Below are positions 1 through 64,000 of a DNA stretch of 64,000 bases, piece by piece. A program made the translations under genes and the position numbers. The stretch comes from an uncultured Pseudomonadales bacterium (GTDB taxonomy: Bacteria; Patescibacteriota; Microgenomatia; UBA1400; CAYNMC01): contig CAYPXO010000001.1 of assembly GCA_964414895.1 (NCBI GenBank), forward strand, positions 26,999-90,998, given 5' to 3'. The notes beneath the pieces are model-generated. The model did no database searches, was not told the DNA's origin, and saw only the letters and a list, made by a program, of their open reading frames with translations. Numbering within the stretch: the first letter of the stretch is position 1; the number at the start of each line of letters is the position of its first letter.

Positions 1-118
1 GCAATCCTCTTTTTCAGCTTTGCCGTCGCCAGAGGCTTAGACCGCAGTTTTGAAAACAAAGATCGCATGTTGTGCAACTCAGCCAAAGTAAGCGGGAACG
101 AAGAATGGCTTAAAAAAT

Positions 119-1051
119 GTGAGTGTTTTTATAACGGCGCACCGATTAGGTGCATTCAAAACTATGACCGAGAATAAACAACCAGACAACCAAAGCCTAG
201 TGATCGCCCAGCCAGCCCAGCAGCTAGATCAATTCGGCGACAGAAAAAAGAGCATGCGCAAGCTGGTGAAGACCCAAATGAAAGAAGGGATTGACTACGG
301 CGTCATCCCAGGAACAAACAAAAAAACCCTCCTGCAGCCAGGAGCAGAAAAGCTGGCAAACCTATACACCTTAATTCCCACCTTTGAATTGACTAAGGAG
401 ATCGAAGACTGGAAAAAGGGCTTTTTTTACTACCGCTACCTTTGCAAGCTCTCCTACAATGTCCCGCTGACCAAAGAGGGCGGGAACGGCAACCTTGAAG
501 TCTACGATGCCAAAACAGTCCCCGCAGGGGAAGCAGAGCGCAGCTGCAATTCCAGGGAGAAAAAATACCTCTACATCAATGTGCCAGAACGCTTCGCCAC
601 CGCAGACCAGAAGGCAAATGCAATCTCGCAATTCACTAGGAAAGAAAAAGGCTACACCAACATATACCTGCGGATTAAAAAGACTCCAGAGGAAAGCGCC
701 GATGACGCCAACACCATTCAATCGATGGCACAGAAGCGGGCGCTAGTGGCTGCAGTGAGAACGGCAACAATGGCAAGCGACATCTTCCTAGAGGAAGTCT
801 CAGACGCCGATCCAGCTCCAACAACCAAAGAGGAAGACCTAGTCAGAGTCAACCAGATTAAAAAACTCCATGCGGTAGCCAGACCTAGAGGATTCGATAA
901 CGGCAAGCTCCACGAAACAATTGAGGCACTTTATCAGAAAGACTCAATCACCAAACTGACTGGGCAGCAAATCTACGAACTGACAGAAAAGCTCATGGAA
1001 TACGAGATTGTTGGCAACGGCGATCCGCCAGAGAGGAGGGTAACAGCATGA
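119..1051 (+). CDS. hypothetical phage early protein (possibly recombination- or replication-associated)
   Basis: 310-aa ORF that opens the co-directional phage gene string. Its stop overlaps the start of the next gene (ATGA). No motif I can assign with confidence. Confidence 0.5.
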   Translation: MSVFITAHRLGAFKTMTENKQPDNQSLVIAQPAQQLDQFGDRKKSMRKLVKTQMKEGIDYGVIPGTNKKTLLQPGAEKLANLYTLIPTFELTKEIEDWKKGFFYYRYLCKLSYNVPLTKEGGNGNLEVYDAKTVPAGEAERSCNSREKKYLYINVPERFATADQKANAISQFTRKEKGYTNIYLRIKKTPEESADDANTIQSMAQKRALVAAVRTATMASDIFLEEVSDADPAPTTKEEDLVRVNQIKKLHAVARPRGFDNGKLHETIEALYQKDSITKLTGQQIYELTEKLMEYEIVGNGDPPERRVTA

Positions 1052-1878
1052 CGCAAACCAGATTTAAAATCATCGACGAATCTCAAGACCGAAAGTATTT
1101 TGCAATCGTCCCAAACTACATTATCAACCACTCCACCCTGAAAGAGCGGGGATTTTACCTGACCTTGAAAAGAATCGCTGGCGAGGAAGGGCGGGTTTAT
1201 TACTCGATGAGAGAACTGGCAAAGCAATGCGGAGTCAGCAAAGACACAGTAAACAGGCTTCTAAAATCGCTTCTGAAAAGAGGGTGGATCAGAGAAGCAG
1301 GCACAATTCCAGCCAAGACCAAACCCAGGATGACCTACGCAATCGTTGATTTATGGGACAAAAACAACGAATTCTATAAAAACAAAAAGATTGTCTCAAA
1401 ACAAGGACAATCTCCGATGAAAAAAAAGATTGTCGCAAACCAGGGACAAAGATCGGCGCAAACCAGGGACACAAAAGAAGAACCAGGTAAAGAAGAACTT
1501 AATAATACAGTTGAGGCTAAAGCCTCCGTTAATAGAAAAAATGTGGATAACTCTGGGGATAAACGCACTCCCACCCCAATAGGAGAAATCCTTAAAAGGC
1601 TAGAACGCAAACCCGACGCATTCCAAAAAAGCAGGATTAAATACCAATGGCAAGACGAGGCAATAAGAATGTGGCATGAAATCGGGCTAAGCAAATCTCC
1701 GTCAAGTAGTTTTTTCAAGCTGTTTAAACTCGCCCACCGAAAGGGTGAACAAGGCAAACTCTCAATTTGTCTGAGCTACTGCAAGGATGCAGAAGGAATC
1801 AGAGACATGGAGAAGTTATTTTACTGGCGCTTTGCCAACGAGCCAGGGAAGGCTGGCGACAGAAAGCATGACCTATGA
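1048..1878 (+). CDS. HTH-domain replication initiator / replisome organizer-like protein
   Basis: N-terminal winged-HTH-like segment (RELAKQCGVSKDTVNRLLKSLLKRGWI) typical of phage replication-initiator N-domains. The gene contains internal iteron-like palindromic repeats, as lambda O does. Confidence 0.5.
   Translation: MTQTRFKIIDESQDRKYFAIVPNYIINHSTLKERGFYLTLKRIAGEEGRVYYSMRELAKQCGVSKDTVNRLLKSLLKRGWIREAGTIPAKTKPRMTYAIVDLWDKNNEFYKNKKIVSKQGQSPMKKKIVANQGQRSAQTRDTKEEPGKEELNNTVEAKASVNRKNVDNSGDKRTPTPIGEILKRLERKPDAFQKSRIKYQWQDEAIRMWHEIGLSKSPSSSFFKLFKLAHRKGEQGKLSICLSYCKDAEGIRDMEKLFYWRFANEPGKAGDRKHDL
1384..1474 (+). repeat. iteron-like direct repeats of the palindrome TTGTC-N10-GACAA (two full copies and one partial) inside the replication gene; putative origin or operator
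   Basis: AAAAAGATTGTCTCAAAACAAGGACAA at 1384-1410 and AAAAAGATTGTCGCAAACCAGGGACAA at 1423-1449, plus a partial GCGCAAACCAGGGACACA. These encode the repeated peptide KKIVSKQGQ / KKIVANQGQ. Confidence 0.5.
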
Positions 1879-2600
1879 GAAAAAGAACGATCCTAATTTT
1901 ATTAACAGCAGCCCTGGCGATAGCGGGAATCACCGCCAAAATAACCTATGAAAAAAACCGCACACCAGCAATACAGAAGGGTGATGAGGAGACTCAGCAG
2001 CAAGCTGAACCGACCCCTACCCCTGAACCCGATCCACGCATTGAGATCGTGGCTGAGCGACTGGCTGAAGAAGGCAGCCCGCTCACTGACAAAGCTGGCG
2101 TCTTTGTTAACTGTGGGAGCGATAACGGCATCGATCCGTATCTGCTGGTTGGCATCACAAGCATTGAAAGCAGCTTCGGAAAACAGTCGTGCGGAGGGAA
2201 TGCCTGGGGCTGGGCAAACTGCAGAATTCAACATTCCTCGCTTGAAGCTGCGTGCCAGTCCGTCGCCGAAGGAATTGCAGAAAAACCTTATTACAGTCGA
2301 TACCGCCAAACAGGTCGAGTCGAGGATTTGGGAAGTGTGTATTGCCCCTCAAATTCAGGCTGCGACACGGCAAACTGGGTGGCAAAAGTTAAAGAGGTGG
2401 TTGCCGATCTTCAGGATCGGGAATTTGAAAAAGCAATGTTAGACCTAACCAAATACCTCCCAGGCGATAAGAGCAAAGAGGAAATGCAAAAGAACCTAGA
2501 GGAGCTGAAAAAGCGCCTGGAGAAAGCATCAGGCACAAACAAAGAGGTGGTCGAAATTCTAATCAGAGCCAACAAAAGGGCTTTAGAAAAACAAAAATGA
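1875..2600 (+). CDS. membrane-anchored lytic transglycosylase-like (SLT/GH23-like) protein
   Basis: N-terminal hydrophobic anchor (ILILLTAALAIAGI). LLVGITSIESSFGKQ resembles the catalytic E-S-x-F motif of SLT domains. C-terminal coiled coil. Confidence 0.35.
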   Translation: MRKRTILILLTAALAIAGITAKITYEKNRTPAIQKGDEETQQQAEPTPTPEPDPRIEIVAERLAEEGSPLTDKAGVFVNCGSDNGIDPYLLVGITSIESSFGKQSCGGNAWGWANCRIQHSSLEAACQSVAEGIAEKPYYSRYRQTGRVEDLGSVYCPSNSGCDTANWVAKVKEVVADLQDREFEKAMLDLTKYLPGDKSKEEMQKNLEELKKRLEKASGTNKEVVEILIRANKRALEKQK

Positions 2601-3121
2601 AAACCATCGAAGAAGCAAAACAATATGTATTTGACGAGGAAAATTGGACAAGGGGCTGTCGATGCTCCGTGTGCGGTCACTATGTCAGAAAATACCGCAA
2701 GACAATTTACAATGTCAGTGCCTACGCTCTGATCCTGATTTATAAACTGACCCTGAAATTAAACCCTGACGGCGGGTGGCTACACATCACTAAAGAATTC
2801 GCAAAGCACTTCGGATTGCATGCCTCTGCTTACGATTACAGCCAGCTTGAAAGATGGGGGTTGACTGAAAGAAAGAAGCCTAATCTAGAGAAAAATAAAC
2901 CGAGCAATGGCTTTTATCGCATAACCCAACTAGGAATAGATTTTGTTGAGGGTCGAGCAAAAGTCAAAAAATACCTCTGGATGTATAACGGCAAAGTCCT
3001 AGAGTGGGAAGACGAAGAAACCACACTTAAAGAAGCCCTGGGGAAAAAATTCGACTATCAGGAATTGATGGCAGATTGTCCAGCGCCAAAGTTACCAGCG
3101 CAGCAAACTCTAATCTTATGA
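2597..3121 (+). CDS. hypothetical Zn-finger protein
   Basis: CRCSVCGHY CxxC-type motif. Start overlaps the previous gene; part of the early gene string. Confidence 0.45.
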   Translation: MKTIEEAKQYVFDEENWTRGCRCSVCGHYVRKYRKTIYNVSAYALILIYKLTLKLNPDGGWLHITKEFAKHFGLHASAYDYSQLERWGLTERKKPNLEKNKPSNGFYRITQLGIDFVEGRAKVKKYLWMYNGKVLEWEDEETTLKEALGKKFDYQELMADCPAPKLPAQQTLIL

Positions 3122-3456
3122 ACAAAACAGAAAAAATAGCATTCGACGAATTAAGAGTGGCAGGCTACGAGGTCGAGCAGCCAATCAACAAGACCCTCAG
3201 AACGAAGCGGGGGTATATTACGCTCCGCCACGACCTTTGGGGGATTTGGGATTTTTGTGCGGTCAATAAAAAAGAGATCAGATTTATACAGGTTTCGGAA
3301 AAATACATGAGCCAGAAAACGAAAGCCGACCAACTGCGAATGATTGAATTCCCTAGACCGCCACACGCCAAAAAAGAATACTGGCGTTGGGATAAAAAGA
3401 AGGGCGATTTTATCATCGAAAAAATAGGAGGGGAGGTGAAGAATCATGGCAGATAA
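3118..3456 (+). CDS. hypothetical protein
   Basis: ORF trimmed to the ATG at 3118, which overlaps the upstream stop (ATGA). Confidence 0.4.
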   Translation: MNKTEKIAFDELRVAGYEVEQPINKTLRTKRGYITLRHDLWGIWDFCAVNKKEIRFIQVSEKYMSQKTKADQLRMIEFPRPPHAKKEYWRWDKKKGDFIIEKIGGEVKNHGR

Positions 3457-3604
3457 AAAACCTAAATATCACTTTGAAGGCAAGCGCAAAAACGCCAGGG
3501 GCAAGGAAGTCTATGTGGTCATGGAATTAAAAACAAACAAGATGCTAGAGCTGGACGAAAAGGCATTTAACAAAAAAGACAAAGCAGGGGAGGTGGAAAA
3601 ATAA
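3446..3604 (+). CDS. small hypothetical protein (52 aa)
   Basis: Not in the ORF track because it is under 60 aa. Preceded by GGGAGGTGAAG SD. Basic, Lys-rich. Confidence 0.35.
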   Translation: MADKKPKYHFEGKRKNARGKEVYVVMELKTNKMLELDEKAFNKKDKAGEVEK

Positions 3605-3608
3605 GCCT

Positions 3609-3872
3609 ATGAAAACCAGAAAACAACACCTACAAGCGATGGTCGAAAGCCTGGAGCAGGACTTAATCATTGGTGAAATCAATCAGGCTTTTATTAAGGG
3701 TCTCGATCCGAGCCAGCCATATGGCATCGGGCAAAAGACTAAAGCGGAAGCCCTCGCCGTTGAAGAAATAAACGAGAGAAAGCAGCGCAAATGTCTAGAG
3801 ATTGCAAAAAAACTACTTGCCAAAGAAGAAGCAGCAAACATTGAGGAAGGAGGTGATAAACATGCTAACTGA
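3609..3872 (+). CDS. hypothetical protein
   Basis: 87-aa ORF in the early string. Confidence 0.4.
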   Translation: MKTRKQHLQAMVESLEQDLIIGEINQAFIKGLDPSQPYGIGQKTKAEALAVEEINERKQRKCLEIAKKLLAKEEAANIEEGGDKHAN

Positions 3873-4020
3873 CAAACAAACAAAAAGGCTCGAAGAACTG
3901 CGCACCAAAGCAGGGCTAGACGAGAAGGAATGGGAGGAGCTGAGGAAGCTCGACAGATTGGAGGAGGGCGCAGCCAAGAAGGAGGCAGGAGAAGACGAGG
4001 AGGACAAGAGTGCTGAGTAA
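3862..4020 (+). CDS. small charged coiled-coil protein
   Basis: ATG at 3862 is preceded by AGGAGGTGATAAAC. The longer track ORF 3802.. probably over-extends the start. Confidence 0.4.
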   Translation: MLTDKQTKRLEELRTKAGLDEKEWEELRKLDRLEEGAAKKEAGEDEEDKSAE

Positions 4021-4128
4021 TCCTCTGAATCCTGGGGGCGGGAGGGCAGCGCCCCTGGGATTGAAAGGATTAAAACACATGACCAAAAACCTATTAAAAA
4101 ATCAAAAACTGAAAGGAGGTGAGAATCC

Positions 4129-4326
4129 GTGAAGCAAGTAGTGCGATGCGTAGGATGCAGCAAAATCGTAGGGCTTTATAAGACCTACAGCGTCCAAGTG
4201 ACAGAGACTCCGATTGTAAACGGCACACGAATGCCAGAAATAAAATATAAAGGCAGGATTTGCAAAGAATGCGCCCAGGGTGCAGGTTACAAAATCGGAA
4301 TCAAACATGAACCAAAAAAAAGCTAG
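4129..4326 (+). CDS. Zn-ribbon protein (CxxC...CxxC)
   Basis: GTG start preceded by AAAGGAGGTGAGAATCC. Motifs CVGC and CKEC. Confidence 0.45.
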   Translation: MKQVVRCVGCSKIVGLYKTYSVQVTETPIVNGTRMPEIKYKGRICKECAQGAGYKIGIKHEPKKS

Positions 4327-4459
4327 GTTGCTAAAGAAGCTGGCGAGAAGTCTGGGACTACCCTACAAGGTAATTAAAAAGCGATACCAGAGCTTTAATT
4401 CCTTACAGCGTGACGAAATGGCAAAAGAGCTAAAGCGGATTCAAAAAGCAAACCTATGA
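4307..4459 (+). CDS. small basic protein (50 aa)
   Basis: Unlisted short ORF MNQKKARLLKKLARSLGL... whose stop overlaps the next start (ATGA). Confidence 0.3.
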   Translation: MNQKKARLLKKLARSLGLPYKVIKKRYQSFNSLQRDEMAKELKRIQKANL

Positions 4460-4641
4460 AAAACACAAAACTAATCGAGCCAATACTGAGAGAAGACTAT
4501 GTCTCCCCTCACTTGAAAGAAGAAGCCCGCAAGCGGGAGATCGAACCCCTCCCGCCAGAGACAGAGGGTTTAAGTTGGGGGGAACGACTGTGGCTTTTTA
4601 TAGTGCGGGTGATTACTAAATTCTTAAGGAAATATGGTTAA
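4456..4641 (+). CDS. hypothetical protein
   Basis: 61-aa ORF translationally coupled to the following methyltransferase gene. Confidence 0.4.
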   Translation: MKNTKLIEPILREDYVSPHLKEEARKREIEPLPPETEGLSWGERLWLFIVRVITKFLRKYG

Positions 4642-5890
4642 CAAAACAGACTACCCGAAAATCGCAATAAGCACCCTGAGATTTGCCGAATACAATCCTA
4701 GGCAGATCACTAGGAGCGTGATCGAATCGCTTAAAAAATCAATGAAGCGGTTCAAGTGCGTCGTGCCGATAGTAATTAACACCTACAAAGGCAGGGGAAA
4801 TGTAGTAGTTGGTGGCGAAAAAAGAGTGCGGGCAGCAACCGAGCTAGGCTGGAAGGAAATCGAATACACCACAGTCAACATTCCCCTAGAAGACGAGAAG
4901 GCGCTAAACCTGGCATTAAACAAGATCGAAGACAAGTGGGACGATGCAAAACTGGCAGCCGTGGTGACCGACCTAGCCAAAAAGGACTTTGATTTATCAG
5001 TGACAGGATTCAACGAGGTGGAAATTAGCAACCTGCTCGACACTACAATGATGCTTAACCTCGAAGAAGAACCCTGGGACACGGAAAAAGAGCTGGCAAA
5101 AATAACCGAGCCGACCTCAAAACTCGGTGAGGTTTATCAGATCGGCGATCATCGGCTTATGTGCGGGGACGCCACCAAACCAGAGGATGTGGCGAAACTG
5201 ATGGACGGTAAGAAAGCGGACATGGTCTTTACTGACCCGCCCTACAATGTCGCTCATACCAGCAAGGAAAAGAAGGGTAAATTCCATACAGAAGAAGGCA
5301 CGATCCTTGGGGATGACCAGAGCCAGGAGGACTTCCGAGCTTTTACTCAAGCGTTTTTCAAAAACTACAATGAAATCCTAAAGCCAGGCGGGATAATTTA
5401 TGTCTGCACAGGCTACAGCTCCTACCCCCTGTTTTATTACCAGATGCTCAATGCAGGGTTTGTTTTTAGCTCGACGATAGTCTGGGTCAAACCAAGCTAT
5501 GCCATCGGTTGGGGGGATTATAAAAAGCAATACGAGCAGGTGATGCGAGGCAGGAGAAGGACTGGCAAAGCCAAAGGCGAGCCGATCCTCTACGGCTGGA
5601 GACAAGGAGAGCGCCATCAATTCGAAGGTGACAGAACCGAAAGCGATGTCTGGGAATTCCCCAGGAAGGCAATTACCGACATGGTTCACCCGACGGAAAA
5701 GCCAGAGTGGTTAATTATGAAAGCGATCAAAGGCGGATGCAGAGTCGGACAGCTAGTCGTCGATTTATTCGGCGGATCGGGAAGCACGCTGATGGCAGCA
5801 CACAAACTAAGCAGAGTCAGTTATTTAATGGAGCTAGACCCCAAGTTCTGTGATTTGATCAGAAAGAGGGCGGAAAGGTTAAAAATCTAG
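4634..5890 (+). CDS. ParB-like nuclease N-terminal domain fused to a DNA methyltransferase (DPPY motif; N6-adenine or N4-cytosine)
   Basis: N-terminus matches the ParB-N fold (GGEKRVRAATELGW). MTase motif IV is VFTDPPYN and the FGGSGST motif is present. Confidence 0.8.
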   Translation: MVNKTDYPKIAISTLRFAEYNPRQITRSVIESLKKSMKRFKCVVPIVINTYKGRGNVVVGGEKRVRAATELGWKEIEYTTVNIPLEDEKALNLALNKIEDKWDDAKLAAVVTDLAKKDFDLSVTGFNEVEISNLLDTTMMLNLEEEPWDTEKELAKITEPTSKLGEVYQIGDHRLMCGDATKPEDVAKLMDGKKADMVFTDPPYNVAHTSKEKKGKFHTEEGTILGDDQSQEDFRAFTQAFFKNYNEILKPGGIIYVCTGYSSYPLFYYQMLNAGFVFSSTIVWVKPSYAIGWGDYKKQYEQVMRGRRRTGKAKGEPILYGWRQGERHQFEGDRTESDVWEFPRKAITDMVHPTEKPEWLIMKAIKGGCRVGQLVVDLFGGSGSTLMAAHKLSRVSYLMELDPKFCDLIRKRAERLKI

Positions 5891-5970
5891 CCTTGTCGAC
5901 GCCACCAGATCGATTCTGTGGGGCGTTTGACAGGCGGGTGGGACATAGAACCACCCAAAAACAATAAAGA

Positions 5971-6132
5971 ATGTCAAAAAGTAAAAAAAGGCGCAATTTA
6001 TCAAAGCGAAGACGCAAAAAACTAAGAAAACTTAAAAGAAAACAGCAAAAAGGTATCCAAGAAGACATTAAAAAGCTGGTGATCGCCAGAATTAAAACGA
6101 TGCCAGACAATCTGAGAATTAGTATTGGCTAA
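5971..6132 (+). CDS. small highly basic protein (53 aa)
   Basis: Unlisted ORF MSKSKKRRNLSKRRRKKLRKLKRKQQKG...; possibly DNA-binding. Confidence 0.3.
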   Translation: MSKSKKRRNLSKRRRKKLRKLKRKQQKGIQEDIKKLVIARIKTMPDNLRISIG

Positions 6133-6137
6133 AAACT

Positions 6138-6767
6138 ATGGCAAAAAAACAAATAAAACCAACCAAGAAAACTGTCGACAAAAGTCCACAAGTGCCTACG
6201 GAAGATAAACCTCCCAAACTGTCGACAGAGAAAATGAAGGGCGAAACCAATCGCCACTTTTTAGCATGGTTACTTTACTGCCAAGCTGGGAGTCTTAGAA
6301 AAACTTTAGCTGTGTGGGATAAAGCACTGGGCATAGAAGGAGAAGTCGATTACAGAAAGCTAGGGAAGAAACCTTCCTTAAAAACTCTTAACAGGTGGTC
6401 AATGAAATACCGCTGGGGCGAAAGGGATGAGCTGCGGTTCGAGGAGACTCTCGCAGGTTTGAAAAAAGAAACGATCCGTATTGACAAGGAGCGCAAAGAC
6501 AGAGTCGCTCAGCTTTTCAAAATTGCAATGAACAAGAAACTCAGACAACTCAATATCCCCCAGGGAGAGGCAGTGAGCGACACCCTGCTTAATTACCTGT
6601 GGAGGATGCACCGAGTCGAAATGGGGTTGCCAACAGACTACAGCAAGCATGATGTCTACACGCCGATCAGGGAAGAAGACCAACAGCCATTGACACCAGA
6701 AGAAACTGTGCTAAGCCAAAAAATTACTCAGTTAGAAAAAGAACACAATGACAAAATCAACCAGTAA
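6138..6767 (+). CDS. putative terminase small subunit
   Basis: Called from its position immediately upstream of, and overlapping, the terminase large subunit, and from its size (209 aa); no diagnostic motif. Confidence 0.4.
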   Translation: MAKKQIKPTKKTVDKSPQVPTEDKPPKLSTEKMKGETNRHFLAWLLYCQAGSLRKTLAVWDKALGIEGEVDYRKLGKKPSLKTLNRWSMKYRWGERDELRFEETLAGLKKETIRIDKERKDRVAQLFKIAMNKKLRQLNIPQGEAVSDTLLNYLWRMHRVEMGLPTDYSKHDVYTPIREEDQQPLTPEETVLSQKITQLEKEHNDKINQ

Positions 6768-8310
6768 TAAATACCAACGATTAAATATCCTAACCTGGAT
6801 TCGGGAAAACAATATTAAGAACGAGCGTGGCGAGCCGATAGAATTCGAGCAGCACCGCTTCATGCAGGATTTATATGCCGATGTCGCCCCGATTCAGGTC
6901 GTCAGAAAAGGGTCGCAGATCGGCGCAAGTTTAATGGAAATCCTCAAGGTGCTTCATGCAGCCCGCTTCTGGGGCATCAACCAGATTTATACCCTTCCGA
7001 CCAGCGATGATGTCTTCAAATTCGTGCCAGGCAAAGTTAATCGAATCATCAGATTAAATCCCTGCATCAAGGAAGGAATCCCTCCAAAAAGTGTAGACGC
7101 CATTGAACAAAAGCAGATAGGCAAAAGCTGGCTTTACTTCAAAGGGACATTCACCGAAAGAGAAGCTATTATCTTAACCTCAGATCGCAATATTCACGAC
7201 GAGCTGGACAAGTCAAACCCAGATGTGGTGCGAGACTACCTCTCCCGTATGAGCTACTCAAAAATTAGAAGCCAGCACTACTTCAGCACGCCCACGATCC
7301 CCGACTTCGGCATTGACAAGCTATTCCAAGACTCAGACCAGAAGCACTGGCGCTTTAACTGCCCCCACTGCACCTACCGCCAGCACATGGACTGGGAGAA
7401 GAATGTCGATGAGAAGCGGGGCATTTATGTCTGCCAGAAATGCAAAAAGGAAATCACGCCAAAAAACATCAACAAATACGGCAGCTGGGAGGCACGCTAC
7501 CCAGGCAAACCAGTATCTGGCTACTGGATCAGCCAGATGAACTGCCCCTGGCGCACCGCAGCCGACCTAATCAAAGAGCGTGAAGACGCTGAAGACGACA
7601 CCTATTTTTACAATTTCATCCTGGGGCTGCCTTACCTCTCAGCCGAGCAGCGCATCCCAGCCAGCCTATTCCTGCGCAATCTGACAGAGGCAGAAGCCGA
7701 AGCAGCCGAAGACTACAATGTGATGGGCATTGACACAGGCTCAGGCTCAGGCAAAGGCAACCATGTCATCATCGGTAACCAGAAGGGAATCTTCTGGATG
7801 GGCATTTTAACCGACAAGCCAGACAAAGACCGTTGGGAGCAGATCGCCGAGCTTATAAAATTCTATGACATCAGGGTAACGATCATCGACGGACAGCCTT
7901 ACACTGTGGAAGCCCTGAGTCTAGCCAGGCAATTCCCCTACCGAGTCTACCTCTGCTGGTTCAAAGACGACCCCAAAATGCTCGAAATCGTCCGTTTTTT
8001 TGACGAAGAAGAAGGCAAGGAAAAAGACCTAGAAGACGAAATCAAAGTGCTTGCCTCAAGAACCAGAATCATCGACGACACAATAACCGCTCTCCACAAG
8101 CACGAAATCAAGTTCGCCATGAAGCCAGACAGCCCCACCTTCAAAATGCTAATCAAGCATGCCCAGACAATGTATGCCAGATCGGTGACGGATAAGTTAG
8201 AACAGGTAAAAAGAGAGTGGGCAAGCACAGGAGCAAATGACTTCTTCCTGGCGCTGATTTACTGGCACATCGGACTTAAAAAAAGAAATAAATATGAACC
8301 AAACAAATAA
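6748..8310 (+). CDS. terminase large subunit
   Basis: 520 aa. N-terminal ATPase region with Walker-A-like VRKGSQIGAS. C-terminal nuclease-like region (GIDTGSGSGKGNHVIIG; IDGQPY). C4 Zn motif CPHC...CQKC. Lies upstream of the portal gene. Confidence 0.75.
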   Translation: MTKSTSNKYQRLNILTWIRENNIKNERGEPIEFEQHRFMQDLYADVAPIQVVRKGSQIGASLMEILKVLHAARFWGINQIYTLPTSDDVFKFVPGKVNRIIRLNPCIKEGIPPKSVDAIEQKQIGKSWLYFKGTFTEREAIILTSDRNIHDELDKSNPDVVRDYLSRMSYSKIRSQHYFSTPTIPDFGIDKLFQDSDQKHWRFNCPHCTYRQHMDWEKNVDEKRGIYVCQKCKKEITPKNINKYGSWEARYPGKPVSGYWISQMNCPWRTAADLIKEREDAEDDTYFYNFILGLPYLSAEQRIPASLFLRNLTEAEAEAAEDYNVMGIDTGSGSGKGNHVIIGNQKGIFWMGILTDKPDKDRWEQIAELIKFYDIRVTIIDGQPYTVEALSLARQFPYRVYLCWFKDDPKMLEIVRFFDEEEGKEKDLEDEIKVLASRTRIIDDTITALHKHEIKFAMKPDSPTFKMLIKHAQTMYARSVTDKLEQVKREWASTGANDFFLALIYWHIGLKKRNKYEPNK

Positions 8311-8518
8311 ACCAAAACCAATCACGCTCACGAAGGCAGAGCGGGAAATCATTGAAAATATCCGCCAGGTTAACTACGGCAGAGTGGTAATTTTCATTGA
8401 CAACGGCAAACCCTTCCGCAAAGAGATCGTCGCCCAAAAGAGAATCGGCAAAGAGGAGGGCGGAAGTGCTGGGCAGTATATCACCAAGCCAAAAGGAGGT
8501 GCAGGCGTAGAAATATGA
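8294..8518 (+). CDS. hypothetical protein
   Basis: 74-aa ORF overlapping the terminase large subunit stop. Confidence 0.4.
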   Translation: MNQTNKPKPITLTKAEREIIENIRQVNYGRVVIFIDNGKPFRKEIVAQKRIGKEEGGSAGQYITKPKGGAGVEI

Positions 8519-8688
8519 TGTTGAGAACCTACCCTACCAAAAAGAGCTGCGAGGAGGCATGCTTCCGCAGCCCAGTCCATAGGACGCCAGTCAAACTTAA
8601 GAATGGGCGCTGGGCAGCGATGACCTTCGACGAGCAACAAGAGTATGAGCGTAGATTCAAGAACCGCTTGACTTCTGTTAAAAAATAG
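8515..8688 (+). CDS. small hypothetical protein (57 aa)
   Basis: Unlisted ORF preceded by AAAAGGAGGTGCAGG SD. Confidence 0.3.
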   Translation: MMLRTYPTKKSCEEACFRSPVHRTPVKLKNGRWAAMTFDEQQEYERRFKNRLTSVKK

Positions 8689-8703
8689 AGATAATGTAAC
8701 CAA

Positions 8704-8901
8704 ATGGTAAGTAATAAGCAAGTCAAACCAGGCAAGCTACTCAAACTAACCGAGGTTAGCAAGATGCTCAATGTTCACCCCAACACACTTCGGAAATGGG
8801 ATGAAAAAGGAATCCTCAAAGCGATCCGCTTCGGGCAGAGGCAAGACAGGCGCTACCGCAAAAAAGACATAGAAAAGTTAATTGAGAGGAGGCAGAAATG
8901 A
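8704..8901 (+). CDS. excisionase/MerR-type HTH DNA-binding protein
   Basis: KLLKLTEVSKMLNVHPNTLRKWDEKGIL matches the excisionase-family HTH pattern. Confidence 0.6.
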   Translation: MVSNKQVKPGKLLKLTEVSKMLNVHPNTLRKWDEKGILKAIRFGQRQDRRYRKKDIEKLIERRQK

Positions 8902-9107
8902 AAGCAGCCCTAGAATTTATCGGCGAAACTGTAGGTTACTGGCTCTGGCTGGCAGGCTTTACCCTGGCACTAGGGGTTATAGGGCTGGGGATGGAGACAG
9001 ATGTAGGCTGGGCAATCATGATAATTTTTACAATAGCCTTGCTCATTAAAATCGCATACGGAATGATCGGCAAAGAGAAAAGCAACACCTATGACAAAAG
9101 CAAATAA
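8898..9107 (+). CDS. small membrane protein
   Basis: Two predicted TM helices. Confidence 0.4.
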   Translation: MKAALEFIGETVGYWLWLAGFTLALGVIGLGMETDVGWAIMIIFTIALLIKIAYGMIGKEKSNTYDKSK

Positions 9108-9291
9108 AGAATCACCAACCAGAAAAGAAGCCAAGCGGATACTCGGAGAATTAGCCTGCTTTATTTACCGCTCAGACGCCCACTACGACAGGCAAAACTA
9201 CGAGAGCGACCTAGACATTATCGAAGATTTAATAAATAAAGCACAGAAAGGAGGTGAGAAAGAAAAATGGCAAGACACACTAAAATCTTAA
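9091..9291 (+). CDS. hypothetical protein
   Basis: 66-aa ORF. Confidence 0.35.
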   Translation: MTKANKESPTRKEAKRILGELACFIYRSDAHYDRQNYESDLDIIEDLINKAQKGGEKEKWQDTLKS

Positions 9292-10082
9292 TGATAGGGT
9301 TTGTAGTTTTGATTGTAGGCATGGGAGTATTCGCCACTCTCAGAAAGGGAACGGCAAGTAACGAGGTTAGCCCAACGCTCCCCGATCCAAAAACGGAAAG
9401 AGTTCAAGAGCTGGAAGGCATCATGGCAGCCAATCCTAACAAGGATTCCCAAGAGTATCAGGCAGCCAGGCAGGAGTATTGTCTCCTAAAATCCAGACCA
9501 GCTACAGAAAGAGAGCAAGCAGTCGCCAATGTTAAGAAATTCCTGGGGATGCCAGATGTGCCTGTAGAATTTACCTGCGGAAGGGGCAATTCAGAGTATT
9601 ACACGGCAGCAGGGTTCAGCCTCAAGGTTGATCCTGAAACCAACTACATCATGGAAGTAGGCGAAGCAGAGCGCAGGTGGGGAACGAAAGAAGATGGCAC
9701 TCGCTGGTTTGACCCGATGCCAGAATACGATTACACAGTCCGCTACACCACGCCAGAGGCAATCAAACCAGTCGCTGAAGAATTCATGCGCAAGCACCAG
9801 GACATCCTGGGAGTGGACATCGACCAGATGACCTACGAATTTAGAGGCACGAAGCCTGGCAATTTCTTCCTTAAGTGGCATGACCAAGACTACCCGTCGG
9901 TGGAAGAACACGAAGAGTGCGGAGATGTTGACCCTGACGCAATGCCGATTGAAAACCGCTCGGGCGCTTACCAAAATGACCAAGGGGTTTGGTGCATTAA
10001 AAGCAAAGTAACCAGATACCCCTCGGTTTACATGACGATCACTCAGGGCGGGCAGGTAATCGTCTACAGTAAAGACAGCTGA
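9267..10082 (+). CDS. membrane-anchored hypothetical protein
   Basis: AAAGGAGGTGAG SD. N-terminal TM helix followed by a 240-aa predicted extracytoplasmic domain. Confidence 0.5.
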   Translation: MARHTKILMIGFVVLIVGMGVFATLRKGTASNEVSPTLPDPKTERVQELEGIMAANPNKDSQEYQAARQEYCLLKSRPATEREQAVANVKKFLGMPDVPVEFTCGRGNSEYYTAAGFSLKVDPETNYIMEVGEAERRWGTKEDGTRWFDPMPEYDYTVRYTTPEAIKPVAEEFMRKHQDILGVDIDQMTYEFRGTKPGNFFLKWHDQDYPSVEEHEECGDVDPDAMPIENRSGAYQNDQGVWCIKSKVTRYPSVYMTITQGGQVIVYSKDS

Positions 10083-10104
10083 GGATAAACCAGCCAGGCA
10101 AAGG

Positions 10105-10130
10105 TCTAGCCCCAGAAAAAGGGGGCTAGA
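10105..10130 (+). terminator. GC-rich stem-loop (TCTAGCCCC-AGAAAAAG-GGGGCTAGA) downstream of 9267..10082
   Basis: Perfect 9-bp inverted repeat. No strong U-tract. Confidence 0.35.
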
Positions 10131-10140
10131 TCAGTTCAAT

Positions 10141-10169
10141 TTGATAAATTTTTAATAAAAGCCTATAAT
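10141..10169 (+). promoter_or_regulatory. sigma70-like promoter TTGATA-17-TATAAT driving the moron cassette
   Basis: Near-consensus hexamers with 17-bp spacing, 23 nt upstream of the 10192 start. Confidence 0.55.
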
Positions 10170-10191
10170 TCAGGCAGAATCAGGAAAACGA

Positions 10192-11181
10192 ATGAAAAGA
10201 CTATTTGAAGGCAAAACGAAACTGATTACAATTCCCCTTATAGGGATTTTATCCCTTGCATTCCTCCCCATTGCCCTAGGGCTAGGACTGGGCTGGCTGG
10301 TTTATAAAAAGGTCGGCAGTCCGAAATTAAAATATTCCCTGCTGACAGTGATCGCCCTTTTTACCCTATTCACAGGCACTGCTTGGGTCTCAGCGATAAC
10401 CTCCCCCAGCAAGCCAGAATCAAAGCAAGAGCAAACTGCACAAGCCACCCCAACCCCTGAAGCCGAAACAGCAGCTGTAGAAATGACTCAAGAACCATCA
10501 CCCACTCAGGAATCGACATCAACCACAACGACCCCCGCAAATATGCAGACCGCTAAGGTGACCAGGGTCATCGACGGCGACACAATCGATGTCTCCTTTG
10601 ACGGAAAAACAGAAAGAATTAGGATTATAGGAATCGACACACCAGAGACAGTCGACCCCAGAAAACCAGTGGAATGCTTTGGGCAAGAAGCGTCAGCAGT
10701 TGCAAAAGAACAACTTACAGACGAAACAGTGCAGCTTGAATCCGATCCAACTCAAGGTGAAAGAGACAAATACAATCGGCTCTTGAGGTATGTGTGGATG
10801 GATGACGGCACTGTTGACTTCGGCAAACTGATGATCGCCACAGGTTACGCTCACGAATATACTTACAATCTCCCCTACAAATACCAAAAAGAATATAAAC
10901 AAGCCCAGAAGGACGCAGAAGAAGGCAAAAAAGGGCTGTGGGCTGATGATGCCTGTCCTCCACCCACTGAAAAACCCGCCACCGCACCAACCCAACCATC
11001 TTCAGGGGGAGGGTCGTGCAAATACTCCTGCACCAGTCCAGACAGGGACTGCGCCGATTTTTCAACCCATGCCGAAGCACAAGCGTTTTTTGAATGTTGC
11101 GGGTTTACCGCCACCAATGACCCGATGAGGCTAGACTCAGTCGGAATTGGAAACGGCATCGCCTGCGAATCATTACCATGA
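10192..11181 (+). CDS. membrane-anchored micrococcal (SNase-like) nuclease with C-terminal Excalibur Ca-binding domain
   Basis: Two N-terminal TM helices. SNase motifs (VIDGDTIDV; RIIGIDTPE; YNRLLRYVW). The C-terminal DRDCADF...GNGIACE fits the Excalibur pattern. Confidence 0.75.
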   Translation: MKRLFEGKTKLITIPLIGILSLAFLPIALGLGLGWLVYKKVGSPKLKYSLLTVIALFTLFTGTAWVSAITSPSKPESKQEQTAQATPTPEAETAAVEMTQEPSPTQESTSTTTTPANMQTAKVTRVIDGDTIDVSFDGKTERIRIIGIDTPETVDPRKPVECFGQEASAVAKEQLTDETVQLESDPTQGERDKYNRLLRYVWMDDGTVDFGKLMIATGYAHEYTYNLPYKYQKEYKQAQKDAEEGKKGLWADDACPPPTEKPATAPTQPSSGGGSCKYSCTSPDRDCADFSTHAEAQAFFECCGFTATNDPMRLDSVGIGNGIACESLP

Positions 11182-11522
11182 AGAAACTAGCCATAGCCAT
11201 TTTTATTGCCACAATCCTCTTGATACGGGGAGTCAGCCCAGCCCTTGCTAGACAAGGATGCTGTTCTCATCACAAAGGAGTTTGCGGTTGCCATTGTTGC
11301 GACGGCACGCCCCTCTCCGCAAAGTGCGCTCCTTACTACCCAAGCTGCAACAAGGCAAGCACCAGCACCTACAAAGCCCCTCAAAAAGAGGAAAAGAAGT
11401 GGTATCAAAGTGGGTGGACATATGTGATCGGCGGGCTTGGACTCTGGATGGGAGGCGCTTGGGTAAAAGAGAAAATTGACGAAAGAAGAAAAAGAAAAGA
11501 AGAAGAAAAAAACCATGAGTAA
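11178..11522 (+). CDS. Cys-rich type-I membrane protein (signal peptide, GCCSxHxGVCGC..CCDGT motif, TM helix, basic tail)
   Basis: Signal peptide ..ALA. Eight Cys within 35 aa. TM helix WTYVIGGLGLWMGGAWV followed by a KR-rich tail. Confidence 0.55.
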   Translation: MKKLAIAIFIATILLIRGVSPALARQGCCSHHKGVCGCHCCDGTPLSAKCAPYYPSCNKASTSTYKAPQKEEKKWYQSGWTYVIGGLGLWMGGAWVKEKIDERRKRKEEEKNHE

Positions 11523-11982
11523 AAACATTGTAAAACTAGCAACAATTCTGATATTTACCCCTCTGTTTTTATTTGCGTCAACTGCAAACATAGAAGCCAG
11601 AAGGGGATGTTGCTCTTGGCATGGTGGGGTTTGTGGCTGTGATACCGATGTTGGCAGGCAAGTTTGCTGCGACGGCACATACAGCCCCAGCTGCGGATGC
11701 GCTTATATTCCTAAGACCATGCCTACGCCAATGCCGACAAAAAAACCAACTCCCACCCCCACCAAGAAACCGACACCAGAGCCTACGAAAATAAGCACTC
11801 CAACCCCTCAACCAGCCGTTCAAACAACGACTAGCGACTCAGGCAGCTCAGACGACAGCACGATAGGCTGGCTAACACTGGCAGCGCTGGGCGGGGGCGG
11901 ATACTGGTTATACAAACGAGCTAAAAATAAAAAGAAGCCAGAGGAAACAAATAACTCTGAGCCAACAAACCAAAATGGATGA
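11515..11982 (+). CDS. paralogous Cys-rich type-I membrane protein with Pro/Thr-rich linker
   Basis: Same architecture and Cys spacing (RRGCCSWHGGVCGC...CCDGTYSPSCGC), then a PT-linker, a TM helix and a basic tail. Start trimmed to the ATG at 11515. Confidence 0.55.
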   Translation: MSKNIVKLATILIFTPLFLFASTANIEARRGCCSWHGGVCGCDTDVGRQVCCDGTYSPSCGCAYIPKTMPTPMPTKKPTPTPTKKPTPEPTKISTPTPQPAVQTTTSDSGSSDDSTIGWLTLAALGGGGYWLYKRAKNKKKPEETNNSEPTNQNG

Positions 11983-12223
11983 AGAAAACAACGGCTTCGG
12001 TGGCATCATCGGAGTAATAATTTTTATCGTTATAATTTACTTTGCCTTCAAGTGGATTGGTGGCTGGGGCAAATACGAAGGCATGAGTGCAGAGGAATGG
12101 GCAGACGAAGCATATTACTGGGAAGACAGATACAATGAGTTTAGGGGGTGCGTGGAAGATTTCGACAGCATGGACATACGAGATCAGATCGACTACGGCG
12201 GGGTTTTTTATTACTGCGAATAA
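11975..12223 (+). CDS. small membrane protein
   Basis: One TM helix; last gene of the cassette. Confidence 0.4.
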   Translation: MDEENNGFGGIIGVIIFIVIIYFAFKWIGGWGKYEGMSAEEWADEAYYWEDRYNEFRGCVEDFDSMDIRDQIDYGGVFYYCE

Positions 12224-12228
12224 AGCAC

Positions 12229-12258
12229 TTGCATTTTTATTTTCAACTTTGTTAGAAT
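12229..12258 (+). promoter_or_regulatory. sigma70-like promoter (TTGCAT-18-TAGAAT) upstream of the portal gene
   Basis: Hexamers with 18-bp spacing; followed by the conserved 22-mer box and a hairpin. Confidence 0.5.
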
Positions 12259-12277
12259 GAATACAGTAAAGTAAACC

Positions 12278-12346
12278 GCCTAACGAATTGATCGGGGCTT
12301 GGGTTTCTCTATTCACAAGAGTAGGAAAACCTAAGCCCCGTTTTTA
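12278..12346 (+). terminator. conserved 22-mer GCCTAACGAATTGATCGGGGCT followed by hairpin GGGGCTTGGGTTT...AAACCTAAGCCCC and a U-tract; terminator/attenuator directly downstream of the promoter
   Basis: 13-bp stem with one G-U pair, then GTTTTTATTT. A second copy of the same architecture lies at 14296-14372. Confidence 0.5.
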
Positions 12347-12361
12347 TTTGAGGAAAAACTT

Positions 12362-14233
12362 ATGCCAAAAGTCAAAGAAGAAAAAATCACTCAAACAGCC
12401 CGCTATGATCCGCCAGAAGCCGATGAGAAATTGATCGAGAAGTGGAAAAAAAGATTTAAGCGAGCAAAAGACTTCCGTGATCCATACCAGGCGAAGTGGC
12501 TGAGACTTTATCAGCTATACCGAGCCTATCAAAATAAGAAAAACTACGCTTACAATACCCGCCTGATGCCCCCGATTGCCTTTGAAATTGTCAAAACAGT
12601 CGTCTCAAGACTGGCAACAGCAAAGCGCCAGACCAGAATTATACCCAGAGAGAAAGCCGACCTTAAATCCCCAGCCCTTGATTCCTGGGACAACCTGGTG
12701 AATTATGACTTTGACATTATAGAACTGGCAAAGAAGCTCCCCAACTGGATCGAAGCCTCCACCCTCTACGGCAACGGCATCATCAAATTGGCGTGGAAGG
12801 TGCTGACCACCACCGACGATGATGGCAAAGCAACTACCATCTATGACGACCCCAACATGAGCCTGAGCGACCTGTGGGACATCCTCCCCGCCCCTGAAAC
12901 CACCGACTTACAAGAAGACTGCCCTTGGCTCATCCACCGCATCGTCAAACCCAAAGCCAGGATTGTAAAAGAGGAAAAAGCCAGAGGTGAAGGCAAGATT
13001 TATAAGAACCTGGAATTTGTAGAGGACAAGAAAGTCGAGGATTGGAAAAAAGAGCGCTACGAAATCAATGCCAAAAAGATGTCTCAGATGGGCGGAGGGG
13101 AAAAGGAAAATGAGAGCGGAGAGAGTAAAATCCTGCCCGAAAAAAGCGAAGGCGAAAAGCAGGTAGAGATTTGGGAATGCTGGGACTGGGAGGAAGACAA
13201 ACTGGTTGTAATTATGAACCAGGAAGTCCTCACCAGAGATGATGAGAACCCTTACCTGGCAATCAATGGCGGGCGGATTTATGTTGACTTGCCAGACATG
13301 CCACTCCTCTGGGAATTCTGGGCAACAGGACACATCGAGCCAGTCGAAACCACCATCCTGGAGATTGCCGACCTCAGAAACCAGAGAATGGACGACATCA
13401 TTTTAATGCTCGACCCTGTGGTTAAAATCAGAAAAGACTCAGGCATTACTAAAAACGACATTGTCTTTGCACCAGGCGCAGTCTGGGAGCTGAGAAAAAT
13501 GACCGATGCTGTGATTGAAAGACCACCTGAAATAAGCCTCATGGGAGTAAACGAAGACAAGCTAATGCGAGACGAAATCAGCCGAACCCTGGCGCTTGGC
13601 GAGTATATGCAGGGCATGCCCCAGTCCAGCCAAGAGCCTCTGGGTAAAGTAGCAATGCTTCTAGGACAGAGCAACCTGCGCCTAAGCATGAACGCCAGCA
13701 ACATTGCAGTAGCCCTGACCCAGGTGGCAAACATTCTAATCGAAATGAACCGAGAATTTATCGATAAAGACAAACTCTATCGAGTCGTCGGCGAGGAGGT
13801 CGAATTCAAGGAATTTAAGAAAGAAGATAAAAAGGTCAAAGTCGACGCCATCGTTAAAGTTGACCCAGTAATTCCCCCAGACCAGACAGCCAGAATCAAC
13901 CAGATTTTGATGCTTTACGACAAGCTGATCGCCCAGGACAAACCCGATCCCAAAGACCCAGAGGACATCAAACGCTGGCTCAAGAGAAAAAGAACCCTGC
14001 AGAAGATGCTCCTGGAAGAGCTAGACCTTGATCAGTATATCGAGCTTTTGTTAGGGAAAGATGAAGAAGAAGGCAAAGAGACGACAGAAACACCCGCCGT
14101 TGCCCCTGTGTCACCCGCTAAAGAGGCTTTGCCAGCGCAGTCGGCTGGGTATAATGCCCCCGCAAACCAAGCAGGCGCAGGAATCAGAAGGGTGCTGCAG
14201 CAAATTCCTTTGCTCGGTAGAATGGTGGGATAA
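12362..14233 (+). CDS. portal protein
   Basis: 623-aa protein in the canonical position after terminase and before the head module. Acidic C-terminal tail. The assignment rests on size and position rather than on a diagnostic motif. Confidence 0.6.
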   Translation: MPKVKEEKITQTARYDPPEADEKLIEKWKKRFKRAKDFRDPYQAKWLRLYQLYRAYQNKKNYAYNTRLMPPIAFEIVKTVVSRLATAKRQTRIIPREKADLKSPALDSWDNLVNYDFDIIELAKKLPNWIEASTLYGNGIIKLAWKVLTTTDDDGKATTIYDDPNMSLSDLWDILPAPETTDLQEDCPWLIHRIVKPKARIVKEEKARGEGKIYKNLEFVEDKKVEDWKKERYEINAKKMSQMGGGEKENESGESKILPEKSEGEKQVEIWECWDWEEDKLVVIMNQEVLTRDDENPYLAINGGRIYVDLPDMPLLWEFWATGHIEPVETTILEIADLRNQRMDDIILMLDPVVKIRKDSGITKNDIVFAPGAVWELRKMTDAVIERPPEISLMGVNEDKLMRDEISRTLALGEYMQGMPQSSQEPLGKVAMLLGQSNLRLSMNASNIAVALTQVANILIEMNREFIDKDKLYRVVGEEVEFKEFKKEDKKVKVDAIVKVDPVIPPDQTARINQILMLYDKLIAQDKPDPKDPEDIKRWLKRKRTLQKMLLEELDLDQYIELLLGKDEEEGKETTETPAVAPVSPAKEALPAQSAGYNAPANQAGAGIRRVLQQIPLLGRMVG

Positions 14234-14241
14234 AGGACGAC

Positions 14242-14271
14242 TTGACAAAGGTTAGAAGACTTTATTACAAT
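14242..14271 (+). promoter_or_regulatory. sigma70-like promoter (TTGACA-18-TACAAT) upstream of the head module
   Basis: Consensus -35 hexamer and a good -10 hexamer. Confidence 0.5.
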
Positions 14272-14295
14272 GAAAACAGTTAAATAGAAGACAAA

Positions 14296-14372
14296 GCCTA
14301 ACGAATTGATCGGGGCTAAGACTTCTAGACATACGCATTGAGCGTGTGCTTAGGAGTTTTAGCCCCTTTTTT
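14296..14372 (+). terminator. second copy of the conserved 22-mer GCCTAACGAATTGATCGGGGCT with hairpin (GGGGCTAAGAC...GTTTTAGCCCC) and T6 tract
   Basis: The 22-mer is identical to 12278-12299. GC stem followed by TTTTTT, then a CAGGAGGTGA SD. Confidence 0.5.
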
Positions 14373-14394
14373 GTTGGTCAGGAGGTGAAAAAAT

Positions 14395-14829
14395 ATGCCT
14401 AAACAACTAGAACAAAACTTCGCAAAAGCAAACACAATCCCCATTCAATTAGTCGCTGATCCAGGAGACATCAACGGAGCAGCAATCGACACTTACGACT
14501 CAGGTGGACATCCCCAATTTGATACCGCTCTAGCAATGATTGAGATCGGTTTAATCACAGGAACACCGACAAAGGTGGAAATTTCAGTTGAGGAAGACGA
14601 CGACGCAGCATTCGGCGGGGCAACCATAGCGGAAGGCGGGGCAATCGTGGAAGTGACAGCCCAGCACAGCTATTTAATGCAGATTAAAAGGAAAAAGAGA
14701 TACCTGAGAGTGGTTGTAGACACGACAGCAGGAACGACACCGACAGTTCAGGCTTTTGCAGCATTTATTTTGTTCAACGCCCAGAAGCCGTTCCCATGCT
14801 TGACGGCAGCTGATGTTGACAACAGCTAA
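14395..14829 (+). CDS. head-module hypothetical protein
   Basis: 144-aa acidic ORF with a strong SD. Confidence 0.5.
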   Translation: MPKQLEQNFAKANTIPIQLVADPGDINGAAIDTYDSGGHPQFDTALAMIEIGLITGTPTKVEISVEEDDDAAFGGATIAEGGAIVEVTAQHSYLMQIKRKKRYLRVVVDTTAGTTPTVQAFAAFILFNAQKPFPCLTAADVDNS

Positions 14830-15178
14830 AAAAACTATGCCAAACGAAGCGAATCAAACACCAGCAGGTGCTGCACCTCCAGCAGAGGGAGCAGCCCCAG
14901 CAGCGAGCTTAAAACAAGCTCCCGCCGAAAATAAGCAGGCAATTTGGGCGAAGGTTGAAGCTGTGTATAACGCAGCGAAAAAGGCATATTTATCAGGAGG
15001 ATCGACCTTAGCCGATGTCCTGGACAGCCTTACGGCAACACTAATGGACATTCACGCAGCCGAAACCCAAGCAATGGGGGGATTAGGAGCAGGACAGCCA
15101 GAGATGGAATTACCAGCGCCTCCGCCTCCAACACCCGCAGCACCAGCTGCAGGGGAGGAAAAAGCGCCAGTAGCTTAA
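14813..15178 (+). CDS. Ala/Pro-rich hypothetical protein
   Basis: 121-aa low-complexity ORF (PAPAA...). Confidence 0.4.
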   Translation: MLTTAKKTMPNEANQTPAGAAPPAEGAAPAASLKQAPAENKQAIWAKVEAVYNAAKKAYLSGGSTLADVLDSLTATLMDIHAAETQAMGGLGAGQPEMELPAPPPPTPAAPAAGEEKAPVA

Positions 15179-15182
15179 AACT

Positions 15183-15437
15183 ATGACAACCGACATCGAT
15201 GAGAAGCTAGACAAAGGCAATAAAGTTTGGGAGATGACCCAGACTGAAGGCTGGCAGATCATTAAAAGTCAAGTTGAAGACGAAGCACGGATCGAAACCG
15301 ATGAGCTTCTTGACTGTCCAGAGGACGAGGTCAAAGAACATCGTGGGGCAATCAAGGCTTATAGGAAAGTCCTAAGCATGGTTGAGACTGCCGAGAAAGA
15401 AAAACAAGAGGCAGCCAAAGCCGTCCGAAAGGAATAG
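15183..15437 (+). CDS. hypothetical protein
   Basis: 84-aa acidic ORF. Confidence 0.4.
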   Translation: MTTDIDEKLDKGNKVWEMTQTEGWQIIKSQVEDEARIETDELLDCPEDEVKEHRGAIKAYRKVLSMVETAEKEKQEAAKAVRKE

Positions 15438-15439
15438 AC

Positions 15440-15766
15440 ATGACAGACGAAAAAGAAAATAAAAAACCAGAAGAAGGCAAGGAAAACACAGAAGGCAATG
15501 TGGTGCTTGCCAAGTTTAAAAAAGATCAGAAAAAAGAAAATCGTCACAAGCGGTGGCGGGTAGTCGAAGATTCCGTCTCCGCAGCCAGAAAAGCCTATAC
15601 AGGAGGCTACGGAGAACCTGACAAAGACGCAAAACTTGTTAGTTTTGAAACCGCCGTCAAGGACTTAGTCGAAGTCCTAGAAAAAGTCCTTGCTGGTGAA
15701 GTCAAATTAGGAGGTCTAGGCGAAGACCAGGGAGGCATTGACCTTCCTGCCGAAGCCAGCGAATAA
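15440..15766 (+). CDS. hypothetical protein
   Basis: 108-aa ORF. Confidence 0.4.
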   Translation: MTDEKENKKPEEGKENTEGNVVLAKFKKDQKKENRHKRWRVVEDSVSAARKAYTGGYGEPDKDAKLVSFETAVKDLVEVLEKVLAGEVKLGGLGEDQGGIDLPAEASE

Positions 15767-15771
15767 AAACT

Positions 15772-15987
15772 ATGCCATTCGGAATCAAAGGTAAAACCAA
15801 AAAATGGGAGGAAAAGACCAAGACAGGGCAAAAAGTAGATGCCAGGATCGAAAAGTGTGTCAAAGGTCGCATGGCTGACCCAGACTTTAAGCCCCAAAAG
15901 GGCAGGACAAAAAAAGAATCAGCCATAGCAGTATGCAAATCAGCAATTACTAGGTCAAAAGAATTTAGCAAGCAATTATCAAAGTGA
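15772..15987 (+). CDS. hypothetical basic protein
   Basis: 71-aa Lys-rich ORF. Confidence 0.4.
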   Translation: MPFGIKGKTKKWEEKTKTGQKVDARIEKCVKGRMADPDFKPQKGRTKKESAIAVCKSAITRSKEFSKQLSK

Positions 15988-15988
15988 G

Positions 15989-16882
15989 GTGATGACTATG
16001 CCAGACGAACCAAACAAAGAACAAGCCGAACTCGAAAAGCTATTAAACGAACCGCCTGAAGACGAGGAGGAAGGTAAAGACGAGCCAGGGAAGGGCGAGG
16101 AAGGCAAGGATAAAGGTGGAGAAGGTGGCGAAGGCACGGAGGGCGAAGAAGGCGGAGAAGAAGGCTCAGAGCCAGGAGTGACTAAAATCAAGCCTGAAGG
16201 TTCTGAGGAGGGTGAAGAAGGGGAAGAAGGCAAGGATAAAGGTAAAAAAAGCGGGGGCGAGGAGGACGAATTTAAAGGCAAAAGTCGTGAAGAAGTCATC
16301 GAAATGCTAAAAGAGCAGCGAAAGAAAGCTGCCAAGCCCGACGAAAAAAGTAAAGGCAAAGAGGGCGAAGAAGGTGCTGAGGAAGGTGAGGAGGGCAAAG
16401 AACCGACAGTCCCGACAGCAGAAGAACTGCAAAAAATGACACCCTCAGATTTTGCAAAGTGGGTCTTAGCACGCATTGACGAAGGGGTAAAAAGGACTAT
16501 CGAAAGCCAGGATAAAGTCAGAGGCGCTGTCAAAAAAGAGATCGCAGATGCCAAAAAAGAGCATAACTTAGGCGATCCCGACTACAGAAAAATGGTCTTA
16601 GCAATTATCGAGGCATCCAGCGCTAAAGGCACTGTAATGCCACTTAAAGACGCTTGCAAGCAGGTAGACGCCTTCTTAGGCAAGCACAAAGGAAAAACTA
16701 AAGGTGAATCTGAAGAATTATCAGATGAGGAAAAGAGCCGACTCAAAAAAGCAAAGGCTCAAGTAGAGAGCGGAGCGGGCGCTCCGACTAAACCCGAAGG
16801 CTCGGATGCCGAGACAAAACGCATCCAGAAAGCTCTCGGAGGTAGCGGTCAAACAAGCCCTCTAGGAGGGTTAGGAATATAA
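15989..16882 (+). CDS. putative scaffolding protein (highly acidic, EEGEEGKDKG repeats)
   Basis: Extremely acidic, repetitive, helical protein immediately upstream of the major capsid gene. Confidence 0.5.
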   Translation: MMTMPDEPNKEQAELEKLLNEPPEDEEEGKDEPGKGEEGKDKGGEGGEGTEGEEGGEEGSEPGVTKIKPEGSEEGEEGEEGKDKGKKSGGEEDEFKGKSREEVIEMLKEQRKKAAKPDEKSKGKEGEEGAEEGEEGKEPTVPTAEELQKMTPSDFAKWVLARIDEGVKRTIESQDKVRGAVKKEIADAKKEHNLGDPDYRKMVLAIIEASSAKGTVMPLKDACKQVDAFLGKHKGKTKGESEELSDEEKSRLKKAKAQVESGAGAPTKPEGSDAETKRIQKALGGSGQTSPLGGLGI

Positions 16883-16930
16883 ATAACCCCCTCCTAAATC
16901 ATTAAACAGAAAGGGGGTGAATAAAAAAAT

Positions 16931-18115
16931 ATGCCATCAGCAACAGGAATCAGAGGAACAGCAACACCAGACGACGCATCAGTGGTCATGCCGACCAGGA
17001 AATATGATGTAGCCGATGTTATTTCGCTATTGGATGTCAACCGATATCCGCTTTTAGCGATCTTAACTAACGCAGGAAAAGACCCAGTGACTAAGCAAGG
17101 AAAAGCCATGAAAAAGGTCGAGACTCTCGACCCGCAATTTAAGTGGTTTGAGGACGAATTCGGAAAAAGACAATTGACAGGCTCAGGCACAGTCGACCCA
17201 GACGGAGGCAACTTAACCGTCACAGCGCAAACGCAATACTTGCAGGTAGGAGATGTGGTTTTGGTAGCACTACAGAAATGGGTATTCGAAGTGACCGCAA
17301 TTACCGACGCCAATGTGGTTGTCGTAGGGGCAGAGCTAGGAGGGGCAACGGGAGCAGCAGCATCAGCAGTAGGCGATGTTTGGTTGATCGGGAATGTGAA
17401 CGAGGAAGGTGCGGGCTTGCGAGCCATCAAATCGACCCTTGCAGCCGAGGTTTACAACTACTGTCAAATTTTCAGAACGCCAATCGGTATTACGGAGACA
17501 GCCAAAAATACCAAGATGTGGACTAAGGAAAATGACTTTGACTACCAGAGACGCAAGAAAGGGATCGAACACATGGTTGACATTGAAAGAGCATTCTTAT
17601 TCGGAAAGAGAGGAATTGTCACCACAGGAACGCATCCCAAGAGATTTTCAGCAGGAATTTTGAGCAGAATCAGCACTTACGCTACTGCCAGTGTGGACAC
17701 GGAATCAGAGTTTGAGACATGGCTAGAAAGCTTATTCGCACACGGAAATGTGGAGAAATACCTCTTTGCAGCAGCCTCGGTGATCTCGATGATCAACCAG
17801 TGGGCAAAAGGGAAACTCCAAGTAATGAGCAAAGACAAGACCTACGGACTCGCCATCGTCACTTACGAATCGCCACACGGAACGCTGCACATGATCAAGC
17901 ATCCGCTATTGACTGGAACGACCTATGGAAACTACGCAGTAGGATTAGACATGGAGACGCTGACATACCGCTACCTCAGCAACCGAGACACTAAACTCTT
18001 GACCAACCGACAAGCACGAGGGGAAGACAGCCAAGTAGACGAATACTTGAGCGAAGTTGGATTGCAAATGGAGCAGGAAAAAAGACACGCCATCATGAGC
18101 ATGGGTGCGCTCTAA
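16931..18115 (+). CDS. major capsid protein
   Basis: 394-aa protein following the scaffold, with a strong terminator-like structure downstream. Size and position are typical of an HK97-fold capsid protein; no motif check was possible. Confidence 0.6.
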   Translation: MPSATGIRGTATPDDASVVMPTRKYDVADVISLLDVNRYPLLAILTNAGKDPVTKQGKAMKKVETLDPQFKWFEDEFGKRQLTGSGTVDPDGGNLTVTAQTQYLQVGDVVLVALQKWVFEVTAITDANVVVVGAELGGATGAAASAVGDVWLIGNVNEEGAGLRAIKSTLAAEVYNYCQIFRTPIGITETAKNTKMWTKENDFDYQRRKKGIEHMVDIERAFLFGKRGIVTTGTHPKRFSAGILSRISTYATASVDTESEFETWLESLFAHGNVEKYLFAAASVISMINQWAKGKLQVMSKDKTYGLAIVTYESPHGTLHMIKHPLLTGTTYGNYAVGLDMETLTYRYLSNRDTKLLTNRQARGEDSQVDEYLSEVGLQMEQEKRHAIMSMGAL

Positions 18116-18285
18116 AGTTAACAACTGAAAGGATTGATATGCCTAAACGGATTGAAGCTAGGAAGTCACTACACACTTTCTTACTCAGTGTAGTCGCCTG
18201 AGCAGGGGTGAGCGTAATCATCCCTGCAAACTAAAAATCAAATGATTTTATTTAAAAAAACTAAAACGAAAAGAGGTGACAAACG

Positions 18286-18879
18286 ATGACCGACCAAGAA
18301 AGCAAACCATTAAAAGAAATGTCCATGCCCGAACTTTGGCAGGAAGCCAAAAGACTCGGCATCTCGAAGGGGGGCAAGAAAGCCAAACTGATCGAGAGGA
18401 TACAAGCAGCCCAAGAGGAAGGAGGTGAAAACATGCCTAAAAGTAAATCAAAAGCAGCCAAATCAGGAAAACAGCCAAAAGAGCAGGTTTACATTTCCAA
18501 GTATCACGAGCTGAGACTGGTGAATAAATCCTCCTACAACAAGGAAGTTGGAGGCAGAGTGGTCACAGTCCCAGGCACAGCGATCCAATTCCATGAAGGA
18601 GTCTATAGGACAAGCGAACCAGGCGAAATTGAATTCCTAGACAGCCATCCTAACTTCGGAAACACTTTTACCAAAGTCGAAAGAAAAGACCAGAAGAAAG
18701 CCGTCGATGAAGTGATTGCAGAGCGCTACAAGGACTTAGAGCAGCGTGAGAAAGAAGTAGCAGCCAAAGAGGAAGCCTTAAAGAAAAAAGAAATGGCAGC
18801 CAAAGGGCAAGAGGAAGGCGCAGAAAAGCCAAAAACAGTCTCAGGAGTGCGCAGCACGGCTGACAAGCCGAAGTTTTAA
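18286..18879 (+). CDS. structural-module protein with N-terminal Rho-N/SAP-like domain
   Basis: MSMPELWQEAKRLGISKGGKKAKLIERI resembles the Rho N-terminal/SAP helix-extension-helix. Lys/Glu-rich C-terminus. Confidence 0.45.
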   Translation: MTDQESKPLKEMSMPELWQEAKRLGISKGGKKAKLIERIQAAQEEGGENMPKSKSKAAKSGKQPKEQVYISKYHELRLVNKSSYNKEVGGRVVTVPGTAIQFHEGVYRTSEPGEIEFLDSHPNFGNTFTKVERKDQKKAVDEVIAERYKDLEQREKEVAAKEEALKKKEMAAKGQEEGAEKPKTVSGVRSTADKPKF

Positions 18880-18897
18880 TTGAAAGGCTAAAAAACT

Positions 18898-19221
18898 ATG
18901 TCAAACGCAAGTAGACCAGATTTCATGACCAATGAAAAAGTCTGCACGCTGGATGTGAACAACGGCGGGGCTTGGAGTAATTACTACCTTCTAGTCGACG
19001 CCAACACATACAAGGCAGGCGAAGGATGTCCTGTGGTCGTGAGATCAAGAAAAACCAATACAGGGCTTATTTATGTCGCCAAAAATGTCTATGCCTCAAA
19101 GGTAGCACCATGCAGATTGTCGCCAGGAGAAGCAATCGAATTAAGAGTAAAGGATTTAAGCGGAATCTTAGTCGGCTCGGAAATAGCAGGAGATGTCGTC
19201 GACTGGATCGTTGAAACTTAA
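18898..19221 (+). CDS. hypothetical structural protein
   Basis: 107-aa ORF. Confidence 0.4.
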   Translation: MSNASRPDFMTNEKVCTLDVNNGGAWSNYYLLVDANTYKAGEGCPVVVRSRKTNTGLIYVAKNVYASKVAPCRLSPGEAIELRVKDLSGILVGSEIAGDVVDWIVET

Positions 19222-19233
19222 AAGGAAAAAACA

Positions 19234-19830
19234 ATGGCTAAATTAAGACCAGATAATAAACTCGAAAAAAGCCTTCTTCAAAAGCTGCTGGTGCTTATAA
19301 ACAGCGATGACGGCGAAGAAGATGCAGATACCACTTGGTATCCGAATGGCTTTGGTAGCAATCAAATTACAATCGGACACGACGGCACTGGCAGTTGCGA
19401 TGCGGGCTTAAGATTCCTGCGCTCAATAATTCCTAACAACGCCAAGATAGTCAAAGCGGTCTTAAGAGTAAAGGCAGCCGTCAACTCAACCAATCGACCA
19501 GTCTTTGTGATCAAGGGTATTAAAGAAGTTAGCCCGAACACATTTGCAGCAGACGGAAGCGATAGACCATCAACCAGAGCCAAAACAACGGCAACAGTCG
19601 CCTGGAGTCCAGGAGCAGACTGGGCAATCAACACCTGGTATGACAGCCCAGATATTAAAACGATCATCCAGGAGCTTATAGATCAGGCAGAATTTACAGG
19701 CAAGGCACTAGGTTTAGTCATCGAGGACAATGCCAGCCCAGCCAGCAATTACAACAACATTTGGGACTTTAATAGCGGACAAGCCAATGCAGTAAGGCTC
19801 ATCCTAACGATAGCACCGAATGTGCCTTAA
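19234..19830 (+). CDS. stand-alone copy of an unrecognised ~185-aa domain (DDGEED..TWYPNG..GHDG..C signature)
   Basis: Clear paralogy to three tandem domains in 21122..23710 (for example DDGEEDADTTWYPNGFGSNQITIGHDGTGSCDAGL versus DDGEEDYDTTWYPNGYSANRTTIGHDGSGSCDAGL). Confidence 0.55.
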   Translation: MAKLRPDNKLEKSLLQKLLVLINSDDGEEDADTTWYPNGFGSNQITIGHDGTGSCDAGLRFLRSIIPNNAKIVKAVLRVKAAVNSTNRPVFVIKGIKEVSPNTFAADGSDRPSTRAKTTATVAWSPGADWAINTWYDSPDIKTIIQELIDQAEFTGKALGLVIEDNASPASNYNNIWDFNSGQANAVRLILTIAPNVP

Positions 19831-19866
19831 AGTTAAAAGTTACGCCTGAAGGAGGTGAAAAAAGGA

Positions 19867-20151
19867 ATGCAAGAAAGCGACGCAGCATTACTAGAACAGA
19901 TTATAAAAGCCTTTGTTGACGAGCCAGAGAAGGTAGAAGTTGAGCGCAAAGTCGACGAAATGGGAGTGCTTCTTTTAGTCAGACTTGACGAAAAAGATGC
20001 AGGCTTGGTGATCGGAAAGGCAGGCAGCACGATAGCAGCGATCAGAAAGATCATGGGAGTGATCGGAATGAAGACCAACGCCAGATACAACATCAAACTG
20101 GATGTCCCAGAGCGAAAAGGGAGCGCAAGACCTCCCAGAAATAAAGTTTAA
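19867..20151 (+). CDS. KH-domain RNA-binding protein (KhpA-like)
   Basis: VIGKAGSTIAAIRKIMG matches the type-II KH GxxG loop. Start trimmed to the ATG at 19867, downstream of the GGAGGTGA SD. Confidence 0.55.
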   Translation: MQESDAALLEQIIKAFVDEPEKVEVERKVDEMGVLLLVRLDEKDAGLVIGKAGSTIAAIRKIMGVIGMKTNARYNIKLDVPERKGSARPPRNKV

Positions 20152-20161
20152 TTAAAAAATT

Positions 20162-20665
20162 ATGGCAGCAACAGTAAGAATCAACGAATACAACGGAGCA
20201 GGCGAAGTCGAAACTGTCAACATCGGCGACACCGATATGGGGGCAGTCGACCAAGCTAATCTCGATCCAGTCGCCAACCCCATCGTGCCTGGGGAAAACT
20301 CCTTTGAGAAATGGCAAAAGCTGGAAGTCACGGCAATGGGCGGATCTTCAAAAATCCACAACCTGAAGATTTGGAGAACAGGAGCTTTGGGAGGATCGGC
20401 AGTCCACCTAACCAATGCTAGAGAAGCAAGCTATGGAGGAGCAGAAACCTACGCTCAGCCAGTCGCTACAGACTCCACAGTCGCCACCCAAACCATGCCA
20501 TCAAGCGAACCATCAGGAGCAAACTTGGGGATCGGAGGGGCGCTGGCAGGCGAACTAACAGCCGTCGGCTACTCAGACTACCTGGTGCATCAGATTCAAA
20601 GCGACGCAGGCGATGTGGCAGGCTCAACCAGCACACTAAACTACCAATACGATGAGGTAGCTTAA
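20162..20665 (+). CDS. hypothetical structural protein
   Basis: 167-aa ORF. Confidence 0.4.
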   Translation: MAATVRINEYNGAGEVETVNIGDTDMGAVDQANLDPVANPIVPGENSFEKWQKLEVTAMGGSSKIHNLKIWRTGALGGSAVHLTNAREASYGGAETYAQPVATDSTVATQTMPSSEPSGANLGIGGALAGELTAVGYSDYLVHQIQSDAGDVAGSTSTLNYQYDEVA

Positions 20666-20705
20666 GTTAAAAAAAGCGCAATACAATGCGCCTTCGAGCA
20701 ATACA

Positions 20706-21125
20706 ATGCAAAAAAAAGATTTCATTTTCAAAAGACCAGAAACAGGCAAGACCGAGATCGTCAAGCGGGAACGCTGGCGATGGGTAGTGCATTATAAAGA
20801 CGGCACAAAACTTCACCAATTCGATGGCGAGGCGGGCATTTTTCACCAATTCAGAGAGATCGATCAAAGCAGAGTCGAGTCCTTCCAAATGGTCTCGGAC
20901 AAAAACCCAGAGGGCATCAACCTTTTAATTCCCCCAAACGGCGCAGACTTGATCCATTTTTACCGCAATGTAAGGCTGGCAGGCAGAAAAGATTGGATCA
21001 AACTATACTTCTTCGGCTGGAAAATCAAAGACCAAAGAGGCAGAAGCCTCCAAAAGCTAATTTGTATTTACCCCAACGACAAAATCGCATTGGTAGAAGA
21101 AGCAGAAGGAGGTGAGGCTGCGTGA
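20706..21125 (+). CDS. hypothetical protein
   Basis: 139-aa ORF overlapping the next start. Confidence 0.4.
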   Translation: MQKKDFIFKRPETGKTEIVKRERWRWVVHYKDGTKLHQFDGEAGIFHQFREIDQSRVESFQMVSDKNPEGINLLIPPNGADLIHFYRNVRLAGRKDWIKLYFFGWKIKDQRGRSLQKLICIYPNDKIALVEEAEGGEAA

Positions 21126-23710
21126 TTCTGGAGATTTTAATTAACACTGACGATGGCGAAGAAGACTACGATACAACTTGGTATCCCAACGGCTACTCCG
21201 CTAACCGAACCACAATCGGTCATGACGGCTCAGGAAGCTGCGATGCAGGCTTGTTATTTGATAATTCAGGTATTGCCGAGGCAGCCAGTGTCCTCAGTGC
21301 CAAAATAAGAGTAAAGTGCTCTGGCAACTCAACCAAAAGACCGACCCTGAAAATAAGAGGAATTCTGCAAGCCGACCCCGCAACCTGGGCGCAGGCAACC
21401 AGACCATCAACCAGACCCAAGACTACCGCATTTGTAGACTGGGATATAGCTGCAGACTGGGTGTTGAACACCTGGTATGAGTCCCCAGACATTACCGCCA
21501 TCATCCAAGAGATCGTCAACCAATCAGGCTTTGCAGGAGCAATCGCCCTAGTGATCGAGGACGACGGCAGTCCAAGCGGAGATTACGAGCTAATCTGGGA
21601 CTACAACAACGCTGCTGCCGATGCGCCAGAGTTGGTGGTAACTCTAGGATCAACAACAAAAATCCAGAAATCCCTCACCTATATTCTCGAACCGCAATTA
21701 GCCACGATCAATCTCCCAAAACAGCTTCAGTATGCGATTAACTCCACGCCTGCAGCGATTGAGAAAGAGCTGAGATATGTTATTTATCTGGGGGACACGA
21801 CGATCCAAAAAGCCCTTAAATACTGCATCAAAACCGAACCAGCAGCGATCACAAAATCCCTCAAGTATGCGATTAAAACTACCCCAGCAGCGAGCACAAA
21901 AGGATTACGATATTCAGTCATTCCCAACCTGCTGATCCAAAAAAGCCTGCAATATGCAATCAAGACAGAGCAGGTAATCCAGAAAATATTGCGATACTTT
22001 ATTAAGCCCGAAGAACCGCCAACAGAAAAGAGCAGAAATCAGGTCTTGAAAGTCGCCAGGATCGTCGCCGAGAATATCGATGATGGCAGAGAGGACAGCG
22101 ACAACAACTGGTATAAAGACGGCAACGCCAGCCACCTCATCACAATGGGCAACCTGGACGGCAAGACCCACACAGGAGCATTCCGCTTCCGCCATGTCGA
22201 CATCCCTCGCAATGCCAAGATATTCTTCGCCAGACTAAAACTGCGCTGCGCTTACACCGACGCCACTGACTTCACCACCAAACTAAGGATCAAGGGCATT
22301 AAAGAAGCCGATGTTAAACCATTTAGCAGCACCAACAAACCAAGCAGCAAAACAAAGACGGCAGACAGCGTCTCCTGGGAGATTTATAAAAAGTGGAACA
22401 TCAACGAGTGGGTGCAAACCCCTAACCTGCTTTTGATCGTGGAGGAGTTGGTGCGCCAGAGCCAGTGGAAGGCAGGCAATGCAATGGCGTTTGTGATTGA
22501 GGATGACGGCAGTGTAGCTGGCAACTCCAAAACCTGTTGGGACAGCTCAAGCGGGGTCGAGGATAAAGCCGAGCTGGAGATTTATTACTTTGATAAAGAA
22601 ATCAATGTCTCCTTCCTCCAGCTTAATGACCGAGACGGCGAAGAAGACTACAGAGATTTAGACCCACCAGACAACGCCTGGTATCCCGACGGCTGGGGCA
22701 ACAATCGAATCACCCTGGGAGACGACGGTGTGCATGAGCCAGAGTCGCCCAACGACGCAGGTTTTATCTTCTCCCCTGTTCAAATTCCTAAAGGAGCAAA
22801 AATCATCTCGGCTCGCATACTACTCACCGAAGATTCCCAAAACAATAACATGTGCAACTGGATTATAAAAGGATTCGCCGAAGACAATGCAGCTCCATTC
22901 AGTGGCGACGGCTCAAACCGCCCTTCAACCAGGACTAAAACCACTGCTAAAAAACAATGGTTTATAGGGCATGTGGAGGCAGGCATTTTACTCGGTGACC
23001 ACTGGACAGCCCAGAGCGTCTACGAATCACCAGAAATCAAGGAAATCATTCAGGAAATAGTGGATCGGGCAGGCTGGGTTGGAGACTCAAGCCAGAAGCT
23101 GGGCTTGGTGATTGAAAGCCACCACAGCCAGAGCGTCAAATACATCGTCGACTACAGCAAAGGAGGGGCAGGAAAATGGGCAGCGCAACTGATAATCGCC
23201 TGGCAATACATCAGGAGAACGACCACTGTTAAAAAGGATTTGGCAGCCTATGACAAAGCCAATTACCCAGAGTTTATTATCGTCCACCACTCAGCCACAG
23301 CCAGGGATACTACCCTATTTATTACCATCAAAAACGCCCATATAGGATATGGCTGGGAAGACATCGGCTACCACAAGTGGGTTTGTGGGGCAGCAGACGG
23401 AGATGGTATACTGAAACAAGGTAGACCAGACAACGAAATCGGAGCGCATTGCGACGACAACAAGATGAACTATCGCTCCATCGGAGCGTGTGTATGCGGA
23501 GACTTCCACTCGACAGGACTGAATGAAACCCCGACAGCAGCACAGTTAGCCACACTACAGCAACTCCTCGACGACACTCGAAAGCAGCGAGGTATTCCCA
23601 AAGAAAGAGTATTAGGACACGGCGAAGTTCCTGGTGCAGCCACCGACTGCCCAGGAGATAACCTGTTGCCTTATATCGTTAATTACCGAAACACAGGTAG
23701 TTTGACCTGA
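21122..23710 (+). CDS. virion-associated lysin or receptor-binding protein: three copies of the unrecognised ~185-aa domain, short tandem peptide repeats and a C-terminal amidase_2 (PGRP-type) N-acetylmuramoyl-L-alanine amidase
   Basis: The three domain copies lie at about 21122-21660, 22060-22600 and 22610-23200. The repeats xKxLxYxIKTxPAAx lie at 21660-22020. The amidase_2 region (23260-23700) carries VHHSAT, GYHKW, GAHC and TDCPGDN zinc-ligand motifs. Confidence 0.65.
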   Translation: MILEILINTDDGEEDYDTTWYPNGYSANRTTIGHDGSGSCDAGLLFDNSGIAEAASVLSAKIRVKCSGNSTKRPTLKIRGILQADPATWAQATRPSTRPKTTAFVDWDIAADWVLNTWYESPDITAIIQEIVNQSGFAGAIALVIEDDGSPSGDYELIWDYNNAAADAPELVVTLGSTTKIQKSLTYILEPQLATINLPKQLQYAINSTPAAIEKELRYVIYLGDTTIQKALKYCIKTEPAAITKSLKYAIKTTPAASTKGLRYSVIPNLLIQKSLQYAIKTEQVIQKILRYFIKPEEPPTEKSRNQVLKVARIVAENIDDGREDSDNNWYKDGNASHLITMGNLDGKTHTGAFRFRHVDIPRNAKIFFARLKLRCAYTDATDFTTKLRIKGIKEADVKPFSSTNKPSSKTKTADSVSWEIYKKWNINEWVQTPNLLLIVEELVRQSQWKAGNAMAFVIEDDGSVAGNSKTCWDSSSGVEDKAELEIYYFDKEINVSFLQLNDRDGEEDYRDLDPPDNAWYPDGWGNNRITLGDDGVHEPESPNDAGFIFSPVQIPKGAKIISARILLTEDSQNNNMCNWIIKGFAEDNAAPFSGDGSNRPSTRTKTTAKKQWFIGHVEAGILLGDHWTAQSVYESPEIKEIIQEIVDRAGWVGDSSQKLGLVIESHHSQSVKYIVDYSKGGAGKWAAQLIIAWQYIRRTTTVKKDLAAYDKANYPEFIIVHHSATARDTTLFITIKNAHIGYGWEDIGYHKWVCGAADGDGILKQGRPDNEIGAHCDDNKMNYRSIGACVCGDFHSTGLNETPTAAQLATLQQLLDDTRKQRGIPKERVLGHGEVPGAATDCPGDNLLPYIVNYRNTGSLT

Positions 23711-23724
23711 GAGGAGGTGAAAAT

Positions 23725-24408
23725 ATGCAATTTCAAGAATTTTTACAAGACCTAGACGCCAGAATCGCAGCCAGCAAAGTCACAGGCTTCTGGAAACCTG
23801 AAAACAAAGAGCGCTGGATTAACAAATCGGTGGTAAGAGCCTGCAATTATGCACGCTGGAAATTCCTCAGTAAGCACGCCACTCAAGCAATCGAGCTGGA
23901 GAGCGGAGAGATAAAAGAAAATTACTACCTTCCCTTTGACTACAAACCAGGCGGGATGATTTTAATCAAGGTCTATGACCCCGTCACCGAAAAGAGCCTA
24001 AAACACTTCAAGATCGACAACGACAGTTATCACTCAAAAGCCTACGAATACACCAGGGTTTATACCATCGTGGGAGACGAATACTTCCTCAACCTGCAAG
24101 AACTAGCCGAAGACTCAGGGCTGGCAGCCTCCGAAATGGAAGGCAAGATAATCGACCTTTATTACAAAAGACGCCCAGTGAAGCTGGTCGAGCCAACTGA
24201 TGAGCCAATCACCCCAGAAGAAATGGACGAGCCGATTATCAAGTTTGCTTTTTCAATCTGCCTTTCAAAGACGCCAGGAAGGGCAAAAGAAGCGGTCAAG
24301 GAAATCCAGGAAGCCAACTCGATGCTGCAGCAGATCAAGGACAGAGAGGAGGAAGAACCGCAGGCGGTGTTTAAGGGGCAGGCAACGAGCATGCGTTGGC
24401 AAAGGTAA
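23725..24408 (+). CDS. hypothetical structural protein
   Basis: 227-aa ORF preceded by GAGAGGAGGTGAAAA SD. Confidence 0.45.
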   Translation: MQFQEFLQDLDARIAASKVTGFWKPENKERWINKSVVRACNYARWKFLSKHATQAIELESGEIKENYYLPFDYKPGGMILIKVYDPVTEKSLKHFKIDNDSYHSKAYEYTRVYTIVGDEYFLNLQELAEDSGLAASEMEGKIIDLYYKRRPVKLVEPTDEPITPEEMDEPIIKFAFSICLSKTPGRAKEAVKEIQEANSMLQQIKDREEEEPQAVFKGQATSMRWQR

Positions 24409-24461
24409 GCCCGTCAGATCGATTCTGTGGGGTTTGAGAAGGCAAGGTGGGCTGGTAAACC

Positions 24462-25937
24462 TTGAAATTGCATAAAAATATGACATTAAACGCCTATCGA
24501 ATACAAGGATTCCGAGGAGGGATCGCCGACGATCCCTACAAAGGAGTGCGGGAAGCATTCAGATTCGGCTATGGGCTAAACATCAGAGGAGAAGAAAACA
24601 CCTTAAAATGCAACCAGGCACTTAAAAAAGACTCGCTAACCACAGTCACTGACCTGATTTTATTCTTCGTCCCCGCCTCAAACGGACAGCTTTATGGCTT
24701 CGGTGATACAGGAAAGATTTATAGAAAAGCCACTCCAACCTCAGCATGGGAATTGGTGTATACAGACGCCAATGGCAAGATCACAGGCGCAGCCGAATAC
24801 ACCAACAACAACGGCGCAGACAGCTATGTCCCCTACCTTTACTGGATAACCGAAACCAAAGCCTCAAGAATTTTACTGAGTAAAGCCGATGAGAATAACT
24901 GGGCAACTGATGTCGAACACAACTGGCAATCCTTAAATGGCGATCCCTCCTGGCACACGGCAGTCGAAGCTCTGGGCGTGCTTTTAATCTGCGACGCCCA
25001 GAACCTGGCAATGGTTGACTATGAGGGAGGCTTCAACCTCGAAGCCTTGGATGTTCCCAAAGGACACCGCCACAAAGCCCTGCTGGGGCAAGATCAGCTC
25101 GTTTTAATCGGCTCGCACAAAGGAGACAAAGTAGAGCAAGGCTGGCTGTGGACATGGGATAAAATCCAGCCCTCCTGGATTCAAAGACGAATGGTAGCAG
25201 AGCGTGGTGTCAACGCCATGCTTCAAGGGGAATTCCTAACGATCCAAGCAGGCATCAAAGGGGCGCTTTATTACTGGGACACGGCAACCCTAATGAGAAT
25301 TAAGAAATTCCCAGGAGAATACGGCTGGGTTAACCCAGGAGCGGTCTGCAACTTCGGCGGGCTTCCGCTCTACGGACTAAACGGCTCAGACAAATGCGGG
25401 ATTTATTCTTACGGCAGGCTGACCAAAAACGATCCCTACGCCCTAAATCTCGAATATATCCCTTCACACGGCAAGATGGACAATGTCCTAATCGGAGCGA
25501 TAACAGTTTATGGCGACCAGCCTTACATCTCCACGAAGGACGGCACAACCTTTGGTGTCGAGACTATCGATGAAGCCAACAAAGCCGAGGCTAGATTTGA
25601 AGGTTTAGTGTTTGATGGCGGGGAGAGCTTCACTCAAAAAGGATTCCGACACATCAAACTGGTAACCAAACCCCTTCCAGCCGACTGCAGTATCGAAGTT
25701 TTTTACAAGGTTAATCAGGAAGCAGATTGGCAAACCGCCACCATGCAAGACGGCGCAGAGCAATTCGATAAGGTCGGGCAAACAAAAGCGATTTTCACCA
25801 TTGAAACAGGCGGAGACGAAGACAACCCAGGTGAAGGCGAAGAATACGAACTTGCCATGAGCCTGCATCCAAACGGCAACAACACACCAGAAATTATCTC
25901 GGCAACAACTTATTTTGAGCCATTAGGAATTTTATAA
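24462..25937 (+). CDS. hypothetical tail/baseplate-like protein
   Basis: 491-aa ORF. The true start may be the ATG at 24480. Confidence 0.45.
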   Translation: MKLHKNMTLNAYRIQGFRGGIADDPYKGVREAFRFGYGLNIRGEENTLKCNQALKKDSLTTVTDLILFFVPASNGQLYGFGDTGKIYRKATPTSAWELVYTDANGKITGAAEYTNNNGADSYVPYLYWITETKASRILLSKADENNWATDVEHNWQSLNGDPSWHTAVEALGVLLICDAQNLAMVDYEGGFNLEALDVPKGHRHKALLGQDQLVLIGSHKGDKVEQGWLWTWDKIQPSWIQRRMVAERGVNAMLQGEFLTIQAGIKGALYYWDTATLMRIKKFPGEYGWVNPGAVCNFGGLPLYGLNGSDKCGIYSYGRLTKNDPYALNLEYIPSHGKMDNVLIGAITVYGDQPYISTKDGTTFGVETIDEANKAEARFEGLVFDGGESFTQKGFRHIKLVTKPLPADCSIEVFYKVNQEADWQTATMQDGAEQFDKVGQTKAIFTIETGGDEDNPGEGEEYELAMSLHPNGNNTPEIISATTYFEPLGIL

Positions 25938-25941
25938 AACT

Positions 25942-27273
25942 ATGTCACTAACAGATCAAATCAAAAAGATATTCACTAACAGGGAGGTCGTAGACCAGCC
26001 CTTCCCTGAAGTGCAGGCGCACACTCACAACGGCATGGACTCCCTCCCCCTTGCACCGCAGTCGGTAGGCAGCAGCCAGCTCAAAGAAAATGCTGTCGGT
26101 GATGGTAATTTAATGGACTTGTCAGTGACTGAGGAGAAGCTGGCAGCAGCAGCCGTAGCCACCAGCAAAATAAAAGATGATGCGGTGACGGCAGCCAAAG
26201 TGTGGAAGGGCGGGGCTGTAATTACCCTCTCCGCCCAGATTGAAGAAGCGGTAATTATAACCGCCCACATTCAAGACCTGGCGGTGAAATGGGCAAAAAT
26301 CGGCAACCTTGAAGTCGGCAATAGCAAGATCATGGAGGCTGCAATCAGCAGAGCGAAAATCCAAGACCTAGCAGTCGACAACAGCAAAATAGAAAACGCC
26401 ACCATCACCAACGGAAAAATCGGTGAATTGCAGGTCGGCAATTCCAGGATTATGAACGCAGCCATCAGCACCGCTAAAATTCAAGACCTGGCGGTAGGCT
26501 GGGCAGAGATAGCAAATGCAGCCGTAGGAAACAGTAAGATCATGAACGCAGCCATCTCGACAGCCAAGATTCAAGACCTGGCAGTGACCAACGCCGAGAT
26601 CTCCTGGCTCAACGCAGGCAAAGTAACTGCAGGATCAATGTCAGCCGAGAGAATCTACGGCGGGATAATTTACTTAAATTCGGTTCAGGTTAATGTTTGC
26701 GGATCAGAAGCAGTTAATGTAGCAGGCAACATCTGGAAGACAGGCTGGTGCAGTTTTGTCATCAATCACCCACTTAAACCAGGACGCAAGCTGATTTATA
26801 CAGGTATAGAGTCACCAGAAGTGCTGCTCGCCCATAGAGGCTCAAACAAGCTAAGCAATGGAGAAAAAAGAATCGACCTACCAGATCACTTCCAAGCAGT
26901 CAGCGATGCCAGAAAAATAACCGCCTATGTGACCCCCAGGAGCGATTGTAAGGGCTTGTTTGTCAGTGAAGCGACCAAGAGCCATATCACAGTCAAAGAA
27001 AACGGCGGAGGCAACTCAAACAGCGACTTTGATTACATCATTTTCACCATCAGAAAAGGAGCGTTTGATTATGATTTTGAACCCGAAGGTGAGCTACTTA
27101 TCAAAGAAAAAGACGAAACCGAGGAGTCATTCAAAAAGAGATATTTTGATCATCGAGTCAAGCAGATCAGAGAAGCAGGCGGGGCGGATGTCAAAAAAAG
27201 AGTGACTGAATTTACCAGAGCCTGGCAGACCACGCCTGGCGTAGTAAAGGAGCAACATGTTCAAAAAAACTAA
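25942..27273 (+). CDS. tail fiber-like protein with internal tandem repeats
   Basis: Repeated 11-aa units (NSKIM(E/N)AAIS(R/T)AKIQDLAV...) typical of beta-helix fiber shafts; the DNA repeats lie at about 26280-26600. Confidence 0.5.
   Translation: MSLTDQIKKIFTNREVVDQPFPEVQAHTHNGMDSLPLAPQSVGSSQLKENAVGDGNLMDLSVTEEKLAAAAVATSKIKDDAVTAAKVWKGGAVITLSAQIEEAVIITAHIQDLAVKWAKIGNLEVGNSKIMEAAISRAKIQDLAVDNSKIENATITNGKIGELQVGNSRIMNAAISTAKIQDLAVGWAEIANAAVGNSKIMNAAISTAKIQDLAVTNAEISWLNAGKVTAGSMSAERIYGGIIYLNSVQVNVCGSEAVNVAGNIWKTGWCSFVINHPLKPGRKLIYTGIESPEVLLAHRGSNKLSNGEKRIDLPDHFQAVSDARKITAYVTPRSDCKGLFVSEATKSHITVKENGGGNSNSDFDYIIFTIRKGAFDYDFEPEGELLIKEKDETEESFKKRYFDHRVKQIREAGGADVKKRVTEFTRAWQTTPGVVKEQHVQKN
26280..26600 (+). 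repeat. imperfect in-frame tandem repeats inside the fiber gene
   Basis: Recurring ATTCAAGACCTGGCGGT / ATCATGAACGCAGCCATC blocks at about 96-nt periodicity. Confidence 0.5.
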
Positions 27274-27490
27274 AAAACTAACCAAAGAAGACCTGGCAGA
27301 GTTAAAAGAAAAAGACAAGTTGGTGAGGCAACACATCGCCATCAGCCAGGCTTTAGAAGCCCAGAAAAATGTCTGGCTGGTGAGCCTATTTTCAAAATAT
27401 GGCTTAGACGGCAATAAAGAGTGGAGCTTTAACTTAATCACAGGCGAAATTACTGAAAAAAAACAACCACAGAAAGGAGGTGAGAAATAA
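27257..27490 (+). CDS. hypothetical protein
   Basis: 77-aa ORF overlapping the fiber stop. Confidence 0.4.
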   Translation: MFKKTKKLTKEDLAELKEKDKLVRQHIAISQALEAQKNVWLVSLFSKYGLDGNKEWSFNLITGEITEKKQPQKGGEK

Positions 27491-27492
27491 AC

Positions 27493-28557
27493 ATGGCAAA
27501 GCAATACGGAGGTTGGTATGACAACCCCGCAACAGGCAGAAACCAGAGATGGTGGGGGGAGGGTATTTGGACAGAAGGAGAAGAACCCGCAGGAGGCGGA
27601 CAGCAATCAGTAGGAAGCCTAGCCACAGGACTGGGTAGCTTGGGCAGCATGAGCAATTTATTCGGTTATGACCTGGGAACGCTGCAAACAAACTTTCAAG
27701 ACACCTACAGCAAACTGCAGGGAGCAGAATCAGAGCTGCAGGGATACCAAACGAGGCGCTACGAGGAGGAATACAGCAAAGCAGGACTGGAGGGAATCAA
27801 AGGAGAAATCGACAAGCTAGACACCAGCATCTCAACGGAAAAGAACCTAAGAGACGAATCGGTAGCCAAAGTTAGGAAAAACCCAGGTTACTCGGCAGCG
27901 ACGATAACAGGAGAAGTCGGCGAAATTCAAAGACTGGCAAACGCCAAAATCAACAATTTAATCGACGAGAGAAACACGAAAGCAGGCACATACAACGCCA
28001 AACTCGGAGAAATCACCAACAAAGTCGGCATGGAAACAAGAGACAAAGAAGCATCAGTCAACAGCATGAGATACAACCTACAATTCCTGGGAGGCTTATT
28101 AGACACCTACCAAAAGACAAGAACGGCAGAACTGGCAGCAAAAACAGAATCAGAGCGATGGGAGAAGGAATTCGAACTCAAACTCTACAGCGCACAGACA
28201 TCCAGAATCAGCGCCACGAAAGCAGGCGGAGCAACGAGAGCCATGCAGCAGGTTAAAGACGCCTGGGGCAATGTGGTCGGATACTTTGACCCAGTAAGCG
28301 GAAAGACAGTCTACTACGAGCAAGCAGGAGGCGGAGAGGCAGCAGCAGCACAAACAGTGGCATCAAGCGGATTGAGAATGAAAATCAGGAACGCCTGGAA
28401 GCAAGGATACACAGCCGATCAACTTAAAAGCGCCTACGGAGGAGCGATCACGGATAAAGGAGAAAATGTCTCAAACATCATCGACGACGAATGGAGAATA
28501 AAAACAGCAACAGGAGTCGGTGGCTTCTTAGGCAGGCTGTTCAGGCTAGGAGTCTAA
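27493..28557 (+). CDS. hypothetical structural protein
   Basis: 354-aa ORF preceded by AAAGGAGGTGAGAAATAAAC SD. Confidence 0.45.
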   Translation: MAKQYGGWYDNPATGRNQRWWGEGIWTEGEEPAGGGQQSVGSLATGLGSLGSMSNLFGYDLGTLQTNFQDTYSKLQGAESELQGYQTRRYEEEYSKAGLEGIKGEIDKLDTSISTEKNLRDESVAKVRKNPGYSAATITGEVGEIQRLANAKINNLIDERNTKAGTYNAKLGEITNKVGMETRDKEASVNSMRYNLQFLGGLLDTYQKTRTAELAAKTESERWEKEFELKLYSAQTSRISATKAGGATRAMQQVKDAWGNVVGYFDPVSGKTVYYEQAGGGEAAAAQTVASSGLRMKIRNAWKQGYTADQLKSAYGGAITDKGENVSNIIDDEWRIKTATGVGGFLGRLFRLGV

Positions 28558-28615
28558 CCACTCCCCAACCGCAAGCTAATGCCATGAAGCCCATCGAAAG
28601 AAGGGTAAAAAGACT

Positions 28616-31600
28616 ATGCCGACATTTTGGGATCAACTAAAAACAAACATACTAAGCCCTTTAGAAAAGGGAGTGTCCTCTATTGGTCAAACTTTGGGGG
28701 ATATTTTCAAGCCAGTAGGAGGGGCAGTCAGCGATCTATTCAAGCCAATCGGAACACTTAAACCAGAGCAGTCTGAATTTGCCATTAAAACAGAACAAGG
28801 CGAATACAGACCTTACACCAGCATCTATGCGGAATCAGCAGCACAAATGATAGGTCTTGGTGCAAGGGAAACTGATTTTTGGGAAAGACTCCCCCACGCA
28901 ACACTGGGGGCGGTCAAAGGATTTGGGGTGGGAGTAGCCAAAGCCCTCACCCTCGGCTGGTGGCAGCCAGAGGTTAAATATACCCACGACGCAGAAAAGA
29001 TGGCAGGCGAGCTGACCGAAATCGAGGGAGAGATTATGGGAACTATCGGGACATTCCTGATCGGCGGGGAGATCGTTCAGGCAGTGGGCAGAGGCATTCC
29101 CGCCGTCGCAAAATTCGCTCAGATCGCCCCCAAAACCTACCAGCTATTAACTAGCGGAGTCACCTTCGCAGGATTAGGGCAAGCGCACCACGACGCTACC
29201 CTGCTTGATGCACAAGGCAGAGCAAAAACATTCGTGGCAGACTTCGCCCTGGGCGGAGCATACTCGCTGGCGGGCATGAACCCAAACTACTTCAAAGGGA
29301 CAGGCATTATCGCCCCAGCAGCCTATGTCACTTCACTAATTAAGGGTGACACACCAGAAGACGCATTGAAAACAACGGCAGCCGTGATCGGACTGCATTC
29401 AATCAACTTCGCTCTAGCAAAAGCCTTCCCATCAAAAGCCGAGCAGCTGAGAAGAAACATGGACAAAGCAGCAACTGAGCAACTAGGAGTGACCAGAGCG
29501 CAAGCCAGAGAATACCTGGGAGTGACTGAAAAAATGTCGCCAGCAGAAATCAAGAAAGCCTGGCACAAAAAAGTGATCGAAATAACAAAGAGCTTCCCAG
29601 CCTATGTGGAGATGACACCCCAGCAAAATGCTAAATACACGGCAGACTACAACACCGCCAACCGAGCTTATGAGTTTTTAGCAAAGGTGCAAAACCCGAC
29701 AGGCTATACAGGCAAAACCTTCCGAAAAGAATTTGAGGACTTATTCTACGAACTCTGGGTAAAAGTCCCAGACAAGCGGGCATTGGTGGTCAGCGCCGTC
29801 AGAAACATGCCTGCAGGATTATCGATCCGATCCACCCTAACCCCAGAGCAAAGAGCGCAGATTATAGAAAAATTGGGAGGAGAAGAAGTCAAGACCAAAT
29901 TCGGATTGACGGCAGGCAAACTGACAAACCAGGACTTAATTACATTGGCAAAAGAAAAGAAAATCGAGGTGACACCGAGCAAAATAACACCAGAAAAAGC
30001 GATCACGAAAGCACCAGAGCCAAAAGTAGAACGCAAAGAAATCTGGTCACTCCCTGGCGACTTAATGCCAGCCAGAGGCAAGCCCACCTGGAAGCATAGC
30101 AAAATGCTCTGGAACACCATGCGCAATCAATACGGCATGACCAACACCTGGAGCAAAGACATCACTGTAAACAAAGGGGCGGTTTCCTGGATTATCGACA
30201 CCCTCGAAAACGGACTGGCAAGCAAAAAGGATTTAATGACCGAAGCCAGAAAAACCAAAGGTATCCGCATGGACAGCAGGCAATACAAAAAGCTCTACGC
30301 CATGTTTAAGTCCAGAGATTATGACATCGAAGGCTACAAGAAAGTGATGTCGGTTTTGAAAGGAATTAAACCAGCGATAATTGAAAAAACCATTGAGCCT
30401 GCAAAATCAGCACCAAAAGCCCCGCCAATCAAACTAAAAACAGCTGAGGAGTTGATAAAAGAGGATAGATTAAGACCCCAAACTTCAGGATTCGGGCAAG
30501 GAAAATTCTGGCAATACAGAGCTGAGGACGGCATTTATACAGTAGCCCCAAATAAAGAGGAAGCGATAAAAAGAGCCAACGAAGCCCTGGCAGCAAAACC
30601 AAGCAAACCAGCAACCAAGCCCATATCGAAACCAGAGCCAGAGGTGCAGCCAACCGAAGGCTTCCAATTTGATGCTGACTCAACCGCCAAAGCAGGAAAA
30701 GTCACAGTCAAAGACCCTGGTATTTTTGAGAAAGGCACGCTATTCAGACAGAAAGGGAAAGATGCGGGAGTATCCTACTTGATGGGCAAGAACACCCAAA
30801 CAGGCAATACAGAAGTCCAGACAATTTACTTCGACAAAAAGCTATTCACTGAGGGGGAGGCAGCCAAGTGGTGGACGAAAAACGGCGATAAATTCACCAA
30901 ACCTTGGAGCATTAAAGAGGAAAAACTGCCAGCAAAGCCAGAACCGAAACCAGCAGCCAAGCCAAAAGAAACACTGGCAGGGCGCTTTTATCACGGCACA
31001 TCAAGAGAAGCAGCCCAAGCGATCCAAAAAGAAGGCTTTGTCATTGAGAGCTTCGAAGAAGGCAGAGGATTAGGCAATGCAATCTACCTCAGCCCGAAAC
31101 CAGAATACGCCAGAAACTACGCCATCAAAGGCGGGATCAGCAAAGAAGGCGAGATCATGGGAGTGGTGTTGGAGACAAAAGTAAAAGTCGACAATGTCCT
31201 CCGCTTAAAAGACGCAGCAGCCAGGAGAAAACTCGCTGACCTTGCCATGAAAGAAACAGGCTTGCCAGAAGACGAGGCATTGACAAAATATGTTCAAGAC
31301 CAGGGCTACGATGCCATTCTCACCCAGGAGGATATTATCGGCACGGCGACTCCATCGCTGGCAATTTTTGATCCCAGTAAAATCAAAGTGGTAGGGATCG
31401 CCGAACCAGTAATGGCAGGCGAAAAACCGACTCCATTGCCAAAAAGAGATGGCAAATTCACGGCGCAGGAAAAGAAGGCAGCCAAAGCCGAGGAGATCAG
31501 ACTTAAATACCGACCAGAAGAAAAAGAGTTGTTAGAAGCAGAGCGAGTCCCCAGCGTCGGCGAGATTATGAAAAGCAAGAAATTCCAGGATCGTATAAAA

Positions 31601-34339
31601 GGCAAGGTCAAGGCGTCGAGCCAGATGAGATTGGATGAGGCAAAGCCTGCACCTCCAGGAAGCCCGCCAAGACCGCCAAAAGAAGTGCCTATCGCTCAAG
31701 CCCCTCCTCCACCAGAAGGAAGCGGACTGGAGGCAATCGACAAAATGGTCGGCAAAGTCGGCGCACCGCAAAAAATAGGAGAATTCCTCAAAGGACTAAC
31801 GCCTAAATTCAGACGCAATTTTACCGACAGATTTGCCTTAATGAAAGACTTCGAGGAAAAAGTGAGCAAGCTACAAGGGCAGCCAATCGACATCAACTCC
31901 AGTCCCTATGTGGCAGCCAGACTGTATGCGGGCAGATTCGGGACGATAGAGGCAGCCTTCCGAGATTTGCAAAAGATCGTCACACCAGTGAGGAAACATC
32001 GACCAGACTTCACCCGCTATGTGTTGGCACAGCGTGCCATCGAAAGAGCGGATCGGGGCTTTGATAACCCTGCAGGAGTGACCAAAGAGCAGGCAGAGCT
32101 GGCACTCACCGAGCTGAAAGCCAAAGTTGGTGACAAGGTTTATAAGCAATTCGAGCAAGGAGGGCAAGCGATCCAAAACTGGTCGATCAGACAAATCCTA
32201 GAACCAATGCGAGACACAGGGTTGATCAGCAAAAAGGCATTCAACGCCATAGTTGAAAAGAATAAAAACTGGATGCCGTTCCATGTCCTCGACTACCTCC
32301 CCGATACCAAACAAGCAGACCAGATGCAATCGGGCAGCGAAACCTTCTCGGTCAGCAAACAGGGCGTGATTAAAGGATTAAAAGGCACGGAGAAAATCAT
32401 CCGTGACCCCTTCGAATCAATAGTCGATAACCTAAGCAAAGCTATCAGCCTAACCAAGAGAAATGAGGTGGCACGCAAGCTCATTGACCTAAGAAAAACC
32501 CACCCAGAAGCAAAAGAGTCTATAAAATACCTGCACAAAAACGCCAAAGCCCCCAAAGATTGGGACACCATCAGCGCATTTATTAACGGCAAGGTAACCC
32601 GCTGGGCTGTGCCAAAAGGGTTGAGTGACGCCATGCACTCCATGAGTCCAGTCGAAGCGGGACTCTTGGGTAAACTGGCGAAGACATCAACCAAAGCATT
32701 CAAAGCAGGAGTGACGACTTTTTACATTCCCTTCACCCTAACCAATGCCATCAGGGACTACCAGACAGCAACAGTCGTCAACAAATGGGGATTCAACCCA
32801 GTGACCTGGCTATCGGGATTCAAAGACAGCATTAAAGGAGCATTCAGGTGGGATTCAAAAGCCTACGACGAATTCCTGCGCAACGAGGGAGGCTACGGAG
32901 GCTACATCGGCAGCACCAGACAGCTCTCGATAGCAGCCAAAGAGTTATTTACACCGAGCTGGTGGACAAAAACAAAAGCGGTCATCAACCCTCTTAATTT
33001 GATCAGCAACTTCGCCGAGGCAATCGAACTGTCGCCAAGACTGGGAATTTATAAAAAGGGAATTAAAAAGCCAGGAGTGACCGAGTTGGAGGCAGCCTTC
33101 GAAGCCAGAAACTCGACTGTCGACTTTGCAAAATCAGGTAAAGAGATGCGGATTATCAACCAGTGGATTCCCTTTGTAAACGCCAGGTGGCAAGGAGTCC
33201 TCAGAGTCAAAGACGCCTTCAAAGAGCATCCGTTCAAATCGGCAATAAAAGCAATGGCAATGATTGTCATGCCAGGAGTGGCAACCTATTTTTACAACAT
33301 CCTCAATTACGAAGAACTGTGGGATGACATCCCCCAGTGGGCAAAAGATAACTACTTCATCGTTATTCTAGGATCGGAGCTGGATGAAGAAGGCAAAACA
33401 GTCCCAAAGGTGCTGCAGATTCCCAAAGGCGACATGGGGCAGATTTTTTTCAATCCCCTGCAATACACCTTTGAGTATGTCAGAAAGCAAGAACCGCAAA
33501 ACCTATTTAAACTAGCCTTAGAGTGGACAAGCCAAATCTCCCCGATCCCATTCACCAGGGACGGCGAATTATCGGGCAGCTCATTCCTGGCTGGGGCGCT
33601 ACCGCCAGCATTGAAAACCCTGGTCGAGGAAGTCACTAACATGAACCTATTTACAGGCTTCCCGCTCATTCCAAGAAAACTGGAGAAGGTCGCCCCAACC
33701 GAGCAATACAACGAAAGGACTCCAGGTGTGGCAGTAGGAATTGGGCGAGCCGTCGGCATCAGCCCAATGAGACTGGCTCATGTCGCAAGCGGATTGTTCG
33801 GCTCAAGCAGCAGGTATGTTTATAACCCAGCTGACCTGCTCGGTTTATCAGTAAAAAGATTTGTCAGAACTCAGGGCGGGGCAAAAGAAAGAGAAGCCTG
33901 GAAGGTGCGGGATGAAGCCGAAATCGGCTATAACACCACCCGACTATTCGTCCAGCAAGCGCTGCAAGCAGGTGATCTGCAGAAAGCCCAGAGCCTGGCA
34001 ACCGAGTGGAATAACAAAGTTCAGCAATACATTCCCCAGATTGTGCCTTACCTGATGGCAGACGATCCGAAAGAGGCGGTGAGCTTCCAGAAAAGCATCA
34101 TGTTTGACGCTGCAGACCTAAGACGACTTATGAAGCTTAATGCTCCTCCAGGAGCAGCGCTAAAGCCACCCAGTCGAGCCGTAGGCACACCTTCAAGGCA
34201 AGCTGACCCATTAGGGATATTCGGAGGGCAAAGTCCAGCAGGAGCGCCTCCAACACCGACAGGGACACAACCGACGATGGGGCAAATGTTCCCGACAGAG
34301 GGAGGAGGACAAAACGATCCACTAGGATTGTTTAAGTAA
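28616..34339 (+). CDS. giant (1907 aa) virion or ejection protein with a degenerate J-like domain and a KptA/Tpt1 (PARP-fold)-like domain; possible tape-measure or internal-core analogue
   Basis: Single uninterrupted ORF. J-like segment at about 29480-29690 (EYLGVTEKMSPAEIKKAWHKK...ANRAYEFLAK, with HPD replaced by FPA). KptA-like segment at about 30975-31215 (RFYHGTSREAAQAIQKEGF...AIYLSPKPE, compare E. coli KptA FLYHGTASRFLDEIKKQGL...YVHLSADE). Multiple Pro/Lys linkers and a Gly/Pro-rich C-terminus. Confidence 0.6.
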   Translation: MPTFWDQLKTNILSPLEKGVSSIGQTLGDIFKPVGGAVSDLFKPIGTLKPEQSEFAIKTEQGEYRPYTSIYAESAAQMIGLGARETDFWERLPHATLGAVKGFGVGVAKALTLGWWQPEVKYTHDAEKMAGELTEIEGEIMGTIGTFLIGGEIVQAVGRGIPAVAKFAQIAPKTYQLLTSGVTFAGLGQAHHDATLLDAQGRAKTFVADFALGGAYSLAGMNPNYFKGTGIIAPAAYVTSLIKGDTPEDALKTTAAVIGLHSINFALAKAFPSKAEQLRRNMDKAATEQLGVTRAQAREYLGVTEKMSPAEIKKAWHKKVIEITKSFPAYVEMTPQQNAKYTADYNTANRAYEFLAKVQNPTGYTGKTFRKEFEDLFYELWVKVPDKRALVVSAVRNMPAGLSIRSTLTPEQRAQIIEKLGGEEVKTKFGLTAGKLTNQDLITLAKEKKIEVTPSKITPEKAITKAPEPKVERKEIWSLPGDLMPARGKPTWKHSKMLWNTMRNQYGMTNTWSKDITVNKGAVSWIIDTLENGLASKKDLMTEARKTKGIRMDSRQYKKLYAMFKSRDYDIEGYKKVMSVLKGIKPAIIEKTIEPAKSAPKAPPIKLKTAEELIKEDRLRPQTSGFGQGKFWQYRAEDGIYTVAPNKEEAIKRANEALAAKPSKPATKPISKPEPEVQPTEGFQFDADSTAKAGKVTVKDPGIFEKGTLFRQKGKDAGVSYLMGKNTQTGNTEVQTIYFDKKLFTEGEAAKWWTKNGDKFTKPWSIKEEKLPAKPEPKPAAKPKETLAGRFYHGTSREAAQAIQKEGFVIESFEEGRGLGNAIYLSPKPEYARNYAIKGGISKEGEIMGVVLETKVKVDNVLRLKDAAARRKLADLAMKETGLPEDEALTKYVQDQGYDAILTQEDIIGTATPSLAIFDPSKIKVVGIAEPVMAGEKPTPLPKRDGKFTAQEKKAAKAEEIRLKYRPEEKELLEAERVPSVGEIMKSKKFQDRIKGKVKASSQMRLDEAKPAPPGSPPRPPKEVPIAQAPPPPEGSGLEAIDKMVGKVGAPQKIGEFLKGLTPKFRRNFTDRFALMKDFEEKVSKLQGQPIDINSSPYVAARLYAGRFGTIEAAFRDLQKIVTPVRKHRPDFTRYVLAQRAIERADRGFDNPAGVTKEQAELALTELKAKVGDKVYKQFEQGGQAIQNWSIRQILEPMRDTGLISKKAFNAIVEKNKNWMPFHVLDYLPDTKQADQMQSGSETFSVSKQGVIKGLKGTEKIIRDPFESIVDNLSKAISLTKRNEVARKLIDLRKTHPEAKESIKYLHKNAKAPKDWDTISAFINGKVTRWAVPKGLSDAMHSMSPVEAGLLGKLAKTSTKAFKAGVTTFYIPFTLTNAIRDYQTATVVNKWGFNPVTWLSGFKDSIKGAFRWDSKAYDEFLRNEGGYGGYIGSTRQLSIAAKELFTPSWWTKTKAVINPLNLISNFAEAIELSPRLGIYKKGIKKPGVTELEAAFEARNSTVDFAKSGKEMRIINQWIPFVNARWQGVLRVKDAFKEHPFKSAIKAMAMIVMPGVATYFYNILNYEELWDDIPQWAKDNYFIVILGSELDEEGKTVPKVLQIPKGDMGQIFFNPLQYTFEYVRKQEPQNLFKLALEWTSQISPIPFTRDGELSGSSFLAGALPPALKTLVEEVTNMNLFTGFPLIPRKLEKVAPTEQYNERTPGVAVGIGRAVGISPMRLAHVASGLFGSSSRYVYNPADLLGLSVKRFVRTQGGAKEREAWKVRDEAEIGYNTTRLFVQQALQAGDLQKAQSLATEWNNKVQQYIPQIVPYLMADDPKEAVSFQKSIMFDAADLRRLMKLNAPPGAALKPPSRAVGTPSRQADPLGIFGGQSPAGAPPTPTGTQPTMGQMFPTEGGGQNDPLGLFK

Positions 34340-34343
34340 ACCT

Positions 34344-35465
34344 ATGAAAAAGAAACTAAAACTACCAATCACATTCAGCCAAAACGATCCCAGGTGGAAG
34401 AACAGCCCACTAGGGACTAAAGGGACGATAGGAAATTACGGCTGCCTCATGGTTGACGGCACGATGGTGGTTAACTACTACGGCTTCCGAGAAACACCGC
34501 TGACCATGAACCAGAAACTGACAGAGAACGGCGGATACATGAGTGGCAACCTGTTCGTGTGGGGGGCAATCCCCAAGCTATTCCCAGGGCTGAAATACAA
34601 AGGAAAATGGTCAAATAAAAACCCACTGACTCAAGCCCAAATGAACCAGATTAGAGAGGCAATTAACAAAGGCTACCCAGTATTCCTGCAAATTGACACC
34701 ATTCCTTCAACCTCAGCTTTAGACGAACACTGGGTGCTGGCAATCGGTTACGACGGCGATGACTTTATAATTCAAGACCCCTGGGACGGAGCAGAAAAAA
34801 GAATCACCAGCTGGGGTGTGACACCGCAAAAGCTAATTTATTCTTGGTGTTGGTATGAAGGCAAACCAGCTGAAACCGATCCAGCAGAAGGCTGCTTAGT
34901 GCCAAACACCCCAGAGTGGCGAGAAAAATACGAGGACATCGTCAGCTCAGCCACGAAATGGGCAGACTCCCTCAAGATTATGGAGATCGAAGGCGACCCA
35001 TCAACGACCCCAACCGACAAAGTTAAGAGTGTCATTGCAGGGTATAAATCAAGGGAAACTGATCTTAAAAACCAGCTCAGCGATAGACAAAAAGACCTGG
35101 ATGTTGCCAACCAGGAAATTAAAAACCGCATAGAACAAGTTAGCAGACTGGAAGGCGATCTGCGAGAAAAGGATAAATACTATAAAGACCTTATCAATGC
35201 GCTAAAATCGGACATCAAAAATCTGCCAAAAATACTGGAGCAAGCGCAGGGTAGGATCGGGGTGCTGGAGGGGGAAGTCGACGAAGCCAACAAAGCCAAA
35301 GGCAGGGCGCTAAACCAGGCAGCAGAGTATAAAAGTCGCCTTGAAACCTGCGAAAAAGGACAACTGCCAGTGCCAACAAAGAACCTAATAAATACAGCAA
35401 TAGAAATTTTGATTAACCTAATCAAGGATTTTTTCAAAAAGAAGGAGGTGAAAAAAGATGGGTAG
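34344..35465 (+). CDS. endolysin: peptidase C39-like (Peptidase_C39_2) cell-wall hydrolase with C-terminal coiled coil
   Basis: FSQNDPRW...GNYGCLMV...HWVLAIGYDGDDFIIQDPWDG gives the Cys/His arrangement of C39-like phage lysins. Sits immediately upstream of the holin. Confidence 0.6.
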   Translation: MKKKLKLPITFSQNDPRWKNSPLGTKGTIGNYGCLMVDGTMVVNYYGFRETPLTMNQKLTENGGYMSGNLFVWGAIPKLFPGLKYKGKWSNKNPLTQAQMNQIREAINKGYPVFLQIDTIPSTSALDEHWVLAIGYDGDDFIIQDPWDGAEKRITSWGVTPQKLIYSWCWYEGKPAETDPAEGCLVPNTPEWREKYEDIVSSATKWADSLKIMEIEGDPSTTPTDKVKSVIAGYKSRETDLKNQLSDRQKDLDVANQEIKNRIEQVSRLEGDLREKDKYYKDLINALKSDIKNLPKILEQAQGRIGVLEGEVDEANKAKGRALNQAAEYKSRLETCEKGQLPVPTKNLINTAIEILINLIKDFFKKKEVKKDG

Positions 35466-35739
35466 TTTTAGTGATATCGGCAAAGCATATCCAGAGTGGA
35501 AGAAGGATGCCTGGCAGCTCTTGCGAACCTTTATCTCGGCATTTTTAGTCGGCGGATCGATAGTTTTAATCAATGCGGGAACGGATGCATTCATGAGCTG
35601 GGCAAACTTCCTGCACCTTTTAGTCTACCCCTTCCTGCTTGCAGGAGCGGTGGCAGGAGTGAACGCCGTTGGGAAGCTGCTGCGAAGTTTATTCGGAGCA
35701 GAAACAAAAGACAGCTTAATTGATAAGCTGCCGTTCTAA
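35458..35739 (+). CDS. holin-like protein (two TM helices)
   Basis: 93 aa with two hydrophobic helices and a charged C-terminus; overlaps the endolysin stop. Confidence 0.5.
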   Translation: MGSFSDIGKAYPEWKKDAWQLLRTFISAFLVGGSIVLINAGTDAFMSWANFLHLLVYPFLLAGAVAGVNAVGKLLRSLFGAETKDSLIDKLPF

Positions 35740-35761
35740 CAAAGGCGGTGAGCAGAAAAAT

Positions 35762-36013
35762 ATGGCAAAATCAAAAGAAGCAACTATGATGGACATTATC
35801 GAAAGAGTCGCCAAACTTGAGGAGCGGGTGGATGGTGGCTTTGGCTACATAAAAGAGGAGCTAAAGGATATAAAAGAGAACCACCTCTACACCCTTCAAA
35901 CAGATGTGAACGACCTTAAAATTAAGGTTAACACCCTCGCAGTAAAAATGGGGGTAATTGTGGCAGTTGTAACGATTGTAATCGACATCGCAATTCGCTT
36001 CCTTTTCAAATAA
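35762..36013 (+). CDS. XhlA-like lysis-associated protein (coiled coil plus C-terminal TM)
   Basis: Coiled-coil N-terminus and a C-terminal TM helix (GVIVAVVTIVIDIAI), reminiscent of the XhlA hemolysin family. Start trimmed to the ATG at 35762. Confidence 0.4.
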   Translation: MAKSKEATMMDIIERVAKLEERVDGGFGYIKEELKDIKENHLYTLQTDVNDLKIKVNTLAVKMGVIVAVVTIVIDIAIRFLFK

Positions 36014-36064
36014 AAATGATACAGTAAATCATAGTTAGGTCTGCGACCCAAAAAAGCAGAAATT

Positions 36065-36092
36065 GCCAGCAATTTTCAGGCTGGCTTTTTTG
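36065..36092 (+). terminator. intrinsic terminator GCCAGC-N9-GCTGGC followed by T6
   Basis: Perfect 6-bp stem followed by TTTTTT after the lysis cassette. Confidence 0.6.
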
Positions 36093-36279
36093 ATGCGTAG
36101 CCAGAAGACCGAAAAAGTGGACTTGACAAGTTTTTTTTACCACTCCACCAGAAGGGACTCCCCCAAATCTTCAGCGTAGACATCGCCAAAAAAAACTCAT
36201 GAGATAATTATATTAGAGCGAAACATCGGGTAAAACCATCGCTCAAGCACATTAAAAAAAGAAAGGAGGTGAAAAAAGA

Positions 36280-36459
36280 ATGAAGAATTACTATGTGAAT
36301 GTCTACGCCTTCATGCCCTACAAAAGGGAATACGACCTGAGAGTAAAAGGATCGAGGGAGGCGATTGCAATTAAAAGGGCGGTTGATCTTTTTAGGCAAT
36401 TCCCCCAGGTGAAAGGCAGACAGATCAAAGAGCTTTTTGTTAAATGCACCAGGCTCTAA
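36280..36459 (+). CDS. small moron-like hypothetical protein (59 aa)
   Basis: Unlisted ORF with AAAGGAGGTGAAAAAAGA SD, lying between the lysis genes and the integrase. Confidence 0.35.
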   Translation: MKNYYVNVYAFMPYKREYDLRVKGSREAIAIKRAVDLFRQFPQVKGRQIKELFVKCTRL

Positions 36460-36486
36460 AGGGAATGGGCGGGCAAAACACCCCGC

Positions 36487-36777
36487 CTATTCTCGTGCCA
36501 ATTCTCCATCCTTAGCGTGTTTTTTGACAAAATCCATCAGAAGTTCGAACCCCTCGGCGTGGTTAGTTTGAATCTTTTTCAAAATCTCCCTGCACTGGCG
36601 GACGGCTTTATCAGAACACTTATACCGCTCAGAATTCTCGCCGAACTTCTTACGATGTTTTTCTTTGATTTCGTCCAGAAAATTAAAAAAATCCTCCACC
36701 GACTCCTCAAAGGCATCAGAGAGGTTATAAGCACGAATGAGAATCTCCTGCGCTTTTTTAGTGTGATCTTTAGCCAT
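36487..36777 (-). CDS. hypothetical lysogeny-region protein
   Basis: 96-aa ORF co-oriented with the integrase. Confidence 0.45.
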   Translation of the reverse strand: MAKDHTKKAQEILIRAYNLSDAFEESVEDFFNFLDEIKEKHRKKFGENSERYKCSDKAVRQCREILKKIQTNHAEGFELLMDFVKKHAKDGELARE

Positions 36778-36836
36778 AACAAAAAGGGCGGGCAGAAGCT
36801 ATTATACTACAAAAAAGGGGGCGGGTTACGCATTCA

Positions 36837-37925
36837 CTACGCCTTTTTTAGTGTCAGCTCAAAAGCCAACCCACCTGACTTCTCCACCAGTTTATACTCA
36901 AAACGAGCATCGTCCTGCAGCTGAAAGGATTTGATCTCCTCCTTAACATTTTTCATTATCATTTTAGGGTCTTGAGACTTGCGAATTAAGGGGTGCTTGA
37001 GCATGGCGTCCCGAAGATCGTCCGTGACCATGTGGGTGTAGATCATGGTAGTATCAACCTTGCGGTGACCGACGATCCGCTGGACTTTGGAAATCGCCAC
37101 ATCCACCCGCAGAAGCTCGGTTATAAACGAGTGACGGAAGGCATGGGCATGGAAACGGCGGTCAACATGAAGACCAGCCCGCCTAGCACGCTCCCGCAGC
37201 GCTTTATTAACCATCGTCCCGCCGACCCGACGATTGGGACTGGTGCGCCGAAAGTGCATAGAAACGAATAAGGGCGCTGTTGGTGGAGCGCCCTTGCGGT
37301 GAGCATTGACCCAAGATTTAAGTTTAATAACCATGTCGGGAGGGATCGGCACGATCCGCTGCTCGTCGGTTTTAGTCTCCCGAATAATAAACTCCTCCGA
37401 TCCAAAATTCAGGTCGCCAAGATTGAGATTAAGCACCTCCCCGACACGGCAGCCAGTCTTAGCCAGAAACTCAAAGAAGATAGACCACATCTCATCGACC
37501 TCGACATACTTAGGATACAAGTGAGGTACATCAGGGCAGTTGTTGGTGGGCTTGCGGGCAGGAGGATTGATGACCTTTTCAATCTCCTCCAGCGAAAGAG
37601 TCTGGTATAAAACGATTTTTTTCTTAGGACGCAAGGCGTTCAGGCGGGAGGTAATATCCTTAAGAGGCAAATGCTGCTCGGCAATCAGGAAGCGAATAAA
37701 GGAATTAAGGGTAGTGATGAGGACATTGATGTAGTTGGGGGAAAGGTTGGATTTTTTATAGGAGCGGATCTGGTCACGGATATTTTCAAAAGAAAAATCA
37801 CCCTCACCCAAGTCCGAGAAGAACTTCGAAAGCCACTGGCGTCTAACTTTAACAGTCTGCTCGGACAGGTCTCGATCATATTTAATGAACTCGATGTAAT
37901 CCTGCTGGAGATTCGAGTATTTCAT
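36837..37925 (-). CDS. int: tyrosine-type site-specific integrase
   Basis: Catalytic region HAHAFRHSFITEL...VGHRKVDTTMIYTHM (R..H-x-x-R..Y). Last phage gene, lying next to the disrupted host comM. Confidence 0.85.
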   Translation of the reverse strand: MKYSNLQQDYIEFIKYDRDLSEQTVKVRRQWLSKFFSDLGEGDFSFENIRDQIRSYKKSNLSPNYINVLITTLNSFIRFLIAEQHLPLKDITSRLNALRPKKKIVLYQTLSLEEIEKVINPPARKPTNNCPDVPHLYPKYVEVDEMWSIFFEFLAKTGCRVGEVLNLNLGDLNFGSEEFIIRETKTDEQRIVPIPPDMVIKLKSWVNAHRKGAPPTAPLFVSMHFRRTSPNRRVGGTMVNKALRERARRAGLHVDRRFHAHAFRHSFITELLRVDVAISKVQRIVGHRKVDTTMIYTHMVTDDLRDAMLKHPLIRKSQDPKMIMKNVKEEIKSFQLQDDARFEYKLVEKSGGLAFELTLKKA

Positions 37926-38029
37926 AGCCCTTTACGGGCAGGATTTAGATTGATTATATCAGAAAAACAACTACCACTTGACATCGTTGACTTTTTGTGA
38001 TTGACTGAAAATAGCAACATTTACATTCA

Positions 38030-38085
38030 GGAGTTAGCTGCCCCTTGAAGGGGAAGATTAGAAGCAAGAAACCTTCGAGAACTCC
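38030..38085. other. putative prophage-host attachment junction inside comM
   Basis: Both the GC-content shift and the divergence of the comM reading frame from the conserved ...LFLDELSEF continuation occur here. Confidence 0.35.
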
Positions 38086-39011
38086 GACAACTCGTCCAAA
38101 AACAAAACTCCCCGGTGAGCCAAGGAAATTTCTCCAGGAGCCGGTTTAGAGCCACCGCCAATAAGACCAATCCGAGAAATAGTGTGGTGAGGACTTCTAA
38201 AAGGGCGGTGTTTAACAATGGAAAATTGAGCGGGTAAGTTGCCAGTTATAGAATAAGTCTTGGTTACTTCTAATGCCTCTTCTTCTGTCAACTTAGGTAA
38301 AATTGAAGGAAAACTGCGCGCCAGCATTGTTTTACCGGCACCCGGGGGGCCAATCATCAAAACATTGTGTCCGCCAGCCGCCGCTATTTCCAAAGCTCTT
38401 TTGGCATTCTCCTGACCGCTAATCTCTGCCATATCAAATTCAAAATCAAATTTCTTGTTTAGTTGACTAAATCTGACATGCTTTTGGAAAATTATCTCTT
38501 TTAATCCCGAAAAATGATGAAAAAGCTGCAATAGAGAAACAACCGGAAATACCTTTATTCTTTTTATAATCGCTGCTTCTTTGGCATTGACTGCTGGCAA
38601 AAACAGATTTCTTAACTTTAACTGTCTAGCTAAGATCGCCATTGGCAGCACCCCATTAGTATGGCGAAGAGAGCCATCTAGCGACAATTCCCCTAAAACT
38701 AGAGAGTCAGAAAGAGAACTATCAAGCTGGCCTGAAGCTATCAAAATCCCCAAAGCCATCGGTAAATCATAAGCCGGTCCTTCTTTGGGTAAATCGGCGG
38801 GAGTTAAATTAATAGTAATTCTGTGAATAGGAAAATCGCAGCCAGTATTTTTTAAAGCTGCCCTTATTCTTTCTTTGGCTTCTTCAACTGCTTTGCCAGG
38901 CAAACCAACAATGTTAAAACGGGGAAGGCTCTTTGAAGAAATATCTACCTCTACCTCAACAGGGACAGATTCCAAACCAACAGTTGCTCCGGAAATAACT
39001 TTAGCCAACAT
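38058..39011 (-). pseudogene. comM: comM/yifB Mg-chelatase-like ATPase, N-terminal ~315 aa only; truncated by prophage insertion
   Basis: Canonical ComM N-domain and Walker A (MIGPPGAGKT). The ORF ends right after VLFLDELSEF, where full-length ComM continues for about 180 more residues. Confidence 0.7.
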
Positions 39012-39147
39012 AACAGTTACTTGTCATCCTGAAGCGTAGTGAATCCAGTTCCGATTAAATCAAACTGCATAAATACGCTCTTACTAGATCCTATCACTCG
39101 GCTTTCAGCCGGGTTCCAGAATGACAAATGACAAGGTGCCAGGAAAC

Positions 39148-40104
39148 TCATGGAAACTCATTTCTTTCACAGCTCCCTTGAGAAAAAATTTGGTAAACTT
39201 GAGAGGAAAAATCGGCAATTTTTGTTTCCGCTTGAGGGACACTGTTAGTCAAAACCACTAAGATATAAGGAGTCTTGGCAAAAACAAAACCAGCATCATG
39301 AACATTTCCCTGCCAAGTGCCGTATTTGTGGGCAACAATAACCTCTTTTGGCACACCGGCCGGAATTCGATTTTCATTAATAGTATTTTGCATCACTCTA
39401 AATAAAAATTCCTGGTCCTTTTTATCTGCCAGTTTTCTTTCATAAATCTTTCCCAAAAGCAAAAAGACATCTTCTGCTGTCATTGTGTTGGTATAAATAT
39501 TAGAATTTCTCAAGCCATTCTCTTCCAAAATCTTCTGGGTTCTAGCCAAGCTGGCTAAAGCCCCCAAGTCTGCCCATTGATTATTATCACTTCTGTTGAC
39601 CATCAAAGTAAGCTTTTCTTTTAGACTCATACCCCCAAAAGAAAACTCAAGCTCTTTTTTATTTTCCTTCATCCAATCAAAAACAGAAACAGCGGTTGCC
39701 AGTTTCATTACCGAAGCGACGTGAAATTTATCTTCACTTCTAAAAGAAAATTTCTCATTCCGGATCAAATCATAAACAACCACACCCCACCGGCCTTCTT
39801 GATTAGACAACCAGAAAGAAAGCTTCTCTTGACAAGCCTCTGAGTCTAAAAGTGGCGCCTGATCAACAACCAGTCGATAGGGTATTGGGTAAGGAATTGG
39901 CAAATTCTTTGTCCCTAAAACCATCTCTTCTGGCAAAAATTGATCAACTTCTTGCAATCCTCCTTTAGAAAAAACTCCTGCGCGGCGCAAAGAAATGGGG
40001 ACTTGAGGAAAAATTGGATAAGAAACGCTAGGGAAAGAAAAAAATAAAACTAAAAAAAGCGCTATAATAGAAAGAATAATCAAAGGAGGATTTCTTTTTT
40101 TCAC
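39148..40104 (-). CDS. class A beta-lactamase-like serine hydrolase (secreted)
   Basis: N-terminal TM/signal peptide. SxxK (ASVMKL), SDN (RSDNN) and KYG (KTG-like) motifs. Confidence 0.55.
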   Translation of the reverse strand: MKKRNPPLIILSIIALFLVLFFSFPSVSYPIFPQVPISLRRAGVFSKGGLQEVDQFLPEEMVLGTKNLPIPYPIPYRLVVDQAPLLDSEACQEKLSFWLSNQEGRWGVVVYDLIRNEKFSFRSEDKFHVASVMKLATAVSVFDWMKENKKELEFSFGGMSLKEKLTLMVNRSDNNQWADLGALASLARTQKILEENGLRNSNIYTNTMTAEDVFLLLGKIYERKLADKKDQEFLFRVMQNTINENRIPAGVPKEVIVAHKYGTWQGNVHDAGFVFAKTPYILVVLTNSVPQAETKIADFSSQVYQIFSQGSCERNEFP

Positions 40105-40202
40105 TAGAAGATATTATTGACAAGAAAATAAAAAAAAGCAAATTGACAAAAAAAGGCTCTTTGCTATATTCAAAAAATCTTACGATGAAAGAGTAAAAAC
40201 AA

Positions 40203-41018
40203 ATGACTAGCGAAACCAAAACCAACCCTCAATATTTTTATAAACTATTACAAGAAGTTCTTAAAGAAGAAGAGTTTAGTCTTTTCTCTCTCAAAGAAAT
40301 AGAACAAAGATATGCCCAATATTATATTAAAGTAGATCCAACTCAAGGTGACAGATGTGTTGATGATCGCTTTATTTTAGAAAACCTCGGTGAAGAATAT
40401 TCATATGACAAAGGTAAATACACCGGCCGCCAGTTCCCCGGCGGCACTTTTGGCATAATTGGCGTCTTAAGGGTACTGACAGGGTTAAATGAAGAGCAGG
40501 TAAGAAAACTTGTGCTGCAAGTTTATGAAGAAAATGGCTGGCAGATTGGCGACCATATTGATGACGACCACAACCAAATCACCGATGTTGAGATTCTGGA
40601 CTTGCGAAATAGGGGTTGTGGCCATGAGGACAAAATAAGAGAAGGAGCTCTTCCTTTATATCAAAAGATTGTTACTTCACAAGAAGTAGATAAAAGATTT
40701 GAGTGGATAAGGAAACAAGGCGGCTATTTACCAGTTTTAACAGGAAACCATTTGGCAGAAGCGGCTGGCGTCAACCTGATTGCCAATGAAACTTTTGGTA
40801 ATAAAGAGGCGGTTTCCAACAAAGATCATTTTTTTAACTGTGATTTGGCTACGGTTGCCGAAGTTGCCCAAAAACTATATCAGCCAATTAGCAACGAAAG
40901 TTGGTTCTCGGGAGACAAACAAATTTTTGTTGATAAATTTATCAAAACAGTGACTAGAGACTATCTGCAAACCTTAGCCGCTCTAAGTGAGATAAGAGAA
41001 ATACAAGTCTTCCAATAA
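40203..41018 (+). CDS. hypothetical protein
   Basis: 271-aa ORF with His/Asp-rich motifs (GDHIDDDH, CGHEDK). Confidence 0.45.
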   Translation: MTSETKTNPQYFYKLLQEVLKEEEFSLFSLKEIEQRYAQYYIKVDPTQGDRCVDDRFILENLGEEYSYDKGKYTGRQFPGGTFGIIGVLRVLTGLNEEQVRKLVLQVYEENGWQIGDHIDDDHNQITDVEILDLRNRGCGHEDKIREGALPLYQKIVTSQEVDKRFEWIRKQGGYLPVLTGNHLAEAAGVNLIANETFGNKEAVSNKDHFFNCDLATVAEVAQKLYQPISNESWFSGDKQIFVDKFIKTVTRDYLQTLAALSEIREIQVFQ

Positions 41019-41029
41019 AATATAAACCT

Positions 41030-41731
41030 CTATTTTTTCTTTTTCATCTCTTTTCTAAAACCTTCATACCACTCCGTTAAAATCTGAGAAACAACATCTT
41101 TGGCTCCCAGACCAATAGCCAAACCCAGGCCCAAAGCAAACATTGCCACCACACCAATAAAAAGAATGTTTATCAACGATTGGGCAATTCCCAGTTCATT
41201 GACGGTCGCCAAAACAGCAAAAATAACTACTAAGTAGCTGGCAAATTTACCGGCCAACCGAGCAACTTTTATATCTACCTGACCAACCGCTCCTTTAACC
41301 AAACTTTCCACCAAGCCAGCCAACAAAACTCCGGCAGTTAAAATAAAAGCAGCCGATAAAACCTTAGGCACATAACCCAAAACTCTATCCAAAAGGGTAG
41401 AAACGCTAGAAAGACCTAGAATATTAACAGTGGCAATAAAAAAAACAAAAATGACAATCCATTTAACTACATTGCCCAAAATTTCCTCCATTTTTATTTT
41501 AACCTCTGCCTTCTCAAGAAATTTTTCTAAACCGGTCTTTTTAAGAATGTGGCTTAATCTTAGTCTTGAAAGCAAATCTGTTGTTAGGCTTTTTAACCAT
41601 CTGGCTAAAAGTAAACCAATAAGAAAAACACAAACAGCCGCTAAAAGACTGGGCAAAAAAGAAAAAACACTTTGCAAAACTGAAGTTGAAGCATTCAGTA
41701 AGGCATCTTGCCAATTAGACATTTTATTCAC
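41030..41731 (-). CDS. membrane protein with repeated conserved TM-helix motifs (MscS-like N-terminal type)
   Basis: Multiple hydrophobic helices; KK-rich C-terminus. Confidence 0.45.
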   Translation of the reverse strand: MNKMSNWQDALLNASTSVLQSVFSFLPSLLAAVCVFLIGLLLARWLKSLTTDLLSRLRLSHILKKTGLEKFLEKAEVKIKMEEILGNVVKWIVIFVFFIATVNILGLSSVSTLLDRVLGYVPKVLSAAFILTAGVLLAGLVESLVKGAVGQVDIKVARLAGKFASYLVVIFAVLATVNELGIAQSLINILFIGVVAMFALGLGLAIGLGAKDVVSQILTEWYEGFRKEMKKKK

Positions 41732-41734
41732 CCC

Positions 41735-41779
41735 CTTCCTTGCCCGCCTAAATTTCTGGCAGTCCGCCTCTGGCGGATG
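41735..41779 (-). promoter_or_regulatory. conserved 45-nt leader element containing the palindrome ATCCGCC-AGA-GGCGGAC and the SD
   Basis: Near-identical copy at 57065-57109 upstream of HU; partial copy at 45546-45561 upstream of miaB. Confidence 0.45.
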
Positions 41780-41870
41780 AGCGCGCCATAAAAATTTGGC
41801 GGGTCTGTGTCTCTACTTACTTCCATTCTAACTAATCTTTAAAACAGATGTCAAATCTGGTATAATCAGG

Positions 41871-42292
41871 TTGGGGAAATTGAAGTGACACCCGTCTAAC
41901 TTTCTAGGCGATATTTACCCGTCAAGATTTCAGGCGATATAGCCTGAAATATCGCCGGGCAAGCCTGAAAGTTTGTTGGGAGGAAAGTCCAGACTGCTGG
42001 AAGCAAGGTGGTCCGCCGCAAGGCGGACAGTCCGATGTAATCTCGGACCTCGATAGGACCACAGAAACTAAGTCGGCCCTGTACCGTCTGGTATGGGGTA
42101 CGAGTGAAAAGTCCCCAAAAGGGGAATCCCGACGTTACGTCGGGAGGGTAACCCGCCCTGCAGCAACTTCCGACCGGCTCCCTTGAGGATGCTTCCCCAA
42201 ACCCTGACGTCACGTCGGGGGAGAGCCAAAGTTTGAAGGCAAAGAGAGATGTCACTATAAAACAGAATCTGGCTTACAAATTTTTCCCAAGA
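41871..42292 (+). ncRNA. rnpB: RNase P RNA (bacterial type)
   Basis: P4 strands GGAGGAAAGTCCAGAC (41990-) and ACAGAATCTGGCTTA (42263-) with compensatory changes. GGTAACCCGCCCTGCAGCAA matches the GGTAAAC..CCCGGAGCAA region. ACCACAGAAAC motif present. P1 pairing TTGGGGAAATT / AATTTTTCCCAA. Upstream TATAAT at 41861. Confidence 0.7.
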
Positions 42293-42296
42293 AAAA

Positions 42297-43271
42297 TCAA
42301 GAACCTCTTTTAAGAAGATAAAATTCTGCTACTACTGTCTTTAAAACTAAAAAAGTAGGCAAAGACAAAATCGCCCCTCCTGCTCCTCCCAGTTTAAAAC
42401 CAATAAGTAAACAAATCAAACTTATAATTGGGTTAATGCCAGCCGCATGCTGCATCACTTGAGGAACAACAATATGGTTCTCTAACTGCTGGACAGCAAT
42501 GGAAAGAAACAAAGCCCCTAACGCCAAAGCCGGAGACATAGATAAACCAACCAAAATTGCCGGAATCGCAGCTAGGGTCGGGCCAATATTGGGCACCAGT
42601 TCCAAAAGACCAGCTAAAACTGCCAAAGGAACAGCAAACTCCAAACCTAAAATCTTAAAACCAATATAAGAAATAAAACCAACTATCAACATCAATAAAA
42701 ATTGGCCTCTAACCCAACCGCCAATATGTTTCTCTACTTTATTAACAACTTCCAAAACTATCTTCTCTTTCCTTTTATTGGCAAAAAGAACCTTCAAATA
42801 TTTGGGTAGTCTTTTTCTCTCCAGTAAAAAATAAAAAGTGAGAACCAAAACCGTAAATGTTCCCAGTAAATTAGAAAAAGCGCTCAGTAGGAATTTAAAA
42901 ACACTTCCGGGAACAGCAGCCAATTCAGGAACAATCATGTCCGGCTTAACACTATCGATCACTCCTGTTTCTTTTAAAATATCAGGAAGACTATTTAAGA
43001 AAACAACACTTTGTTCAACAATTGGAGGAATTATAGAATAAAAAGTAGCTACTAAGATAGCAATTATAAAGAGATAAATAAAAAAAATCGCCAGGGATCG
43101 GGGGAGTCTTACTTTTTCTAAAAAATTAACTAAAGACCCAAAAGCAGCGGTTAAGATAAGGGAAATAAAAATAAGAAGCAAAATTACTCTAATTTGGTAT
43201 AAAAACCAAAGAGAAATTAAAAAAGAAACAGTAAAAATGACAGTTCGGTGAGAGATCTCAATTTTCTCCAA
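42297..43271 (-). CDS. AI-2E family transporter (PerM/YhhT-like)
   Basis: Eight TM helices; conserved GLELVPNIGP-type segment. Confidence 0.65.
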   Translation of the reverse strand: MEKIEISHRTVIFTVSFLISLWFLYQIRVILLLIFISLILTAAFGSLVNFLEKVRLPRSLAIFFIYLFIIAILVATFYSIIPPIVEQSVVFLNSLPDILKETGVIDSVKPDMIVPELAAVPGSVFKFLLSAFSNLLGTFTVLVLTFYFLLERKRLPKYLKVLFANKRKEKIVLEVVNKVEKHIGGWVRGQFLLMLIVGFISYIGFKILGLEFAVPLAVLAGLLELVPNIGPTLAAIPAILVGLSMSPALALGALFLSIAVQQLENHIVVPQVMQHAAGINPIISLICLLIGFKLGGAGGAILSLPTFLVLKTVVAEFYLLKRGS

Positions 43272-43327
43272 GAAGATTCATTAATCGTTACCCATCGAGC
43301 AACAATCAATATTTTGATATTTGATAT

Positions 43328-44332
43328 TTAATTTTTGATATTTTTAATATACCATTGCTTAACCACCTTTTCAATCCGCACCTGATAGTTAGAGCTTTCT
43401 ATATCAAACCATTTAACTCCTTTTAGTTTCTTAAAAAAAGTCAGCTGCCGACGGGCTAGACCATGCTCGTTATATTTCCATCGCTGGCTAATTTCTGGTA
43501 AAGTTTTTTTACCTTCAAAGCAGTCCTGCCAAACTCGATAGCCAGTAGCAGAAAAAGAAGGCAGATCAAAACTATGACCTTTTTGCAAAAGCGATTTTAC
43601 TTCTTTCTCTGCTCCTTGTTTGATCCTTTTATCGACTCGTTTATCAATTCTTTGATACAAAATCTTGCAATCTTTTGTCCTCAAGCCCATAATCAACAAT
43701 TTATTAATTTTTAATTTTGAATTGCAGTTTTGAATTTTGAATTTTGAATTTTGAATTTTCTTTGCTATTTCTATTGCTCGAATTAGCCTCCTGGGGTTAT
43801 TTCTATCCGACTCGTTCATCCTCTTTAATCTCTCCGGGTCTACTCTCTTTAATTTTCCCCTCAATTGCTCAATTGCCTCATTGCTCAATTGCTTGCGTAA
43901 TTCCCAATCCGGTTTTAGTCCTAGCGACTCCGCTCCTTCAAGCAGAGCCTTTATCCAAAAACCGCTTCCACCAACTACAATCGGCAACTTTTTTCTTTTC
44001 CAAATATCTTCAATAACAATTTTGGCAAACCTAACAAAATGGGCAACACTAAACTTTTGGTCCGGCTGACAAATATCAATCAACCAAATAGGAACATTGT
44101 CAAGCAACCTATAACCAATCTCGTAATTTTTAATTTTAAGTTTCAATTTGGAATTTGGAATTTGGAATTTGGAATTTTGAGGTATATCCTTTCCTGTCCC
44201 AATACTCATCTCTTTATAGACCTGCCTGGAATCGGCCGAAACAATCTCGCCAGAGAACTTTTTCGCCAGCTTCACTCCCAAAGCGGTTTTTCCCGTTGCC
44301 GTTGGTCCGCCAATAACAAGAAGTTTATTCAT
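43328..44332 (-). CDS. miaA: tRNA dimethylallyltransferase
   Basis: N-terminal P-loop LLVIGGPTATGKTALGVKLAKKF..IVSADSRQVYKEMSIGT. Two internal insertions encoded by heptanucleotide tandem repeats. Confidence 0.8.
   Translation of the reverse strand: MNKLLVIGGPTATGKTALGVKLAKKFSGEIVSADSRQVYKEMSIGTGKDIPQNSKFQIPNSKLKLKIKNYEIGYRLLDNVPIWLIDICQPDQKFSVAHFVRFAKIVIEDIWKRKKLPIVVGGSGFWIKALLEGAESLGLKPDWELRKQLSNEAIEQLRGKLKRVDPERLKRMNESDRNNPRRLIRAIEIAKKIQNSKFKIQNCNSKLKINKLLIMGLRTKDCKILYQRIDKRVDKRIKQGAEKEVKSLLQKGHSFDLPSFSATGYRVWQDCFEGKKTLPEISQRWKYNEHGLARRQLTFFKKLKGVKWFDIESSNYQVRIEKVVKQWYIKNIKN
43707..43750. repeat. heptanucleotide tandem repeat (TTTTGAA)x5 within the miaA coding sequence
   Basis: Direct reading of gttttgaattttgaattttgaattttgaatttt. 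Confidence 0.7.
44144..44178. repeat. heptanucleotide tandem repeat (AATTTGG)x4 within the miaA coding sequence
   Basis: caatttggaatttggaatttggaatttggaatttt. Confidence 0.7.
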
Positions 44333-45516
44333 CTTCTATTTATCATCTTTTCTAGAATTTGCCATCTTCGTTTTTTCTCTTTGTAAGAAACAGGGTCACC
44401 CAGCCTGTAAGCAGCCGTACCTGGGCGAGGGGAATATTTGGCAATATAGGCTTTTTCAAAACCGACTTGCCTGCAGAGTTTAACCGTATTTTCAAATTGT
44501 TTTTTAGTTTCTCCAGGAAAACCAACAATAATATCAGTGCCGATTTTAATATCCGGAATCCTCTCTCTAATTCGTTTAATTAAACCAAGATACTTTTTGG
44601 CCGTGTATTGACGGTTCATTTTTTTTAAAATCTCATCATCGCCAGATTGAGCTGGTAAATGTAAATAGCGGTCAATTTTTGGTAACCTTATCGCCTCAAT
44701 AATATCGTCAGTTAAGTCTTGAGGGTTGGAAGTAATAAAAGAAATCTTCTCCAAGCCCTTAATTTTATGCAATTCTCTCAGAAGTTTCGCAAATGGAGTA
44801 ATCTCAGTATTCTCAGCAAAATTCTGTGATCTCAGTGTTGCAGTTTTTCCATTCGAGCGGTCTCCCAACCTCTTCCCATATGAATTAACATTCTGTCCCA
44901 GCAAGGTTACATGCTTATAGTCGCGCTTAACCAATTCTTTTACCTCACAAACAATCTCCTCGAATGGACGGGAGACTTCCCGACCCCGGCCATAGGGAAC
45001 AACACAATAGGTGCAAAAATTATCACAACCTCTCATAATCGGCACCCACTTGCCCGCCGAAGCATCCCGAACGGAACGCGGCTGAATAAGCCGATGTGGA
45101 GTTTCGAGAGCGGAGGCGGGAGCATCAGACAAAGATTTAACATCCTTAATCAAATCTTGAAGTTTAACAAACTCGTCCACCCCTGGTAACATCTTTTTTA
45201 ATCTCGAAAGACTATACCGCAACATGCAACCAGTAAGAATAATTTTGGGCTTATTAACTTTTAAGTTTTTCGCTATAGCTTTTAGCTTGTAGCTTTTAGC
45301 TTGTAGCTTGGTCAAGTTTCTAACCTGACCGATCACCCGATCTTCCGCACTTTGTCTCACTGAACAAGTATTAATAACCACCACATCAGCTTCTTCAACT
45401 AACTTTGCTGGTTTGTAACCCTTCTGTTCATAACCTGCAGCAATTTTCTCCGAATCCGCCTTATTCATCTGACACCCATAAGTCTTAATATAATAGGTTC
45501 TTGATCTACTTGACAT
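44329..45516 (-). CDS. miaB: radical-SAM methylthiotransferase (MiaB-like)
   Basis: N-terminal MTTase domain YIKTYGCQMNKADSEKIA. Radical SAM CxxxCxxC (CDNFCTYC). Adjacent to miaA. Confidence 0.65.
   Translation of the reverse strand: MSSRSRTYYIKTYGCQMNKADSEKIAAGYEQKGYKPAKLVEEADVVVINTCSVRQSAEDRVIGQVRNLTKLQAKSYKLKAIAKNLKVNKPKIILTGCMLRYSLSRLKKMLPGVDEFVKLQDLIKDVKSLSDAPASALETPHRLIQPRSVRDASAGKWVPIMRGCDNFCTYCVVPYGRGREVSRPFEEIVCEVKELVKRDYKHVTLLGQNVNSYGKRLGDRSNGKTATLRSQNFAENTEITPFAKLLRELHKIKGLEKISFITSNPQDLTDDIIEAIRLPKIDRYLHLPAQSGDDEILKKMNRQYTAKKYLGLIKRIRERIPDIKIGTDIIVGFPGETKKQFENTVKLCRQVGFEKAYIAKYSPRPGTAAYRLGDPVSYKEKKRRWQILEKMINRR
45284..45320. repeat. tandem repeat (TAGCTTT/TAGCTTG heptamers, 14-mer x2.5) within the miaB coding sequence
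   Basis: tagcttttagcttgtagcttttagcttgtagcttg. Confidence 0.65.
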
Positions 45517-45892
45517 ATAAAGTTATAAGAGTTATTAAATCTGCCTGCCCGCCTAAATTTCCTGAATGAAACACGGCGGAATACGCCGAGTGAAATATCA
45601 AGAATATTTGGTGGGGCAGCCAAAGGTCTTAATAAAGTAAGTCTTATTCATAGCCTATTTTACCATCTCTTCTCTAAAAACCTGAGAGAAATGGAGAGAC
45701 TAAAAGAGAAGTAATAATAATTGCGGAAAGATATCCAGGTCAGTTTAACCTAAACAAAACAAATTATTTGCCAAAAAACATTTCTTGCTTATTACCAGCT
45801 GAAATTATTAAAACCTCTCAAATCAAAAAGAGTTAATACTTGTTATTAAATTTCTCTTATGGAATACTAAAATGAGGGCAAATTGAATATTA

Positions 45893-47062
45893 TTGAATAT
45901 TATGGAAGCAAAAAATCCAGCAACTCAAAACCAAAATCTTCCTCCAACAGGCCAACAAACACCACCTCTTACTACCTTGCAACCACAACCTGATGTACAA
46001 AAAAAAGATAACAAATTTTTTAAAATTTTTATCTATGTTTTAATTAGCGTATTTCTTGTGGGTTCTTTGGTTTTTGGTTTTTGGTTTTATCAAAAAGAGA
46101 AAGTAACTAAAGAGCCTGAACTTTCACCAGCTCCATTTACTAAACCTACTCCGAGCTCATTAACAAACTCCACAACTAAGCCAGATAGTCTGATGTCCGA
46201 ATGTAAATCTAATGAAAAAAAACATGTCAATAACTATATAGGGCTTTCTTTCTGCTACCCATCAAATCTGGAATATTATAGAACAACTAAAGAAGGAGCT
46301 TTTTCAGGTTCCATAAATGAATACTTCAAAGAGTCTGGCTCAAATAAAAAAGACCTATTCAATTTTTATTTTATAAGAAAAAAATTTGATAAAGATAAGC
46401 ATTATGAACAGGGCTGGGACATCAAACAAATTTCATCAAACCTAATTATTAATCCAATATACGCCATGACAGCTCCCAAAGATTACCTTATAAAAAATAT
46501 AAAGGAAAAGAAATTTAATGATAATACTTACTACACTTACAGATACAGCTCAGGTAAAAACAATTACTCTGTATATATTTACCCTAGAAATGATTGCTAT
46601 TATAAATTTACCTTCAATGAGGATAATGAAGCATTAATAAAAAGGGGCCTCAGTTCAGCAATATACCATGACAGTGTATATTTAAATATTTTTAAATTGG
46701 GAAAGACTACTAGCAACTCCAGGATAAATCTGGAAGAGTCATATGTTCCGCTTGGATGGGAATATGAAAATACCAACAATGAAACAAAACTATTCTATAA
46801 AGGAAAAGTAGGAGAGGCTACTGTAAAAATTATAGCAGATGGTAAAAGCGAGCTTTATAAATACTTAAAAGAAAGGTGTGATTATCGCACTGGCCGTTTC
46901 AGCTATGATACTCCTGATAATGAAATTGAAGAAATAAAAAATAAGTTTGGTTGCGAAAAAGTCAATTATTTCCGAACAGTAGTTATTAGACCTAAAACAG
47001 CTAGGCTGTTCTTTCTAAATTCACTTTTCATAACTTTTCAAGTTCATCTTCAAAGCATATGA
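45893..47062 (+). CDS. secreted or membrane-anchored hypothetical protein
   Basis: N-terminal TM helix after a Q/P/T-rich segment. The 3' end overlaps repeat copy A, so the real stop may lie earlier. Confidence 0.45.
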   Translation: MNIMEAKNPATQNQNLPPTGQQTPPLTTLQPQPDVQKKDNKFFKIFIYVLISVFLVGSLVFGFWFYQKEKVTKEPELSPAPFTKPTPSSLTNSTTKPDSLMSECKSNEKKHVNNYIGLSFCYPSNLEYYRTTKEGAFSGSINEYFKESGSNKKDLFNFYFIRKKFDKDKHYEQGWDIKQISSNLIINPIYAMTAPKDYLIKNIKEKKFNDNTYYTYRYSSGKNNYSVYIYPRNDCYYKFTFNEDNEALIKRGLSSAIYHDSVYLNIFKLGKTTSNSRINLEESYVPLGWEYENTNNETKLFYKGKVGEATVKIIADGKSELYKYLKERCDYRTGRFSYDTPDNEIEEIKNKFGCEKVNYFRTVVIRPKTARLFFLNSLFITFQVHLQSI

Positions 47063-47082
47063 TCGTGAGTCAATCTGGTGAA
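47021..47082. repeat. ~62-bp repeat copy A (..TTCAAGTTCATCTTCAAAGCATATGATCGTGAGTCAATCTGGTGA)
   Basis: 58 of 62 positions identical to copy B at 49299-49360. Confidence 0.7.
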
Positions 47083-47103
47083 GTAAAAACTGCTAAATTA
47101 GGA

Positions 47104-47526
47104 TTACTTTTCTAAAATTTTTAAAAACTCTCTTGGAGTAACAATTTTAATATTTTTAAAACTTTTTAACTTCAAAAGATGCTTATCACCAGAAATAATC
47201 CATTTTGCTTTACCTTGCAAAGCACAAGCTAAAAACTTATCATCAGCTGGATCCTCAACAATAATTTCTAATTTCTGTTTTGGCTCAATTATTGCGCAAT
47301 CCTTTTCTAAAGACTTTTTTACTCTTTTTATCTTTTCTTCTGATAACTGATATCTTCTTTTGATTTTTGGCCGCTTTAAAACATCCAAGATCTCATCAAT
47401 AACCTTCTGCGAAACTACCAAGTTGATCTTTTTTGTTTGCCAGAGTTTGAGAATTTTTCTTGGGGCTCCTTTGGGAGAAATTAGTCCGCTAACAACTACA
47501 TTTGTATCCAAAACCACCTTGCTCAT
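47104..47526 (-). CDS. PIN-domain toxin (VapC-like)
   Basis: VLDTNVVV PIN N-terminal motif with a conserved acidic residue pattern; overlaps the upstream antitoxin gene. Confidence 0.7.
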   Translation of the reverse strand: MSKVVLDTNVVVSGLISPKGAPRKILKLWQTKKINLVVSQKVIDEILDVLKRPKIKRRYQLSEEKIKRVKKSLEKDCAIIEPKQKLEIIVEDPADDKFLACALQGKAKWIISGDKHLLKLKSFKNIKIVTPREFLKILEK

Positions 47527-47804
47527 TTACCTCTCACTTTATCAACTGCTTCAGCCACATCGTTCTTAACTTGAGAAAAAGGAACATTTTTGTTTTCCTC
47601 GGCAATCGCAAAAAGTTCTCGAAAACGTTCTTCTCTTGCCCTCTCTGCCTGTCTACTTAATTCCAGCAAATCCTCTAGGTTAATCAAAACTGCCATTGGC
47701 CGACCCATTTTTTGTAGTAAAAACTGCTGACCTTGATAATATACCTGGCTTAAAAGCTCAGAAAAATTATTTCTTGCCTGACTGACGCTTATTGTTCTGG
47801 TCAT
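47523..47804 (-). CDS. Phd/YefM-family antitoxin
   Basis: TISVSQARNNFSELL is the typical Phd/YefM N-terminus; 4-nt overlap with the PIN gene. Confidence 0.65.
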   Translation of the reverse strand: MTRTISVSQARNNFSELLSQVYYQGQQFLLQKMGRPMAVLINLEDLLELSRQAERAREERFRELFAIAEENKNVPFSQVKNDVAEAVDKVRGK

Positions 47805-47868
47805 ATTTTATCTCCTTTCTGTCTTTAGAATAGCAATAATTGTACAATTTGTCAATTTTGTATTTTTT

Positions 47869-48303
47869 TCAGCCTGTAGGCTTTTCATTAACTAAAAAAG
47901 GATTAAAATTGATCTTTAATAAATTTCTAATCGGTACAAAGAGTAGTCTGGGTAAATTTCTCCACTCAAACCAATCCCATCCGATACATTTATCAGGCTC
48001 TTTAATTTTTACTTTACCAGATTTATAGTCTGCTATCACAAAACAAGTAATATAATGCTTACCTTCTTTTTTGAAAATATCATTAGTATAAGGACCTTGT
48101 TTAAGGTTTTTTATCTTTATTCCTGCTTCTTCTAAAACCTCTCTTTTGGCACAACTAAAAACATCTCCATTAAAATCTAGGTGCCCGCCCGGAAAATTCC
48201 AATCACCCTCTCCATGAGAACCCTTTCTCTTGCCCATCAAGACTTTATTATCTTTTATAACAATTACGCCAATGCCTATTCTTGGGTATTTGTTGTTTTT
48301 CAT
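47869..48303 (-). CDS. NUDIX hydrolase
   Basis: Nudix box GGHLDFNGDVFSCAKREVLEEAGI. Confidence 0.7.
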   Translation of the reverse strand: MKNNKYPRIGIGVIVIKDNKVLMGKRKGSHGEGDWNFPGGHLDFNGDVFSCAKREVLEEAGIKIKNLKQGPYTNDIFKKEGKHYITCFVIADYKSGKVKIKEPDKCIGWDWFEWRNLPRLLFVPIRNLLKINFNPFLVNEKPTG

Positions 48304-48324
48304 TGTTTTATCTCTTGCCAGAAA

Positions 48325-49212
48325 TCATTTTTTGATATTGATTACCATCGTCGCTCCAATAAAAGCCAAAATAGAACCAGCGATAAAACCCAAAGTCAAT
48401 CTTTCTCCCAGCATTAAAGCAGACCAGATAAAAGCAGAAACAGGCTGAAGATAAAAAACCATAGAAACAATAATTGGGTTGGCTTTTTTAATTGCCAGCT
48501 GGTAGACAATATAATAGCCGGCTGTGCCAAGTATCCCCACATAAACTAAGCTTGCCCAGCTGGCGAAAGAAACATTTTTAAGCAAACCCAAATTGCCTTC
48601 AGTTTCTGACAAAGCTAAGAAACTTTGAACAATGAGAGTTGTGGCAATAAAAATAGTTGTCAAGGCCAGCGGAGAAAAGTATTTTTGTAGTTTTTTGGAA
48701 AAAACTGAATACAAAGAATAAGAAAAAACAGCAATAAATACTAAAAGGTTGCCTAAAAGATCGCCGCTAAAAACAAAGCTTTTCCCCAACACAGGCAGAA
48801 GAACAATTAACAAAACTCCAATAAAACCAATAATAACTCCTAAAATTTTTTTTAAACTCATTTTTGTTTTGAGAATAAAATATGAAGTGATAGCAACAAT
48901 AATTGGCACTGCAGCATATAACATTTGGGAAATTGTAGCGGTAGTCTTTCTAACACCTAGGGCAAAAAAAGTAACATTTGAAGTAGCCAATAAAGAAATC
49001 AGAACAGCCAGTTTTATTTTTTTTAAGTTTAACTTTTTTTCTTTGGATAGAAATAAAGGGCCTAAAACTAAGCCGGCCAAAATAAACCTTAAAAATATAA
49101 AGGTAAAAGGAGTTATCTGTTTTAGGGCAATTTTAGAAAATGGAGGAACCCCACCACCGATAAAAGCTGCTAATAAAACTAAAACTATTGATGTAAAAAT
49201 ATCATTTCTCAT
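48325..49212 (-). CDS. EamA/DMT-family transporter
   Basis: Ten TM helices in two EamA-like halves. Confidence 0.6.
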   Translation of the reverse strand: MRNDIFTSIVLVLLAAFIGGGVPPFSKIALKQITPFTFIFLRFILAGLVLGPLFLSKEKKLNLKKIKLAVLISLLATSNVTFFALGVRKTTATISQMLYAAVPIIVAITSYFILKTKMSLKKILGVIIGFIGVLLIVLLPVLGKSFVFSGDLLGNLLVFIAVFSYSLYSVFSKKLQKYFSPLALTTIFIATTLIVQSFLALSETEGNLGLLKNVSFASWASLVYVGILGTAGYYIVYQLAIKKANPIIVSMVFYLQPVSAFIWSALMLGERLTLGFIAGSILAFIGATMVINIKK

Positions 49213-49298
49213 CTTCTCTTATATTTCATCAGTCATAACATTACGCCTGATTTTATTTTATCCGAGAAATTTAATAAAGACTAGCTATTTTTTCGAAT

Positions 49299-49360
49299 TG
49301 ACTTTTCACAATTCTTCAAGTTCATCTTCAAAGCATATGATCGTGAGTCAATCTGGTGAG
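49299..49360. repeat. ~62-bp repeat copy B
   Basis: See copy A. A degenerate third copy (GATCGTGGGTCAATC) lies at 50153-50172. Confidence 0.7.
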
Positions 49361-49384
49361 CTAAAGAGAGCAAATTTGTAAAAT

Positions 49385-50032
49385 TTATTGAAGTTTTAAG
49401 ATTCTAAGCTTTATTTTTTTCTTCTCAAGTTTAAACTGAAAAATCACTGGAAAGTCAAAATTATTTTTAATATAAAGATTTTTTTCTTTGCTTTCCTTAC
49501 TTCCTTCTTCATAAGAAATTAAAGTCCCGTATTCTCTTGGCACACCGGGAATAGGGGAGAAGTCGTGATTTCTTTTGGCAATTACTTCCAATCCTGCCTC
49601 ACTAGCCGTCCAGTTCATCAAAGAAGCCAAGTGGCAAACTCCATTACCATGAATTCCATAGGCTTTTTTAAAACCCTGTTCGGCGGAAAATTGGCTGCCA
49701 ACAGTCATAACCAGCCCTTTTTCATACTCTGGCAAAATATTTTTATGAAAAGCAAAAACCGCCCCGGAAGGCAAGACAAAAGAAAAATCATCACTAATCT
49801 TGCCAGCAAAATAGTAAAGGTTCAAAAGAATGTTGTCAGTAAAAATCTCGTTTATTTCTTTATTTTCATCTCTGTTTGTCAAATCAAGGCTGTTTTGAGC
49901 CAAAAATCCTTTCTCTCTATCGGCAACTTGGTTTATAAGCTCGCTTTGAGGAATTGGTGTTAATAAAACCTTCTTCTGAAAAGGGAGACCTGGTAGTAGA
50001 AAAGAAAGCAAAGAAACAACAACTGTTTTCAT
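49385..50032 (-). CDS. VanW-like protein
   Basis: Signal peptide; GIHGNGVCHLASLM resembles the VanW G-G-G-V-C core. Confidence 0.4.
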   Translation of the reverse strand: MKTVVVSLLSFLLPGLPFQKKVLLTPIPQSELINQVADREKGFLAQNSLDLTNRDENKEINEIFTDNILLNLYYFAGKISDDFSFVLPSGAVFAFHKNILPEYEKGLVMTVGSQFSAEQGFKKAYGIHGNGVCHLASLMNWTASEAGLEVIAKRNHDFSPIPGVPREYGTLISYEEGSKESKEKNLYIKNNFDFPVIFQFKLEKKKIKLRILKLQ

Positions 50033-50183
50033 TTTAAAAATTAAAAACCTCTGTTTTTAACCAGAGGCAGGCTTTTTATTCTTCTCCTATTTTCTCAAAT
50101 CATTCCCTAATTTTCAATCCCTGCTTGCTTTTATATCTACTCTAATAAGCCTACGATCGTGGGTCAATCAGAGTAACTTAAAT

Positions 50184-51662
50184 TCACTCGGGAGTAAAAC
50201 GGTAAACACCAAAATAACTTTCTTTCTCTGGTTTGTAGAATCGTGCCTTTTCTATAAGACAATCTTCTAGGCCTCCTTTATGCTCACTGCGGCTGACAAA
50301 ATAAACCGGCTTTTTAAAAGAAAATTCTTCTATCTTTCCTTTTAATAGCTGTTTATCCAAATAAACTACTTTGATTCTTGGATTTTCAAAATAATAAGCA
50401 AAAAGAGCATTCTCTGGATTGCCAGCATCCAAACGAACGCCCAGGACGATAGGTTGTTTCTCTGCTTTTTCTTCCAAAAATTGTCTCACTTTGTCCAAGC
50501 CATAACCGGCAGTGTTCCCGGTAACATACTCCTTTTTTTGAGAAAAGGCAGGGATAAAGTTGTTCAACAAGCTAAAGTAGGCAAGAGGCTTGAAAATCAA
50601 TAAAAAAGTCACATATAAAGGAAAAAATAGTGCAAACAGTCCAAAAAAGCCAAGAAATTTTTGCTTTATAAAAAGAAAGGCGACTGCCAAAGCAGCTAAA
50701 ATTGAAGTCAGTGGTAAAAGAGGCATTATATAACGAGGATTAAGATTCCTAGCAGTTAATATTGTTATTGCCAAACTCCCAAAAAACCAAAATAAAAACA
50801 GATAATATCTTTCCTTAATTGCCTTAATTAAGCCAAGAATTATCAATAAAAAAACTGCTGGTGTTAGCTGCCAAAAACTTATTTTTAAAAAAGCTGAAAT
50901 ATTGCCCCACCATTTATCAAAAGGAAAAAAAAGCAATTCTTTAATGGTCAAATTAAAACGATTGCTCATTTTAATAATATTAAGAAAGTCAGGCTGGATA
51001 ATAAGAGGCAAAATAAAAAAGAAAGTAAAAAATAAAATCAAAGCCAGTGCCCAAAAATAATTTTGTTTTTCTTTAATTTTTCTCTCTTTCAGAAGAAAAA
51101 AACCCAAACTAACAACTGTTAATAAAAAAAAGATAAATGTGTTTGATTTAATAAAAAGACCAATTCCTAAAATACTACCAATAAAAAAAGAGATAACTAA
51201 ACTTCTTCTTTTAAAATAAAGGCTTAAAAGATAAAAACTCCAAATATTAACAGAACAAACAGCACTCTCCATTAAGGCCTGTCGATCAAAAAAGACAAAA
51301 ATTGGCACGATAATATAAATAAGCGGTGCAATTAGTAAAAAAGGCCAAGGTAAAAAAAGAGCACTTAATAAATATATCCCTAATACCCCTAATCCTCCTA
51401 AGGCCACTGACACCAATCTCCCGGCAAGCAAAGGATCAGGAATTATTTTATTTGTAATTCCAAAAACCCACATCAAAAAAGGCTGCTTACCGTCATAAAG
51501 GGAATAAAAAGCAAAACCAGGAATATTAATCATCCGCTGCCCCCAATCAAGGTAAATCGCTTCGTCATTAAAAATCGGCAGTAAGGTAAGGTTAACAACT
51601 CGTACAAATAAAAAAAGAAAAAAGACTAAAAGAAGCAAAAGAAACTTTTTATTGCTTATCAT
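50184..51662 (-). CDS. PMT/ArnT-family (GT39/GT83-like) membrane glycosyltransferase
   Basis: More than ten TM helices; N-terminal LPIFNDEAIYLDWG matches the D-E loop of PMT/ArnT enzymes. Confidence 0.55.
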   Translation of the reverse strand: MISNKKFLLLLLVFFLFLFVRVVNLTLLPIFNDEAIYLDWGQRMINIPGFAFYSLYDGKQPFLMWVFGITNKIIPDPLLAGRLVSVALGGLGVLGIYLLSALFLPWPFLLIAPLIYIIVPIFVFFDRQALMESAVCSVNIWSFYLLSLYFKRRSLVISFFIGSILGIGLFIKSNTFIFFLLTVVSLGFFLLKERKIKEKQNYFWALALILFFTFFFILPLIIQPDFLNIIKMSNRFNLTIKELLFFPFDKWWGNISAFLKISFWQLTPAVFLLIILGLIKAIKERYYLFLFWFFGSLAITILTARNLNPRYIMPLLPLTSILAALAVAFLFIKQKFLGFFGLFALFFPLYVTFLLIFKPLAYFSLLNNFIPAFSQKKEYVTGNTAGYGLDKVRQFLEEKAEKQPIVLGVRLDAGNPENALFAYYFENPRIKVVYLDKQLLKGKIEEFSFKKPVYFVSRSEHKGGLEDCLIEKARFYKPEKESYFGVYRFTPE

Positions 51663-51809
51663 CAGTTTCTACGAGGAAAAAGCATCTTTATACCACTTGT
51701 TAAAAAAGCAATCACAAAGCGGAAAAGATCTCCTGCTTTTCTGCCTAAAAACTGCAAAAAATCTTCCCCAAAATAGCGCAAATGACGCTGTTCTTCTTCT
51801 CCCAGCATT

Positions 51810-52028
51810 TTATTTTATCTTAGCAGAATCTGTTGATTCTAACCTTTCTTTTTCTAATTCTTGAATCTCATTTTTCAATCTTTCTATTTCTTCTTTCATC
51901 TCCTTAGTTTTTCTAAGATGCCAACCATAGCCCCACAAACTATAAATAGCCAAAAAAAGGGCGCACAAAAAAATAATCAGCCAAGCAATCGAGCTATTAT
52001 TCCTCCTTTTCATATCCAACTTTATCAT
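51810..52028 (-). CDS. FtsB/DivIC-like septum formation initiator
   Basis: Single TM helix followed by a Leu-zipper coiled coil (EIERLKNEIQELEKERL). Confidence 0.45.
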   Translation of the reverse strand: MIKLDMKRRNNSSIAWLIIFLCALFLAIYSLWGYGWHLRKTKEMKEEIERLKNEIQELEKERLESTDSAKIK

Positions 52029-52046
52029 ATCATAAAAAAGGAGAAA

Positions 52047-52865
52047 TCAGCTGGAGGCAGAGGAATATTTGGTCAAAGAAAAGCGCCATAGTTTTAAAGA
52101 GAGAAAAAATAGTGTTATTGAAATAAAAAAAGCGTAAATCAACCATTGCCAAGACAAAAGTCCCATCAAGGCCTTAGCAGGAAAAGTAAAAACAACCCCA
52201 ATAGGAACAACAAAAGTCAAAAAAGCCCTTACCGAGTCAATATAAATATCAACCGGCACCCGAGCCATCAAAGATAAATCTCTGTAGATCAAAATCGCAT
52301 GATCAACTTCTGTAGTAATCACCCCAATTGAAGCAACTAGAATATGAACAGCCGTAACAATCAAAAAACCACAAAATGTTATCAAGAGAAATAAAAGAAA
52401 GTTTATAAGTGAAATAGCCATATTTTGTTTAATTAACGCCCAAATAATAACCATCAACAGGGGTAAATCTAAGATATCAGTTCTATTAGTCAAAATTTGA
52501 AAAAGAGGACTGAGTGGTTTAACCAAAGCCAGGTCAAATTTACCGGAAACAACATCTCCTCTAAACCAATAAATTCCCCGGAAAAAAAGCTGACCCAAAA
52601 TATCCAAAAGATTAAAAACCAAAAAGAAAACTATCATCTGTTCCAAATTATAGCCAGCTAGGCTCTTTGTTTTTCCCAAAACAACCAAAAGTAAAACCAG
52701 AAAAAAGGCAAAGCGAATAAATTTGCCAAGAAGGTACATTAATGAGGCTCCTTGAGTAAATAAAGGCGTCTGGATTGACAGAATGGTAGTCTTTAGCCAA
52801 ACTTTTAAGTATTTCTTAATATTCATATCCCAGCCGCAGTATAGGATTTTAGTCCTCTCCGCCAA
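52047..52865 (-). CDS. ABC-2 family transporter permease
   Basis: Six TM helices; paralog of 55040..55828 (shared ...WRFSLTKYSSASS / ...WQFNLKHYSSASS C-termini). Confidence 0.55.
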   Translation of the reverse strand: MAERTKILYCGWDMNIKKYLKVWLKTTILSIQTPLFTQGASLMYLLGKFIRFAFFLVLLLVVLGKTKSLAGYNLEQMIVFFLVFNLLDILGQLFFRGIYWFRGDVVSGKFDLALVKPLSPLFQILTNRTDILDLPLLMVIIWALIKQNMAISLINFLLFLLITFCGFLIVTAVHILVASIGVITTEVDHAILIYRDLSLMARVPVDIYIDSVRAFLTFVVPIGVVFTFPAKALMGLLSWQWLIYAFFISITLFFLSLKLWRFSLTKYSSASS

Positions 52866-53665
52866 AGTAAATTAACCAAAAACTTAAGAATAAAAATCCA
52901 AAGAGCCATCACAGTAAAACCGGTAATAATCCCCGTTCTATCTACTCTTCCTAAATAAACTTGCAAGGGAAAGAAAATAAAATAAGAAGAGGGTAAAAAT
53001 CTCAAAAAATTAAAAACTAGTCTTGGCAGGATATCCAAAGGCAATAGGCCTCCAGAGAAAAACCTGAGAAGGACTGTAAATAAAAACCTGGCCGGCCAGC
53101 CGTTATGTTCCGGATACCAAAAAGTAGTTAAACTTATAATTAGGCTTAAATAAAAATAGACAAAGATGCTCAAAATAGAAAAACCAATAAAACCAAAAAG
53201 ATAAAAAAGGTTTGTTTGGAGAAAAAAAGGTGGCTTCAACAGCCAAAAAATCAAAGCTAACTCAAAAATAAGAAAGACCAAATTAAGTAACTTGTCCGAA
53301 AAGTCTCGACTAAGCCAATAAAAAAAATAATTAATCGGTTTTAATAAACAATTGCTTAACTTGCCGGTGCTAATCTCGCCGGCAACATCAATGCTACGGG
53401 AGCCTAAAACCAAAGAATGAAGGAGTGAACTAGCTAAAATATAGGTCAACATCATTTCCTCATCATAGCCACCAATATTTTGATTAAAACGATAGACGGC
53501 ATACCAAAAAAAGTAAGCACTTAATCTTAAAATTACTGTTCTTATTCGCCAAACAACAAAGTTAAAACGATAAACAAGGCTCTCTTGCCAAGAAATTTTG
53601 AAAATTTGGAAGTATTTTTTAAGCATAATCTTTGCCGGTAAAGAGCTCGCGGATGATATTTTCAA
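52823..53665 (-). CDS. ABC-2 family transporter permease
   Basis: Paralog of 55975..56775 (..LWRRGLKSYTAAGI / ..LWRRGLKVYSTYGG). Confidence 0.55.
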   Translation of the reverse strand: MKISSASSLPAKIMLKKYFQIFKISWQESLVYRFNFVVWRIRTVILRLSAYFFWYAVYRFNQNIGGYDEEMMLTYILASSLLHSLVLGSRSIDVAGEISTGKLSNCLLKPINYFFYWLSRDFSDKLLNLVFLIFELALIFWLLKPPFFLQTNLFYLFGFIGFSILSIFVYFYLSLIISLTTFWYPEHNGWPARFLFTVLLRFFSGGLLPLDILPRLVFNFLRFLPSSYFIFFPLQVYLGRVDRTGIITGFTVMALWIFILKFLVNLLWRRGLKSYTAAGI

Positions 53666-54602
53666 TCGAAGCCTCAGAAATGTTTAAATCTTTAACTGAA
53701 TAAGAGTGCAAAAGCTTGGCAGCTATCTTATTGGACTCTTCCTTTTTTACCTTTAAAACTACCCGAGGAAAATCAAACTCAACCACCTCGCCCATCTCTG
53801 CCAATCTTCGCAAGTTGATTTCCTTTCCTAAGGTTATTTCCAAGAGCTTGTGGTCAGCATATCTTTCTATCACTTCAGTAAGCTGGCCATCAAAAACAAT
53901 TTTCCCCTTGTCAATAATAATCACTCTCTTGCAAAGCTCTTGAACATCTCCCATATAGTGAGAAGTCAAAATTATTGTTGACTTAAATTCTTTATTATAA
54001 TTTTTGATAAAATCCCTGATTTTTTTTTGCATGACCACATCTAATCCAATCGTCGGTTCATCCAAAAACAAAACTTTAGGGGAGTGAAGTAGGGCAGCAA
54101 TCAGTTCACATTTCATCCTCTGGCCAAGCGACAGTTTTCTTACCTGAACATTGATAATTTTTTCTATTTCCAAAAGAGCAACCAACTTATCCAAAGTTTC
54201 CCTAAACTTTTCATCCGGAATTTCATAGATCTCCTTGTTAAGAAGAAAAGTTTCCATTGCCGGTAAATCCCACCAAAGCTGGTTTTTTTGCCCCATTACA
54301 AGAGAAATCTGCTTAAGAAAGTCATGTTTTCTCTTCCAAGGATCAAAACCCAAAACAGATAGCTTTCCCCCATCAGAGTAGAGAAGTCCGGAAAGGCATT
54401 TTAAAGTAGTTGTCTTACCCGCCCCATTAGGTCCGATAAAACCAACAAGTTCCCCTTTCTTTATGGAAAAAGAGACTCTGTCAACCGCTTTAACTTCCTC
54501 ATATTCTCTTTTAAACAAAGACTTAAGAGAACCCACCAAGCCTGGTTCTTTTTTATGAACTTTGTAGTATTTCTTTAAATTTTTAACGTTAATGACGCTC
54601 AT
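53619..54602 (-). CDS. ABC transporter ATP-binding protein
   Basis: Walker A GPNGAGKTT, signature LSLGQRMK, Walker B LFLDEPT. Confidence 0.8.
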   Translation of the reverse strand: MSVINVKNLKKYYKVHKKEPGLVGSLKSLFKREYEEVKAVDRVSFSIKKGELVGFIGPNGAGKTTTLKCLSGLLYSDGGKLSVLGFDPWKRKHDFLKQISLVMGQKNQLWWDLPAMETFLLNKEIYEIPDEKFRETLDKLVALLEIEKIINVQVRKLSLGQRMKCELIAALLHSPKVLFLDEPTIGLDVVMQKKIRDFIKNYNKEFKSTIILTSHYMGDVQELCKRVIIIDKGKIVFDGQLTEVIERYADHKLLEITLGKEINLRRLAEMGEVVEFDFPRVVLKVKKEESNKIAAKLLHSYSVKDLNISEASIENIIRELFTGKDYA

Positions 54603-54955
54603 TAATGAATAATATTATAAATCTTCCATCCTTCAACACTATTTACTAAATGATAAATCAATAAAGCAGAGTGGGATTTTTTCCCTTTAAAGAAGTAGGT
54701 TTCTTTAGAAACCACAACAGTAGCTAATTTATCTTCACTACGAAAATCGATTGCCAAAATTTTCGTTTCCAGCTTATCAATCGAAAGATAACCATGCGAG
54801 GAAGAACCAGCAATTTCATCAATCTGAGTGGAAAGAAAAAGTTTTCTATCCTTTTGCTTTACTGCTCTTTCTCTCAATAAAAATATCTCCTTTATCTCCC
54901 TATTTACCCTCATTCTCTCAAGTATACTATAATCAAAGTTATAATTCACTCCCAT
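54602..54955 (-). CDS. hypothetical protein
   Basis: 117-aa ORF. Confidence 0.35.
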   Translation of the reverse strand: MGVNYNFDYSILERMRVNREIKEIFLLRERAVKQKDRKLFLSTQIDEIAGSSSHGYLSIDKLETKILAIDFRSEDKLATVVVSKETYFFKGKKSHSALLIYHLVNSVEGWKIYNIIH

Positions 54956-55039
54956 AACACTCCTTATAACAACAATTTTCGAAGAAACGTAAAAAAAAAT
55001 TATTACTCAATGTGGCGATCGCAGCACGAAATAATAATT

Positions 55040-55828
55040 TTATGAGGAGGCGCTGGAGTAATGCTTGAGATTAAACTGCCAGACCTTATGGGAAAGAAAA
55101 AGCAAGAAAAGGGATATAAAAATTCCGTAAAAAACCGTTGGCCAAGAAATCAAACCCAATAAAGTCTTAACCGGAATAGTAATAACAAAAGCTAAAGGAA
55201 ACACAAAAAAGAAAAAGTGTTTTAAAATTGGCGGCAGGATATCTAAAGGAATTACTGTCAAACGCAGAATTGGATGGAAAAATTCATAGATATTTGATAT
55301 ATTGCCGAGCCAAAAAACCAAATTAAGGCTCATAAACCACAAAGAATAAACAATGACAATAGAAAAAACAAGCATTGCTAAAAAAAGAGCAAAATTTAAA
55401 AAACTAATTTCTATCTTTGAGCTAGTTGCTACTACGAGCAAGACCGAACAACCCATCAAGAAACGTAAAAGAGTATGCCAAGAAAATTCCCTTAAAGAAA
55501 CATAAAATTGAGAAGAAAGTGGCTTGACTAAGACTAAATCTAGCTCTCCGTAATAAACCAAGCTAGCGAGCTTTTTGAAATTGTGACTGAAAAAAACTTT
55601 GGTTAAAGAGTTAATTACCAAAAAGGTAGCAGCCAAAACAAGAAGCTCCTCATAGTGCCAATTACCCACTCTTTGGATGTGACCAAAAATGAATTTGTAT
55701 AATAAAAGATACACTAATCCCCATAAAAAATTAATAAAAGATATAAGGAAAAAGTTGAAGCGATATTGACCTTCTCTTATCAAAGAGTTTTTTATAAAAG
55801 AAAGGTAAAGTTTAAAATATCTTTTCAT
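55040..55828 (-). CDS. ABC-2 family transporter permease (paralog)
   Basis: See 52047..52865. Confidence 0.5.
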   Translation of the reverse strand: MKRYFKLYLSFIKNSLIREGQYRFNFFLISFINFLWGLVYLLLYKFIFGHIQRVGNWHYEELLVLAATFLVINSLTKVFFSHNFKKLASLVYYGELDLVLVKPLSSQFYVSLREFSWHTLLRFLMGCSVLLVVATSSKIEISFLNFALFLAMLVFSIVIVYSLWFMSLNLVFWLGNISNIYEFFHPILRLTVIPLDILPPILKHFFFFVFPLAFVITIPVKTLLGLISWPTVFYGIFISLFLLFLSHKVWQFNLKHYSSASS

Positions 55829-55974
55829 CGTCTCTTATACTTCGAGCGGGTCTCGAGTTGTGTCGAGAGAGAAGTCGAGAAGCTTGCCTCAGATTTATCG
55901 AAGAGTTCTCGACTCACTGCGTTCGCTCGAACAATAAAAAACTTACCTCACTCACTCGTCAATTTGTTCCTATT

Positions 55975-56775
55975 TTATCCTCCATAAGTTGAATAAACTT
56001 TCAAACCTCTTCGCCACAAACTCCTGGTTAAGAACAAAAAAATTACAATCCAAAAAAACTGTATTGAAAAAGTCAGTAAAATCTCTCTAACTCCAAGATT
56101 TCCCAAAAAAATCTGTGTAGGAACAAAAACTTCAAAACGAAAAGGCAGAAACAAAGAAATCTTATAAAGACTTTCTGGTAAAAACTGCAGAGGAAAAAGC
56201 GTCCCTCCAAAAAGTAAAAGCAAAAAATCTGTCAGATTATTCAACCAACCAATCTCATTAAACCAGAAAGCAGACAGGCCAATGATAAGCTTAAACAAAA
56301 AAAATAAAATAAAGCTAAAGCTTATAAAAATAAAAAATAAGGATATATCTCTCCAAGAAAAATTTAAACTACCCAAAGAAACAGGGTAAAAAAGCAAAAA
56401 AAGGCCAATTACAGGAAATAGGAAAATTAAACGTAAAATTTTATAGGCTAGCTCATATATAAATCTTAAAAACAAAACTCTGGCTGGTCTCATTAAGTAA
56501 AAAGAGCTCAATTTACCAGTAGAAATATCAACTTGCAAAGCATGATCAGGATGGGTAAAAACAACGGCACGAATAAACATCACCAAAAGATAATAAACAA
56601 ACATCGAAGAGATGCTATAACCAGCAATCTTCTCTTGCCTAGCAAAAGCCGCCTGCCAGAAAAGAAGCATAATAGTCGGCGGAACAACATCCCAAAAAAA
56701 CCAAATAACACTTCTTGCCCTATAGGCAAAAACTAGCTGGAGTATGGTTTTAAAAAAGGCCCAATACTTTCTCAC
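55975..56775 (-). CDS. ABC-2 family transporter permease (paralog)
   Basis: See 52823..53665. Confidence 0.5.
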   Translation of the reverse strand: MRKYWAFFKTILQLVFAYRARSVIWFFWDVVPPTIMLLFWQAAFARQEKIAGYSISSMFVYYLLVMFIRAVVFTHPDHALQVDISTGKLSSFYLMRPARVLFLRFIYELAYKILRLIFLFPVIGLFLLFYPVSLGSLNFSWRDISLFFIFISFSFILFFLFKLIIGLSAFWFNEIGWLNNLTDFLLLLFGGTLFPLQFLPESLYKISLFLPFRFEVFVPTQIFLGNLGVREILLTFSIQFFWIVIFLFLTRSLWRRGLKVYSTYGG

Positions 56776-57051
56776 TTAGCGAACTTTCTTTTTTAAATTC
56801 TTAGAAACTATAAAACGGACCGCCCGGTGGGCTTTGTGGACTACTGGTGTTGGGTCATCAACGCTTTTCCTTCCTTTTTTGTCGGCCACCTTTTTAACAA
56901 CAAAAGTTCCGAAACCGGAAAGAACGACTTTCTCTCCTTTCCTTAAAGCTTTTCTAATTTCCTCAAGCATCACCTCAACTGCTTCTTTAGAAGCCTTTTT
57001 GGTTAAGTGAGCCTTCTTGGCTACAATCTCAATCAAATCTGATTTTTTCAC
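56776..57051 (-). CDS. hup: HU/IHF-family DNA-binding protein
   Basis: GFGTF beta-arm motif and typical length; MKKSDLIEIVA N-terminus. Confidence 0.8.
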   Translation of the reverse strand: MKKSDLIEIVAKKAHLTKKASKEAVEVMLEEIRKALRKGEKVVLSGFGTFVVKKVADKKGRKSVDDPTPVVHKAHRAVRFIVSKNLKKKVR

Positions 57052-57064
57052 TCTAGTTTCACCT

Positions 57065-57109
57065 CCTTCCTTGCCCGCCTGAATTTCTGGCAGTCCGCCT
57101 CTGGCGGAT
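57065..57109 (-). promoter_or_regulatory. second copy of the conserved 45-nt palindromic leader element
   Basis: CCTTCCTTGCCCGCCTGAATTTCTGGCAGTCCGCCTCTGGCGGAT differs from the 41735 copy at one position. Confidence 0.45.
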
Positions 57110-57205
57110 CAAATTTCTCAGCGTTACTCACCTCTCATTCGTTTCCAAATACCACTTCTGTAACCCTGAAGCACAAAACTTCACTGAGATACTGAAAAAT
57201 TAATT

Positions 57206-58726
57206 TCAGGCTACCTGCGTTTCTCTTAACTCTCTTATTACCGTTACTTTAACCTGGCCAGGAACAGAAACTTGATCTTTAACTTTATCTCTTATGTCAA
57301 TCGCCAGCTTAGCTACTGCCGGATCATTTTTTTCTTCGGGATCAACAATCACCCTCAATTCCCTGCCCGCCTGGACAGCATAAGCTTGTCTCACTCCGGA
57401 AAAACTCTTGGCGATTTCTTCCAGTTTTCTTAATCGAGCCGCATACTCTTCATAGTCTTCATAACGAGCTCCCGGCCGACTGCCAGAAATAGCATCGGCA
57501 ATATAAACTAAAACTGCCTCAACACAACTAAAATCCTCATCTCCATGATGTTGAGCAACACAGTCAATAACTTTCCGAGGCATATTGTATTTTTTCAAAA
57601 AGTTAACTCCTATTTGAACATGGCTACCTTCTTCATTAGTAATAACTTTACCAATATCGTGAAGCAGACAACCCAGCCGAACGACATTAATATCGGCCTT
57701 TACTTCATAAGCTAAAGCAACACCTATCTTCGTCTCCTCCAAGGTATGAGAAATCATATTCTGTCCATAAGAAGACCGATAGTGAAAACGTCCTAAAGTA
57801 TCCATTATTTCCCTGGGTAAATTATAAACTTTAACCCTGTGGCAAAGCTCTTCTCCGGATTGATGAATAATTCTATTTATATCTTTCTTTGTTTTTTTGA
57901 CAATTTCTTCGATTCTTACCGGCTGGATTCGACCATCACCAATAAGCTTTTCCAAGGCAACTCTGGCAATTTCTCTCCGCACCGAGTCAAAACTAGAAAG
58001 ACGAATTACTCCTTCCTCGTCCAGATCAACATCAACTCCAGTGGCTTTTTCAAAAGCACGGATATTGCGCCCCTCCCGACCAATAATCCTTCCCTTCATC
58101 TCCTCATCTCTAAGTTTAACTGTCGAAACCGTATATTCAGGAACATAATCAGTTGCTCCTCTTTGCATCGCATCAACCAAAATTTCCTGGGCTTTTTGTT
58201 CAGCAATCTGTTTTGCTTTTTCTTCCTCTTCTCTGACTTGAAGAGCAATTTCCTTTTCCAGCTTCTTCTCCCAGGCCTGAAGGAGAAGTTTTTTTGCTTT
58301 TTCCTTGCTTAAAGAAGCAATTCTCTCCAGCTTGCTTAGTTCTTTTTCTTTTATTTCTTCCAACTCTCGCCTTTTGTGAAAAAGCCGCTTTTTATCTTTT
58401 TCTAAATCTTCTTCTCTTTGTTTAATTCTTGCTATCTTCTGTTGAATTTCTGCCTGCTTTGACTGAATTTTCTGGTCAAGGTTACGCAATTCTCTTTGAC
58501 TCCGATCTAACTGCTCACTGGCCGTTTTCTTAATTTGGAAAGCTTCCTCTTTAGCCTCTAGAATTATTTCTTTAGCTCTCGTTTTCGCTTCTACTAAAAA
58601 CCTGCCATCTCTAGTGCCAACTTTAGTTTTCTTAACAGAGTCTTTGTCTAACTTTTTAGCTTTTTTGAGGGGAGACTTTTTCCCCTTTGCGGCAAAAAGA
58701 GTCCCTAAACGATTAAAAAATGACAT
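57206..58726 (-). CDS. rny: ribonuclease Y
   Basis: Coiled-coil N-terminus, KH domain (IIGREGRNIRAFEKATGVDV) and HD domain (LLHDIGK...HHGDE). Confidence 0.85.
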   Translation of the reverse strand: MSFFNRLGTLFAAKGKKSPLKKAKKLDKDSVKKTKVGTRDGRFLVEAKTRAKEIILEAKEEAFQIKKTASEQLDRSQRELRNLDQKIQSKQAEIQQKIARIKQREEDLEKDKKRLFHKRRELEEIKEKELSKLERIASLSKEKAKKLLLQAWEKKLEKEIALQVREEEEKAKQIAEQKAQEILVDAMQRGATDYVPEYTVSTVKLRDEEMKGRIIGREGRNIRAFEKATGVDVDLDEEGVIRLSSFDSVRREIARVALEKLIGDGRIQPVRIEEIVKKTKKDINRIIHQSGEELCHRVKVYNLPREIMDTLGRFHYRSSYGQNMISHTLEETKIGVALAYEVKADINVVRLGCLLHDIGKVITNEEGSHVQIGVNFLKKYNMPRKVIDCVAQHHGDEDFSCVEAVLVYIADAISGSRPGARYEDYEEYAARLRKLEEIAKSFSGVRQAYAVQAGRELRVIVDPEEKNDPAVAKLAIDIRDKVKDQVSVPGQVKVTVIRELRETQVA

Positions 58727-58854
58727 ATTAACCTCCTAAAAACAATAAACAACAAAAAACTAATAAGGGAGTCGAGGCAATGAGTAGAAATAATCGCTAA
58801 AAAATAAATTCATTGCAAATCCTTTTTTTGCTGATTATCGCTTTGACTGATATT

Positions 58855-59358
58855 CTATCTTTTTTTGAGAAAATCGTCAACCATTCTTAAAGCAAGACTG
58901 GAAGAAAAGCCCCTCCTTAAAAGGTGTTTAAATAATCGATCTTTCAGGGCAACCCCATCAAGCTCTTTGTATAAAACGATTTTTTTTTCTAATACTCTTT
59001 TTACTGCTTGAGCCAACTGGCAACTCTTGATTTTAGCTAATTTTTCTTCTATCAAATGCTTATCAACTCCTTTTTGACAGAGTTCCTTTTTTAAAGCTAT
59101 TTTCCCCTTGGGATTAAACTCCATCCGCTGATCAATCCACCAATCAACAAATTCTTCATCATTAACTAGGTTCTCTTTTTCAAGTTTTCCAACGACATCA
59201 TTAACTAAATTCTGAGTTTTATTGCAAAACTTGTTTATTTTTTTAACAAGATAGCTTTGAATTTCTTTTCTGCTTCGAGGTCTAAAACCAAGAAAGCGAA
59301 GTGAATAACTGTAAAGCTTTTCTAAAATTTCCTTTTGTGAAAAATCATCTTCTGTCAC
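58855..59358 (-). CDS. recX: RecX regulatory protein
   Basis: 167-aa helical-repeat protein immediately downstream of recA. Confidence 0.6.
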   Translation of the reverse strand: MTEDDFSQKEILEKLYSYSLRFLGFRPRSRKEIQSYLVKKINKFCNKTQNLVNDVVGKLEKENLVNDEEFVDWWIDQRMEFNPKGKIALKKELCQKGVDKHLIEEKLAKIKSCQLAQAVKRVLEKKIVLYKELDGVALKDRLFKHLLRRGFSSSLALRMVDDFLKKR

Positions 59359-59364
59359 TGTTCT

Positions 59365-60420
59365 TTATTTTTCTCTTTTCCCTTTTAAATCTTCCTCTTT
59401 AACCATTTTCCAAATTTTTTCCTCTATTCTAGCGGCTAGTTTTTTATCTTCATCTATAGCTACCTTAGCCGCCTCCCGGCCTTGACCTAAAAGTTTTCCT
59501 TCAAATTTATAAAAACTGCCGGATTTCTCAATGACATTCAGTTCTACCCCAACATCCAAAAGCCCGCCAGACCGAGAAACGCCTCCAATATTCATAATGT
59601 CAAACTCAGCTACTCTAAAAGGCGGGGCTACTTTATTTTTTACTACTCTTACTCGGTGACGACTGCCAATAATTTTATCTCCATCATTAATCTTGCCTAT
59701 TTTGCGAGTATCCAGTCGCACCGATGAATAAAATTTCAGAGCCATTCCCCCGGCAGTTGTTTCCGGATTGCCAAACATTACTCCAATCTTCATTCTAATC
59801 TGATTGGTAAAAATCATTGCTGTTTTCGATCGGCTGATTGCTCCGGACAACTTTCTCATCGCCTGGCTCATTAACCGAGCTTGAACACCGACTGAAGCAT
59901 CACCCATCTGGCCTTCAATTTCTGCCTTGGGCACCAAGGCAGCTACTGAATCAACACACAAAACATCAATTGCTCCCGAGCGGATCAGAGTCTCCGCTAT
60001 TTCTAAAGCCTGCTCACCGGTATCCGGCTGAGAAATAATCAAATCGTCCAAGTTAATTCCTATTGATTCGCCACGAGCGGGATCTAAAGCATGTTCGGCA
60101 TCGATAAAAGCTACCTTACCGCCTTTCTTTTGAGCCTCGGCCATTACATGAAGACAGAGCGTTGTTTTTCCAGAAGCCTCCGGCCCATAAATCTCAGTAA
60201 TTCTACCCCGAGGTAAACCACCAACTCCTAAGGCCAAGTCTAAAGCAATTGCTCCTGTTGGAATGACATCAACCTGTAAGTTTTTACTACCATCACCAAA
60301 GCGCATAATCGAACCCTTGCCATAATGCTTTTCAATCTGGGCCATTGCTACTTCAATTGCCTCTAGCTTTTGGTCTTTTACTTTAGAGTTAGAAGAAGAA
60401 TTTTTCTTCGGTCTTCCCAT
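59365..60420 (-). CDS. recA: recombinase RecA
   Basis: [16 protein letters not shown] Walker A and canonical RecA core motifs. Confidence 0.95.
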
Positions 60421-60479
60421 AAAAATTCCTTTCTCATTTCATTCCTATCATAAATAATGTTAAAATACAAGAGCAATTG

Positions 60480-60554
60480 CGGGGTATGGTCTAGTGGCTA
60501 TGATAGGCGCATGGGGTGCGTCTGACCCCAGTTCGATTCTGGGTACCCCGACCA
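60480..60554 (+). tRNA. tRNA-Pro (anticodon GGG)
   Basis: Acceptor stem CGGGGTA/TACCCCG with C1-G72 (characteristic of bacterial tRNA-Pro). Anticodon stem-loop GGCGC-AUGGGGU-GCGUC. T-arm CCCAG-TTCGATT-CTGGG. Discriminator A; CCA encoded. Confidence 0.75.
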
Positions 60555-60622
60555 TCCGACTCTCCCGACGTAGCGTCGGGATCGCTCAGGGCAAGCAAAA
60601 GGGAATAAAAAGGAGGATAAAG

Positions 60623-61162
60623 ATGGCAAATAAAAAGGCTAGTTCTCTAGCAACTCTTCTCATAATCATCATTATTTTAAACCTTTTGATTCTTAGTACT
60701 TTTCTTTTCTGGTTTTATCAAGAAAAGATAAAAAAACCTCAAACCTCTCCAAGCCCATCCCCAAGTCCCGTAATCACACCATCAATAAAGCCAACCCCTC
60801 AACCAACTTCTGCCCCTTCTATAATGCCTTCGCCAACACCTTTTCCCACTCCTCCACTTCAAACAAAAAGTGATTTAGAACTAATAAAAGAAGCTTTTGC
60901 GGAAAAATATGACAAACCCCTTGCTGATGTTGAAGTAAATATTGATAAACAAACTGGTCCTTATGCCAGTGGTGGGGTGAGATTTGCGGGAGAAATGGGT
61001 GGCGGTATGTGGTTGGCGTACAAAGATTGTGAAGAATGGGTCATTGTCCACGATGGCCATGGGACGATTTCTTGCGAAGCAATTGAGCCCTATGACTTTC
61101 CCGTTGACATCGTCCCCGAATGCTTTAGGGAAAGCGATGGAACAGTAGTCGAAAGAAGCTAA
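60623..61162 (+). CDS. membrane-anchored hypothetical protein with Pro/Ser/Thr-rich linker
   Basis: Trimmed to the ATG at 60623 (SD GGAGGATAAAG). TM helix, then a PSPSPSP linker, then a Cys-containing globular domain. Confidence 0.45.
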   Translation: MANKKASSLATLLIIIIILNLLILSTFLFWFYQEKIKKPQTSPSPSPSPVITPSIKPTPQPTSAPSIMPSPTPFPTPPLQTKSDLELIKEAFAEKYDKPLADVEVNIDKQTGPYASGGVRFAGEMGGGMWLAYKDCEEWVIVHDGHGTISCEAIEPYDFPVDIVPECFRESDGTVVERS

Positions 61163-61524
61163 ATTTCCTAGGTGTTCAGAGATTAACACCTTCCAGGTGA
61201 TGTTTTCATAACGGCTGTTAAGGCCAAGTGAGGGGCATTTTTGACATCTTTTGATATATTTTTATATATTAAACCAGTTTTTTCATTTTTCGATTTCAAA
61301 ATAATCTTTAAATTTCTAACAAAAAAAGTCTACCTCTCTGGCTAAAGTCCGTATAATATATTAGCTACTAGACTTTTTCTTTTCTTATGTTAGAATAAAT
61401 AAGTTTTAAATCTTAAATAGGTCTGTGGTCCTTTGGCTCCTTTTTTCAGGTCTCCAAAGAAGTTTCCACGAAAAAGATATTCCAGTTTTTAAAGATATCC
61501 CATTTAAAGGAGGTGAGTAAATAA

Positions 61525-61818
61525 ATGAATACCAAACTTTATGTTGGCAATTTAGACTATGCTGTAACTGACGATCAACTAAACGACCTTTTTTCTCAAA
61601 TCGGTAAAGTAGTCAGCGCTACAGTCATTACCGACAAATATTCTGGCCGCTCAAAAGGTTTCGGCTTCGTAGAAATATCTGATGAGAAAGAAGCTGAAAA
61701 AGCAATCAAAGAGCTTAACGAAAAAGAATTCCAAGGCAGAAAAATAATAGTTAATGAAGCCAGGCCAAGAAGACCACGTTCTGGTGGCTTCCGCCCAACA
61801 GGCAATAAAGGTTTCTAA
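61525..61818 (+). CDS. RRM-type RNA-binding protein (Gly/Arg-rich C-terminus)
   Basis: RNP-2 LYVGNL and RNP-1 KGFGFVEI. SD AAAGGAGGTGAG. Confidence 0.8.
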   Translation: MNTKLYVGNLDYAVTDDQLNDLFSQIGKVVSATVITDKYSGRSKGFGFVEISDEKEAEKAIKELNEKEFQGRKIIVNEARPRRPRSGGFRPTGNKGF

Positions 61819-61896
61819 AATTAACTTTAGTCTCCTGGTTAAATTTCGTCTAGTACATAATACACATAAAGTGTAAACTAATGAAAGAGGGTTTTT

Positions 61897-62088
61897 ATGG
61901 ACTGTAAAATAGACGAAAATCTAAAAAATTGCACCTGTACTTATTCGGGTTGTCCCCGAAAAGGAAAGTGTTGTCTTTGTATTGCCTATCACCGCAAAAG
62001 GAATGAGTTGCCCGGTTGTCTCTTTCCTTCAAAAGCAGAAAAAACCTATGATCGTTCAATAACTGCTTTTATAAAAGCATATTCATAA
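61897..62088 (+). CDS. small Cys-rich protein (63 aa, 7 Cys)
   Basis: CTCTYSGCP..CCLC..PGC; lies immediately upstream of the B12-binding radical SAM gene. Confidence 0.4.
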   Translation: MDCKIDENLKNCTCTYSGCPRKGKCCLCIAYHRKRNELPGCLFPSKAEKTYDRSITAFIKAYS

Positions 62089-62094
62089 AGAACA

Positions 62095-63594
62095 ATGAAA
62101 GTCGTTATTGGCTATCCCCCTTTAGACTCAAAAAAAGGTATTCCCCTTTTAAGCCAAAATCGGCAGTTTCAATGGTTTAAAGTCCCTACTTTCATTTACC
62201 CGATTATCCCTGCTTATGCGGCTACCCTAATTAACCAAGCCAACCACCAGGTAGTCTGGCTTGACGGCATAGCGGGAAAGTGGACTTTTGAAAAATGGCT
62301 TATCGAACTTAAAAAATTAAAGCCAGACTTATTGATGATGGAAGCCAAAACTCCGGTAATTAAACACCACTGGAAGATTATCAACAAATTAAAACGACTA
62401 TTCACTAATCACTTATCACTAATCACTGTATTAGTTGGCGATCATGTCACCGCTCTTCCCGAAGAGTCTTTCAAAAACTCTCAAGTTGATTATATCTTAA
62501 CTGGCGGCGATTATGATTTTTTGCTTCTCAACTTAGTTAACCACTTAACTAAAGGAGAAAAGCTCAAACCAGGAATATTGTACAAAAAGAAAATTCGAAA
62601 TTCGAAATTCGAAATTCGAAACACAGGTAAATTCAAACTAAACCATGACTTAGATAAACTCCCAGTCATAGATAGAGAGCTGACAAAGTGGCAACTTTAT
62701 GCATATAAGAATGGTAATTATAAGAAAACTCCAGGTACTTATATTATGGCTGCCCGCGATTGTTGGTGGCATCGTTGCTCTTTTTGTTCTTGGACAAGCT
62801 TGTATCCTAACTATAGAGTAAGAAAAGTAGAAAATGTCTTAAAGGAAATCGGCCAGTTAATCAAAAAGTATAAAATAAGAGAAATTATGGATGATTCCGG
62901 TACCTTTCCTGCCGGAAACTGGCTCAGAAATTTTTGTCAAGGCATGATTAACAGAGGTTATCATAAAAAAATTTATTTTGACTGCAATTTGCGCTTTGGG
63001 GCACTAACAAAAAAAGATTATAAACTGATGGCTCAGGCCGGCTTCCGTCTGCTTCTTTATGGATTGGAGTCAGCCAACCAAAAAACAATTGATAAGCTAA
63101 ACAAAGGCATAAAAATAAACGAAGTTGAGAAAGAATTAAGAATTGCTAAAGAAGCTAATAAAGAAGTTGTCGGCCATCTTGAGCCCCATCTTACTTGTAT
63201 GGTTGGTTATCCCTGGGAGAAAGAAAAAGATGCCAAAAAAACGGTTCAATTAACTAAAGAGCTCTTTAAAAAGGGTTTGATCGCCTCGCTCCAGGCAAGT
63301 CTCATTATTCCTTATCCAGGAACAAAACTGTTCACTGATTGTCAAAAAAAAAGCCTTTTAAAAACTAAAAACTGGAGACGTTTCGATATGAAGGAACCGG
63401 TTATAAAAAGCCCTATCAGCAACAAAAAACTGCTAAGTCTCACTCGCAACCTTTACCAATCGGCACTCAGTCCCCAATTTGTCCTACAAAAAGTCACCTC
63501 TATTCGCTCTTGGGAAGATATTAGATTCTTATCCAAAATTGGTATAAAATTCTTAGGCCATTTATGGAATTTTAAATACCCTCGTCATTCCTGA
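62095..63594 (+). CDS. B12-binding-domain radical SAM protein
   Basis: N-terminal Rossmann-like B12-binding region; radical SAM cluster motif CWWHRCSFC (Cx4Cx2C variant). Contains the (AATTCGA)x4 heptamer repeat. Confidence 0.55.
   Translation: MKVVIGYPPLDSKKGIPLLSQNRQFQWFKVPTFIYPIIPAYAATLINQANHQVVWLDGIAGKWTFEKWLIELKKLKPDLLMMEAKTPVIKHHWKIINKLKRLFTNHLSLITVLVGDHVTALPEESFKNSQVDYILTGGDYDFLLLNLVNHLTKGEKLKPGILYKKKIRNSKFEIRNTGKFKLNHDLDKLPVIDRELTKWQLYAYKNGNYKKTPGTYIMAARDCWWHRCSFCSWTSLYPNYRVRKVENVLKEIGQLIKKYKIREIMDDSGTFPAGNWLRNFCQGMINRGYHKKIYFDCNLRFGALTKKDYKLMAQAGFRLLLYGLESANQKTIDKLNKGIKINEVEKELRIAKEANKEVVGHLEPHLTCMVGYPWEKEKDAKKTVQLTKELFKKGLIASLQASLIIPYPGTKLFTDCQKKSLLKTKNWRRFDMKEPVIKSPISNKKLLSLTRNLYQSALSPQFVLQKVTSIRSWEDIRFLSKIGIKFLGHLWNFKYPRHS
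62591..62620. repeat. heptanucleotide tandem repeat (AATTCGA)x4 within the rSAM coding sequence
   Basis: aaattcgaaattcgaaattcgaaattcgaaa. Confidence 0.7.
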
Positions 63595-63715
63595 CTCCGA
63601 TCAGGAATCTATAAAAATAACGCAGTCATCCCGAATTTATTTCGGGATCTATACAAAATAATTACTTCTATAGATTCCGAATCATGTGCGGAATGACAAT
63701 GAATATTGATAAAAT

Positions 63716-64000
63716 ATGAAAAGAAGGTTCCCTCTTATCTCCATCATCATTACTACCAAAAATGAAGAAAAAAATATTGAAAATTGTCTAAAAAGCATCA
63801 AGCTACAAAGCTATCCGCAAGAGAAAATCGAAATCATTGTTGTCGACAACAATTCAATTGATAAAACCGTTAAGCTTGCTAAAAACTATACCAATAAAGT
63901 TTTTAACAAAGGGCCGGAAAGATCAGCACAGCGAAATTTTGGCATACTTAAAAAGTCCAAAGGGAAATACACAATGTTTCTAGACGCTGACATGACCTTG
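63716..64000 (+). CDS. family 2 glycosyltransferase (N-terminal part; runs off the window)
   Basis: ISIIITTKNEEKNIENCL...VVDNNSIDKT...FLDADM matches the GT2 DxD pattern. Confidence 0.7.
   Translation, partial: MKRRFPLISIIITTKNEEKNIENCLKSIKLQSYPQEKIEIIVVDNNSIDKTVKLAKNYTNKVFNKGPERSAQRNFGILKKSKGKYTMFLDADMTL

Follow-up and report, generated by a model that had tools for sequence, protein, structure and literature searches.

A tailed prophage splits comM at its Walker B codons in a putative Microgenomates-group Patescibacterium

Gene content, extent and host of the element

The window analysed here, a stretch of 64,000 nucleotides, opens inside a phage genome whose genes occupy positions 1–36000 on the plus strand. 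On the minus strand there follow a small ORF, an integrase gene and a comM (yifB) gene that has been cut short. The features of the element are as follows.

1..38088, plus strand: prophage body, defined by its phage gene content and extending 617 bp beyond the left edge of the window to an end located on contig L067
164..1051, plus strand: early-region protein (phrog_10048), whose homologues adjoin attP in contig L150 and the comM junction in L002
1048..1878, plus strand: replication initiator or DnaD-like helix-turn-helix protein (phrog_186/270/428; HTH_36, DnaD_N)
4634..5890, plus strand: ParB-like domain fused to a DNA methyltransferase (phrog_498, E=9e-116)
6138–6767, plus strand: terminase small subunit (phrog_6299)
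6748–8310, plus strand: terminase large subunit (phrog_675, E=7e-96)
10192..11181, plus strand: Staphylococcal-nuclease-like nuclease (PF00565, E=2e-23; phrog_20876)
12362..14233, plus strand: portal protein (phrog_332/156/1216)
16931..18115, plus strand: major head protein (phrog_1328, E=1.6e-34)
21122..23710, plus strand: 862-aa virion-associated protein with a C-terminal N-acetylmuramoyl-L-alanine amidase domain (phrog_822/1493; PF01510)
25942..27273, plus strand: tail fibre protein (phrog_7660/892)
28616..34339, plus strand: 1907-aa large polyvalent protein with an LPD38 domain (PF18857; phrog_9854), with homologues in L212, L216 and L217
34344–35465, plus strand: C39-like peptidase (PF13529) of the lysis region (34344..36013)
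35458–35739 and 35720–36013, plus strand: two small membrane-looking proteins of the lysis region, judged from their translations
36487..36777, minus strand: 96-aa ORF, with counterparts 45–67% identical at the same position in L007, L150, L151, L212 and L217
36837..37925, minus strand: tyrosine integrase, 362 aa (PF00589, E=2.1e-29; phrog_1, E=1.6e-42)

The terminase large subunit, portal, major head and tail fibre proteins together provide the packaging and virion functions of a Caudoviricetes prophage. The phage modules form a full set, with ORFs free of obvious breaks, and the 1907-aa LPD38 protein is conserved across the phage family. The two small proteins of the lysis region may be holin-like. 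All catalytic residues of the integrase are present as read from the sequence (R160, H261-x-x-R264, H287 and Y296), in the R...H-x-x-R...H/W...Y arrangement of tyrosine recombinases. No repressor or excisionase was recognised among the phage genes; the 96-aa ORF on the integrase strand, whose sole Pfam match is weak and below cut-off, is a candidate excision or lysogeny regulator.

On its left side the phage runs 617 bp past the edge of the window, as seen on L067, a contig from an independent Logan assembly of the same sequencing run (SRR14802572) that matches window positions 1–5594 at 100% identity. From the window and this contig together the prophage measures 38,715 bp, counting the att core once, with a GC content of 47.5%, in agreement with a first-pass annotation of the same DNA that had the phage continuing off the left end and spanning at least 38 kb. 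The phage has a GC content of 0.475 versus 0.365 in the 25.9-kb host flank. A phage standing 11 GC points over its host is unusual for a long-resident prophage, and this counts against the interpretation given below. The first-pass annotation had described a fall from about 50% to about 35% across positions 38030–38085; the drop itself is real, but it is less abrupt than that, with the comM region at ~0.42 and values of 0.31–0.35 reached only after ~46 kb.

The host was assigned from its RecA and ComM proteins. The named matches to RecA at 72–80% identity all belong to Patescibacteria, Beckwithbacteria or Microgenomates, and the best genome matches of ComM are found in Woesebacteria, Levyibacteriota and Microgenomates. 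These matches support a host within the Microgenomates group of the Patescibacteria (CPR), and the CPR-like background suspected on first reading is borne out by them.

The comM target, its two junctions and the att sites

The features at the right end of the element are these.

38058..39011, minus strand: ORF of 317 aa, comM N-terminal fragment (Pfam ChlI and the first 120 of 207 positions of Mg_chelatase; aligned with full-length ComM)
38089..38098, no strand assigned: attR core, AACTCGTCCA on the plus strand, identified by comparison with attL on L067

In the N-terminal fragment the ChlI profile is matched completely (1–121 of 121), whereas Mg_chelatase is matched only over positions 1–120 of 207. 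When the fragment is aligned with full-length relatives of 508–514 aa, homology stops at ...RGVLFLDE, with E307 as its last residue, so the insertion point lies between comM codons 307 and 308, in the Walker B motif VLFLDE. Native ComM residues 1–307 correspond to positions 38091–39011, and the final 10 residues of the fragment (LSEFSKVSCF) and its stop codon are encoded by phage DNA. The first-pass annotation had noticed that the integrase gene abuts a truncated comM ORF, which the PF00589 match and the end of homology at E307 bear out; its estimate of about 180 missing residues was right as to the loss and too low as to the figure, which is 203 native residues. It was also correct that the C-terminal half of ComM is absent downstream, as none was found anywhere in the window by tblastn (best E=3.3).

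The missing half lies on the other side of the phage. Contig L067 continues past the left edge of the window and, after 617 bp, carries a minus-strand ORF of 214 aa with Mg_chelatase and Mg_chelatase_C domains, situated behind a short repeat, which is what the first reading had expected a leftward extension to reveal. This junction was found with the first ORF of the window as query, taken from the ATG start at position 164; the same query taken from a GTG start (119–1051) gave no match. Rejoining the two halves yields a ComM of 510 aa that is ungapped at the joint and 84% identical over residues 1–509 to P0002 (514 aa), the closest intact relative and the closest relative of each half taken separately. 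The ChlI and Mg_chelatase domains of the N-terminal half and the Mg_chelatase and Mg_chelatase_C domains of the C-terminal half together make up the domain set of ComM/YifB. The original proposal that a prophage splits comM is thus upheld by both junctions and by the rebuilt protein. No intact comM more than 86% identical to this one was returned by the protein search; in a scan of a genome collection, nearly all of 80 related genomes contained an intact comM, the best ComM match being 68% identical.

The attR site is inside the window, and attL is known from L067, a second contig of the same run lying outside it. In the comM reading direction the attR core reads TGGACGAGTT, and the attL core, at positions 724–733 of L067, reads AACTCATCCA, so that the two share the 10-bp core TGGA(C/T)GAGTT with one mismatch. 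A shared core is thus present at both ends of the element, with flanks that rebuild an uninterrupted comM. There is no long perfect direct repeat at the ends of the element, only this core within ~40 bp of imperfect similarity (~38072–38115 at attR); the repeat predicted by the first-pass annotation at 38040–38075 exists as a short repeat, but it lies at 38089–38098. The identical part of the core consists of 4 bp and 5 bp flanking the C/T mismatch, which is too short to define the exact cleavage positions. Around the site, ~20 bp hardly vary among many CPR comM genes. The right junction is the same in an independent Logan assembly of SRR14802572, where contig L001 equals window positions 34045–41948 at 100% identity. 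Logan contigs pass unbroken through both att sites, which suggests that the integrated form is dominant in the sample.

The attP site rebuilt from attL and attR is found as a contiguous sequence, 89% identical over 66 bp, in L150, a non-integrated contig of a related phage rather than of the same phage. In L150 the left arm, comprising the phrog_10048 homologue, the methyltransferase and the terminase large subunit, runs straight into an integrase that is 78% identical to the one described here.

Related phages and recurrence of the site

Integrases 68–79% identical to this one occur at four other independent sites, namely L151, L212–L215 (one population), L216 and L217, and at all four the integrase lies directly downstream of a comM N-terminal half that ends at the same codon (...LFLDE). 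In L219 a 53%-identical integrase adjoins sequence resembling the comM C-terminal half, in the opposite arrangement. The phages are alike, with ~75% nucleotide identity and tail proteins 60–83% identical, and the GC content of the family is 45–48% irrespective of that of the host. The element described here is collinear with its relatives, including the non-integrated L150. The hosts are far apart, as their ComM N-terminal halves are 48–61% identical, MiaA is 41% identical and their GC contents span 36–51%. Since related phages are found in hosts with ~40% identity in housekeeping proteins, these data suggest that the host range within the CPR is unusually broad.

Terminase large subunits 65–74% identical to that of the element are present in 15 IMG/VR contigs, which belong to the same phage family and share its gene order (for example UViG_3300009285_016361 and 3300029288_007080). 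Unlike the element, these are catalogued as viral contigs only, with the integration site trimmed, and most have a different integrase or none visible. One JGI sample yielded both UViG_3300009285_016361 and L213; the integrase of L213 adjoins a comM N-terminal half, and UViG_3300009285_016361 is probably a trimmed piece of the L213 contig. A scan of IMG/VR with the ComM alignment recovered comM–prophage junctions of unrelated bacteria only; this phage family was absent from those matches, and IMG/VR trims host flanks. The sole integrase match among these IMG/VR comM loci, in L045, is 24% identical and lies ~1.5 kb beyond the comM match. Right ends of related contigs were not recovered by a C39 peptidase scan of IMG/VR. 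A 413-aa protein lacking Pfam matches follows the comM fragment of L003, giving no evidence of a mobile element there. There is no close relative among deposited phages, the terminase large subunit being <28% identical to anything in INPHARED.

Taken together, we consider it about 90% probable that the element is a temperate tailed phage that used its own tyrosine recombinase to enter comM (yifB) on the chromosome of a Microgenomates-group Patescibacterium. An assembly chimera, in which a high-GC phage and a low-GC host were misjoined through the conserved Walker B sequence of comM, might be suspected from the 11-point GC gap and from a join that falls within ~20 bp nearly identical across many CPR comM genes. 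Such an artefact is nevertheless very improbable, since the right junction is the same from two assemblers, the left junction was assembled separately with exactly the complementary half of comM and in frame, and P0002 is the nearest relative of both halves. The same integrase–comM junction also recurs at the four other independent metagenome sites, and the family keeps to 45–48% GC whatever the host. The idea that a comM pseudogene lies beside a phage by coincidence was also considered and rejected.

A different question is whether the prophage, integrated as described, is defective or cryptic and no longer able to excise or to form particles. Neither excision nor an empty site is evident in the assembled contigs, the Logan contigs are unbroken across the att sites, the core contains a mismatch, and a repressor or excisionase was not recognised. 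We regard this state as unlikely, though, because all recognisable modules are long intact ORFs, the gene order is kept with respect to relatives that include the non-integrated L150, the catalytic residues of the integrase are intact, and the high GC content relative to the host favours recent arrival over long decay. Among insertions in comM, the Tn7-like AbaR islands of Acinetobacter have been studied best (PMC11441513, PMC11014353), and a non-phage element of that type or an integrative conjugative element might be envisaged here. The terminase, portal, major head, tail fibre and lysis genes and the tyrosine integrase make this barely credible, and no Tn7 transposition or conjugation protein was matched in the scanned ORFs, a set of the larger ORFs. 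For the AbaR type in particular, these ORFs gave no TnsA/B/C-type or target-selector match.

Proposed mechanism and significance

In the mechanism that we propose for the integrated phage, attP is situated just upstream of the integrase gene and contains an imperfect copy of comM around the Walker B codons, and strand exchange takes place inside TGGA(C/T)GAGTT, the codons for L-D-E-F/L. Integration cuts comM after E307, leaving the 317-aa N-terminal fragment and a separate C-terminal ORF of 214 aa whose start codon comes from the phage. The N-terminal fragment keeps the Lon-like domain, Walker A and Walker B and is left without the rest of the AAA+ core and Mg_chelatase_C. From what is generally known of AAA+ proteins, sensor 1, the arginine finger and the lid are expected to be among the parts lost from it. 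We infer that the split helicase is inactive, and if so the lysogen should be poor at recombining incoming DNA. The prophage would thereby be shielded from deletion by transformation ('chromosomal curing'), and precise excision would restore an intact comM. Prophages of the Listeria A118/phi10403S type split comK in what is called 'active lysogeny', and their precise excision restores the gene. The present element is similar in that a competence gene is split and would be restored by precise excision; it differs in target gene and host group, and in that reversible, regulated excision is established in Listeria and here is only possible.

In natural transformation, branch migration is driven by the helicase ComM (PMC6158740), and mobile elements in comM block transformation and hence resist curing (PMC4774983, PMC11441513); the latter effect is known from Gammaproteobacteria and by analogy may apply here. 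Integrase-bearing elements in comM have been described in Aggregatibacter actinomycetemcomitans, Mannheimia haemolytica, Francisella philomiragia, Pseudomonas syringae and Acinetobacter baumannii (Croucher et al. 2016, PMC4774983, which also mentions comK), in keeping with the first-pass statement that comM is a known integration site in Proteobacteria. These elements are likewise site-specific, occupy an orthologous conserved position within comM in divergent hosts and have the same proposed benefit, but their hosts belong to a different phylum; the comparison with them covers the target gene and its conserved position. The AbaR islands of A. baumannii also disrupt comM, and experiments have demonstrated lowered transformation and stabilisation of the island (PMC11441513, PMC11014353); they are not phages, and their mobility depends on Tn7-type transposition guided by a target-selector protein, in place of the tyrosine integrase, attP and attB used here. 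Prophages in Patescibacteria have been reported from metagenome-assembled genomes of Paceibacteria, Saccharibacteria, Gracilibacteria and Absconditabacteria (PMC12455944, PMC12911398). These are also integrated tailed phages of ~40 kb in ultra-small bacteria, whereas the present host is of the Microgenomates group; neither report mentions comM or a chelatase, and one makes no mention of integration sites. Integration into comM in Gammaproteobacteria and prophages in the CPR are therefore already known, and the novelty lies in an integrase clade of the CPR that is specific to comM, and in the apparently broad host range.

The portability of the site is explained by the target, which belongs to a near-universal gene and is one of its best-conserved parts; related phages with this integrase occupy it in very divergent CPR hosts. 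Tentatively, a single phage lineage may employ the near-universal comM Walker B codons as a portable landing site, with close relatives lysogenising CPR hosts that differ at about the order-to-class level, and with a reversible split of comM turning off recombination of incoming DNA as an anti-curing or 'active lysogeny' strategy across the CPR; we hold this to be possible rather than probable.

The locus provides a fully resolved CPR integration event, with attL, attR, attB and attP, in a group where phage–host interactions are little known and almost no bacteria are cultured. It defines a small integrase clade with a highly conserved target of 10-bp core, and the integrase together with its short attB could be made into a tool for site-specific integration in Patescibacteria. 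The locus is also a reliable marker that ties a family of uncultivated phages to Microgenomates hosts; these phages are already in IMG/VR but lack firm host assignments there. Natural transformation has been demonstrated in a cultured CPR bacterium of the Saccharibacteria (PMC10633639), and the idea that mobile elements disable competence to avoid curing would now reach a phylum in which competence has only recently been demonstrated.

Integration of a prophage into comM

The left compositional part of the window (about 1–38,090) has a GC content of 44–50%, and nearly all of its long ORFs are on the plus strand. Beyond about 38,100 the GC content falls via roughly 42% to 31–37%, so that the drop described in the first-pass annotation at the phage/host boundary is real but less abrupt than claimed there. 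PHROG and Pfam searches identified phage genes throughout this part, and its last two long ORFs, both on the minus strand, adjoin a fragment of comM.

Genes of the prophage and of the divided comM (window positions unless stated)
1048–1878, replication initiator
4634–5890, ParB-methyltransferase fusion
6138–6767, terminase small subunit
6748–8310, terminase large subunit
10192–11181, Staphylococcal-nuclease-like nuclease
12362–14233, portal
16931–18115, major head protein
21122–23710, 862-aa protein with an amidase domain
25942–27273, tail fibre
28616–34339, 1907-aa protein with an LPD38 domain ("large polyvalent protein")
34344–35465, C39-like peptidase
36487–36777, minus strand, penultimate long ORF
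36837–37925, minus strand, tyrosine recombinase (integrase)
38058–39011, minus strand, comM N-fragment, 317 aa, directly beside the integrase
Contig L067 114–758, minus strand, ComM C-half, 214 aa, with Mg_chelatase and Mg_chelatase_C domains

The prophage measures 38,715 bp with one core copy counted in, and has a GC content of 47.5% versus 36.5% in the adjoining host sequence (25.9 kb on the right-hand side). Its terminase large subunit has counterparts with 65–74% identity in 15 IMG/VR contigs, which share the same gene order, and none with more than 28% identity in deposited phage genomes. The LPD38 protein, which accounts for 15% of the phage genome, is 64–83% identical across the phage family, and its counterpart in one related element (L216) has an additional weak ART-PolyVal match. 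The integrase matches PF00589 (E=2.1e-29) and phrog_1 (E=1.6e-42) and contains the catalytic residues R160, H261-x-x-R264, H287 and Y296.

In the comM N-fragment the ChlI domain is complete, but the Mg_chelatase profile is matched only over positions 1–120 of 207. Alignment with full-length ComM/YifB proteins (508–514 aa) showed that homology ends at residue E307, after ...HRGVLFLDE, and is followed by the tail LSEFSKVSCF and a stop codon. No ComM C-terminal half was found in the rest of the 64-kb window. The contig L001, from an independent Logan assembly of SRR14802572, matches window 34045–41948 at 100% and encodes the exact ComM fragment. A second Logan contig of the same run, L067, was retrieved with the window's first protein, read from the ATG at 164, as the query; its positions 1351–6944 are identical to window 1–5594, and leftwards of these lie two further plus-strand phage ORFs and, beyond them, the ComM C-half. 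Residues 1–307 from the window and 308–510 from L067 form a 510-aa ComM that can be aligned, with no gap at the joint, to its closest intact relative (514 aa) with 84% identity over residues 1–509. The first-pass annotation had proposed a prophage splitting comM from a truncated gene abutting the integrase and a missing downstream C-half, and had suggested looking leftwards for the latter; the phage genes and both junctions bear this out.

Read in the comM direction, attR is ...GGAGTTTTGTTTTTGGACGAGTT joined to GTCGGAGTTCTCGAAGG... and attL is ...GGACTCTCATTTCTGGATGAGTT joined to CCCCGAGTTTCCCCGT.... The two share the core TGGA(C/T)GAGTT (window 38089–38098, L067 724–733), embedded in about 40 bp of imperfect similarity. 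The phage arms therefore hold a degenerate comM copy, as expected if one set of integrase core domains must bind both attP and attB. An attP was reconstructed from the phage sides of the two junctions, and its counterpart runs uninterrupted (89% over 66 bp) in the JGI contig L150. There the left arm of a related phage, with a phrog_10048 homologue, a methyltransferase and the terminase large subunit, leads straight into an integrase that shares 78% identity with that of the window. L150 is a non-integrated phage form and provides independent confirmation of the two prophage boundaries. Integration targets the Walker B motif in the AAA+ domain of ComM (VLFLDE, D306/E307), a motif that is invariant in all aligned relatives. 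Integration was produced by site-specific recombination at comM codons 305–308, and the structures of both junctions and of the attP form are established.

Recurrence of the site and range of hosts

The integrase clade is small, with only 11 proteins at E<1e-30 among 5.8 billion, and all members with readable surroundings adjoin comM.

Related integrases beside comM (identity to the window integrase)
L151, 79%, JGI metagenome contig Ga0209322_10000976
L212–L215, 70%, groundwater PRJNA292723 and JGI 3300009285, one population
L216, 68%, Logan SRR24490437
L217, 71%, Logan SRR31359996, contig beginning 30 bp inside comM

Each of these four integrases has a comM N-half ending in ...LFLDE immediately upstream. 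After this N-half comes a P' arm that is alike in L212–L215, L216 and L217 (consensus TGTCKGAGTTCTCG for L212 and L217, TCTCTGAGTTCTCG for L216) and divergent in L151. The clade is specific for the site at comM codons 305–308. A 53%-identical integrase occurs in L219 (1–6577), flanked upstream, on the opposite strand, by comM-like sequence similar to the beginning of the C-half; the genes after this integrase encode a LexA-like (S24) repressor and a restriction-modification system, with a cytosine methyltransferase, a SacI-like restriction enzyme and Vsr, and L219 is apparently an element of another kind on the same target.

An assembly chimera joining phage and host DNA is very unlikely, as the right junction is identical from two assemblers, the comM halves complement each other in frame, and independent sites show this junction again. 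That the integrated phage is cryptic, its activity since lost, we regard as improbable. A Tn7-like or conjugative element was also considered and is excluded by the gene content of the scanned ORFs.

The named best matches of RecA (59365–60420) are only from Patescibacteria, Beckwithbacteria and the Microgenomates group (72–80% identity), and the best genome matches of ComM are from Woesebacteria, Levyibacteriota and Microgenomates. Between lysogenised hosts the ComM N-halves are 48–61% identical, MiaA and the AI-2E transporter of the window and L212 hosts are 41% and 40% identical, and GC content ranges from 0.365 to about 0.51. The related phages, on the other hand, have a GC content of 0.45–0.48, tail proteins that are 60–83% identical, and about 75% nucleotide identity over 9–12 kb. 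The GC mismatch between phage and host noted in the first-pass annotation arises because the phages stay alike while their hosts diverge, which suggests a broad host range or else frequent host switching, enabled by the conserved target. The L151 host flank (1300–6631) contains a tRNA, a 23S rRNA with a group I intron (3579–3839) and, 1.6 kb further on, a 5S rRNA.

Other breaks in comM and features of the host region

Further CPR comM genes are interrupted at codons near, but different from, that of the window. In L002 (10001–21047; GCA_900174565.1, FWPU01001566.1) the break in the N-half lies about 12 bp further downstream than in the window; the phage is distantly related (methyltransferase 39% identical) and oppositely oriented, its early-gene arm adjoining the N-half. 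Other breaks lie about 30 bp (L149), 57 bp (L003) and 150 bp (L004–L006) downstream. Among the 120 nearest ComM homologues, about 6 are truncated N-halves, and comM is intact in nearly all of 80 related reference genomes. An Anaerolineaceae contig (L091, CAYRHN010000002.1) carries comM fragments at 3–584, 2278–3336 and 11252–12310, cut at about residue 355; these are two full copies, about 9 kb apart and of equal percent identity to the query, plus part of a third, which suggests tandem elements at a second comM site. Breaks at residues 348–357 also occur in L004–L006, L031, L033 and L039. In three IMG/VR contigs from other bacteria (L044, L047, L048) the prophage-flanking comM fragments begin at about residue 215, just before Walker A. 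It appears that comM is targeted at no fewer than three distinct conserved positions by different elements.

In the host region, a GC-richer stretch at 41936–42290 (plus strand), between a mechanosensitive-channel-like gene and an AI-2E transporter gene, contains no convincing ORF and is a divergent bacterial class A RNase P RNA. It matches the full-length model with 92.3 bits (E=1e-28), and was unreported in the default Rfam scan because this is just below the cut-off of 100. When a 517-nt segment that spans it is folded as the opposite strand, the structure is far stabler than those of shuffled controls (z = -6.8). The two copies of a 52-nt direct repeat (96% identical) lie at 41727–41778, at the 5' end of the minus-strand mechanosensitive-channel-like gene and overlapping its start codon, and at 57058–57109, just upstream of a minus-strand gene for a 91-aa protein. 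Within the repeat a GC hairpin (CCGCCAGAGGCGG) precedes the ribosome-binding-like AAGGAAGGGGGTGAA, and the repeat may be a common leader or regulatory element. The miaA gene (43328–44332) has two low-complexity insertions of GAATTT(T/G) repeats (43681–43759 and 44100–44178) encoding NSKFKIQN-like stretches that the Pfam IPPT core lacks. An 82-nt direct repeat (87% identical) occurs at 47018–47099 and 49296–49377, 2.3 kb apart. ARAGORN places a candidate tRNA-Pro (GGG) at 60480–60554, overlapping the start of the ORF 60494–61162, although no tRNA in the window reached the gathering score in the Rfam scan.

Consequences of comM disruption

ComM is a hexameric branch-migration helicase in natural transformation (PMC6158740), and at least one cultured CPR bacterium is naturally transformable (PMC10633639). 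Judging from published work, a ComM fragment with nothing past Walker B is expected to lack activity. An intact comM would be regained on precise excision. Reduced transformation, and hence escape from deletion by incoming DNA, has been proposed for mobile elements that interrupt comM (PMC4774983), and for AbaR islands both effects have been demonstrated (PMC11441513). Insertions in comM are well known from Gammaproteobacteria (PMC4774983, PMC11441513, PMC11014353), and prophages have been reported from several Patescibacteria lineages (PMC12455944, PMC12911398), neither report mentioning comM or chelatase. To these the present analysis adds resolved att sites, a comM-specific CPR integrase clade, and evidence of related phages crossing deep host boundaries.

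Follow-up and report, generated by a model that had tools for sequence, protein, structure and literature searches.

The moron concept of Juhala and Hendrix describes an extra transcription unit in lambdoid phages, and exported nucleases that are carried by prophages or ICEs and interfere with DNA acquisition are an established theme. The Bacillus subtilis prophage SPbeta encodes YokF (chromosomal paralog YncB), a membrane-localised SNase that works on DNA at the cell envelope; it reportedly lowers transformation (PMC4774983) and blocks the transfer of plasmids through nanotubes (bioRxiv 10.1101/2025.10.26.684598). For the accessory exported nucleases of other integrated elements, i.e. IdeA of a Vibrio ICE, Dns of Campylobacter CJIE1 and the streptodornases of streptococcal prophages, a role against incoming DNA has been proposed or shown, and mobile-element DNases (IdeA, CJIE1 Dns) as well as insertions into comM are described as anti-transformation tactics (PMC4774983). 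In the literature we found no description of such an exported nuclease in a phage of CPR/Patescibacteria; the phage presented here also disrupts comM.

Our analysis of a 64,000-nucleotide stretch of DNA (the window) points to a moron-type operon in a comM-integrated prophage, which would encode a cell-surface nuclease complex and probably limit incoming DNA. We consider this reading moderately probable; the role and the expression in the lysogen are both putative. As with YokF, the nuclease is prophage-encoded and has a TNase fold, and the membrane localisation of YokF is predicted for it as well. YokF has a signal-peptide and a 'TNM' domain according to the preprint (bioRxiv 10.1101/2025.10.26.684598), whereas the present enzyme carries two hydrophobic segments and an Excalibur-like C-terminus, belongs to a CPR host and is accompanied by three membrane-protein genes, two of them with Cys8 domains. 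IdeA, CJIE1 Dns and the streptodornases differ in having other nuclease folds; they are described as secreted, not tethered, and no Cys8 partners have been reported for them. If our reading is true, mobile elements and transformation would be in conflict in a major uncultured radiation as well. The Saccharibacteria, one cultured CPR lineage, have been shown to be naturally transformable.

The prophage and its terminase-portal interval

The host is a Microgenomates-type CPR/Patescibacteria bacterium. At the right end of the phage the integrase adjoins a truncated comM, which matches TIGR00368 only over profile positions 2-309 of 499, and GC content falls from ~0.48 to ~0.34 beyond this junction. 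We read this arrangement as a temperate phage integrated in comM, in line with the lysogeny proposed in the first-pass annotation. In the Logan assembly phage and host are found on separate contigs and the other half of comM is located outside the window, so that integration rests on the junction within the window.

Table 1. Coordinates of the cassette features and of context genes in the window.
Feature	Position	Strand	Basis and remarks
Large terminase subunit (TerL), context	6748..8310	+	phrog_675, E=7e-96; Pfam GpA_ATPase
Hairpin, 11-bp stem	10103..10132	+	Terminator-like site and fold; 3' of the upstream 271-aa gene
Sigma-70-like promoter TTGATA-17-TATAAT	10141..10169	+	11 of 12 consensus positions matched
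329-aa SNase-family nuclease	10192..11181	+	Pfam, PDB alignment and hydropathy
CysA, 114 aa	11178..11522	+	Signal peptide; Cys8 subtype A, aa 25-57 (RQGCCSHHKGVCGCHCCDGTPLSAKCAPYYPSC); linker; Gly-rich C-terminal helix; basic tail
CysB, 155 aa from ATG	11515..11982	+	Signal peptide; Cys8 subtype B, aa 29-62 (RRGCCSWHGGVCGCDTDVGRQVCCDGTYSPSCGC); Pro/Thr linker; C-terminal anchor; basic tail
82-aa protein	11975..12223	+	One N-terminal transmembrane segment, aa ~8-28; two Cys in the acidic, aromatic-rich tail
Weak promoter-like site TTGCAT-18-TAGAAT	12229..12258	+	Read straight from the sequence; upstream of the portal gene
21-bp hairpin (12293-12340) followed by GUUUUUAUUU	12293..12350	+	Intrinsic-terminator-like
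Portal protein, context	12362..14233	+	PHROGs portal and head-tail adaptor families; SU10_portal below the Pfam cut-off
Tyrosine integrase, context	36837..37925	-	Right end of the prophage; Pfam Phage_integrase, E=2e-29; Xer-like NCBIfam matches
5' fragment of host comM (YifB family), context	38058..39011	-	Interrupted at the prophage junction

In its outline the locus is what had been described from the sequence at first sight: a stem-loop, a near-consensus promoter-like site and four overlapping + strand genes, followed by a strong hairpin/T-run terminator (window 10103-12350; Table 1). The four ORFs overlap by 4, 8 and 8 nt and are translationally coupled, and all of them are under purifying selection (dN/dS 0.04-0.15 against an independent copy in locus L156). 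An AGGAAA ribosome-binding site is located between TTGATA-17-TATAAT and the ATG of the nuclease gene. This promoter-like site is among the two best in 9 kb (15 sites in the scan vs 8.7 +/- 2.5 in shuffles) and is retained in L156 and in two sister prophages (L129 and L154) within otherwise diverged non-coding DNA. We infer that it acts as a promoter in the CPR host, where a match to the consensus, which is of sigma-70 type, is only suggestive. The promoter/terminator unit assigned to the portal gene holds for its second half: the hairpin and T-run are strong (a 142-nt stretch folds at -45 kcal/mol, z = -5.4), and the terminator-like element is kept in 7 relatives, whatever stands upstream. The TTGCAT-18-TAGAAT site, however, has a weak -35 and lies below the threshold of the promoter scan, which therefore missed it; it is partly kept upstream of the portal gene in relatives.

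The position of the cassette between the terminase and portal genes had been recognised correctly, but six further ORFs (8294-10082) share this interval. In related phages the gap between TerL and portal is hypervariable, ranging from 38 bp to 8.6 kb, and measures 4.05 kb here; the two genes abut in L147 and L148 (38-bp gap), and other relatives hold different cargo. Among 22 portal relatives in viral contigs the nuclease is present in one and the Cys genes in none. Window positions 10123-12345 correspond to positions 3329-5564 of L156 (87% nucleotide identity over 2,245 bp); the flanks are unrelated, with no homology on either side, and in L156 the block adjoins a replication-initiator-like gene, away from structural genes. 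This 2.2-kb block moves as a unit. It constitutes a cargo exchange, bounded by hairpin and terminator, at a phage hot spot. The upstream hairpin, conserved in L156 as well as in L129 and L154, where its stem is kept, marks the left edge of the block, since homology to L156 begins within its 3' arm, at 10123; the terminator-like element marks the right edge, since this homology stops at 12345, and is at the same time part of a conserved portal leader.

The cassette had been called self-contained, and the block does recur whole in L156, the best support that sequence can give, yet L129 and L154 have kept the hairpin, the promoter-like site and the nuclease and are missing the Cys genes. The cassette is modular, not indivisible. 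With the morons of lambdoid phages it shares the nature of an extra unit with promoter- and terminator-like flanks, located in a temperate phage between genes that are adjacent in relatives, and its presence varies among close relatives, though it fills only part of a variable gap. It differs from them in comprising four genes instead of one and in showing no compositional contrast (GC 0.47-0.49 in the cassette vs 0.44-0.50 across the phage).

The nuclease, the Cys8 proteins and their relatives

In the nuclease, two N-terminal hydrophobic segments are followed by a linker rich in Pro, Thr and Glu, by the SNase domain (aa ~119-254) and by a C-terminal part (aa ~275-327). The SNase domain is recognised by Pfam PF00565 (E=2e-23, 83.2 bits vs a cut-off of 21, residues 142-252) and matches staphylococcal nuclease in the PDB at E about 2e-18. 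It keeps the equivalents of the Ca2+ ligands D21, D40 and T41, of the catalytic residues R35, E43 and R87, and of Y85, Y113 and Y115 (alignment to 2F0W and 2F0U). Ca2+ and catalytic sites are complete, and the enzyme, which would cut DNA and RNA, is predicted to be active and extracytoplasmic. The topology of all cassette proteins was assigned by hydropathy and the positive-inside rule only. The two membrane segments claimed for the nuclease coincide with hydrophobic residues 9-38 and 48-69, both predicted by hydropathy. A lysine-rich loop precedes the second of them and suggests that this segment serves as a signal-anchor or as a signal peptide that can be cleaved off; the nuclease domain would then face outward.

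An SNase-Excalibur architecture had been proposed for this protein, and it is common among its homologs. In the present case the SNase half is confirmed by Pfam, but the Excalibur half is divergent. The C-terminus has no PF05901 match at a threshold as loose as E=10, and with 17.2 bits the L129 ortholog stays below the cut-off of 22. On the other hand, the C-terminus matches the Excalibur part of protein P0027 (BLASTP E=2e-8), jackhmmer recruits PF05901 proteins, and the pattern CxDFxTxxEAQxFF...DPxxLD...G.ACE aligns with bona fide Excalibur domains. What differs is the DxDxDG calcium loop before the conserved Cys-Glu, which is degenerate here (LDSVGIGNGIACE vs LDRDKDGVACE in P0027) and replaced by D-S-V-G-I-G-N-G. 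We regard this Cys-rich C-terminus as a divergent domain that is homologous to true Excalibur domains, yet falls below the Pfam threshold.

CysA and CysB are paralogs with a common motif, as claimed (BLASTP E=5e-11, 39% identity over 64 aa; GCCSxHxGVCGC...CCDGT...SC), and evolve under constraint (dN/dS 0.08 and 0.15, respectively, vs L156). Their C-terminal transmembrane anchors, also proposed earlier, are Gly-rich and stay below the Kyte-Doolittle threshold of 1.6; in favour of the proposal, residues 79-113 of CysA form a confident AlphaFold2 helix (pLDDT above 90) and both anchors are conserved in L156. The Cys8 core is poorly modelled by AlphaFold2 (pLDDT 50-63). A PHROGs search of the Cys proteins gave no structural match and only phrog_6000, a family of unknown function, at E=0.006; the domain is also fused to nucleases in cellular genomes, and the Cys proteins match no virion structural family. 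The 82-aa protein is 97.6% identical in L156 (dN/dS 0.04), and a search for its homologs returned none beyond L001 and L156.

The Cys motif had been thought to match no recognised family. It is correct that there is no Pfam model, but the profile search proposed in the first-pass annotation reveals a broad, undescribed family of bacteria and archaea, widespread in cellular genomes (about 1,280 clusters at 50% identity), with relatives in Legionella Dis2 and E. coli YdcA. About 80% of its members have no link to any nuclease. The profile of the two window Cys8 domains matches the Dis2 lobes (PDB 7MUC) at E=3e-10; the subtype-B profile aligns to both lobes at E=4.5e-10, subtype A alone gives a weaker match (E=0.005), and hhalign joins the two subtypes at 99.7% probability. 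For YdcA, the NCBIfam model PRK10040 is matched at E=3e-9 by intermediate family members and at about 1e-3 by CysB. The query sequence, which we take to be that of YdcA, was confirmed solely by a 147-bit match to PRK10040.1-1. Assignment of the cassette proteins as YdcA equivalogs (NCBIfam PRK10040) was rejected, with 17-20 bits vs cut-offs of 93-168, leaving YdcA as a distant relative only.

The Cys8 domain is thus homologous to the disulfide-pinned lobes of Dis2 and, distantly, to YdcA, which ties the family to a solved but functionally opaque protein and to an orphan of E. coli. The core GCCSxxGG...C...G-R-x-V-C-x-D-G...S..C is the part homologous to each Dis2 lobe. Dis2, a structural subunit of an outer-membrane complex, consists of two tandem lobes with 6 and 4 Cys, respectively, and no anchor, whereas CysA and CysB each have just one domain of 8 Cys, attached to a C-terminal anchor. 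YdcA is small, begins with a signal peptide and shares the core pattern, but has fewer cysteines and no anchor, and is uncharacterised. Among the window ORFs scanned there are no T4SS genes, and no secretion-system genes are found near the cassette. Dis2 is a small exported protein with two lobes and five disulfides, in which every cysteine is disulfide-bonded (PMC8486379); by analogy, the cysteines of Cys8 probably form disulfides.

Possible roles of the operon

In the scenario we favour, the Cys8 proteins and the 82-aa membrane protein would join the nuclease in a complex on the cell surface, all three as docking or substrate-handling subunits, i.e. the in trans equivalent of the fused cis versions. 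Such a complex would cut nucleic acids on the outer side of the lysogen's membrane. Natural transformation can delete prophages, and the likeliest payoff for the phage would be the destruction of incoming DNA in natural transformation, possibly also of competing mobile elements. The insertion into comM may serve the same anti-DNA-entry strategy, and nucleotide salvage would be a by-product.

A rather unlikely alternative makes nutrition the purpose: the surface nuclease would digest environmental DNA and RNA and feed nucleotides to a host unable to make them, to the gain of lysogen growth and later phage replication, with any block to DNA entry incidental. The host is indeed a Microgenomates-type CPR bacterium, and nucleotide biosynthesis is stated to be missing from CPR bacteria (PMC10633639); DNA uptake was, however, dispensable for nucleotide supply in the one CPR species examined for this (PMC10633639). 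Microgenomates MAGs frequently encode homologs of the nuclease over its full length, and CPR operons join SNase and Cys8 with a membrane protein that we read as OB-fold-like from its own sequence and that has no family match. Against this, the cassette encodes no nucleoside or nucleotide transporter, phosphatase or 5'-nucleotidase, and several of the nuclease homologs examined reside in mobile elements (L154, L155, possibly L152), which fits conflict better than housekeeping.

It is similarly doubtful that the Cys8 proteins act independently of the nuclease, modifying the envelope or excluding superinfection by masking or blocking a structure at the surface, so that two cargo modules would be merely adjacent. 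L129 and L154 have the nuclease but no Cys genes, and some other prophages carry solitary subtype-B Cys genes, placed between a CI-like repressor and the integrase; a physical complex of nuclease and Cys8 is accordingly not required for either part. Genes for lysogenic conversion and exclusion classically occupy the interval between repressor and integrase. In addition, Dis2, the structural homolog, helps to build an envelope-spanning machine and is no nuclease partner (PMC8486379). In the cassette, by contrast, the four genes overlap, and they travel together in L156. SNase is also the leading fusion partner of Cys8 in two independent samples (11/82 genome-derived members and 6/120 in the second sample), and SNase-then-Cys8 gene pairs, 4 nt apart, recur in other contexts (L009, L010, L152).

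Still less probable is a role in the lytic cycle, in which the operon would be read through with the late genes and the nuclease, by clearing DNA of the host or of the matrix at lysis, would let the virions spread. A virion-dispersal role at lysis has been proposed for some prophage DNases. Late co-transcription is possible, since the operon lies between the packaging genes and is co-oriented with them, and the upstream hairpin lacks a proper U-run, the only strong terminator-like hairpin standing 3' of the cassette. However, the nuclease gene has a conserved promoter-like element of its own, a membrane-tethered, extracytoplasmic enzyme, as predicted here, would not reach the host chromosome before lysis, and the L156 copy is located away from structural genes. 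That the four genes belong to the regular backbone of this phage family, as GC equal to that of the rest of the phage and the same position of the nuclease in the window, L129 and L154 might suggest, is extremely improbable, being contradicted by their absence from 21/22 portal relatives, by the abutting terminase and portal genes of L147 and L148 and by the new flanks in L156.

The preferred reading of a surface nuclease complex can be carried one step further, to a proposal that we offer as tentative and regard as possible at best: Cys8 domains of the Dis2/YdcA type may be previously unrecognised extracellular modules that dock nucleases to nucleic acid or to a surface DNA-transport structure, and the phage may deploy two of them with a tethered SNase as a 'DNA-entry gatekeeper' against natural transformation, in concert with the comM insertion. 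If true, this would provide a first functional handle on Dis2 of the Legionella Dot/Icm system as well as on E. coli YdcA. SNase is the commonest identifiable fusion partner of Cys8 and two other nuclease folds occur besides it, which suggests what Dis2/YdcA-like proteins might bind. In the 82 genome-derived members these further fusions comprise Exo_endo_phos (2) and Endonuclease_1 (1), and Excalibur is found in 2; in L071, Cys8, Excalibur and SNase are united in one polypeptide.

The four-gene block and its mobility

Sequence comparison establishes a portable operon bounded by promoter-like and terminator-like elements, a prophage inserted in comM, an SNase whose active site is intact, exported Cys8 (eight-cysteine) modules related to the disulfide-rich lobes of Dis2, and a recurrent association of Cys8 domains with nucleases. 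The cassette occupies the interval 10083-12361 between the gene of a 271-aa membrane protein and the portal gene (see table). The stem-loop, the TTGATA-17-TATAAT site and the four genes (10192-12223) described in the first-pass annotation are all in place, and the ORFs successively overlap by 4, 8 and 8 nt. Folding of a 142-nt stretch containing the second hairpin gave -45 kcal/mol versus -26 +/- 3.5 in shuffles (z = -5.4). Rfam returned no family for the whole window at gathering thresholds, and only chance-level matches for 9900-12500. Six small ORFs (8294-10082) also lie between the large terminase gene and the cassette, which therefore shares the gap with other material; the proposed insertion between terminase and portal is correct as to position, but not as the sole content of the gap.

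Features of the cassette and of the prophage-host junction (window positions)
Feature	Position	Strand	Remarks
Large terminase gene	6748-8310		phrog_675, E=7e-96
271-aa membrane protein gene	9267-10082		
Hairpin, 11-bp stem	10103-10132		
Promoter-like site, TTGATA-17-TATAAT	10141-10169		11/12 consensus positions by E. coli-type consensus rules; the host is a CPR bacterium
Ribosome-binding site, AGGAAA	between promoter-like site and first ORF		
Gene 1 (SNase nuclease)	10192-11181	+	
Gene 2 (CysA)	11178-11522	+	
Gene 3 (CysB)	11515-11982	+	
Gene 4 (82-aa membrane protein)	11975-12223	+	
Weak promoter-like site, TTGCAT-18-TAGAAT	12229-12258		
21-bp hairpin, then GUUUUUAUUU	12293-12340		terminator-like by E. 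coli-type rules
Portal gene	12362-14233		
Tyrosine integrase	36837-37925	-	Pfam E=2e-29; at GC junction
ComM/YifB ORF	38058-39011	-	TIGR00368 positions 2-309 of 499 only

A portal-based scan yielded 22 related viral contigs, onto which the window genes were mapped. The distance between the large terminase (TerL) and portal genes is about 38 bp in L147 and L148, 0.1 kb in L149, 0.3 kb in L150, 0.6 kb in L145, 3.6 kb in L142, 4.05 kb in the window, 4.6 kb in L130 and L143, 4.8 kb in L154, 5.0 kb in L137, 5.2 kb in L129, 5.8 kb in L140 and 8.6 kb in L138 and L139; the gap is therefore a cargo hot spot. Two sister prophages, L129 (portal 86% identical to that of the window) and L154 (on a 1.1-Mb Candidatus Daviesbacteria contig), share with the window the hairpin, the promoter and, in the same place, a nuclease of 70-72% identity. 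Downstream of the nuclease the Cys genes are replaced by two minus-strand genes in L129 and by an unrelated 128-aa protein in L154. Profile searches of all ORFs of the portal-related viral loci found the nuclease in L129 only and the Cys domain in none.

An independent copy of the cassette was found in L156, a contig from a different sequencing run, with the same four genes (333, 114, 155 and 82 aa). L156 3329-5564 matches window 10123-12345 with 87% identity over 2,245 bp (blastn), and nothing aligns beyond this block. The homology begins within the 3' arm of the upstream hairpin and stops where the terminator U-run ends. On either side L156 has no portal gene, but a replication-initiator-like gene on the opposite strand and unassigned ORFs. 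Just 5' of the block lie about 35 nt similar to the terminal part of the 271-aa gene (GGQVIVYDNNT*), which suggests that the L156 block derives from a context like that of the window. Comparison of both copies gave dN/dS values of 0.09, 0.08, 0.15 and 0.04 for genes 1 to 4; conservation extends to the membrane anchors, and the Pro/Thr linker varies freely. The variable gap, the sister prophages and the whole-block recurrence in L156 bear out the earlier view of a self-contained cassette. Its GC content does not contrast with that of the rest of the phage, so one classical feature of a moron (a phage accessory transcription unit) is missing. Whole-block movement in a CPR phage hot spot, as read from these alignments, is new here.

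Relatives hold further cargo in the hot spot that is directed at the envelope: a YceG/MltG-domain protein in L154 (7019-8158) and an equivalent-looking 329-aa protein in L129 (5818-6807). L130 and L143 each hold two copies of a homolog of the 271-aa membrane protein, which is without family assignment.

The portal leader (window 12229-12361) combines the weak promoter-like site, an invariant CCGCCTAACGAAT box, the 21-bp hairpin and a U-run that stops about 15 nt short of the ATG. It recurs at L129 9863-10003, at L154 10556-10696 and 5' of portal in L130, L131, L134 and L141, is kept whether its upstream neighbour is the cassette or a divergent HTH gene, and is without a matching Rfam family. 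The leader has the appearance of a promoter-proximal terminator; if so, the late operon may be controlled by antitermination.

The cassette proteins

The gene 1 product (329 aa) is, as the first-pass annotation had it, an SNase-family nuclease (PF00565, 83 bits, E=2e-23) with two hydrophobic segments (residues 9-38 and 48-69). By sequence it classes as a thermonuclease-family protein, common in Microgenomates genomes. Alignment to structures of staphylococcal nuclease showed equivalents of D21, R35, D40, T41, E43, Y85, R87, Y113 and Y115 to be all present, and because the catalytic and Ca2+ residues are kept, established SNase enzymology leads us to expect an active Ca2+-dependent enzyme. The loop between the two segments, KKVGSPKLK, is strongly basic, from which we infer, by the positive-inside rule, a nuclease domain outside the cell. 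With V-S-A at its end, the second segment might be a signal peptide that is cleaved off. The Cys-rich C-terminus had been assigned to Excalibur. It does align to true Excalibur domains (BLASTP E=2e-8 to the Excalibur part of protein P0027), but PF05901 gave no match there even at E=10, the L129 ortholog reached 17.2 bits with a cut-off of 22, and the position of the DxDxDG loop reads D-S-V-G-I-G-N-G. We therefore call this region Excalibur-like, with a degenerate calcium site.

BLASTP (E=5e-11) shows CysA (114 aa) and CysB (155 aa) to be paralogs. Both run from a signal peptide through the 8-Cys domain and a low-complexity linker to a Gly-rich hydrophobic helix near the C-terminus and a basic tail, in line with the order of signal peptide, Cys motif, TM and basic tail given in the first pass. 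Hydropathy of the helix is under the Kyte-Doolittle threshold of 1.6; in CysA it was modelled by AlphaFold2 with pLDDT above 90. The CysA Cys8 core (121-sequence alignment) came out at pLDDT 50-63 and was unusable, and a Foldseek search of the PDB with the CysA model gave only a meaningless match (E=7.8). Pfam, NCBIfam and PHROGs returned nothing above threshold for the Cys proteins, only weak PRK10040 and phrog_6000 matches; DUF7302 and PARP matches were dismissed as low-complexity. Lipoprotein anchoring was rejected, the residues preceding the first Cys (R-Q/S-G) being unlike a lipobox, as was an LPXTG sortase signal in CysB, where the TIGR01167 match is under cut-off and the LPXTG motif is absent. 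The gene 4 product (82 aa) has a single N-terminal membrane segment and an acidic tail, and its homologs in the fetched loci are confined to the same cassette.

The Cys8 family and its association with nucleases

At E<=0.01 a profile of the two window Cys8 domains matched 505 proteins, all annotated as hypothetical and none with a Pfam model covering the Cys8 region. Clustered at 50% identity, an exhaustive search gave 1,280 clusters with a limit of E<=1e-3 and 526 with the stricter E<=1e-10. A genome scan confirmed 362 Cys8 loci, which span many CPR phyla, DPANN, ANME and Methanoperedens archaea, Acidobacteriota, Desulfobacterota and others; 38 loci were found in a viral scan. By tblastn the CysB domain was found in none of 72,556 plasmids, and in 50,697 phage records only as two Helicobacter prophage "hypothetical proteins". 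CysA belongs to subtype A (GCCSHHGGVCGCxCCDGTxLSAxCAPYYPxC) and CysB to subtype B (RGCCSHHGGVCGCxxGRxxCCDGTLSPSCGC), which hhalign links with 99.7% probability. The sole solved-structure match of the Cys8 profiles is PDB 7MUC chain AN, Legionella Dis2 (Lpg0823; E=3e-10 to 4.5e-10), both lobes of which align. Intermediate members match NCBIfam YdcA (PRK10040) at E of about 3e-9 and CysB at about 1e-3, all far under equivalog cut-offs; a literature search found no published function for YdcA. The first pass recognised no family for the motif; this holds for Pfam, but the profile search that had been proposed as a check ties it to Dis2 and YdcA. On these matches the Cys motif is part of a real, broad family, uncurated in Pfam and not found in literature searches. 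Disulfide bonds take up every cysteine of the homolog Dis2, which makes a metallothionein or Zn-ribbon the less likely reading of Cys8. Several family proteins of 190-330 aa (P0121, P0126, P0143, P0147, P0149 and others) hold two Cys8-profile stretches each; from their sequences they are apparent tandem duplications, reminiscent of the two-lobed Dis2.

Among 82 genome-derived Cys8 members, the Pfam partners in the same polypeptide were SNase (11), Exo_endo_phos (2), Endonuclease_1 (1) and Excalibur (2), next to fn3 (6), TPR and Kelch; in a second sample of 120 representatives SNase again came first (6), followed by SH3_3 (4) and G5 (2). These are descriptive counts from the two samples, taken without a matched background. 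In the fusions a signal peptide comes first, then Cys8, a linker and SNase; some end in a C-terminal anchor (L054), and one protein (L071) unites Cys8, Excalibur and SNase. In three loci (L009, L010, L152) a separate SNase gene comes first and a Cys8-anchor gene second, 4 nt apart, preceded by a membrane protein gene lacking any family match, whose product, read from its sequence, is OB-fold-like. The gene after a 62%-identical nuclease in L155 encodes an analogous protein with signal peptide, YHYH_alt domain, anchor and basic tail. Surface nuclease operons may use interchangeable Cys/His-rich partner modules. The recognition of Cys8 as a Dis2/YdcA-like family apparently associated with extracellular nucleases is new here, as is the pairing of a nuclease with two anchored Cys8 proteins.

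The YHYH_alt-domain protein (L155 10025-10876) lies beside the SNase and has the same anchor-plus-basic-tail architecture as CysA and CysB. Adjacent to the SNase of L152 is a 290-aa repeat protein (6128-7000) with the N-terminal start HRSGCHRWHSCPSD. Each of the two brings another small Cys/His-rich module, at its N-terminus, to an SNase gene of a CPR element.

Subtype-B genes also stand alone, in proteobacterial-type prophages, between a CI-like repressor and an integrase. Unsupervised clustering of 118 loci revealed no universal partner gene among Cys8 neighbours, only that viral subtype-B genes have an integrase and a CI-like repressor nearby. Eight related prophages (L101, L103, L105, L110, L111, L113, L115, L127; about 5824-6099 in each) encode a conserved 91-aa secreted subtype-B protein in the lysogeny module, with a CI-like repressor and a metalloprotease 5' and a tyrosine or serine integrase 0.4-1.1 kb 3' of the Cys8 gene; immediately adjoining this gene is one for a conserved 287-aa protein of unknown function.

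The prophage in comM and the proposed role of the cassette

The ORF at the integrase junction matches only part of the ComM/YifB model, and the phage element is therefore inserted in comM, as read from one junction, the other comM half lying outside the window. Further downstream lie host genes, among them those of MiaA, MiaB and an AI-2E family transporter. An exact-match look-up of MiaA found no record; the host affiliation is based on MiaB, whose best named relatives are in Microgenomates and Patescibacteria groups. At about 38 kb GC changes from 0.44-0.50 to 0.31-0.42. This contrast between prophage (1-38000) and host DNA (38000-64000) is large, unusual for a resident temperate phage, and an assembly chimera is possible; phage and host sequences both occur in run SRR14802572, on separate short Logan contigs. 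In L152 (10460-11431), an unrelated CPR contig, comM breaks off at the same point of the profile (3-313 of 499), beside dprA, and its own SNase-Cys8 operon lies about 2 kb away. That copy may also reside within a comM-inserted element. The shared truncation point suggests comM as a recurrent insertion site in CPR genomes.

Because Cys8-nuclease fusions and gene pairs occur elsewhere, the cassette proteins are proposed to cooperate. The nuclease would be tethered and outward-facing, with CysA, CysB and the small membrane protein as surface partners, and the nuclease-Cys complex would degrade nucleic acids at the surface of the lysogen. Stand-alone Cys8 genes and nuclease-only sister prophages are, on present comparisons, the main evidence against an obligatory complex. 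By analogy we rank the blocking of incoming DNA first as biological role, because the phage already disables comM and because both mobile-element DNases (YokF, IdeA, CJIE1 Dns) and insertions into comM have been documented as means of countering transformation (PMC4774983). The gene 1 nuclease would be functionally akin to YokF, an SNase encoded by a prophage and located in the membrane, which is reported to block plasmid transfer (bioRxiv 10.1101/2025.10.26.684598). Ranked below the blocking of incoming DNA are a role in nucleotide salvage, one in the lytic cycle, and envelope or exclusion functions of the Cys proteins independent of the nuclease.

Elsewhere in the window, ARAGORN called a tRNA-Pro(GGG) at 60480-60554, overlapping the start of an ORF (60494-61162), where Rfam at gathering score gave no tRNA. 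The structural region encodes a 1,907-aa protein with an LPD38 "large polyvalent protein" domain (28616-34339) and an 862-aa protein with a C-terminal Amidase_2 domain (21122-23710), likely a tail-associated lysin. Just 5' of the small and large terminase genes lies a ParB-N-terminal/N6_N4 DNA methyltransferase fusion (4634-5890), which is 63-81% identical in relatives with the same gene order.

Follow-up and report, generated by a model that had tools for sequence, protein, structure and literature searches.

The portal gene and the head operon of a prophage in a Patescibacteria/CPR host are each preceded by a compact unit, and together these units appear to be a previously undescribed RNA switch deciding on the synthesis of particle proteins. 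With a probability of about 0.55, the units are promoter-proximal attenuators, that is, terminator/antiterminator RNA switches that gate read-through into the portal gene and the head operon. The prophage occupies about 1-37.9 kb of the window, by which we mean the whole 64-kb stretch of DNA that was analysed. The observed anatomy is as follows.

12229 to 12258, + strand: promoter of unit 1, with -35 TTGCAT (12229-12234), -10 TAGAAT (12253-12258), a TGn extended -10 and an 18-nt spacer.
12278 to 12298, + strand: box of unit 1, a candidate antiterminator hairpin with P1 GCCU/GGGC, an AA bulge, P1b CGA/UCG and the loop AUUGA.
12293 to 12349, + strand: intrinsic terminator of unit 1, with a stem-loop (12293-12340) and a U-tract (12341-12349); CGGGGC is common to terminator and box.
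12362 to 14233, + strand: portal gene, downstream of unit 1, with PHROG portal/adaptor matches.
14242 to 14271, + strand: promoter of unit 2, with TTGACA (14242-14247), TACAAT (14266-14271), an 18-nt spacer and 11 of 12 consensus matches.
14296 to 14316, + strand: box of unit 2, a candidate antiterminator hairpin of the same sequence as the box of unit 1.
14312 to 14375, + strand: intrinsic terminator of unit 2, with a stem-loop (14312-14366) and a U-tract (14367-14375).
14395 to 18115, + strand: head operon, downstream of unit 2, from its first gene (14395-14829, phrog_5707) to the major capsid protein gene (16931-18115, SU10_MCP in Pfam).

The twin layout of promoter, box, hairpin, U-tract and gene had been described at both sites in a first-pass annotation, and it is borne out by the sequence, by a model search and by folding. 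Transcription is predicted to start at about 12265 in unit 1 and about 14278 in unit 2, and the gap between the -10 element and the box is 19 and 24 nt, respectively (about 18-24 nt). The distance from U-tract to SD, given earlier as 15-25 nt, is in fact 0-5 nt: SD GAGGA is found at 12350, ahead of the portal ATG at 12362, and SD AGGAGGTG at 14380, ahead of the head-operon ATG at 14395. The start codon of the portal gene or head operon comes 12-28 nt past the end of the hairpin and its U-tract. The stretch from the terminator to the start codon is too short for a promoter, so portal and head transcripts all have to pass through the terminator; in the late region, no other strong + strand terminator or consensus promoter was found.

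The 22-mer GCCTAACGAATTGATCGGGGCT occurs in exactly two copies, both on the + strand (12278-12299 and 14296-14317), with none expected by chance and no further match in the window at up to three mismatches. A covariance model, run with filters off over the 64 kb, found the two units alone (44.1 and 40.6 bits), the next-best match scoring 12.4 bits inside a probable uncalled small ORF from about 27259. The hairpins have folding energies of -35.1 and -40.7 kcal/mol (z = -6.1 and -6.7), which none of 200 shuffles equalled. A third, weaker box had been proposed at 18150-18240. The site, at 18141, fits a loose pattern only; it has no model match, no promoter and no U-tract terminator, and it is not conserved in relatives. 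It is the start of a 20-aa ORF adjoining a different conserved two-hairpin element.

Among related CPR phages, about 70 distinct sequences have the unit, and each of these matches precedes the portal gene or the head operon. These loci were gathered via portal relatives, with CPR phage relatives coming from three collections. About 1 Mb of related DNA gave 85-90 model matches (26.8-45.6 bits), again all before the portal gene or head operon, and nothing else was reported there up to E-value cut-offs of 0.01 and 1e-4. The carriers are assigned to Microgenomates-, Parcubacteria- and Saccharibacteria-type MAGs; their contigs come from groundwater and sediment, the Hainich and Rifle sets being examples, and include complete IMG/VR contigs of 55-62 kb and complete MAG prophages such as CP055307.1. 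The earlier suggestion to look for the 22-mer in other phages was thus rewarded among related CPR phages, and the INPHARED phage genomes held no match to the region. A promoter-like element (score of at least 9) lies upstream of 45 of the 66 distinct units, as against 2 of 54 control windows, and a type 2 hairpin precedes the head operon in relatives too. In one relative (L059), the upstream genes are divergent and the unit is still present, so that its own promoter is needed.

It is highly improbable that the hairpins are ordinary terminators of the preceding genes, placed after re-initiation promoters and carrying a passively duplicated box without any switch. The moron operon (10141-12223) is indeed followed by no terminator but terminator 1, and the portal gene by none but terminator 2. 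However, each promoter lies upstream of its terminator rather than downstream, the box is conserved with compensatory changes at portal identities down to 46%, and the unit persists where the upstream genes are divergent.

Read from its sequence and that of its relatives, the box is a small, bulged candidate antiterminator hairpin that is mutually exclusive with the terminator. Its 5' GCCU pairs with the GGGC at the start of the terminator stem; as this GGGC is needed both for P1 and for the base of that stem, the two structures exclude each other. The first-pass annotation was right, for both units, that the 3' end of the 22-mer is the 5' base of the terminator hairpin. Pairing of P1/P1b is observed in 426 of 426 cells (71 distinct sequences) with no disruptions, and the changes at these positions are G-C to A-U in two sequences, C-G to U-A in two and a wobble in three. 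The covariation of P1 consists of four double changes across two base pairs in a stem of only 4 bp, and P1b is invariant and so carries no covariation signal. The P1/P1b covariation score was reached in 0 of 500 shuffles, and slid controls were paired in 30-66% of cells. The terminator 3' arm varies in parallel, with GGGAC/GUCCC in L131 and GGGGU/ACCCC in L013, and across relatives the terminator stem has compensatory changes at 9 of 20 pairs.

The box is found in several forms. Forms B and C are a single bulged hairpin, and form A, in Parcubacteria-type relatives, is a hairpin with an inserted stem. This stem, P2, has compensatory changes in five of its six pairs; with it the box measures about 45 nt, compared with 22 nt in the window. 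RNAalifold predicts P1 independently. A scan of a viral collection with a loose form A pattern fetched 120 loci, 115 of them without the full form A motif and chance-like; six full-motif matches comprised five real units before portal genes and one GC-rich chance match. Across divergent phages and host lineages, the conserved core GCCU-RA-CG ... CGGGGC is nearly invariant. A distant clade has no box, and small UACG-loop hairpins still lie over the terminator 5' arm. L015, L020 and L022 are box-negative relatives.

The energies of the two folds are far apart. The 21-nt box hairpin of unit 1 has -4.9 kcal/mol alone and -6.3 kcal/mol with two flanking nucleotides on each side. When P1/P1b is forced, the base of the terminator is truncated, and the fold reaches -21.4 versus -33.1 kcal/mol in unit 1 and -29.3 versus -39.1 kcal/mol in unit 2. 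An extension of the antiterminator into the 5' leader, whose 5' segment would pair with the terminator arm, was suggested by RNAfold but rejected, as cognate and non-cognate combinations were indistinguishable (-5.2 versus -4.9 kcal/mol). Attenuation by a leader peptide was discarded too: the sole ORF starts at a TTG in the variable loop and is non-conserved.

These folds suggest how the switch may operate. The promoters, which look host-type, would start the leader, and the small conserved hairpin (P1 GCCU/GGGC, a purine-A bulge and P1b CG/CG) would form first. Unassisted, the terminator, being 10-12 kcal/mol more stable, should win. Termination by default would yield leader RNAs of about 83 and 96 nt, the sizes expected from the predicted starts and terminators and in line with the short leader RNAs anticipated in the first-pass annotation; the virion genes would be off, and read-through from the upstream moron operon would be blocked as well. 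A trans-acting factor would clamp the bulged hairpin, the terminator stem would lose 5-6 bp and end 6 nt before the U-tract, and RNA polymerase would continue. We infer that the default state is off, that the action is local rather than processive, and that the factor is most likely an RNA-binding protein produced in lytic growth. Known RNA-binding antiterminator domains were not found among the scanned phage ORFs.

Could the short transcripts themselves be the functional products? It is very unlikely that the units are stand-alone sRNA genes, encoding two sibling trans-acting sRNAs of about 83 and 96 nt with a common 5' seed, the late genes being expressed through leaky read-through. Promoter and strong terminator do delimit a discrete short transcript in each unit, and the conserved sequence is at the 5' end and identical in both. 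Short leader RNAs are also expected under any attenuation model. However, the conserved part, split in two by a variable loop and paired with the terminator arm, offers no contiguous single-stranded seed. Moreover, the units always lie directly 5' of portal/head genes that have no other promoter, and complementary targets in the window number 6 against 3.5 expected, two of the six being the antisense strands of the boxes themselves.

The parallel with lambda PR'-tR' that had been drawn holds in logic, with a promoter, a terminator and late genes reached by read-through. Lambda PR'-qut-tR' with Q, the Q systems of 82 and 21, and AlpA at PalpB-tB likewise combine a host-type promoter, an intrinsic terminator within about 100 nt and late genes, and in lambda PR'-tR' and its kin a short leader RNA is also expected by default, with late genes expressed by antitermination only. 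The proposal of a Q-type (qut) system, on the other hand, is not supported. Q and AlpA require a promoter binding element and a -10-like pause element; they are loaded from a DNA site within the promoter during a sigma-dependent pause, and their action is processive (PMC9371919). Here, by contrast, the conserved element behaves as RNA; its distance from the promoter varies, it shares sequence with the terminator stem, and every terminator has its copy. Pfam and PHROG sequence searches with about 40 phage ORFs gave no Q, N or AlpA-like family.

Individual candidates for such a protein fared no better. The Zn-finger ORFs 2597..3121 and 4129..4326, suggested earlier as Q-like, are not conserved beside the units in relatives; for ORF 2597-3121, the AF2 model (pLDDT 35) was unusable for a fold search and a PDB sequence search was empty. 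An Arg/Lys-rich 53-aa ORF (5971-6132), considered as an N-like protein, is absent from relatives. A 65-aa HTH_17 protein is too small for the architecture of AlpA, which in P. aeruginosa includes an N-terminal ring and makes contacts through residues with numbers as high as 142 (PMC9371919).

Processive antitermination would make the box a loading site for terminator resistance over the whole operon, through a nut- or put-like RNA or a Q/AlpA-like protein at the promoter, and its overlap with the terminator incidental. We consider this unlikely, although several observations agree with it. The order of promoter, conserved element and terminator is that of lambda PR'-qut-tR' and HK022 PL-putL-tL1, 23 loci have a small HTH_17 gene in synteny with the unit, and -10-like hexamers occur in the initially transcribed region of both units, namely TACAGT and TAAAGT in the first and AACAGT in the second. 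In addition, form A relatives have one box but two serial terminator-like hairpins, the second of them box-less and located before the portal ATG; this second hairpin would still stop transcription if the switch acted only locally, which counts against our preferred reading. However, the hexamers sit in AT-rich sequence and are not conserved across clades, and the conserved box itself is not -10-like. The promoter spacers TTTTATTTTCAACTTTGT and AAGGTTAGAAGACTTTAT have just ACTTT beside the -10 in common, are otherwise different and vary between clades; a 5-6 bp site of the Q/AlpA type may lie within them. The distance from -10 to box ranges from 17 to 28 nt among the units. P1 always coincides with the first four nucleotides of the terminator and covaries with them, which a pure loading site would not need, and each terminator in the window has its own box. 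The lack of a Q, N or AlpA family match in these searches and the size of the 65-aa HTH protein, too small for an AlpA/Q nozzle, point in the same direction.

Like our units, the RNA-based systems HK022 put and lambda N-nut have two copies of a conserved RNA element per phage, one behind each of two promoters and ahead of the first terminator. At about 70 nt, put folds into two stem-loops and acts in cis on RNA polymerase with no need for phage proteins; nut consists of boxA and a GNRA-like boxB. Both act processively, without terminator overlap. Unlike nut, the leaders have no boxA (CGCUCUUA-like) and their hairpin differs from boxB; unlike put, they have a single bulged hairpin, or in form A one with an inserted stem.

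A local mechanism of the kind we prefer has its counterpart in the RAT leaders of BglG, SacY and LicT. There too, the 3' strand of a small, imperfect and bulged hairpin doubles as the beginning of the terminator 5' arm. Given the much greater stability of the terminator, read-through takes a bound protein, and action is local, at each terminator. Lambda PR'-tR' logic with a BglG/RAT-like implementation is the most likely description of the units. Within the clade of the window, genomes differ in their boxes (UUGA to UUUA; bulge A to G), and both boxes of a genome carry the change, which hints at a genome-specific reader. The likeness to RAT has its limits: the Rfam family bglG-cis-reg scores 25.8 bits against a gathering threshold of 80 bits, with a match on the terminator part only, no CAT/PRD proteins were found among the scanned phage ORFs, and the context is phage virion genes in CPR hosts instead of sugar operons.

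Another possibility is that the box is a minimal aptamer, riboswitch-like, with a small molecule or ion that stabilises P1 and sets read-through into the virion genes. As in the small-aptamer riboswitches preQ1-I and the HMP-PP thiS motif, there is an invariant junction, a variable peripheral stem, here covarying, and a P1 that competes with the stem of the expression-platform terminator. That the core hardly varies between very divergent phages and host lineages, and that the search for protein candidates was empty, also agrees with an aptamer. We nevertheless regard it as quite unlikely. The interior of the window form is a 13-nt bulged hairpin, smaller than any validated aptamer known to us. 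No Rfam family was matched at gathering or permissive thresholds, the riboswitches guanidine-II and -III included, whose likeness had been considered through their ACGR motifs. The element is tied exclusively to phage structural genes, standing before portal/head genes and never before metabolic or transport genes, and the concerted change of the boxes of one genome fits a co-evolving macromolecular reader better.

The near-invariance of the core down to 46% portal identity could nonetheless reflect a host component or small ligand rather than a phage protein. We offer as speculation, itself unlikely, that the core is a minimal sensor of a host-derived signal (a metabolite, a second messenger, RNA polymerase or another conserved host component) and not a phage-protein site, with which phages of CPR bacteria would couple virion transcription to the state of their metabolically minimal hosts. 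In this case, the neighbouring LOOT RNA of Parcubacteria-type relatives, which has the same 5' UGCCUAAAC start, could compete for the partner. The conserved loop of the LOOT RNA, UCGUCA, complements UGACGG of the box, with 10 bp in L075. A direct role of this RNA as trans partner was rejected, as a loop change in L090 is uncompensated and the window has no LOOT.

Because Patescibacteria/CPR hosts are uncultured, gene regulation in them and in their phages has hardly been explored. A compact RNA switch backed by covariation provides a testable handle on the timing of virion synthesis and on its silence in lysogens, and the unit is a candidate new RNA family for Rfam. The switch would extend the lambda paradigm of a constitutive promoter plus terminator to a local implementation by RNA structure in a phage. 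Knowing its ligand would bring to light either a phage antiterminator protein of a new class or a sensor RNA of unusually small size.

The prophage extends from position 1 to ~37.9 kb of the window (46-49% GC); the remainder is host DNA (32-41% GC) with comM-like, miaA, miaB, RNase Y and recA genes. The prophage carries a replication initiator, a ParB-methylase, tail genes and the features listed here, in which unit 1 is the leader of the portal gene and unit 2 that of the head operon.

6138-8310: terS and terL
12229 (TTGCAT) to 12253-12258 (TAGAAT), plus strand: predicted promoter of unit 1 by sequence, 18-nt spacer with TGn
12278-12299 and 14296-14317, plus strand: box, the 22-mer GCCTAACGAATTGATCGGGGCT, exact match
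12293-12340, plus strand: stem-loop of unit 1, then UUUUUAUUU, GAGGA and ATG at 12362
12362-14233: portal gene
14242 (TTGACA) to 14266-14271 (TACAAT), plus strand: predicted promoter of unit 2 by sequence, 18-nt spacer
14312-14366, plus strand: stem-loop of unit 2, then UUUUUUGUU, AGGAGGUG and ATG at 14395
16931-18115: SU10-type major capsid gene
36837-37925, minus strand: integrase

No match to the region was found in the INPHARED phage collection. Genomic relatives of the portal come almost entirely from Patescibacteria/CPR MAGs (Woesebacteria, Daviesbacteria, Gottesmanbacteria, Roizmanbacteria, Shapirobacteria, Parcubacteria, Saccharibacteria, Doudnabacteria), and those under other labels are small TPA MAGs. 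At the right end of the prophage (36837-39011), the tyrosine integrase adjoins a partial comM-like gene (317 aa, N-terminal ChlI domain and part of the Mg-chelatase domain only), which suggests integration into comM. Directly before terS lies a 53-aa, extremely Arg/Lys-rich ORF (5971-6132; MSKSKKRRNLSKRRRKKLRKLKRKQQ...); it is absent from the relatives, where the methylase gene abuts terS.

The layout of promoter, identical 22-mer and hairpin described in the first-pass annotation is present in both units, as judged from exact matches and from folding against shuffles. The -10 element and the box are separated by 19 nt in unit 1 and 24 nt in unit 2, and the hairpins fold at -35.1 and -40.7 kcal/mol, respectively (z ~ -6 against shuffled controls). 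The box is identical in the two units, whereas the stem sequences differ. No further copy with up to 3 mismatches exists in the 64-kb window (0 expected by chance), and a covariance model run with filters off found exactly two sites (44.1 and 40.6 bits), the next-best match (12.4 bits) lying within an apparent uncalled small ORF. A weaker third box had also been proposed after the capsid gene, at 18150-18240. That site, GCCTAAACGGATTGAAGC at 18141, opens a 20-aa ORF (MPKRIEARKSLHTFLLSVVA); relatives do not conserve its 5' part and the model does not detect it, so that it does not belong with the other two.

The post-capsid region (18116-18285) holds a separate, conserved two-hairpin element (CACUACACACUUUCUUACUCAGUGUAG and CAGGGGUGAGCGUAAUCAUCCCUG), with three compensatory pairs across nine relatives. 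It overlaps the conserved 20-aa ORF (18139-18201; ..RKSLHTFLLSVVA*). One pair has changed from A-U to G-C, which leaves the encoded residue unaltered on one side and replaces V by A on the other, and this favours selection at the RNA level.

Related loci were drawn from IMG/VR, species-representative genomes and metagenomes. In ~1 Mb of this DNA the model gave 85-90 matches (26.8-45.6 bits), all located 65-300 nt upstream of the portal start or upstream of the head operon, and no other match was reported up to E-value cut-offs of 0.01 and 1e-4. Microgenomates-type relatives have two units per genome, as in the window, at times with inserted genes between them. A promoter-like element lies upstream of 45 of the 66 distinct units, compared with 2 of 54 control windows, and the -10 and the box are 17-28 nt apart. 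In one locus (L059) the genes upstream are divergent, so the unit would require its own predicted promoter. A 62-65-aa HTH_17/MerR-like protein (window 8704-8901; L059 7580-7768, minus strand) is kept in 23 related loci. In one subgroup its gene is divergent from and adjacent to unit 1, whose promoter there has a weak -35 (conserved ACTAGC) and a -10 of TATAGT, suggesting an extra activator layer.

Comparison of these loci identifies the box as an RNA structure. Its conserved core, GCCU-RA-CG ... (U/A)CGGGGC, flanks a variable middle, which is four free nucleotides in form C (the window type), a GC-AAA-GC mini-hairpin in form B and a 5-7 bp hairpin with compensatory changes in 5 of 6 pairs in form A (Parcubacteria-type). 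The box GCCU pairs with GGGC at the start of the terminator stem (P1), next to an inner CG/CG pairing (P1b), and all 426 cells in 71 distinct sequences hold standard pairs, compared with only 30-66% in slid registers. P1 changes from G-C to A-U in two sequences, from C-G to U-A in two and to wobble in three; the covariation thus amounts to four double changes, P1b being invariant and carrying no signal, and none of 500 shuffles reached the observed score. RNAalifold predicted the same P1 independently on form A. The terminator stem itself stays paired, with compensatory changes at 9 of its 20 pairs, and changes in GGGGC are matched in the terminator 3' arm (L013, L131, L089 and the second copy of L016). 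Since three strands covary, this is the signature of a terminator/antiterminator pair. When P1/P1b is enforced, the terminator hairpin is truncated, ending 6 nt short of the U-tract, at a cost of 10-12 kcal/mol relative to the terminator fold. Upstream of the portal gene, a more distant clade (L018/L176, L023, L172, L174, L175) has no GCCURACG box but carries small hairpins, one or two in number, whose stems covary and whose tetraloops are UACG/CACG. These still reach across the 5' arm of the leader terminator, and the design principle of the switch therefore appears to outlive the box sequence.

The terminator-to-start-codon gap is only 12-28 nt in both units, so portal and head mRNA would always come from read-through. 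The predicted antiterminator is weak: its folding energy is -4.9 to -8 kcal/mol in forms B and C, varying with the flanks, and about -15 to -16 kcal/mol in form A. The upper terminator stem would form while the last 5 nt of its 3' arm have yet to be transcribed. For these reasons we infer from folding models that termination is the default state and that read-through would occur when a factor clamps the bulged box hairpin. Short GC helices with a purine bulge are typical protein sites (MS2/PP7 operators, TAR, RAT). Within a genome of the window's clade the two boxes have the same sequence, and a change in one between genomes is shared by the other (UUGA to UUUA; bulge A to G), a pattern which fits a genome-encoded reader, the alternative being gene conversion between the two boxes.

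The first-pass annotation had proposed a Q-type processive antitermination or attenuation switch. Loading of a Q/AlpA-type factor at the promoter depends on a binding element embedded in the promoter and on a -10-like pause element (PMC9371919). The two promoters share only ACTTT in their spacers, where a site of 5-6 bp may still be present, and the -10-like hexamers are AT-rich and non-conserved. The phage ORFs searched gave no protein of the Q, N or AlpA families, which argues against Q-type loading. Processive antitermination gains some support from form A leaders, in which another terminator-like hairpin, this one lacking a box, precedes the ATG (GAGCCGAG..CUCGGCU, its U-tract running into the start codon). 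It is part of ~130 nt of further conserved structure that separates the portal ATG from the first terminator (L075 7876-7980 and the equivalent positions of other form A loci) and that also includes GAGGCUUCGGCCUC, which has a UUCG loop. The conservation pattern would also be compatible with a riboswitch; against this stand the very small size of the window form and the lack of any matching Rfam class. Trans-acting sRNAs are possible as by-products; as the primary role they are disfavoured by the bipartite, paired box and its fixed position in cis.

Other elements adjoin the leaders in relatives. One is the LOOT RNA (Rfam RF03000), described to our knowledge only from metagenomes. In Parcubacteria-type relatives its gene directly precedes the portal leader, so LOOT would be a CPR-phage RNA (L075 7521-7645, L131 308-437; form A/B relatives have 13 distinct copies); the window has none. 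The 5' end of LOOT, UGCCUAAAC, resembles the 5' half of the box. LOOT also has a conserved loop, UCGUCA, that is complementary to the box UGACGG, with one loop change uncompensated. Upstream of LOOT, L075 carries a cassette resembling a diversity-generating retroelement (4421-7356). Its reverse transcriptase lies on the minus strand and is accompanied by an Avd-like four-helix protein and a target gene; an A-rich template copy repeats the C-terminal NWFD..YYGSASAF segment of the target. Moreover, AAAGGTCGA recurs directly after stop codons of portal, capsid and other genes in form A/B relatives (L011-L023, L070-L092 intergenic regions), ~25-35 nt upstream of start codons without SD, and could be a phage-specific promoter, processing signal or translation signal; in the window, AAAGGACGA (14232-14240) lies immediately 3' of the portal stop.

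Leader terminator/antiterminators are a well-known kind of element. An Rfam search found no family matching this one, and targeted full-text literature searches found no description of it; a large survey of phage structured RNAs lists candidates upstream of GP20 genes, with nothing by which to equate them with the box motif. What is new in this family is its core sequence, its restriction to CPR-phage virion operons and its proposed use as a late-gene gate. The logic would be that of lambda PR'-tR', in a local, RAT-like implementation. On the phage plus strand, strong consensus promoters occur only at 10141, 12229 and 14242, and no strong terminators besides those of units 1 and 2 were found in the late region. 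The first promoter belongs to a moron-like operon between terminase and portal (10083-12223; terminator-like hairpin 10103-10132, promoter TTGATA-17-TATAAT at 10141-10169), whose products are a secreted, signal-anchored homologue of staphylococcal nuclease (10192-11181) and three small proteins of Cys-rich or membrane type, and whose sole downstream terminator is that of unit 1. In the lysogen, the unit 1 terminator would shield the portal gene from the moron operon, and that of unit 2 would keep portal read-through out of the head genes.
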